NCBI GenBank assembly: GCA_036507075.1
Contig: DASXQR010000058.1
Location: forward strand, 1-23,964
DNA from: Acidobacteriota bacterium
Lineage (GTDB): Bacteria > Acidobacteriota > UBA6911 > JACQSX01
Direction of reading: 5' to 3'
DNA: 23,964 nt
Every line of letters begins with the position of its first letter. Within the stretch, counting starts at the first letter, position 1. This document shows, piece after piece, positions 1 to 23,964 of this stretch. The notes under the pieces were generated by a model. It saw only the letters and a list, made by a program, of their open reading frames with translations. It searched no databases and had not been told where the DNA came from. The position numbers and the translations under genes are program-made.

Positions 1-300
1 GATGGAGGGAGGGAGGGAGGGAGGGAGTTATGGAGGGATGGAGGGATGGAGGGAGGGAGGGAGGGAGGGAGTTATGGAGGGATGGAGGGATGGAGGGATG
101 GAGGGATGGAGGGATGGAGGGATGGAGAGATTGCTCTCATATTCCTCAGTCTCTCAATCTCTCAGTCCCTCAGTCCCTCAGTCCCTCAATCCCTCAGTCT
201 CTCAGTCTCTCAGTCTCTCAGTCCCTCAGTCCCTCAATCCCTCAGTCCCTCAGTCCCTCAGTCCCTCTATCCCTCTATCCCTCTATCCCTCCATCTCCAT
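1..300. repeat. Inverted pair of 8-bp tandem arrays (GGAGGGAT arm / TCCCTCAG arm)
   Basis: 1..~130 is GGAGGGAT/GGGA repeats with an exact 44-bp tandem duplication (1-44 = 45-88). ~142..300 is C(C/T)CTC(A/T)(G/A)T octamers, an imperfect reverse complement, ending at the PBP stop codon. The left arm is cut by the window edge. Confidence 0.95.
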
Positions 301-2606
301 CACCGCCGCGGTGTATGCGGGACCAAAGGCGAAGGGGGCTCGGACTGCCCGTCACTGATGGTGCTCAAAACAGAATCCGCCTTTTGCAGCGACTCGCTTT
401 CCACGACGGGCACGGAATGTTCCGCGCAGGGGAACTTGGGCGCGTTATCAGCCGTGAAATAGTCCGAGTACGGATATGGACAAAAGCCGGACGCCAGCAG
501 GCCGCTTCGCGAGCAGACCGTAGCCTTTACAATTCCGTCCGGAACCGCGAAGTCGGCGCGTCGAAACCTGGCAGACGTGTTTTTCATGTAATTCACCCAG
601 ATGGGAATGGCCAGCGTGGCTCCATAACCTCCGGCCATGATCTTCCGCGGCACATCAAAACCGACCCACACTCCGGTTACAACATCAGGGGTGAAGCCTA
701 TGAACCAGGCGTCGTGATAGTCATCGGTTGTGCCGGTTTTGCCGCCTGCGGGCAGTCTGAACCCGGCAGTGCGTACGCCCTGGCCGGTTCCGTGATCGAC
801 CGCATCAGACAGCATGGTGGTCATCAGGAACGCGGTCTGAGGGTCGATCACATAGCGTGTGAGGGGCTGATGCTCATAAATGACGACACCGTCTCTGTCC
901 TCAACCTTGCGAATTACGTGCGACGACACCAGTTTTCCCGCATTCGGAAAAACCGAATAGGCTCTCACCATTTCCAGCAGCGTGACTTCGCCTGCTCCCA
1001 GAGGAAGAGAAGCGACATTCGGCAGCTCTTCCTCAATGCCAAAGTCATGCGCCGTCCGAATCACACGCGACACGCCGACCAACTGCCCCAATTGCACCGC
1101 AACCGTGTTTACGGAGTTTCGCAGAGCCACACGCAGTGTCAGCGAGCCATAGCGCCTTCCTGAGTTGGAAGGAACGTAGTAACCGTCTCCGGTGGGAATC
1201 TTGACGGGATCGTCAGTGAGCATGGTCGACGGGGTCATTCCGGCCGTGAGCGCAGCCACATAAACAAAAGGCTTGAACGCAGAACCAGTCTGGCGCCTGG
1301 CGTGCACCGCCCGATTGAATTTGCTTTCCCGGTAATTGCGACCGCCCACAATGGCATAGACTTCGCCGCTGTGTGAATCCATCGACACCAGCGCACCCTG
1401 CAAATACCGGGGCGCCTCGGCCTCTCCGGCCGCCGGAACGGACGCCTGGCGCTGCAGCATAGCCAGATAGTCATCGCGTGAAGAAGCGTCCAACCGCCGG
1501 TGTTTCTCGAGCGCTGAAAGATAGTTCTCCACGCTCTGTTCCGCCAGAGCCTGCATGGACGCGTCAATGGTCGTGTACACACGCAGGCCGCCACAGAATA
1601 TGCGCTCGTTTCCGAACAGCTCCTTCAACTCTTCGCGGACATAGTCGACGGCGTAATCGGCATTTTCTGACGCCTGGTCGTGAGGCTTCACCGTCAGGAC
1701 TTCCTGCCGGGCGGATTCCGCCTGATCCGCGGAGATGTAACCGCATTCCACCATTGCGTCGAGAACCTTGTTACGCCGCTTCACGGCCAGGCTCGGATTG
1801 GTGAACGGGGAATAAAGCACGGGAGCCTTGGTAAGCCCGGCCAACGTAGCTGCCTCGGAGAGGCTCAGATCGGACGCGGGCTTTCCAAAATAGCCTTGAG
1901 AGGCGGCCTCGACTCCATAGAGCCCCGCACCGAAATAGACACGATTCAGGTACAACTCCATGATCTGGTCCTTGGTGAAGTTCGACTCCAGTCTGGCGGC
2001 AAGGCAGATCTCCTGGATCTTCCGCCAGTAGGACTTGTCAGAAGTCAGAAAGGTGTTCTTGGCAAGCTGCTGGGTCAGTGTGCTGCCCCCTTGCTGAATT
2101 CTTGCCGCAAGCAGGTTATTCCATGCGGAGCGCGCAATCGCCAGCGCGTCAAATCCAGAGTGTTGATAAAAATTTCGATCTTCAATAGCGGCCAAAGCGC
2201 GCGGCAGATGTCTTGAAATTCGAGAAAGCGGCACCCTTGTTCGATTCTTCTCATACAACGCATACAGCAGCTTGCCGTTGCGATCGAAAATGCTGGTGGT
2301 CTCCTCCATCCGGGCGGCTGCTTTCAGATCGGCCGTCCACGCCTGGGCCACGGCTGGCGAAAAATAAACCGAAACAACGATCCCGCAGATTGCGATCAGG
2401 CCGGCATAGCCGATCAGCGCGTAACGAAGCGCCGGGCGTTCTTGCAGGAGCGCTTTTGCAGCCGACCACGCCCGGCGCAACCTCGGACCGTAGCGGCGCT
2501 CCGCTTTCAGATAAAAGTAAGAAAAGCGGTGCCACATCCAAAATATCTGCATGCGTAGTTCGTCTTCTAAAGATCTGGCGATACTTACACGTCGTCTGCC
2601 AGCCAT
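300..2606 (-). CDS. Class A penicillin-binding protein (PBP1A family, transglycosylase + transpeptidase)
   Basis: GT51 motifs EDRNFYQHSG, GGSTLTQQLAKN, RKIQE, KDQIMELYLNRVYFG; transpeptidase motifs SAFK (SxxK), SVN (SxN), KTGT; N-terminal TM segment. Start moved from 2759 to ATG 2606, which has AGGGGG 7 nt upstream. Confidence 0.95.
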   Translation of the reverse strand: MAGRRRVSIARSLEDELRMQIFWMWHRFSYFYLKAERRYGPRLRRAWSAAKALLQERPALRYALIGYAGLIAICGIVVSVYFSPAVAQAWTADLKAAARMEETTSIFDRNGKLLYALYEKNRTRVPLSRISRHLPRALAAIEDRNFYQHSGFDALAIARSAWNNLLAARIQQGGSTLTQQLAKNTFLTSDKSYWRKIQEICLAARLESNFTKDQIMELYLNRVYFGAGLYGVEAASQGYFGKPASDLSLSEAATLAGLTKAPVLYSPFTNPSLAVKRRNKVLDAMVECGYISADQAESARQEVLTVKPHDQASENADYAVDYVREELKELFGNERIFCGGLRVYTTIDASMQALAEQSVENYLSALEKHRRLDASSRDDYLAMLQRQASVPAAGEAEAPRYLQGALVSMDSHSGEVYAIVGGRNYRESKFNRAVHARRQTGSAFKPFVYVAALTAGMTPSTMLTDDPVKIPTGDGYYVPSNSGRRYGSLTLRVALRNSVNTVAVQLGQLVGVSRVIRTAHDFGIEEELPNVASLPLGAGEVTLLEMVRAYSVFPNAGKLVSSHVIRKVEDRDGVVIYEHQPLTRYVIDPQTAFLMTTMLSDAVDHGTGQGVRTAGFRLPAGGKTGTTDDYHDAWFIGFTPDVVTGVWVGFDVPRKIMAGGYGATLAIPIWVNYMKNTSARFRRADFAVPDGIVKATVCSRSGLLASGFCPYPYSDYFTADNAPKFPCAEHSVPVVESESLQKADSVLSTISDGQSEPPSPLVPHTPRR

Positions 2607-2652
2607 TGACGCGCCCCCTAATCGGCTGCCACTTCCAAAACAAAAAACTCGT

Positions 2653-2669
2653 AGCAATTGCAGGGCCAA
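2653..2669 (-). promoter_or_regulatory. Candidate sigma-54 (-24/-12) promoter of the PBP gene
   Basis: Minus strand reads TTGGCCCTGCAATTGCT = TGGC-N7-TTGCW with exact consensus spacing, about 47 nt upstream of the start codon and preceded by an AT-rich tract (2670-2710). Confidence 0.5.
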
Positions 2670-2802
2670 ACTTAAAATAATATCTAAATTGCTGACATTG
2701 CTTAATTTGCATGCTAGCGCCCTAGGTCTGGCGCAAAGGCGGGGACGCATAAGCTGCATAACGCCTACTCACACTGAAATAATTGCGCCTGTGCTCGTAT
2801 GA

Positions 2803-2966
2803 AACTTTTCACCACAAAGACACAAAGAACACGAAGGGAAGACCTGGGGCGGGAAGAGGCCGGTCAGCGTCAAAAGCCCTTGCCGTGTTTACCCTTGGAC
2901 AACTGACCGGCCTCTGCCTGCCCCAGGTCTTGCTTTGTGCTCTTTGTGCCTTTGTGGTGAAAAGTT
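2803..2966. repeat. Long imperfect palindrome, 9-mer family (TTCACCACAAAG-ACACAAAG ends), MITE-like
   Basis: Arms 2803-2867 and 2903-2966 are reverse complements with about 6-7 differences and a 35-nt loop. 2934-2958 is identical to 23940-23964. Confidence 0.95.
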
Positions 2967-3014
2967 CTACCTCGAATTTTTAGTACTTAATCCCCCTCGC
3001 CGATTGATCCCGTT

Positions 3015-3042
3015 CTTTCGCGCTTTCGCGCCTTCGCGGTTC
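3015..3042. repeat. Solitary right arm related to the ACCRC-ended family (CTTTCGCG CTTTCGCG CCTTCGCGGTT)
   Basis: Three 8-nt units ending in GCGGTT, resembling the right arms at 15085 and 22124. Confidence 0.6.
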
Positions 3043-3072
3043 GCAGTAAAATTTCTATTTGCCCCTGCAACC

Positions 3073-5826
3073 ATGAAGAGACTGGCATCCGCTCTCCTCC
3101 TTCTCCTTCTCACGAATTCAATCCTCCTTGCCCAGAGCGGATGGTTCCCGTTCACCATCCCATGGGATGACGACTCAAAGACCCTAATCGACGGCTCCAA
3201 TCTGCTGGTGGACTTCCCCGGCCAGGACCCTGCTGCGGTTATCGAGGCGCGCGGCTTTGTGCGGGCGGGACAAGACGGCCACTTTTACTTTGAAAAGAGC
3301 GGCAGGCGAGCCAAGTTCTGGGGTGTGAACTTTACTTTCAATGCCGATTTCCCGCCCTGCCCGGACGAGCCGCTGCGCGCCGGTGAATATCCGGACACGC
3401 ACGTCGCCGACAAAGTAGCGCGCCATCTGGCTAAGCTCGGGGTGAATGTTGTCAGGTTTCACCACATGGATTTTTTTGCCGCTCCCAACGGTATCTTTGA
3501 TCCTCGATTCTTCCCCAATGACACGCAGCACCTTGATCCGGGTCAGTTGCGACGCCTTGATTATTTGATTTATCAGTTGCGAAGAAACGGCATTTACGCG
3601 AATTTGAATCTGAAAGTGGCGCGCCATTTTGGCGCCGGCGACGGAATCGCGGACAGCGCGCAGTTTACCGGCGGTCTCAGTTTTTTTCAGGGTGTTTCTC
3701 ACTTCAATGCGCGCATGATCGAATTGCAGAAAGATTATGCGCGCCAGCTTCTGATGCATCGAAACCCCTACACCGGTCTGGCATACAACGAGGACCCCGG
3801 CATTCTCAACGTCGAGATCGCCAATGAGGACTCTCTTTTCGGCAGCATGCTCAATGACGGCGGTCTCAATTTCGTTGCCGAGATTTCCGGATCTCTTCCG
3901 CGCCGCTACAGCGAAGAGCTGGACGAGCGATGGAACCGGTGGCTGGCCGCGCGCTACGGCAATCACGACAGGCTCCGTGTTGCCTGGAAGTCGGACGATC
4001 CCGTCGTTGACGGCAGCGACAAAATGCGAAACGGCGGCTTCGAAAATGGGATGTCCGATTGGACGGTCCAGCAGATCCCGAACGCGCAGGCATCTGCTGC
4101 GGTCGAAACCGGCAGCGGTCCGGACGGAAGCGCCGCTTTGAAAGTGCAGGTCGCGGCCGATGGAATCAACTGGCATGTGCAGGCGTTTCAGAACGGCCAC
4201 GGAATGGAAAGGGGTCGTTTTTATGAAATGACTTTCTGGGCGAAAGCAGCCGGCAGCGGCGAAATCACCATCGATGTGATGAAGGGGGCGCCTCCGTGGC
4301 AGAACTACGGCTTGAGCAAGACGTTTCAGGTGGGAACTGCGTGGACCAGGTTCAGCGCCCGTTTCCTCGCCAACGAAAGCGACGGCGTCACGGTAAGACC
4401 CACCTTCGAACTGGGAGCAAAAAACAATACGGTCTGGATCGATCAGGTGGAATTTCGCCAGTCAACGCCCCGTGACTTCGACGCCGATGAGAACCTGGAC
4501 AGCGGGAGCATCAGGCGGCCTTATCGATCCCAGCTCTCTTCGTACACGGAGGCGCGGATTCGAGACCTGTTCCGTTTCTACTCGGAATTGGACGAAAGCT
4601 ATTTTGTCGAAATGCGACGGTTCCTGAAGGAGGACCTGGAACTGCGTTCGCTGGTCACAGGCACAGCGCCCTGGTGGGACTATCTCGGCGATACGGCCAT
4701 TCAGTCCAAAATGGATTTCATAGACGGCCATTACTACTGGGACCATCCTTTCTGGGTCGGCGTCCCGGCCTGGTCTCCGACCGGTTGGCGCATACGCAAT
4801 CAGCCTCAGATAAACGATCTGCAGGACTTGGCCGGCCTGGCCGCGCAGGCTGTAGAGGGTAAGCCATTCACAGTCAGTGAATACAACTACGTCTTCCCCA
4901 ACCGTTATGCATTGGAAGGCCCGCTGTTGATGGCGTTGATCGCCAACCTTCAGGACTGGGACGCGGTATACTTGTTCGATTACGCAGGCAGCACCGCCGC
5001 TTTCGATGACGCGATTACGACGTCATTTTTTTCCCAATCCGGCAATCCCGTCAAATCTGCCCAACTACCGGTCGCCGCGCGAATCTTTATCCTCAATCAA
5101 AACATCAGCGCTTCGAACCAGCTCGTCATCGAACTGACACGCGATGAACTTGCCGCCGGCTATGCGCGCGGCCTGGTTAATGGAGCATCCTTTCTGGCAA
5201 GCAAGGGTTTGGATCGCAGGTATTTCCTCCAATCAAAGATCCGAATCGGAAATTTCGACCGGATTGATCCTGTCTCCATCGACGCGGCTTTGACGACGAC
5301 AAATGTAACATCCAGCAGCGGCGAACTGCGATGGGATCGGGAAGACGCGCAGAGGTCGTGGATGCGAGTGACGGCCAGGGGAGTTCAGGGAGCGATTGGA
5401 TTTCTTAAGGGGCGTGTTGTCGATCTGGGAGACTGGTCCTTTCAAACCGGTTCGGACACACCGGACCATCTGGCGGTTCTACTGCAGTCGGGCGAATCGG
5501 GCGATATCCGGGAATCGCGGCGCCTGATTCTCTCGGTCTGGACGGAGCATCAAAACACCGATATGGTCTGGAATGACGTGCAGACGTCGGTGGAGAACCG
5601 GTGGGGTCGCGCTCCAGCGCTGGTTCGCCCGGCCAAGGTTGACCTCGCATTCAAACTCCCCGCATCGGCCATCCGGATTCACGTGCTGGATGAAAAGGGG
5701 CAGCGCAAGGGAAGCGTTTCCGGCGAGAGCGTGCCGGGGGGTGCGCGATTTCAGATCGACACCGGGCGAGACGGCACCCTCTGGTACGAGGTGGAAATCC
5801 TGGGAAAGAGCCGGCGGATTATCTGA
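3073..5826 (+). CDS. Secreted clan GH-A glycoside hydrolase with internal CBM4/9 module (GH148-like)
   Basis: Signal peptide MKRLASALLLLLLTNSILLA. Motifs KFWGVN, GVNVVRFHH, RNPYTG, EIANED (putative acid/base), DGHYYWDHP, TVSEYN (putative nucleophile). CBM4-like segment NGGFE...WIDQV at ~4018-4461. ORF codons upstream of 3073 are repeat-derived. Confidence 0.8.
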   Translation: MKRLASALLLLLLTNSILLAQSGWFPFTIPWDDDSKTLIDGSNLLVDFPGQDPAAVIEARGFVRAGQDGHFYFEKSGRRAKFWGVNFTFNADFPPCPDEPLRAGEYPDTHVADKVARHLAKLGVNVVRFHHMDFFAAPNGIFDPRFFPNDTQHLDPGQLRRLDYLIYQLRRNGIYANLNLKVARHFGAGDGIADSAQFTGGLSFFQGVSHFNARMIELQKDYARQLLMHRNPYTGLAYNEDPGILNVEIANEDSLFGSMLNDGGLNFVAEISGSLPRRYSEELDERWNRWLAARYGNHDRLRVAWKSDDPVVDGSDKMRNGGFENGMSDWTVQQIPNAQASAAVETGSGPDGSAALKVQVAADGINWHVQAFQNGHGMERGRFYEMTFWAKAAGSGEITIDVMKGAPPWQNYGLSKTFQVGTAWTRFSARFLANESDGVTVRPTFELGAKNNTVWIDQVEFRQSTPRDFDADENLDSGSIRRPYRSQLSSYTEARIRDLFRFYSELDESYFVEMRRFLKEDLELRSLVTGTAPWWDYLGDTAIQSKMDFIDGHYYWDHPFWVGVPAWSPTGWRIRNQPQINDLQDLAGLAAQAVEGKPFTVSEYNYVFPNRYALEGPLLMALIANLQDWDAVYLFDYAGSTAAFDDAITTSFFSQSGNPVKSAQLPVAARIFILNQNISASNQLVIELTRDELAAGYARGLVNGASFLASKGLDRRYFLQSKIRIGNFDRIDPVSIDAALTTTNVTSSSGELRWDREDAQRSWMRVTARGVQGAIGFLKGRVVDLGDWSFQTGSDTPDHLAVLLQSGESGDIRESRRLILSVWTEHQNTDMVWNDVQTSVENRWGRAPALVRPAKVDLAFKLPASAIRIHVLDEKGQRKGSVSGESVPGGARFQIDTGRDGTLWYEVEILGKSRRII

Positions 5827-5830
5827 GCCG

Positions 5831-5963
5831 GCGGGTTACGGGTTTGCGGGTTGCGGGTTGGCGGGCTTCGGGTTGCGCCAACCCGCACCGGAACGCGGCA
5901 CCCGGCACCCGCAAACCCGGAACGCGGAACCCGCCAACCCGAAACCCGGAATTCGTAATTCGT
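5831..5963. repeat. Inverted pair of GCGGGTT / AACCCGC heptamer arrays between convergent genes
   Basis: 5831-5876 (G)CGGGTT units and 5879-5963 AACCCG(C/G) units fill nearly the whole spacer between the stops at 5826 and 5971. Confidence 0.93.
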
Positions 5964-5970
5964 AGCGCGT

Positions 5971-7266
5971 TTAGTCGCGTCGATTTACGCGGCTGCAGCT
6001 CTTCTTTTCAATCAGCGGATGTTCGGCGTTTCTCAGTTCGTCGATGTTCTGCTGGATCTTGAGAATTGCCTCAGCGATTTGATCTATCACTTGCTCATTT
6101 CCAAGAAACAGAGGGTGCGGAAGCCAAACTGACTCTTCGTAGGCTGCGTGCTCGGCCGCCGGACAGCGCGTATTGGCCCAGGGCAGCGTTTCCGGTGAAG
6201 AAGCTTTTAACTGCGGGAAGTCCCGCGGATCCACATGAAACAAGGCGCTGCGATAAAGCGGCTCGTAAAAGAGGCCGTCGCATGGAACACCTTCGCATTC
6301 GAGCGCGGCAACAAAGCGATCACGATGCACGCCGCCAAAGAAGCGGTTGTCATACTTGAAGACGAAGTGATAGATCGCCTGCCGGGTAAGCCGCTCATCG
6401 CGTTGCAGCAGGGTGACGCCTTGCACTTCTGCAAGGGTGCGTCGCAGTTGATCAGCCCGCGCTGAGCGCTTTTCTGTCTGCGCCGGCAGGCGCTCCAGTT
6501 GGGCCAGCAGCACGGCAGCCTGAAATTCCGTCATCCGATAGTTGAAGCCCAGAATGCGATCACCGAACCGATCGCCGGTGCTGGCGCGACCGCAGTTGGT
6601 ATACGACTGGCAAAGTTCGAATACTCGCTCATCGCTGGTGATTACCACCCCGCCTTCACCCGCCGTCATCAGCTTGCTTGTCTGCATGCTGAACGATCCG
6701 GCGTCACCATACGACCCGGCTCCCCGGTTTTTCCAGGCCGCACCGTGCGCGTGAGCGCAGTCTTCGATCACACGCAGTTGATGCCGGGCCGCGATTGCCA
6801 TGATAGCGTCCATGTCCGCCATGTTCATCGCCATATGGACGGGGATAACGGCTCGCGAGCGCTCCGTCAGCGCATCTTCGATTGCCGAGGGACTGACGCA
6901 ATAGTTCTGCGGCGAGATATCGACGAACACAGGAACGGCGCCCAGCCGCAAAACAGGGACTGCAGTTGCTTCGAACGTGTACGCGGGGACGATCACTTCA
7001 TCGCCCGGCTTTATCGCCGCGCTCTTGAGCGCAATTTCGAGTGCGACCGTTCCGTTGGCGGCACACAATCCGAATCGCGCGTCGTGGTAAGCGGCGAAGC
7101 GCTGCGCGAAACGATCTGCCAGATCATTGGGAAACGGGTAGCCGCCCCAGTTACCGGACTGCAGGACACCGGCAAGTCCCTTCTGCTCGCGCTCGTCAAA
7201 TTGCGGCCACCGGGCGACCGGCTCCTGGCGAACGGGGTTCCCACCTGCAATCGCAAGCTTCGGCAT
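5971..7266 (-). CDS. DegT/DnrJ/EryC1/StrS family PLP-dependent aminotransferase
   Basis: NGTVAL, GDEVIVPAYTF, IEDCAHAHG, SFSMQTSKLMTAGEGG (PLP lysine), GFNYRMTEFQAA. N-terminus MPKLAIAGG is typical of the family; start set at ATG 7266. Confidence 0.93.
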   Translation of the reverse strand: MPKLAIAGGNPVRQEPVARWPQFDEREQKGLAGVLQSGNWGGYPFPNDLADRFAQRFAAYHDARFGLCAANGTVALEIALKSAAIKPGDEVIVPAYTFEATAVPVLRLGAVPVFVDISPQNYCVSPSAIEDALTERSRAVIPVHMAMNMADMDAIMAIAARHQLRVIEDCAHAHGAAWKNRGAGSYGDAGSFSMQTSKLMTAGEGGVVITSDERVFELCQSYTNCGRASTGDRFGDRILGFNYRMTEFQAAVLLAQLERLPAQTEKRSARADQLRRTLAEVQGVTLLQRDERLTRQAIYHFVFKYDNRFFGGVHRDRFVAALECEGVPCDGLFYEPLYRSALFHVDPRDFPQLKASSPETLPWANTRCPAAEHAAYEESVWLPHPLFLGNEQVIDQIAEAILKIQQNIDELRNAEHPLIEKKSCSRVNRRD

Positions 7267-7348
7267 GTGAGTTTGAGCAATCCTTTTTTCCAAAGCTGAT
7301 GGCTGCTAACATATCAGAAAAGCTCCTGTAAACTTCTGGGAGGGTGTG

Positions 7349-8362
7349 ATGCGGAATTTCGCATTTCAAGATGTGCCGCAATTGTGTGCTGTCCTGTTGG
7401 GGATGTTCTTGCTGTTCAACCCTCTGATGGCGGGAGGCAAAATTTATGTTGGTAATGCGGAAGGTGATGACATCACAGTCATTGACCCCGATAACTTCAA
7501 GGTGATCGGCAACATCAAGGTCGGTCACAAGCCGCATGGGTTGACAGCGTCACCGAATCGCGACCGGATCTATGTGAGTGTTGAGTCAACAAACGAGTTG
7601 CTGGCGCTGGATGCGCTCACATACCGCGTAGTGGGAAGAGCGAAGGTAGGAAAAGTTCCAAATCAAGTGACGGTCACCGCAGATGGGCGTTACGTTTATG
7701 TCCCGCTGAGAGAGCAGGCAGCCGTGGATATTGTGGACTCAAACGCCATGAAGGTGATCAAGCGGGTGGAGCTTGCCGAATGGCCCCACAACAGCTACAC
7801 AGCCGCCGACGGCAAGCGGGTGTACGTGACCACGATCAACGGACGGAAAATCTTTGTTTTCGACCCTTCGACTCACAATGTGGTCGCCGTTATCGAACCG
7901 GGCGGCAAGGTACGCCCTGTCGCGCTTACGCGGGATAACTCGCGAATGTATGTGGCTCTTTCCGAATTTCACGGTTTTGGCGTCGTGGATCTAAGACAGG
8001 TCAAAACAGTCCGGCGCGTGGAGCTTCCGCCCCTACCTGCCGGCACGCCTCGCCCCTATCTTGATACCTACACGCACGGCCTGGCGCTGACGCCGGACGA
8101 ACGCGAGCTTTGGGTTACCAGTTGTCCCGGTGGAGCCATGTGGGTTTATTCGGCCCCCGAACTGAAAAGACTGGCGAAAGTCGACGTCGGCAAATTCCCC
8201 AACTGGCTCGCTTTTACTCCCGACGGTAAGAAGCTGTTTGTCAGCAACACGGAATCCGATACGGTTTCCGCCATTGACGTGCCAAACCGGAAGGTCCTGG
8301 CCACCATCGCAGTGGGCAAGGCGCCGAAACGGATCATGTATCTGGCCCAGCCTTCCAGATAG
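7349..8362 (+). CDS. Secreted YVTN/YncE-type beta-propeller protein
   Basis: N-terminal hydrophobic signal; repeated blades of the form VGxxP-x-x-(L/V)-x-x-T/SPDG-x-x-(I/L/V)YV-x-N; GGGAGGG upstream. Exact start uncertain (7346 or 7349). Confidence 0.88.
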   Translation: MRNFAFQDVPQLCAVLLGMFLLFNPLMAGGKIYVGNAEGDDITVIDPDNFKVIGNIKVGHKPHGLTASPNRDRIYVSVESTNELLALDALTYRVVGRAKVGKVPNQVTVTADGRYVYVPLREQAAVDIVDSNAMKVIKRVELAEWPHNSYTAADGKRVYVTTINGRKIFVFDPSTHNVVAVIEPGGKVRPVALTRDNSRMYVALSEFHGFGVVDLRQVKTVRRVELPPLPAGTPRPYLDTYTHGLALTPDERELWVTSCPGGAMWVYSAPELKRLAKVDVGKFPNWLAFTPDGKKLFVSNTESDTVSAIDVPNRKVLATIAVGKAPKRIMYLAQPSR

Positions 8363-8388
8363 TGTTTCAGAGCTAGGAAACTACTTTG

Positions 8389-8543
8389 AAATGCGGATTT
8401 CGGAATGCGGAATGCGGAATAGGGAGAAGATTTGGTTTCTCAGTATCGAAGATTTAATCTGGACATATTCCGTATTCCCCACATTCCCAATTCCGCATTC
8501 CGCATTCCCAATTCCGCATTCCCAATTCCGCATTCCGCATTCC
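8389..8543. repeat. Inverted pair of ATGCGGA / TTCCGCA heptamer arrays between convergent genes
   Basis: Left arm 8389-8424 and right arm 8466-8543 (ATTCCGC/ATTCCCA units). The right arm ends immediately at the methyltransferase stop (8544). Confidence 0.95.
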
Positions 8544-9368
8544 CTACTTCCTTCTCATCAGCAACAACATTCCAAGAGAGCCTAGCCCGAGGGCTTCGCC
8601 CTGCATGGAGCCGTAGGCGTGAAAATCGGTGAATCCGCACCTCTCGGCCAGCCGGCACAGCTCTCCGCAACTGTAAACCCGCTGTGACGCAGGACGTGTT
8701 TCCATCTTTCCATCTCGAATAAACGTGTAATCTATTTCCAACCGGGAACTATATACGTCGTAGCGCCCCGCGGACAGAAAACAGATGTCGCCAATCTGAA
8801 ACCATTTCCTTTCCTGGTAGTGGGGCAGCAGGGCTTCGGCACAGCTTCCGCTGATGATAAAACCGGCTCCAGATTTCAGTGTGCCGGCCATAGCGGTAAG
8901 AAATTGCTCGTTTTCGTGGTCCTGCAGATAGCCAAAGCTGTTTCCAAAACAAAACGCTCCGTCAAAGGCAGCTTCCCACGGAAGGTCGCGCATATCACTG
9001 CACTTCCAATGCACGCGGTTATGCAGCATCTCGGAGGCAGCTCTTGCCTGGTCGATATTCTCCGGGGCAATGTCCACACCGGTCACATGCAGTCCCCGCG
9101 CGGCCAGTTCCAGGGCCAGCCGGCCATTTCCGCAAGGCACGTCAAGCACATGGTCGCGCGGGTTCAGTTGCAGCATGCTCTGAATGAAGTCGGCTTCCTT
9201 TCGGGTCTGTTCCGAGCTCATTGCCGCCTTCCAAAAATCCAGCGCGATGCCATGAAAGAAAGTGCTCCACCAGTCATGCGGCGCGGTGGCCCCTTCATCG
9301 CGGCTTCCTGAAAGCGGCGCTCCTGTCGTTGAATTCGAACTCAAAGTAGTCTTTTGTTGCTGTGACAT
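8544..9368 (-). CDS. Class I SAM-dependent methyltransferase
   Basis: Motif I VLDVPCGNGR, VTGVD, SDMRDLP, FDGAFCFGNSFGY. Confidence 0.92.
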   Translation of the reverse strand: MSQQQKTTLSSNSTTGAPLSGSRDEGATAPHDWWSTFFHGIALDFWKAAMSSEQTRKEADFIQSMLQLNPRDHVLDVPCGNGRLALELAARGLHVTGVDIAPENIDQARAASEMLHNRVHWKCSDMRDLPWEAAFDGAFCFGNSFGYLQDHENEQFLTAMAGTLKSGAGFIISGSCAEALLPHYQERKWFQIGDICFLSAGRYDVYSSRLEIDYTFIRDGKMETRPASQRVYSCGELCRLAERCGFTDFHAYGSMQGEALGLGSLGMLLLMRRK

Positions 9369-9592
9369 GGGATTGTTTCCTTTTTACTTGGCGCGGTCCG
9401 AGCATGGGCGCTCAAACCACAGCCAAGGTTAGTGTTTCGAAAGCAAATACTGCCGAGGGTACCCGGGGTGTAAAACAGCCTTACAGTACGATGTACCGTT
9501 TTCCAGCCCGGCGGTATAGAGGGATCTGGTTAGACAATCATAGGCGTTAGCGGAATATGATAACCCACCTGGAGCGAAGATCGAAAAACTTA

Positions 9593-9632
9593 TTCACCAC
9601 AGAGACACAGTGCAGCATTGCCGCAACCAAAA
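9593..9632 (+). repeat. 40-bp motif TTCACCACAGAG-N15-GCCGCAACCAAAA (copy 1)
   Basis: The same two blocks with identical spacing recur at 13346 and, degenerate, at 23677. Confidence 0.8.
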
Positions 9633-9685
9633 AGCCATCTACGTCCACGAGCACGAGCACGTCAACGGGCACGACTACGATTACG
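9631..9685. repeat. Solitary 6-bp-period ACGNNY array
   Basis: AAAGCCATCT ACGTCC ACGAGC ACGAGC ACGTCA ACGGGC ACGACT ACGATT ACG; close to the reverse complement of 20732-20787. Confidence 0.9.
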
Positions 9686-9734
9686 CCTGACGTCCAACGT
9701 ATTCAGATTCGGTCGCCGTGGAACGCCGTGTTCA

Positions 9735-9765
9735 ATTCCGCATTCCGCATTCCGAAATCCACATT
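9735..9765. repeat. Solitary TTCCGCA-family arm
   Basis: ATTCCGCATTCCGCATTCCGAAATCCACATT differs by one base from 17359-17389 and lies 20 nt past the stop of the sigma-4 gene. Confidence 0.9.
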
Positions 9766-9785
9766 TTAAATTAAGCCGCTGCTGA

Positions 9786-10031
9786 TTAGACGTGAGCCTG
9801 GGTCAAAGAACGACGCAAGGAGCGGTAAAACAGGGTGTAGGCGGTATTGATCAAGGAAGCGATGTCTTTCTCACTGACCCGCACTTGATTTGCAATTTCG
9901 GCAGGCGTTTTTCCATGGTAACGGCTGAGAACAAAGACCTGGCGCAACAATTCGGGCATCTCATTGATGCTTGCCAGAATCAGGTCAAACAATTCCTCTC
10001 TGGTCTCCTGAGCTTTTAATGTCTGCTGCAT
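9786..10031 (-). CDS. Small stand-alone sigma-70 region 4-like helix-turn-helix protein (81 aa)
   Basis: SINEMPELLRQVFVLSRYHGKTPAEIANQVRVSEKDIASLINTAYTLF matches the ECF region-4 pattern (LP..R.VF.L....G.S..EIA..L..S...V...L..A). GGGAGAGG lies just upstream of ATG 10031. The upstream ORF extension is REP-derived. Confidence 0.75.
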   Translation of the reverse strand: MQQTLKAQETREELFDLILASINEMPELLRQVFVLSRYHGKTPAEIANQVRVSEKDIASLINTAYTLFYRSLRRSLTQAHV

Positions 10032-10073
10032 AAATCCTCTCCCGATAACCCGTAAACCCGACTTTCGCGACGC

Positions 10074-10172
10074 CTGGAGAGACGGCCTGAGGGCCGTCTC
10101 TCGGCGATGTAAACTGCCAAGCTGAGACGGCCTGAGGGCCAAACTGAGACGGCCTGAGGGCCGTCTCTCCAG
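10074..10172. repeat. REP-like palindrome cluster (GAGAGACGGCC-TGAG-GGCCGTCTCTC; two full or near-full copies, one truncated)
   Basis: Copies at 10077-10102 (11-bp stem, 4-nt loop), 10124-10140 (partial) and 10146-10167. The cluster is bounded by a 14-bp inverted repeat, 10074-10087 / 10159-10172. Confidence 0.92.
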
Positions 10173-10404
10173 TCCCAAAGATGTCCAAACTCCACGCAGC
10201 GACGCGGCATGTCACGTCACTACAAATGTCGAAAACTCCCGAACCAGGCGCCGGTTCTTCTTATTAGACTGAACTCGCAAAAAAAGGTTGGCCAAAATCA
10301 AACTTCCAACGCAGGCTGCGCAAAATTGGACTGCCTCGGTATGCTAACGGCAGAGGCAAGCGCTCTGCCGGGAGGTTTCCCGGGCTGCTTGCCAGGGAGG
10401 CACA

Positions 10405-10917
10405 TTGAGAAAATTCCTGATTTTGGCGTTGTTGCTTTCTTTCCTTTTTCCGCGAGCTCTTGTTTCCCAAAGAAAGCCGCCCAAGCAGCGGCCTCCCGCA
10501 TCCGCATCCGAACAGCAGCCCACTGCGGAAATCGGCGCGCAGGCGATGGGGCTGGCCGAGCAACTGAAGCTCTTGAGCCGCTTCCTCTATATATACGGAA
10601 AAATTTCGGCGGGTTTCGAAACCGCTGACGAACAATTACGGCGCGGCGAAATCTCCGAGACGGTGCTGGAGCAGATAACCCGAAGCAAGGCGGCGGTGGC
10701 CGGCAACATAAGCGCTTTCCGGGCGGGCTTGAAGAAACTGGAGCCGGCGTTCAAAACCACGCCTCGATTGCAGCCGCTTTATCCGAGGCTTACCGCGATT
10801 TCCGACACCATCGCGGGAGCCGAACAGCTCGCTTCCGCGAACAGATTCGACGAAGCTGGAAAAACTCTGGTGGCCGCCGCAGAAAAAATGACCGATCTAC
10901 TGGCAAGCATGAAATAA
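10405..10917 (+). CDS. Secreted hypothetical protein, probably all-helical
   Basis: AGGGAGG RBS before a TTG start; signal peptide MRKFLILALLLSFLFPRALVS; Pro/Gln linker followed by amphipathic helices. No family recognised. Confidence 0.75.
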   Translation: MRKFLILALLLSFLFPRALVSQRKPPKQRPPASASEQQPTAEIGAQAMGLAEQLKLLSRFLYIYGKISAGFETADEQLRRGEISETVLEQITRSKAAVAGNISAFRAGLKKLEPAFKTTPRLQPLYPRLTAISDTIAGAEQLASANRFDEAGKTLVAAAEKMTDLLASMK

Positions 10918-10947
10918 ACTGGCATCCGCTGATATACAAAACGCTTC

Positions 10948-11931
10948 TCAGGAGTTTCCGCGCCGGGCGGCCAGGTATCCCTGCCGGGCCCGGACCCTGA
11001 GATCGGGCCGGGACGGAATTCGCACGCTGATTCTTCTGAATTCTCCATCCTCGCTGCTGCCGGCCGGGTAATAGCCCAGCAGGTATTGAGCCTGCAGTTC
11101 GGCGGCGATGCGTTTGAAAAGACCTTCCAGGTCTTCCAGCTTTGCCGGAACAAAAGCCGCGCCGCTCTGCGACGCCAGCTTCTCCATCCCTTCCTGCGCT
11201 TTCAGGCTGATTTTATTGAGCCGGATCGCTTCGCCACTCGGATTGATGGAATAAAAAATGCAATCGGTGCGCTGCAGCTCGCGCACCGCGTCCGCTAATC
11301 TGAACCGATCGCTGTTGGTGTCCTCCCCGTCCGAAATCACCACCAGCACCCTGCGCGTGCCCGGACTTTGGGCTTTGCTCAGAAAGCGGGCCGCGGCAGC
11401 GACCGTGTCAAAGAAGGCGGTTGGCTCGCGCGTCGGATGAAGACTTAAAACGGCCGCCGCCACGCGGTCCGCTTCGGCGCTCGGTTGCTGGACCAGTTTT
11501 GGTTCTTTCCCGATAACAAACAGACTGGCTCTGTCACCCGTCTTCATCACCGCTTTGAGAAAGCGCGCCGCCGCCTGCTGCTCAAATTCAAACCGCTCCC
11601 GCACGCTGGCTGACACGTCAAACAGCAGCGCCATGTCGAGCGGTGTCTTTCCGGGCTCTCCCAGCGAGAACACTTCCTGTGGTTTCCCGTTTTCTTCCAC
11701 CCTGAATTCGTCGGCTTTGAGACTGCGAACCCACTGGCCGGAAGAATCGGTGACAGAGACCGGAACGGCGACCAGATTGGACGCCACTCGGATAACACTG
11801 CCTTGTGCGGGCGGGGAAGTTGCGCCTTGTGCCTGGGCCTGAGTTTGCGCGACCGGCGAGCCGAGCGACAAAAGCGGCATCAGCGCCAGGAATCTCTTGA
11901 ATGCAAGACGAACCGACTTAAGTTTGGACAT
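10948..11931 (-). CDS. VWA domain protein (VWFA-related acidobacterial type)
   Basis: MIDAS motif DVSAS, TAFFD, VISDGEDT; N-terminal IRVASNLVAVPVSVTD..G and C-terminal QYLLGYYP...FRRISV...VRARQGY typical of this family; signal-like N-terminus. Start uncertain (11946, 11931 or 11880). Confidence 0.9.
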   Translation of the reverse strand: MSKLKSVRLAFKRFLALMPLLSLGSPVAQTQAQAQGATSPPAQGSVIRVASNLVAVPVSVTDSSGQWVRSLKADEFRVEENGKPQEVFSLGEPGKTPLDMALLFDVSASVRERFEFEQQAAARFLKAVMKTGDRASLFVIGKEPKLVQQPSAEADRVAAAVLSLHPTREPTAFFDTVAAAARFLSKAQSPGTRRVLVVISDGEDTNSDRFRLADAVRELQRTDCIFYSINPSGEAIRLNKISLKAQEGMEKLASQSGAAFVPAKLEDLEGLFKRIAAELQAQYLLGYYPAGSSEDGEFRRISVRIPSRPDLRVRARQGYLAARRGNS

Positions 11932-12016
11932 TTTCGGACGCGACAAGAACGCTGATGGCGGAGCCCCGCACGTCAGGGCGTATTGCTCAGGTAATCGGGC
12001 TGCTGATTCGGAACAT

Positions 12017-12126
12017 CGCTTTCACCGCCGAGCCGCCGAGCACGCCAAGCTGCGCAGAGGTTAGCAACGGGATCTCTGCGGAAACTCGGCGTTCTTTGCG
12101 GCTCTGCGGTGAGTGCAACGTGGCCG
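12017..12126 (+). mobile_element. 110-bp MITE-like palindromic element, 9-mer family (copy A)
   Basis: TTCACCGCCGAGCC...GGCTCTGCGGTGA hairpin. A homologue of the same length lies at 18212-18321 and shares the non-palindromic tail CAACGTGGCCG. Mobility is inferred from dispersal only. Confidence 0.7.
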
Positions 12127-12160
12127 CCCCATCAGTCTTGCCGATGGAAGCCCAGTGGCG

Positions 12161-13198
12161 TCACTGACTGGAAGAATGCATTTCGGCAGAAGCTACAAGG
12201 CCGCGATTTACCAGAATCTTCACTTCCACGCGACGATTCTGCTTCCGTCCTTCACGTGTGGAATTGTCGGCCACCGGCTGAGACTCTCCATAGCCGAACG
12301 GCGTGATGATGCGCCGCAGCGGAATCATATGATTCTCAGCCAGATAGCGAACCACAGCGTCGGCGCGTCGCTGGCTCAATCGACGGTTCAAGCTTTCGCT
12401 TCCATCAGCCGAGGCAAAGCCGGTGACTTCGATGACGTAGCCCTTTTCAGTCTTCGCTTCAGTGGCGATCTGATCCAGCGCCGCCTTTGCGTCCGGCGAA
12501 AGCACGAAGCTTCCGACCTTGAAATTCACAATAATACTCTTCTGGGCATCGTATTCATCCAGGCTGGTGATTCTGCTATTGGCGGCCTGCACCCCTGACA
12601 CTGCATTATCGGCGCGCGACATGGCGTCCTGGGCACGCGACAGAGCCGTATCGGCTGTTTCCTGAGCCGCTCTCGCTCCGCCCCGGGCGGCGTTGGAAAC
12701 GGCGTTCAATTCCTCAATCTGGCCCGACAGCCGCTGCGCGTTCTGCTCGCTTTGGCCAAGCCGCTCCTCTACAGGTGTGACTCTGGTGTCGACCGTCTGC
12801 GCCACCTTCAAATCGCGGTCCGAGAGTTTGATCTTCTGGGCCACCATCGCTCCCGAGCTGTCACCGCGACCTTCCACTTCCAGGTTGAGGCCGCGCAGCA
12901 GTTGTGTAGTGGCGTAATTTTTCGGACGGCTGAACAAGCCGCTCTTCTTCTCACGCACCTGCGTCTCGGCGGTTAGTTTTACGGTGCGGTCGATGCCGCC
13001 TTCATCGCGGAGAATGAAACTGTCCGCATCTCGATGAACGATTACGCCCTTGATGGTGTGTTTTTGAATCGAAACAGGCACGGTCTGATGGATGTTTTCA
13101 ACCGTGTCCTTATCGGGATTAACTTGCGCCAGAACCGGCGCCAGGCTCACTAAAGAAAAAAGCAGTAAAAACAAAAATAGCGGTTGGATTCTTTTCAT
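12161..13198 (-). CDS. OmpA-family peptidoglycan-binding protein with N-terminal beta domain (DUF5666-like) and alanine-rich coiled coil
   Basis: GGAGG RBS before MKRIQPLF signal peptide; OmpA C-terminal motifs IEVTGFA, NRRLSQRRADAV, GYGESQPVADN, NRRVE. Confidence 0.92.
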   Translation of the reverse strand: MKRIQPLFLFLLLFSLVSLAPVLAQVNPDKDTVENIHQTVPVSIQKHTIKGVIVHRDADSFILRDEGGIDRTVKLTAETQVREKKSGLFSRPKNYATTQLLRGLNLEVEGRGDSSGAMVAQKIKLSDRDLKVAQTVDTRVTPVEERLGQSEQNAQRLSGQIEELNAVSNAARGGARAAQETADTALSRAQDAMSRADNAVSGVQAANSRITSLDEYDAQKSIIVNFKVGSFVLSPDAKAALDQIATEAKTEKGYVIEVTGFASADGSESLNRRLSQRRADAVVRYLAENHMIPLRRIITPFGYGESQPVADNSTREGRKQNRRVEVKILVNRGLVASAEMHSSSQ

Positions 13199-13291
13199 AC
13201 AGCTTCCCTCCAAAAGTTGGACTGCGGTTAAACCGTCAGCAACTCGGCGCTTGCCGTAGCTTCGAACCCCCAAAATCAGTCTAGCATCGCA

Positions 13292-13307
13292 TGCAAACCG
13301 ATTCCCA
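13292..13307 (-). promoter_or_regulatory. Weak candidate sigma-54 promoter of the OmpA gene
   Basis: Minus strand TGGGAATCGGTTTGCA = GG-N10-GC with TTGCA, but the -24 box deviates from TGGC. Confidence 0.25.
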
Positions 13308-13345
13308 TTTTGAGTCCCTGGTTTGGCTGCCATCGGGAAAAAAAC

Positions 13346-13385
13346 TTCACCACAGAGGTCGAGCGCGGCGAAGCCGCAACCAAAA
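13346..13385 (+). repeat. 40-bp motif TTCACCACAGAG-N15-GCCGCAACCAAAA (copy 2)
   Basis: Contains the mini-hairpin GCGGC-GAA-GCCGC; spacing identical to the copy at 9593. Confidence 0.8.
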
Positions 13386-13390
13386 GTCAA

Positions 13391-13461
13391 GGAGAGACGG
13401 CCTGAGGGCCGTCTCTCTGCGGTGTCCTGCCAAGCTGCGACGGCCCTCAAGCCGTCTCTCC
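13391..13461. repeat. REPIN-like doublet: two inverted REP-like palindromes with conserved spacer
   Basis: 13392-13417 is identical to 10077-10102. 13439-13461 is an inverted copy with loop variant CTCA. Spacer segment TGCCAAGCTG is shared with the 10074 cluster. Confidence 0.9.
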
Positions 13462-13524
13462 GCTCCCGAATAATTTGCGCAGGCCGCGAAAATTCTCATG
13501 GTTAGTAGTACAGAGGACACAGAA

Positions 13525-13642
13525 TTGTCCGTTGTCCGTGGCCCATTGTCAGTTGCCGCTCCTGTCGGACAGTATGCAATAACCACTGACAACGGGTCAC
13601 TGACAACGGGCCACTGACAACGGGCCACTGACAACGGACAAC
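13525..13642. repeat. Inverted heptamer arrays TTGTCCG / (CACTGAC-AACGGGC)x4
   Basis: Left arm 13525-13555; right arm 13584-13642 with four 14-bp units. Confidence 0.93.
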
Positions 13643-13742
13643 TTGCAGCCAAACTAGATCCCTACCCGAATTCTCTATCTTCTTGACTCTTCTGCCCCTG
13701 TTCGAAGCAAAATAGAAACCACCTTTTTCTTCCGAGGAGCCC

Positions 13743-15032
13743 ATGACGATCAGCCGCAGAGATTTCGTGAAAACGTCCGTTGCAGCGACCTTTGCCTTTC
13801 CCGCGATTCGCGTCGCCGGAGCGCAAAACTCCAGATATCGTACGGCCCTGGTCGGGACCGGCTGGTGGGGAATGAACATCCTCGGCGTCGCAATGGAATC
13901 TGGAGCATGCAAGGTTATTGCCATGTGCGACGTGGATCAGAACCAACTGGATCCTGCCGTGGAGCGCGTCGTCAAGGCGAGCGGGGACCAGCCTAAGAAA
14001 TACCACGATTATCGCGAGCTTCTGAATCAGGAAAAACCCGAAATAGTGATCGTGGCGACGCCCGATCACTGGCACCCGCTGGTGATGATTGCAGCCGTGC
14101 AGGCGGGAGCGCACGTGTATGTGGAAAAACCGATCGGCCACACCATCAGGGAAGGGCGCGCCATGGTCAGGGCGGCGCGTGAAAGCAATCGTATTGTCCA
14201 GGTGGGAACCCACCGCCGGGTCTCTCCGCACAACGTATCCGGCATGAATTTTCTCAAATCAGGTAAGGCCGGAAAGATTGGAATGGCGCGAGCCTTCGTG
14301 CATTACGGGGGAGGCCCAGGACAAAAAACTGCGGATTCGGAGCCGCCGCCGGGCTTGGATTGGAACATGTGGTGCGGTCCGGCGCCGTATCGCGCATTCA
14401 ACAAGGCCATCCACCCGAAGGGCTTTCGCCAGTTTCTTGATTATGCCAACGGTACGCTTGGAGACTGGGGAATCCACTGGATGGATCAAATCCTGTGGTG
14501 GACCGATGAGAAGTATCCAAAGAAGGTCTTTTCCGCGGGCGGACGCCACATAAAGCGCGACACCACCGACGCACCCGACACCCAGGTGGCCAGCTTTGAA
14601 TTCGAAACATTCACAGCCGTGTGGGAGCATCGCCAGTATGCCCATAACAACGCCGAGAAAACGAACATCGGCGCTTACTTTTACGGCACGGAAGGCACCT
14701 TCCACATGGGATGGCAGGATGGCTGGACCTTCTATCCGGCCGACCCGAAGAAGCCGGTGATCCATGAAGAGCCGAAGCTGAACAAGCCCGACGATCAGAA
14801 CATCCGGGAACTCTTTGCCGATTTTCTGGAGAGCGTCAAGACCGGAAGACGATCGCTGTGCGACATTGAAGTGGGACATCGTTCCACCAACATGAGTCTT
14901 CTGGGAATGCTGTCGCTGAAACTGGGGAGAAGCATTCGATGGGACGGCGAAAAAGAGGAGATCATCGGCGACCCTGAAGCAAACAAGCTCCTCAGTCGCC
15001 CCTACCGGGCGCCCTGGGTATATCCGGCCTGA
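13743..15032 (+). CDS. Gfo/Idh/MocA family oxidoreductase with twin-arginine signal
   Basis: GAGGAG RBS; SRRDFVK Tat motif; GTGWWG nucleotide-binding motif, ATPDHWH, YVEKP, LDWNMWCGPAP, DWGIHWMD. Confidence 0.93.
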   Translation: MTISRRDFVKTSVAATFAFPAIRVAGAQNSRYRTALVGTGWWGMNILGVAMESGACKVIAMCDVDQNQLDPAVERVVKASGDQPKKYHDYRELLNQEKPEIVIVATPDHWHPLVMIAAVQAGAHVYVEKPIGHTIREGRAMVRAARESNRIVQVGTHRRVSPHNVSGMNFLKSGKAGKIGMARAFVHYGGGPGQKTADSEPPPGLDWNMWCGPAPYRAFNKAIHPKGFRQFLDYANGTLGDWGIHWMDQILWWTDEKYPKKVFSAGGRHIKRDTTDAPDTQVASFEFETFTAVWEHRQYAHNNAEKTNIGAYFYGTEGTFHMGWQDGWTFYPADPKKPVIHEEPKLNKPDDQNIRELFADFLESVKTGRRSLCDIEVGHRSTNMSLLGMLSLKLGRSIRWDGEKEEIIGDPEANKLLSRPYRAPWVYPA

Positions 15033-15106
15033 GTTACGGGTTGGCGGGTCGACCGGTTACGGGTTCAGTGGTGAAAAAGAAATTCTTCGCGTTCTTGGCG
15101 GTTCAA
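15031..15106. repeat. Two mismatched half-arrays between convergent genes (GCGGGTT-type arm plus 9-mer right arm)
   Basis: 15031-15065 GAGTTACGGGTTGGCGGGTCGACCGGTTACGGGTT overlaps the Gfo stop; 15085-15106 CTTCGCGTTCTTGGCGGTTCAA resembles 22131-22153. Confidence 0.75.
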
Positions 15107-15121
15107 TTTTTTCTCACGTTC

Positions 15122-16429
15122 TCAGTCCGCGCGCGCTTCCGCGACGGTGGAAATCTTAACGCGCCCCTTGCGGAGACTAATCACAAGCATGGCTGAGATC
15201 AGAGCTGAAGCGGCAAGATAAAGAACGCCTCCAATGAAAGAATCCGTCATGGTATTGATCTTGCCCACAATGTAAGGACCCAGAAAACCGCCCAGGTTTC
15301 CTACCGAATTAATCAGCCCGATGGACGCCGCCGCGGCCGAGCCGGTCATGAAGCTGGAGGGCAGGGACCAGAAACTGGGGAGGTAGCCGAAGAGTCCCAG
15401 GGCGGCCAGACAGAGCATTCCAATCGACAGCGCCACATTCTCAGTCAACGTGCTCAGGTAAAAGCCGACGCTCACAAGCAGAATGGCGCCGGCCGTGTGC
15501 CACCTGCGCTCCCCTGTCTTGTCCGAAGACCATCCGTTCAGCAACATCCCGGCCAAGCCGACGCAGTATGGGAGCGCGGAAACCAAAGTCACTTTGAAGT
15601 CGGAAAGCCCGGATGATTTCTTGACGATCGCCGGCAGCCAGAATGAAAAACCGTAGGAACAGGTGACGATGAAAAAGTATGCGACGGCAAGCTGCACAAC
15701 ATCGCGCTGGCGCAGCGCTTCCCAGATCCGATGCGAATGCTCGGCGCCCCTGAGCTTGCGCTCGCGCTCCAGCTCGCCGGTAAGCCACTCCCGCTCGTCG
15801 TCGGGCAGCCATTTCGCCTGTCGCGGCCAGTCGGTCAGGTAGAAAATGGTGATCACTCCGAAAAGAATCGCGGGTAAACCCTCCAGTATGAAGAGCCAGC
15901 GCCAGCCGGCCATCCCCAGCCAATTGAACTGCAGCAGGAATCCGGAAACCGGAGATCCGATAATATTGGAAATGGTAATGCCCGACGCGAAGAACGCCAG
16001 CGCCTTGGCGCGATCCTGGTAGCGAAACCAGTGGCTGAGGTACACAATGATGCCCGGGAAAAATCCGGCTTCCGCGGCGCCCAGCAGAAAGCGGATCCAG
16101 TAAAACTGGGTCTTGGTGTGAATAAACCCCATCATCACCGCCAGGATTCCCCAGGAAATCATGATGCGCGCGATCCATCCGCGCGCGCTCCAGTTTTCCA
16201 CCAGCAGCGTGCCCGGAATCTCCAACAGGAAATAACCGATGAAGAAAATTCCCGCACCTGTCCCAAAGACGGCGGCGGAAAATCCAAGATCCGCGCTCAT
16301 CGTCAGATTCGCATAGCCGACATTGACCCGATCCAGGAAAGCAATGATGTAGAGCAGCAGCAGGTAGGGCATAATGCGCCAGGTAACGCGGCGGCGGGTG
16401 CGTTCGGCAATGTCCAGCGGCACATTCAC
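15122..16429 (-). CDS. MFS transporter, anion:cation symporter family (TtuB/NicT-like)
   Basis: LDRVNVG, GIFFIGYFLLEIP, WIARIMISWG, RFLLGAAEAGFFPG, GWRWLFILEG, SDKTGERRWH, GLINSVGNLGGFLGP; many hydrophobic segments. Start is GTG 16429 or TTG 16438. Confidence 0.93.
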   Translation of the reverse strand: MNVPLDIAERTRRRVTWRIMPYLLLLYIIAFLDRVNVGYANLTMSADLGFSAAVFGTGAGIFFIGYFLLEIPGTLLVENWSARGWIARIMISWGILAVMMGFIHTKTQFYWIRFLLGAAEAGFFPGIIVYLSHWFRYQDRAKALAFFASGITISNIIGSPVSGFLLQFNWLGMAGWRWLFILEGLPAILFGVITIFYLTDWPRQAKWLPDDEREWLTGELERERKLRGAEHSHRIWEALRQRDVVQLAVAYFFIVTCSYGFSFWLPAIVKKSSGLSDFKVTLVSALPYCVGLAGMLLNGWSSDKTGERRWHTAGAILLVSVGFYLSTLTENVALSIGMLCLAALGLFGYLPSFWSLPSSFMTGSAAAASIGLINSVGNLGGFLGPYIVGKINTMTDSFIGGVLYLAASALISAMLVISLRKGRVKISTVAEARAD

Positions 16430-16502
16430 AGAGCCCAAATCCTATCATTGAATCCAAGATTCAGCACAAAGACATAGCCCGGCCGTAGACAAAAAGCCAA
16501 GG

Positions 16503-16741
16503 ACGGCCACGTGCACGTCAACGATAGACGTCAACGACCACGTCTTACGCCCTACGAGCACGATCACCACAACCTCCACGTCCTGCGTTCACGAGCACAC
16601 CGACGTCCCAGGTCGACGATTACGACAAAATGATCAGTTTCAATTCTCTGCAGCCCTGCGCCCCACCGGGCAAGATTGTGGACGTAATCGTAGACGTGGG
16701 CGTGCCCGTGGACGTGGGACGTGGACGTGCTCGTGAACGTG
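16503..16741. repeat. Inverted pair of 6-bp-period arrays (ACGNNY / RNNCGT) in a divergent spacer
   Basis: Left arm 16503-16626, right arm 16678-16741; preceded by a degenerate copy of the 40-bp motif at 16460-16500. Confidence 0.88.
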
Positions 16742-16777
16742 AGACTCGGAATCCTCTTTGGGTGTATAACTCAATGC

Positions 16778-17314
16778 ATGAAAAAATCCGAGTTGCGCAT
16801 CGAGAAGGCAACAGAAAAGGACGTTCCACTGCTGCTGCAATTCATCAAGGAGCTCGCCGAATACGAAAAACTGTCCCATGCCGTTGTAGCCACAGAAGAG
16901 ATGGTAAGGCGCTCTCTGTTTGGTGAAACGCCGCGCGCCGAAGCAATCATCGCCTATTGCGCGGAATCTCCCGCGGGTTTTGCGCTCTTCTTCCACAACT
17001 TTTCTACCTTTCTTGGCCGGGCCGGCATCTACCTTGAAGATCTTTACGTCCGCCCTCCGATGCGCGGCAAAGGAACAGGCCGGGCGCTGCTGGCCTGCCT
17101 GGCGGACCTGGCGCGCGAGCGGGACTGTGGCCGGATGGAATGGGCCGTGCTGGATTGGAATGAACCCGCGATCCGGTTTTACAGAAAACTCGGCGCCGTC
17201 ACGCTCGATGATTGGAAAGTTTGCCGCCTCAGCGGCGAAGCTCTCCAGAGGCTGGCAGGGGAATGGGATCCGGGCCTTCCGAATGCGGATTCCGGAATGC
17301 GGAATGCGGAATAG
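16778..17314 (+). CDS. GNAT N-acetyltransferase (diamine/spermidine acetyltransferase-like)
   Basis: FIKELAEYEKL, GFALFFHNFSTFLG..GIYLEDLYVRP..RGKGTG, RMEWAVLDWNEPAIRFYRKLGA. The last ~12 codons come from the ATGCGGA repeat arm. Confidence 0.92.
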   Translation: MKKSELRIEKATEKDVPLLLQFIKELAEYEKLSHAVVATEEMVRRSLFGETPRAEAIIAYCAESPAGFALFFHNFSTFLGRAGIYLEDLYVRPPMRGKGTGRALLACLADLARERDCGRMEWAVLDWNEPAIRFYRKLGAVTLDDWKVCRLSGEALQRLAGEWDPGLPNADSGMRNAE

Positions 17315-17396
17315 AAACAATTTTGTGTGGGCCCTGAGAGACTTAGAAAGTATTCCGTATTCCGCATTCCGCATTCCGAAATCCGCATTCGGAAGG
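17275..17396. repeat. 39-bp inverted repeat, ATGCGGA/TTCCGCA family
   Basis: 17275-17313 versus 17358-17396, one mismatch; the left arm lies inside the GNAT coding sequence. Confidence 0.95.
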
Positions 17397-17424
17397 ACGC
17401 TGGAAGACTCGCGGGCAATTGCCA

Positions 17425-17958
17425 ATGAAACCGCCCGAGCGTTTTGAAAGTGAAAGACTGATCCTGCGCCTTCCCCGGCGGCGGGACGCAGAGGCTATTT
17501 TTCGTACTTACGCGAAAGATCCCCGGGTCACACGCTATCTGACATGGAAACCCCACTCCGACATTTCCGAGACCCGCGAATACCTGGAACGCTGCCTCAG
17601 CGGCTGGCGGAACGGCCCCTCCTTCACCTGGACAATTACGCACAGACGGAGATACCAACTGATGGGCATGTTTGAAATCCGCATCGGCAGTCACGACGTT
17701 TCATTCGGATACGTGCTTGCCCGGCGATATTGGAATCAGGGGTACATGACCGAGTTGGTGGAAACCATATCCTCCTGGGCCCTGGCACAGCCGGAGATTT
17801 ACCGTGTGTGCGCTTACTGCGACACGCAAAACGAGGCATCATGGCGAGTCTTGGAAAAGGCGGGCTTGCAGCGAGAAGGTGTTTTACGCCGGTGGATTGT
17901 GCTGCCAAACCTGGACAATGAACCCCGCGACTGCTACTGCTACGCGCGCGTCAAATAG
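17425..17958 (+). CDS. GNAT N-acetyltransferase, RimJ/RimL type
   Basis: ESERLILR, VTRYLTWKPH, FGYVLARRYWNQGYMTE, NEASWRVLEKAGLQREGVLR. Confidence 0.92.
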   Translation: MKPPERFESERLILRLPRRRDAEAIFRTYAKDPRVTRYLTWKPHSDISETREYLERCLSGWRNGPSFTWTITHRRRYQLMGMFEIRIGSHDVSFGYVLARRYWNQGYMTELVETISSWALAQPEIYRVCAYCDTQNEASWRVLEKAGLQREGVLRRWIVLPNLDNEPRDCYCYARVK

Positions 17959-18004
17959 GGCCCGAGGGAGCGACCGGCCAAAGAAGTTTGGTAGCTTGGT
18001 GAAG

Positions 18005-18401
18005 CCGGGTTGCGGGTTGACGAGTTGCGGGTTGGCGAGTTGACGAGTTGCGGGTTGACGAGTTGCGGTTGGCGAGTTGCGGGTTGGCGAGTTGCGGGTT
18101 TCAGTTGGCGAAATGGAAAACTCAAGATTCGAATTCCCCGGGCACGGCAGTCGTCGACATAGCCGTGGTCGTTGCCGTGCGCGAATCAAAGGACTGCTTG
18201 ATTCTGCACTCCGCTTTCACCGCCGAGCCACGGGGATCGCCAAGATTTCGCAGAGTCTGCAACTCAAGCTCTGCGAAACCTCGGCGTACTCAGCGGCTCG
18301 GCGGTGAATACAACGTGGCCGTCTTTACAGGCGACTTATCGACAGTCCGGAACCCGACAACCCGGAACTCGTAACCCGACAACCCGGAACCCGCAAACTC
18401 G
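18005..18401. repeat. GCGGGTT/CGAGTT and AACCCG inverted arms enclosing other repeat elements
   Basis: Left arm 18005-18110, right arm 18347-18401. The interior holds a degenerate hexamer palindrome (~18142-18181) and the 110-bp element copy B. Confidence 0.9.
18212..18321 (+). mobile_element. 110-bp MITE-like palindromic element, 9-mer family (copy B)
   Basis: Collinear with 12017-12126: identical first 18 nt (CGCTTTCACCGCCGAGCC) and last 11 nt (CAACGTGGCCG). Confidence 0.7.
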
Positions 18402-18404
18402 GGC

Positions 18405-19217
18405 TTACAGCCCAATCTGCTCCGAGCGAACCGAGTGTCCAAGAAAGATCTGTGCCAGCCGGTCGAACTCTTCGCTTTGATCGGTGGTGAGAAAGCGAAC
18501 ACTTGCGCCGCGCGTCAGTTTTCCTTCAATTTCCGGATGCCGGCGCAGGTAATCCTGCAGGCTCGGCGCCACGAAGTCTCCTTGAACAAGAATATTGACA
18601 GGCCTCGACACGACGGATCGGATTGTCGAAAGCAGCAGCGGATAGTGCGTGCACGCCAGCAGCAGCGTGTCTATCTGTGAAGACTGGCGGGATGTCAGCG
18701 TCCAATATTTTTGAACATAGAACTCCACGCCCGCGCCATCCAGTTCCCCCGATTCAACCAACGGAACCAGCAGCGGGCACGCCTGCTGGATCAGCTTGAT
18801 ATTGGAAGCAAACTTCTCCAGCTCCAATACAAAACTCTCCGATCGAACTGTCCCCTGTGTCGCCCAGAGTGCAACCGTTCCGGTGTGAGTTTGGCGACCC
18901 AACTCCTCAACGGAGGGACGAATTACGCCGAGTACGCGCCGGTCCGGATAGCTGGCGGGCAGCACTCTTTGCTGGATGCTGCGCAGCGCTTTCGCCGATG
19001 CGGTGTTGCATGCAATGACAATGAGCTGGCATTGGCGCGTGAAAAGGTACCGGACCGCCTCGGTCGTAAATTGAAGAACCGCCTGAAAAGACCGGGTTCC
19101 GTAGGGCGCGCGAGCGTTATCGCCCAGGTAAAGGTAATCGTAAAGAGGAAGCCTTTCGCGGATGCATTTGAAGATCGTCAGACCGCCAAATCCTGAATCA
19201 AAGATTCCTATTCTCAC
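18405..19217 (-). CDS. murI: Glutamate racemase
   Basis: IGIFDSGFGGLT, YLGDNARAPYG and both catalytic cysteines (IACNTAS, LACTHYP). Start probably GTG 19217 or TTG 19235; the longer ORF N-terminus is repeat-derived. Confidence 0.95.
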   Translation of the reverse strand: MRIGIFDSGFGGLTIFKCIRERLPLYDYLYLGDNARAPYGTRSFQAVLQFTTEAVRYLFTRQCQLIVIACNTASAKALRSIQQRVLPASYPDRRVLGVIRPSVEELGRQTHTGTVALWATQGTVRSESFVLELEKFASNIKLIQQACPLLVPLVESGELDGAGVEFYVQKYWTLTSRQSSQIDTLLLACTHYPLLLSTIRSVVSRPVNILVQGDFVAPSLQDYLRRHPEIEGKLTRGASVRFLTTDQSEEFDRLAQIFLGHSVRSEQIGL

Positions 19218-19236
19218 TGATTTCGCTGCGTGCAAG

Positions 19237-19367
19237 GTTGTCGGGTTATCCGGTTTCGGGTTCCGGGTTGCGAGTTGAACTGGCTTGGTGTCTTGGTGGT
19301 AAAAATGATGAACCACCAAGGCACCAAGCCAGTTCAATTCACAACCCGCAACCCGTAACCCGCCAAC
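19237..19367. repeat. Composite hairpin: GCGGGTT-family outer arms around a 26-bp inner inverted repeat
   Basis: Inner 19275-19300 / 19312-19337 has one mismatch and an 11-nt loop and contains CTTGGTGTCTTGGTGGT / ACCACCAAGGCACCAAG; outer heptamer arms extend the stem. Confidence 0.93.
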
Positions 19368-19369
19368 TT

Positions 19370-19408
19370 TGACTAGTGACTGATAACCAATGACCAATGA
19401 CTAATGAC
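19370..19408. repeat. TGACYAA heptamer array (STRR2-like)
   Basis: TGACTAG TGACTGA TAACCAA TGACCAA TGACTAA TGAC, ending 6 nt from the alaC stop. Confidence 0.85.
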
Positions 19409-19414
19409 CGATAT

Positions 19415-20608
19415 TCACTTCGCGGCGCGCAGCCGGGCGCCCGACTGTAACAGTTGTTTGATGCCGCGCACTGCCTGGCGAATACGCTTTTCATTTTCCA
19501 CTAATGCGAATCGGACGTAGCCTTCTCCCGAATCGCCGAAGCCGGTACCCGGCGACACCGCAACTTTTGCCTCTGCGATCATCAGCTTGCAGAATTCCAG
19601 TGAGCTCATTGAGCTGAATGGCTCGGGAATACGCGACCAGACAAACATCGTTCCCACGGGTTTCGTGACGGGCCATCCCGCCTTGGTGAGCGTGTCGCAC
19701 AGGACGTCGCGCCGATTGCGGTATTTCTCGGCGATCTGTTTCACATATTCCTCGCACTCGTTCAGTGCGATGATGGAAGCGATCTGGATCGGCTGGAAGA
19801 TGCCGTAATCCATATAACTTTTGACTCGCCCCAGCGCGGCGATTACATTGGCGTTGCCCAGGCAGAACCCGACGCGCCATCCGGCCATGCTATAGCTCTT
19901 GGAGAGCGAGAACATTTCCACCGCCACATCCCTGGCGCCAGGAATCTGCAGGATGCTGGGGGCGGTATAGCCGTCGTAAACCAAATCGGCGTAAGCAAAG
20001 TCGTGGATCACCAGCACGCCATAGCGACGCGCCAGTTGCACCACCTGCTCAAAGAAATCGCGGTCTACGCAGGCGCCGGTCGGATTATTCGGGAACGAAA
20101 TCACCAGAAGCCTCGGCCTTTCCTTCGGAATTACGCTGGTCAGCTTCCGCAGCAGATCCTGCGGATCGGCAACCGGCAGCCGGTGCAGCCTGCCGTCGGC
20201 GATGATGACTGCGTAGAGATGGATCGGATAAGCCGGTTCTGGAACCAGCGCGAGCTCGCCGCGACCCAGGACGGTCAGAATCAGATGTGACAGCCCTTCT
20301 TTGGCTCCGATCGTCACGACTACCTCGGTGTCCGGATTCAGCTCGACCCCCCACTTGCGCCCATAACGGTGGGCAATAGCGTGACGCAACTTGACGATTC
20401 CGCGCGAGGCCGAGTAGCGATGATTGCGCGGGTTTCTCGCCGCCTCGATGAGCTTCTGAACGATCGGCTGAGGCGTAGGAAGGTCTGGATTTCCCATTCC
20501 CAGATCGACGATGTCTTCTCCCTGAGCGCGTGCCGCTGTCTTCAGGTCCTGGATGGTCCTGAAGACATACTGCGGAAGCTTATTGCTCAAGTTAAACCCT
20601 GTGTCCAA
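19415..20608 (-). CDS. alaC: Class I/II PLP aminotransferase, AlaC (YfdZ)-like alanine transaminase
   Basis: [93 protein letters not shown] before a TTG start. Substrate specificity is inferred. Confidence 0.8.
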
Positions 20609-20678
20609 TATCCCTCCAGTTCGATGCCCGATTGTAACAGCCAGGTATTATCTCCTGGATAGAGTTTCAAAGTTTTTC

Positions 20679-20787
20679 AAAACCGTCCACGTCTATGTCC
20701 ACGTGTCATGACCACGTCAACGTACGGCAGGCGTTGACGTGCCCGTGGTCGTTGACGTGCTCGTGCTCGTAGACGTGGACGGCTTTT
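20679..20787. repeat. Inverted pair of 6-bp-period arrays in a divergent spacer
   Basis: 20679-20722 (AAAACCGTCCACGTCT...ACGTCAACG) and 20732-20787 (CGTTGACGT...AGACGTGGACGGCTTTT). Confidence 0.92.
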
Positions 20788-20928
20788 CTTTTGGCTGTCG
20801 CGTTGCGGCCACCGTACACTCGTGGAAGTAGCCGTGGCTCGCTTCTATTTTGCGTGCATAGCGCGCCAATAACTCGATAGTGCGCAGTCGCCACACCTGC
20901 CCCTTCTCCTTCTGTGTAACATGGAATC

Positions 20929-21990
20929 ATGAGCGTCAGTAGAAATCTTGAAGTGGAGCGCCTTAGCGAGCAGGAGGACGTCAAAAGGGCTCTTGAGCAA
21001 ACTGCCGGGGCGGGAAAACCGGAGATCCCATCCGCTCCGCCCAAAGAAAAAATCTGGCTGGGCACATATGGTTTGCTGCTCGTCGTCTTTGCCGCCGTTC
21101 ATTATCTGCTCCGTTTGAAACTGGTGCCCTTGCCTGCACGCCTTTCTCCCGTGCTGATCAGAATCACGCTTGGCGTGATGGCAATGATCGTAGTGCTGGC
21201 CGCCTCAAAGATCGTGGATGTTTACTCGATCGGCTACATCAGCAGCGCAGTGTCCAGATATAACCTGCGGCGCATTCGACGCCTCTTTACCGGACTGGTA
21301 ATTGCGCTCATCCTGCTGTCGATCGCGTTTGTCAATTGGTACACAGCGTTTGTCTCTCTGGGGCTGATCTCTCTCATCCTGGGCTTTGCGCTGCAGACTC
21401 CAATCACCAGCTTTATCGCATGGATTTACATTCTGGTCCGGGAACCTTATCGCGTCGGAGACAGAATCAAAGTCGGTGAGGCAAGCGGCGACGTGATCGA
21501 TGTGAGCTATCTGGACACGACGCTCTGGGAGTTCGGAGGCCAGTACCTTTCCACCGATCACCCCAGCGGCCGTATCATCAAGTTTCCAAATTCAAGGATT
21601 CTTAATTCGCCGGTCTACAATTACTCGTGGCCGTTGTTTCCTTACATCTGGAATGAAATAAAGTTTCAGGTCGGCTACGACAGCGATCTCGAATTTGTCG
21701 CCACCACAATGCAAAGAGTTGCCGAAGAAGACCTCGGCACCGCAATGCTGGAACGGATCAAGGTATTTCGCGATCTGCTGGCAAAGACGCCGGTTGACGA
21801 GCTGACGGTTCAGGAGCGGCCGGTGGTGATGTTCCGCGTTGGCGACAACACGTGGCTGGAAGCAATCGTGCGTTACGTGGTGCCTCCCAGGGAAGCAGGA
21901 AGAGTGAAAACCAGGCTGATCCGAAAGATGCTGGCTGAATTGAACACCCAGCCCGAGCGGGTGCGCTTTCCCAAGGGCGACGCGCGGTAA
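20929..21990 (+). CDS. Small-conductance mechanosensitive channel (MscS family)
   Basis: N-terminal TM helices; LGFALQTPITSFIAW, PYRVGDRIKVGEASGDVIDV, IIKFPNS, VYNYS. Confidence 0.92.
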   Translation: MSVSRNLEVERLSEQEDVKRALEQTAGAGKPEIPSAPPKEKIWLGTYGLLLVVFAAVHYLLRLKLVPLPARLSPVLIRITLGVMAMIVVLAASKIVDVYSIGYISSAVSRYNLRRIRRLFTGLVIALILLSIAFVNWYTAFVSLGLISLILGFALQTPITSFIAWIYILVREPYRVGDRIKVGEASGDVIDVSYLDTTLWEFGGQYLSTDHPSGRIIKFPNSRILNSPVYNYSWPLFPYIWNEIKFQVGYDSDLEFVATTMQRVAEEDLGTAMLERIKVFRDLLAKTPVDELTVQERPVVMFRVGDNTWLEAIVRYVVPPREAGRVKTRLIRKMLAELNTQPERVRFPKGDAR

Positions 21991-21997
21991 AAACATT

Positions 21998-22158
21998 AAA
22001 CCGCCAAAGAGCGCAAAGAGAAAGCTAAAACCGCCAAGAGCGCCAAGACCGCCAAGTCAACGGAACGACCCGCCTGAGATCGTCTGGAGTTGAAACAAAC
22101 CGCTACGATCTTCAGTTTATTCTCTTGGCGCTCTTTGCGCTCTTGGCGGTTCAGCTTT
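21998..22158. repeat. 9-mer family inverted repeat (AACCGCCAAG-AGCGCCAAG) with duplicated left arm
   Basis: Left arms 21998-22020 and 22021-22056; right arm 22124-22158 lies within the last codons of the NCS1 gene. Confidence 0.9.
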
Positions 22159-23616
22159 GAAGGTCCCCATCCATACCCAGTAAACCACCCCGGCAATCGC
22201 AAAGCCCACAAACCACGCGTACGAATATAAGCCCTGAAAAAACGCTCCCGCGCGCCAATGCCCCGGGAAAGCCTGCGAAAGAAAGCCCGGTATGTTCGGC
22301 GCCACGCCTGCCATCAGAGCGATCAGCGCCGCCGGATTGACTCCGCCGTGGTACTCGTAATCCCCTCCCCGGACATACAGGTCTGCCGCCCGCAACTCCC
22401 GTCTTCGAATGATGAAATAGTCGACGATCATAATCCCGCCGATTGGACCGAGAAGCGCCGAGTAACCGATCAGCCAGGTGAAAATGTATCCGTGCGACGA
22501 TTCAATCAGCTTCCACGGCATGATGAGAATTCCAATGACTGCGGTAATCATCCCTCCCATTCGAAACGAAATCCGCCCGGGGCGCAGATTGGAAAAATCA
22601 TTGGCGGGCGAGACCACATTGGCGGCGATGTTAGTGGACAAAGTCGCCACAGAGAGCGCCACAATGCTGACCAGAACGGTCAACAGCCCGCCTACTCTGC
22701 CCATCAACTCGATCGGATCCCAGATTACTTTGCCAAAAATCAACGGTGTCGCCGACGTGACCGCCACCCCGATGAAGGCGAAGAGAGTCATAGTGGTGGG
22801 AAGTCCCAGTGCCTGGCCGACCATCTGGTCCCGCTGTGATCTGGCGTACCGGGTGAAGTCGGGAATGTTCAAAGAGAGCGTTGCCCAATAGCCCACCATG
22901 GCTGTGAGAGACGGAAAAAAAACCGGCAGGAACGAATCCAGCGATGCAAAACTAGAGGGGCGGCTGAGTATCGGCCCCCATCCTCCGGCGCGCACGTAAG
23001 CCCAGGCCAGAAGCGCCAGCCCCATTGCGATCAGGAATGGCGCGGCAAGCGATTCCATCCACTTAATCGATTCCGTGCCCTTCCAGATAAAGTAGACGTT
23101 GACCATCCAAAAGAGCATGAACGACAGGAACTGGCCCAGCGTAATGCCGACAAACGAAGGCATCACGTCGGGCAGGTACGTTCGGCCGGGAAAAAGTGTC
23201 AGCCCCAGTTGGTAAATCGCCTCTCCTCCGATCCATGTCTGGATGCCAAACCATCCGCAAGCCACAAATGCCCGCAGCATTGCCGGAACGTTGGCTCCCA
23301 GCACGCCGAACGAGGATCGGGCCAGCACGGGAAAAGGAATGCCGTACCTGGTTCCGGCATGCGCATTCAAGATCATTGGAATCAGGACTATCAAGTTCCC
23401 CAGCGAAATCGTAAAAATCGCCTGCTTCCAGTTCATTCCCGAGTCAATCAAACCGGATGCCAGCGTGTAGGTCGGGACACAAACCGCCATCCCAACCCAG
23501 AGCGCCGCGATATGCCAGAGGTTCCAGGTGCGCTGCGATGGCAAAGTAGGCGCCAGGTCCGGATTGAAAAGGCGCGGGTCGCGGGAGGGGATTGTCGAGT
23601 TATCGCGGTGAGTCAA
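22117..23616 (-). CDS. NCS1 nucleobase:cation symporter (uracil/allantoin/cytosine permease family)
   Basis: NPDLAP, ALWVGM, YGIPFPVLARSSFG..GA, VACGWFGIQTWIGG, YWATLSLNIPDFTRYA, NIAANVVSPANDF, PWKL, YAWFVG. TTG start uncertain. Confidence 0.95.
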   Translation of the reverse strand: MTHRDNSTIPSRDPRLFNPDLAPTLPSQRTWNLWHIAALWVGMAVCVPTYTLASGLIDSGMNWKQAIFTISLGNLIVLIPMILNAHAGTRYGIPFPVLARSSFGVLGANVPAMLRAFVACGWFGIQTWIGGEAIYQLGLTLFPGRTYLPDVMPSFVGITLGQFLSFMLFWMVNVYFIWKGTESIKWMESLAAPFLIAMGLALLAWAYVRAGGWGPILSRPSSFASLDSFLPVFFPSLTAMVGYWATLSLNIPDFTRYARSQRDQMVGQALGLPTTMTLFAFIGVAVTSATPLIFGKVIWDPIELMGRVGGLLTVLVSIVALSVATLSTNIAANVVSPANDFSNLRPGRISFRMGGMITAVIGILIMPWKLIESSHGYIFTWLIGYSALLGPIGGIMIVDYFIIRRRELRAADLYVRGGDYEYHGGVNPAALIALMAGVAPNIPGFLSQAFPGHWRAGAFFQGLYSYAWFVGFAIAGVVYWVWMGTFKAEPPRAQRAPRE

Positions 23617-23676
23617 GGGTTTGATTTTTTAGACGTGTATTTAACACCGTTCTGGCCCTGGGAGGTGTGAAAAAAA

Positions 23677-23713
23677 TTCACTACAACGGCGCAGCCCGGC
23701 AAAGCCGCACCAA
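23677..23713 (+). repeat. 40-bp motif, degenerate copy 3
   Basis: TTCACTACAACG-N15-GCCGCACCAA has the same 27-nt offset between blocks and the mini-hairpin CGGC-AAA-GCCG. Confidence 0.65.
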
Positions 23714-23768
23714 GCAGAGGATGTTCACGCTTGGCAGCCTGATCGTCATAGGCTGATGTTGAAAGTCG

Positions 23769-23874
23769 CATTCCTTCACCGCAGAGGCGCAGAGAACGCA
23801 GCGGGTGCGCAGAGACGTGCAAACGAAACTCTGCGCATTCTCTGCGTCCTCTGCGCCTCTGCGGTGAAGGAATG
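23769..23874. repeat. 46-bp inverted repeat, 9-mer family (TTCACCGCAGAG-GCGCAGAG ends)
   Basis: 23769-23814 versus 23829-23874, four mismatches, 14-nt loop. Confidence 0.95.
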
Positions 23875-23939
23875 TAAGTGCCAGACAAAACTTTGTAAAA
23901 AAGCGAGAAGTTGCCAACCTGTTACACAAGGCGCCACTT

Positions 23940-23964
23940 TTTGTGCTCTTTGTGCCTTTGTGGT
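23940..23964. repeat. 9-mer family right arm, cut by the window end
   Basis: 25 nt identical to 2934-2958. Confidence 0.9.

What the first reader, a model, noticed from the sequence alone, without database searches (positions are those of the whole stretch)
1..23964. Nearly every spacer carries an inverted short-tandem-repeat cassette, from several unrelated unit families
Seen: 16 of 18 spacers contain repeats; only 7267-7348 and 10918-10947 are free. Units of 6, 7, 8 and 9 nt with different sequences share one design: a degenerate tandem arm, a short unique core, then the reverse-complement arm, with fixed polarity per family. Known: REP/BIME elements and cyanobacterial STRR heptamers are intergenic, but neither obviously accounts for this many families sharing one architecture. 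Inference: these are empty, non-autonomous forms of a cassette system. My recollection, not checkable here, is that similar arms flank four-helix-bundle (TIGR02436) and GxxExxY (TIGR04256) genes in other genomes; neither gene is in this window.
Basis: partly seen in the sequence, partly recalled or inferred. Interest (0 to 1): 0.8.

Follow-up and report, generated by a model that had tools for sequence, protein, structure and literature searches.

The report
Gene-less copies of competence-linked repeat cassettes
The repeat hairpins between genes are real, gene-less relatives of tiny cassettes that elsewhere in this genome enclose a four-helix-bundle or a small nuclease gene, and because those genes share a promoter-like motif with the DNA-uptake genes, the cassettes likely spread while the cell takes up foreign DNA.

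Summary
In detail: 16 of 18 spacers carry repeats, and 13 carry a paired tandem-arm hairpin. Genome-wide, 953 of 3784 spacers have one, against 0-1 in shuffles. The recalled gene link is confirmed. The arms match those around this genome's four-helix-bundle (TIGR02436) and GxxExxY nuclease genes; G-rich 6/7/8-mers go with the first, CRC-N-RAG 8/9-mers with the second. About half the cores are dispersed copies, not unique. Occupancy turns over: of 136 junctions shared with relatives, 46 are filled in one genome only and 5 share a unit. Eleven of 13 cassette genes, plus 11 Y1 transposases, carry the promoter-like motif of comEA, comEC, comF, comM, dprA, recA and ssb; SOS genes lack it. I saw this link only in this family, its order and one other genus. 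Best reading: REPIN-like non-autonomous hairpins copied in trans during competence; mobilisation is inferred. I found no paper describing it. The scan has noted the gene-arm link on many genomes, and the promoter link on other contigs of this genome.

The parts
1..297 (.). G-rich 8-mer cassette; left arm 1-133 cut by the contig end, core 134-146, right arm 147-297 (four-helix-bundle type)
   Evidence: fold z -7.1; filled relative L007
2808..2962 (.). CACxAAG cassette with a self-complementary core (GxxExxY type)
   Evidence: core has 84 other copies
3015..3045 (.). Unpaired right arm of the CGCxAAG family
   Evidence: sequence
5831..5951 (.). GGGTT heptamer cassette (four-helix-bundle type)
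   Evidence: filled relative L005
8390..8544 (.). Cassette of the most abundant heptamer family (H1), 46-nt AT-rich core
   Evidence: filled relative L160 in G001
9596..9690 (+). Half arm of a GxxExxY-type hairpin interrupted by the end of a hairpin-targeting element (9620), then an unpaired CACGT 6-mer arm
9735..9765 (.). Unpaired right arm of family H1
10076..10170 (.). REP-type palindrome cluster (10079, 10146); the same palindrome flanks two decayed transposase-like ORFs on C82 and C17
   Evidence: (144 copies)
12021..12113 (.). CxCAGAG cassette (GxxExxY type); absent from the orthologous VWA-OmpA junction of G001
   Evidence: (L325)
13347..13645 (.). Nested stack: GxxExxY-type arm split by the hairpin-targeting element (13373-13511) carrying a REP palindrome (13394), followed by a TGGTC heptamer cassette (13525-13642)
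   Evidence: 42 copies of the inner element, best 98.6%
15031..15100 (.). Unpaired GGGTT left arm and CGCxAAG right arm
   Evidence: not significant alone
16500..16741 (.). CACGT 6-mer cassette (four-helix-bundle type)
   Evidence: filled relatives L004, L163, L164
17277..17391 (.). Family H1 cassette; the upstream GNAT frame reads through its left arm
18006..18400 (.). GGGTT cassette enclosing a CxCAGAG cassette (18216-18308) and 6-mer remnants
19243..19409 (.). GGGTT cassette enclosing a reversed CACCAAG pair (19284-19328), followed by an unpaired TGGTC-family arm (19370-19409)
   Evidence: z -9.5
20685..20800 (.). CACGT 6-mer cassette with a hairpin-targeting-element end on the minus strand (20790)
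21998..22152 (.). CGCxAAG 9-mer cassette between convergent genes; right arm overlaps the permease 3' end (GxxExxY type)
   Evidence: filled relative L010
23680..23964 (.). Hairpin-targeting-element end (23704), CxCAGAG cassette (23775-23868) and a CACxAAG right arm at the contig end
   Evidence: 17 other copies, best 97.8%

Best explanation
The spacers hold gene-less hairpin cassettes whose arms match those around this genome's four-helix-bundle and GxxExxY nuclease genes, and they are likely copied to new gene junctions by those small proteins acting on single-stranded DNA during competence. Shown: a full cassette is left arm, promoter-like motif, one gene of about 110-140 aa, reverse-complement right arm; the two protein families go with different arm classes; the empty forms are dispersed copies that come and go between related genomes; the motif is shared with the DNA-uptake and recombination genes. 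Inferred: (1) the motif is a promoter read by an alternative sigma factor during competence; (2) the protein recognises its own arm unit on a folded single strand, with GxxExxY cutting through its intact D..ExK site and the four-helix-bundle pentamer binding or recruiting a host enzyme; (3) the hairpin is inserted at AT-rich gene junctions or into existing hairpins with host repair; (4) arm length then drifts by slippage while the two arms stay matched.
For: Arms around genes: 102 of 137 four-helix-bundle and 34 of 46 GxxExxY loci have their own inverted arms, against 2.5% and 9.6% of mismatched flank pairs. Partition by unit: periods 7 (68) and 8 (16) against 9 (18) and 8 (11); no family had both-side matches to both proteins. 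Arm sequence follows protein identity: Mantel rho 0.10, p 0.008, n=73, and 0.46, p 0.001, n=27. In 201 phylum genomes, 55 of 77 with a GxxExxY gene have 2 or more CRC-N-RAG arms, against 10 of 124 without (kin not independent). Copying: 174 of 937 cores have a copy at 90% identity or more, 37 at 97% or more, and the shared units are 70-222 nt in the pairs printed, none over 350. Turnover. Promoter: a matrix built only from 11 cassette upstream regions ranks recA, comEA, ssb, comM, comEC, radC, comF and dprA among its top hits; a matrix built only from 12 host genes scores 11 of 13 cassette loci at 19.6-43 bits, while 36 of 4782 genes reach 15. The motif lies between arm and gene in 13 of 13 scorable four-helix-bundle loci of family relatives. 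The same regulon holds 11 Y1/RAYT-type genes and, in G002, an integron integrase; that these enzymes act on single-stranded hairpins is recalled knowledge. GxxExxY D62, E72 and K74 are invariant in 32 sequences.
Against: No activity, expression or transposition intermediate was observed. The four-helix-bundle family has no known catalytic site; only E67 is invariant. Empty cores keep no detectable gene remnants beyond the known partial genes; only a few promoter-only derivatives exist. I saw no consistent target duplication or sharp end in recent copy pairs. The motif is absent from 200 other phylum genomes under a strict pattern, from 59 phylum and 78 other-phylum cassette loci, and no shared 4HB-dprA upstream motif was evident in 20 more distant genomes (weak test), so competence coupling is lineage-limited while the cassettes are widespread. 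The 4HB Mantel signal is weak and comes from pairs above 60% identity, which co-inheritance alone explains. Family H1, the most abundant, has no filled copy found in this 96% complete genome. No empty allele was found in near-identical metagenome contigs.
Confidence: 0.55

Rival explanations
1. The real mobilisers are the Y1/RAYT transposases or the hairpin-targeting element; the four-helix-bundle and GxxExxY genes are cargo that ride between repeat arms.
For: At least 11 Y1/RAYT-type genes share the motif; their own REP arms and a 152-copy element that lands in GxxExxY-type arms are mixed into the same spacers.
Against: Each Y1 gene has its own non-tandem REP arms. Tandem arms enclose 4HB or GxxExxY genes across many phyla with unit class set by the protein family.
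Confidence: 0.14
2. The cassettes are RNA elements like the 23S rRNA intervening sequences: the arms form a stem cut out of the transcript by RNase III, so they are tolerated or regulate mRNA decay, and they spread passively by recombination and gene conversion.
For: The Coxiella IVS has terminal inverted repeats, heptamer repeats, an S23p gene of this family and RNase III excision (PMC4990558 passages). Stems are stable. Convergent junctions are filled more often (45%) than co-directional ones (28%). Outside this lineage the gene often sits close to the arm with no motif.
Against: Here the promoter lies inside the left arm, so that arm would not be on the cassette's own transcript. Divergent junctions are filled as often (32%). 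Units differ at orthologous junctions, which argues against a site-specific regulatory role. It gives no reason for a conserved nuclease site.
Confidence: 0.15
3. The proteins act on transformation itself: they cut or bind incoming single strands or D-loops at the hairpins so that filled alleles convert empty ones (homing) or escape removal by transformation, rather than jumping to new loci.
For: Timing with comM, dprA and recA, and in G005 with yraN. Transformation removes inserted DNA more easily than it adds it, and YraN and CoiA are PD-(D/E)XK nucleases acting at the D-loop (PMC13663708 abstract and passages).
Against: Near-identical copies at unrelated loci in both orientations need ectopic copying. 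GxxExxY shows no specific kinship to YraN (hhalign probability 14%, 8 columns).
Confidence: 0.12
4. Each array arose locally by slippage, and its inverted partner by template switching; there is no system.
For: Unit number varies, and 490 of 937 cores have no detected homologue.
Against: Shared cores at distant loci, fixed polarity, conserved ends, a core-length peak at 43-44 nt with 80 of 123 family H1 cores above the shuffle maximum, gene association and blocks of 100-480 nt at junctions that abut in a relative.
Confidence: 0.03

Closest known systems
REPIN / RAYT systems (Bertels and Rainey 2011, PMC3116915; abstract and outline seen)
   Same: Extragenic inverted doublets forming hairpins, hundreds of copies, several groups per genome each tied to a nearby gene, proposed non-autonomous mobility.
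   Different: Arms here are tandem arrays of 6-9-mers, not single palindromes; the enclosed genes are PF05635 and PF13366 proteins, not HUH Y1 enzymes; a competence-type promoter sits inside the cassette.
ORF-bearing 23S rRNA intervening sequences (Coxiella S23p IVS, PMC4990558, passages seen; Leptospira as cited there)
   Same: Same protein family, terminal inverted repeats, variable heptamer repeats upstream of the gene, sporadic distribution.
   Different: Described only in rRNA. Here the unit sits between protein genes, has its own promoter-like motif, has hundreds of gene-less copies and a second version with a nuclease gene.
Intergenic heptamer repeats of Xanthomonas and Nostoc (PMC4692102, passages), Beggiatoaceae TAACTGA repeats (PMC4679880, passages), cyanobacterial STRR (recalled)
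   Same: Intergenic 7-mer arrays; 70-75 inverted pairs reported per Xanthomonas genome; the TGGTC family resembles STRR2 (recalled).
   Different: Neither paper's main text contains 'four helix' or 'S23'; the first found no link to mobile elements. One or two units per genome there, about ten here.
DGR accessory protein Avd (PF22296; homology noted in PMC10053308, passage seen) and XCC0516 / 2GSC, 2RLD
   Same: Same four-helix-bundle family (2GSC E 1.6e-36; PF22296 hit).
   Different: No reverse transcriptase or DGR template is part of these cassettes as read.
MITEs
   Same: Gene-less, inverted ends with fixed polarity, dispersed subfamilies, nesting.
   Different: No DDE transposase partner and no consistent target duplication seen.

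Membership tests
REPIN/RAYT | Extragenic inverted doublet able to form a hairpin | tested here: met
REPIN/RAYT | Partner gene flanked by the repeats is an HUH Y1 transposase | tested here: not met
   Tandem arms enclose PF05635 or PF13366 genes; met only for the separate REP palindrome family
REPIN/RAYT | Repeat is a single short palindrome, not a tandem array | tested here: not met
REPIN/RAYT | Excised or transposing intermediates in reads | tested here: inconclusive
   Only assembled contigs were available
ORF-bearing 23S IVS | S23p / PF05635 gene between complementary ends | tested here: met
   (filled copies outside the window)
ORF-bearing 23S IVS | Located inside an rRNA gene | tested here: not met
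   No Rfam match in the window; the filled copies lie between protein genes
ORF-bearing 23S IVS | Excised from RNA by RNase III | not testable with these tools
   No RNA holder listed
MITE | Terminal inverted repeats and dispersed homologous copies | tested here: met
MITE | Target-site duplication | tested here: inconclusive
   None evident by eye in recent pairs; ends are ragged or nested
MITE | Autonomous partner with a known transposase | tested here: not met
PD-(D/E)XK nuclease (GxxExxY protein) | Conserved D...E-x-K catalytic motif | tested here: met
   PF13366; D62, E72, K74 invariant in 32 of 32
Competence regulon | Shared upstream motif at DNA-uptake and recombination genes, absent from SOS genes | tested here: met
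   lexA, uvrA, uvrB, dinB candidates (picked by recalled motifs) score below 0
Competence regulon | Co-induction and an identified regulator | not testable with these tools
   44 sigma70-type matches in G000; the regulator was not identified
Slippage microsatellite | Local origin with no shared core and no gene association | tested here: not met

The most novel reading that the evidence does not exclude
Four-helix-bundle and GxxExxY proteins are two unrecognised classes of mobilising protein. Each variant reads its own 6-9-nt repeat unit on a single-stranded hairpin, they are the source of the long-unexplained intergenic heptamer repeats and of ORF-bearing 23S intervening sequences, and in this lineage they have wired themselves into the competence regulon so that they act only when single-stranded DNA and recombination proteins are present.
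Probability: 0.35. Interest if true: 0.92.

Novelty: new variant of a known kind. Interest (0 to 1): 0.74.

Why it matters
It gives two widespread protein families of unknown function (118 and 77 of 201 phylum genomes) a specific, testable DNA substrate and a condition for expression. It offers an origin for intergenic heptamer repeats and for ORF-bearing rRNA intervening sequences. It shows selfish elements of three unrelated protein classes converging on the host's competence promoter, which bears on whether transformation purges or spreads mobile DNA. If unit specificity is real, these would be very small (about 120 aa) sequence-specific single-strand binding or cutting proteins with many natural specificities. 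The motif also defines a candidate competence regulon for an uncultured lineage.

Tried and rejected
Gene remnants in empty cores: profile search of all intergenic DNA found only the known partial loci. GxxExxY as a YraN relative: rejected, 14% probability. GxxExxY against solved sequences: none at E<=0.1; the ESM Atlas returned only GxxExxY clusters; the structure prediction was still queued, so no fold search was run. SOS control of the motif: rejected. Generality of the promoter: none under a strict pattern in 200 phylum genomes; none in 20 more distant genomes by a 4HB-versus-dprA upstream comparison, a weak test whose g39 positive control scored only at the 95th percentile. Patterns had a spacing error and are uninformative. 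Strain-level polymorphism: no RNA holder listed; contigs break at the repeats and show no clean empty allele. Automatic search for filled cassettes by arm pairing found no third partner family (it missed most known filled copies, so it is insensitive). A filled copy of family H1 was not sought in the metagenome collection, so that remains open beyond the one found in G001. Rfam: 0 matches. Paper searches found no description of the gene-plus-arm cassette or its promoter; the library lacks most subscription papers and I read no supplements.
Full report
Setting. The window is the whole contig C58 of a 6.12-Mb, 233-contig assembly (56% G+C). An earlier scan note calls the organism an Acidobacteriota member; I did not test that. 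No same-genus genome is held; G001-G004 are of the same family. My own gene caller (4782 genes) gives 17 genes and 18 spacers in the window, all ordinary housekeeping or transport genes. None is a four-helix-bundle, GxxExxY or Y1 gene, and the best score for the promoter-like motif described below is negative.

Observation. Sixteen spacers hold repeats and two are free, as stated. Fifteen are significant against shuffles and 13 have a complete paired cassette. Genome-wide, ten motif families that I defined from the TRF output give 953 of 3784 spacers with a left-right pair against 0-1 in three shuffles; 1443 have an arm of three or more units against 3-11. Arms are mainly intergenic. They occur at 28% of co-directional, 32% of divergent and 45% of convergent junctions. 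Cores are not simply unique: 447 of 937 have a homologue elsewhere, 174 at 90% or more and 37 at 97% or more. Elements nest (32 of 1105 lie wholly inside another family's core). Two further element types are mixed in: a REP-type palindrome (144 copies) that flanks two decayed transposase-like ORFs, and a 152-copy element whose end mostly follows a GxxExxY-type arm in the 25 contexts printed.

Filled versions. G000 has 7 TIGR02436 loci (8 matches, one gene split) and 6 TIGR04256 loci. Read by eye, most sit between arms of the window's families; several are frameshifted or truncated, one joined directly to its right arm. Across G000, relatives, the phylum and other phyla, 102 of 137 four-helix-bundle loci and 34 of 46 GxxExxY loci have an inverted match between their own flanks, against 2.5% and 9.6% for mismatched flanks (6 and 1 loci dropped for short flanks; the loci are best hits, not a random sample). 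The unit changes from locus to locus while the two arms stay complementary. G-rich 6/7/8-mers go with four-helix-bundle genes and CRC-N-RAG 8/9-mers with GxxExxY genes. Close homologues from Planctomycetota and Chloroflexota share the TGGTC-type unit, and two Bacteroidota ones an 8-mer variant, while others in that clade differ. Across 201 genomes, arms and the GxxExxY gene co-occur (55 of 77 against 10 of 124); related genomes are not independent.

Turnover. In about 0.6 Mb fetched from G001 and G003 plus some loci from G002 and G004, 136 junctions are orthologous to G000: 58 have arrays in neither genome, 46 in one only, 27 in both with different units and 5 share a unit. The detector is strict and a few rows are gene-call errors. 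Several are clean, with abutting genes in one genome and a 100-480-nt cassette in the other. The window's VWA-OmpA junction lacks its cassette in G001. Contigs of a near-identical strain showed no empty allele.

Promoter. The cassette genes share an upstream motif, A/T-rich, then TTCG(C/T)A, about 17 nt, then GTTATGT, often just before the start codon. A matrix from cassette genes alone retrieves recA, ssb, comEA, comM, comEC, comF, dprA, radC, recG, recQ, pcrA and a pilin. The reverse matrix, from 12 of those host genes, scores 11 of 13 cassette loci at 19.6-43 bits; the two misses are 5'-truncated or broken copies, and only 36 of 4782 genes reach 15. The refined matrix finds 71 sites at 25 bits or more, against a shuffled maximum of 16, including 11 Y1/RAYT-type genes and some gene-less cassettes that keep only the motif. 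SOS gene candidates lack it. In family relatives it precedes 14 of 23 four-helix-bundle and 7 of 10 GxxExxY loci as well as ssb, recA, comEA, pcrA, radA, dprA, comM and an integron integrase. Variants match within other lineages: G005 has one before comM, yraN and its four-helix-bundle genes, and genus g39 has another before dprA and one four-helix-bundle gene. It was not found further out. I found this motif, before seeing two earlier scan notes that report it from other contigs of this genome.

Mechanism. The best-supported reading is a REPIN-like two-part system with different proteins: rare filled cassettes supply a protein in trans and many empty hairpins are copied. The regulon points to single-stranded DNA as the substrate, because it also holds Y1 enzymes and an integron integrase (their single-strand hairpin chemistry is recalled). 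GxxExxY keeps a full PD-(D/E)XK site. The four-helix-bundle protein matches 2GSC and 2RLD, described as a pentamer with no known function (PMC4990558 passage), so its role is the weakest step. All steps from expression to insertion are inferred. Rivals are cargo on Y1 elements (0.14), IVS-like RNA stems (0.15), homing or anti-curing at the D-loop (0.12) and slippage (0.03).

Comparison and verdict. It works like REPIN/RAYT but fails membership on the partner enzyme and the repeat form. It shares the gene and heptamers of the Coxiella IVS but is not in rRNA. Inverted heptamer pairs are in print for Xanthomonas without a gene link (PMC4692102 passages). Nine paper searches found no description of the cassette class or its promoter; GxxExxY appears in three papers, seen as listings only. 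Papers seen: PMC4990558, PMC4692102, PMC4679880, PMC10053308 and PMC8700078 (passages); PMC13663708 (abstract, outline, passages); PMC3116915 (abstract, outline). No supplements were read. I rate it a new variant of a known kind, interest 0.74, with a 0.35 chance that it is a new class of mobilising protein.

Noticed in passing
window 16778-17314 and 22117-23616: Two genes read into a repeat arm before their stop codon, so the cassettes supply their last residues.
   Followed up: no
window 9786-10031 (-): A lone sigma-70 region 4 ORF (81 aa) directly below a REP cluster; possibly a truncated ECF sigma gene.
   Followed up: no
window 9620, 13373, 20790, 23704: Ends of a 152-copy element that lands inside GxxExxY-type arms and carries 6-mer arrays or REP palindromes; one copy surrounds the four-helix-bundle gene on C37.
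   Followed up: partly
L043 (G000:C192:97720-99135); L398-L401: A 472-aa protein with no Pfam or NCBIfam match carries the motif in G000, and its homologues carry the lineage variant in four g39 genomes: a candidate unknown competence gene.
   Followed up: partly
L033, L034, L036, L060 (G000 C97, C48, C28, C87): Further regulon members of unknown family; L033 has a homologue with the motif in G001 (L196).
   Followed up: partly
G000:C17:70862-72081: An ECF sigma / zinc-finger anti-sigma pair with the motif directly before the anti-sigma gene, near recG and two more motif sites; a lead for the regulator.
   Followed up: no
G000:C122:12828-13968: A Y1 transposase cassette with the motif lies just upstream of yraN; in G001 and G005 the motif precedes yraN without that gene, as judged from positions.
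   Followed up: partly
L197 (G002:C22): An integron integrase under the competence-type motif rather than an evident LexA box (box not searched).
   Followed up: partly
genome-wide, family H1: Cores peak sharply at 43-44 nt and are AT-rich and divergent but related; the reason for the fixed length is unexplained.
   Followed up: partly
G001:C383 and G003:C73: Broken GxxExxY genes lie about 0.4-0.6 kb downstream of dprA on the same strand.
   Followed up: no
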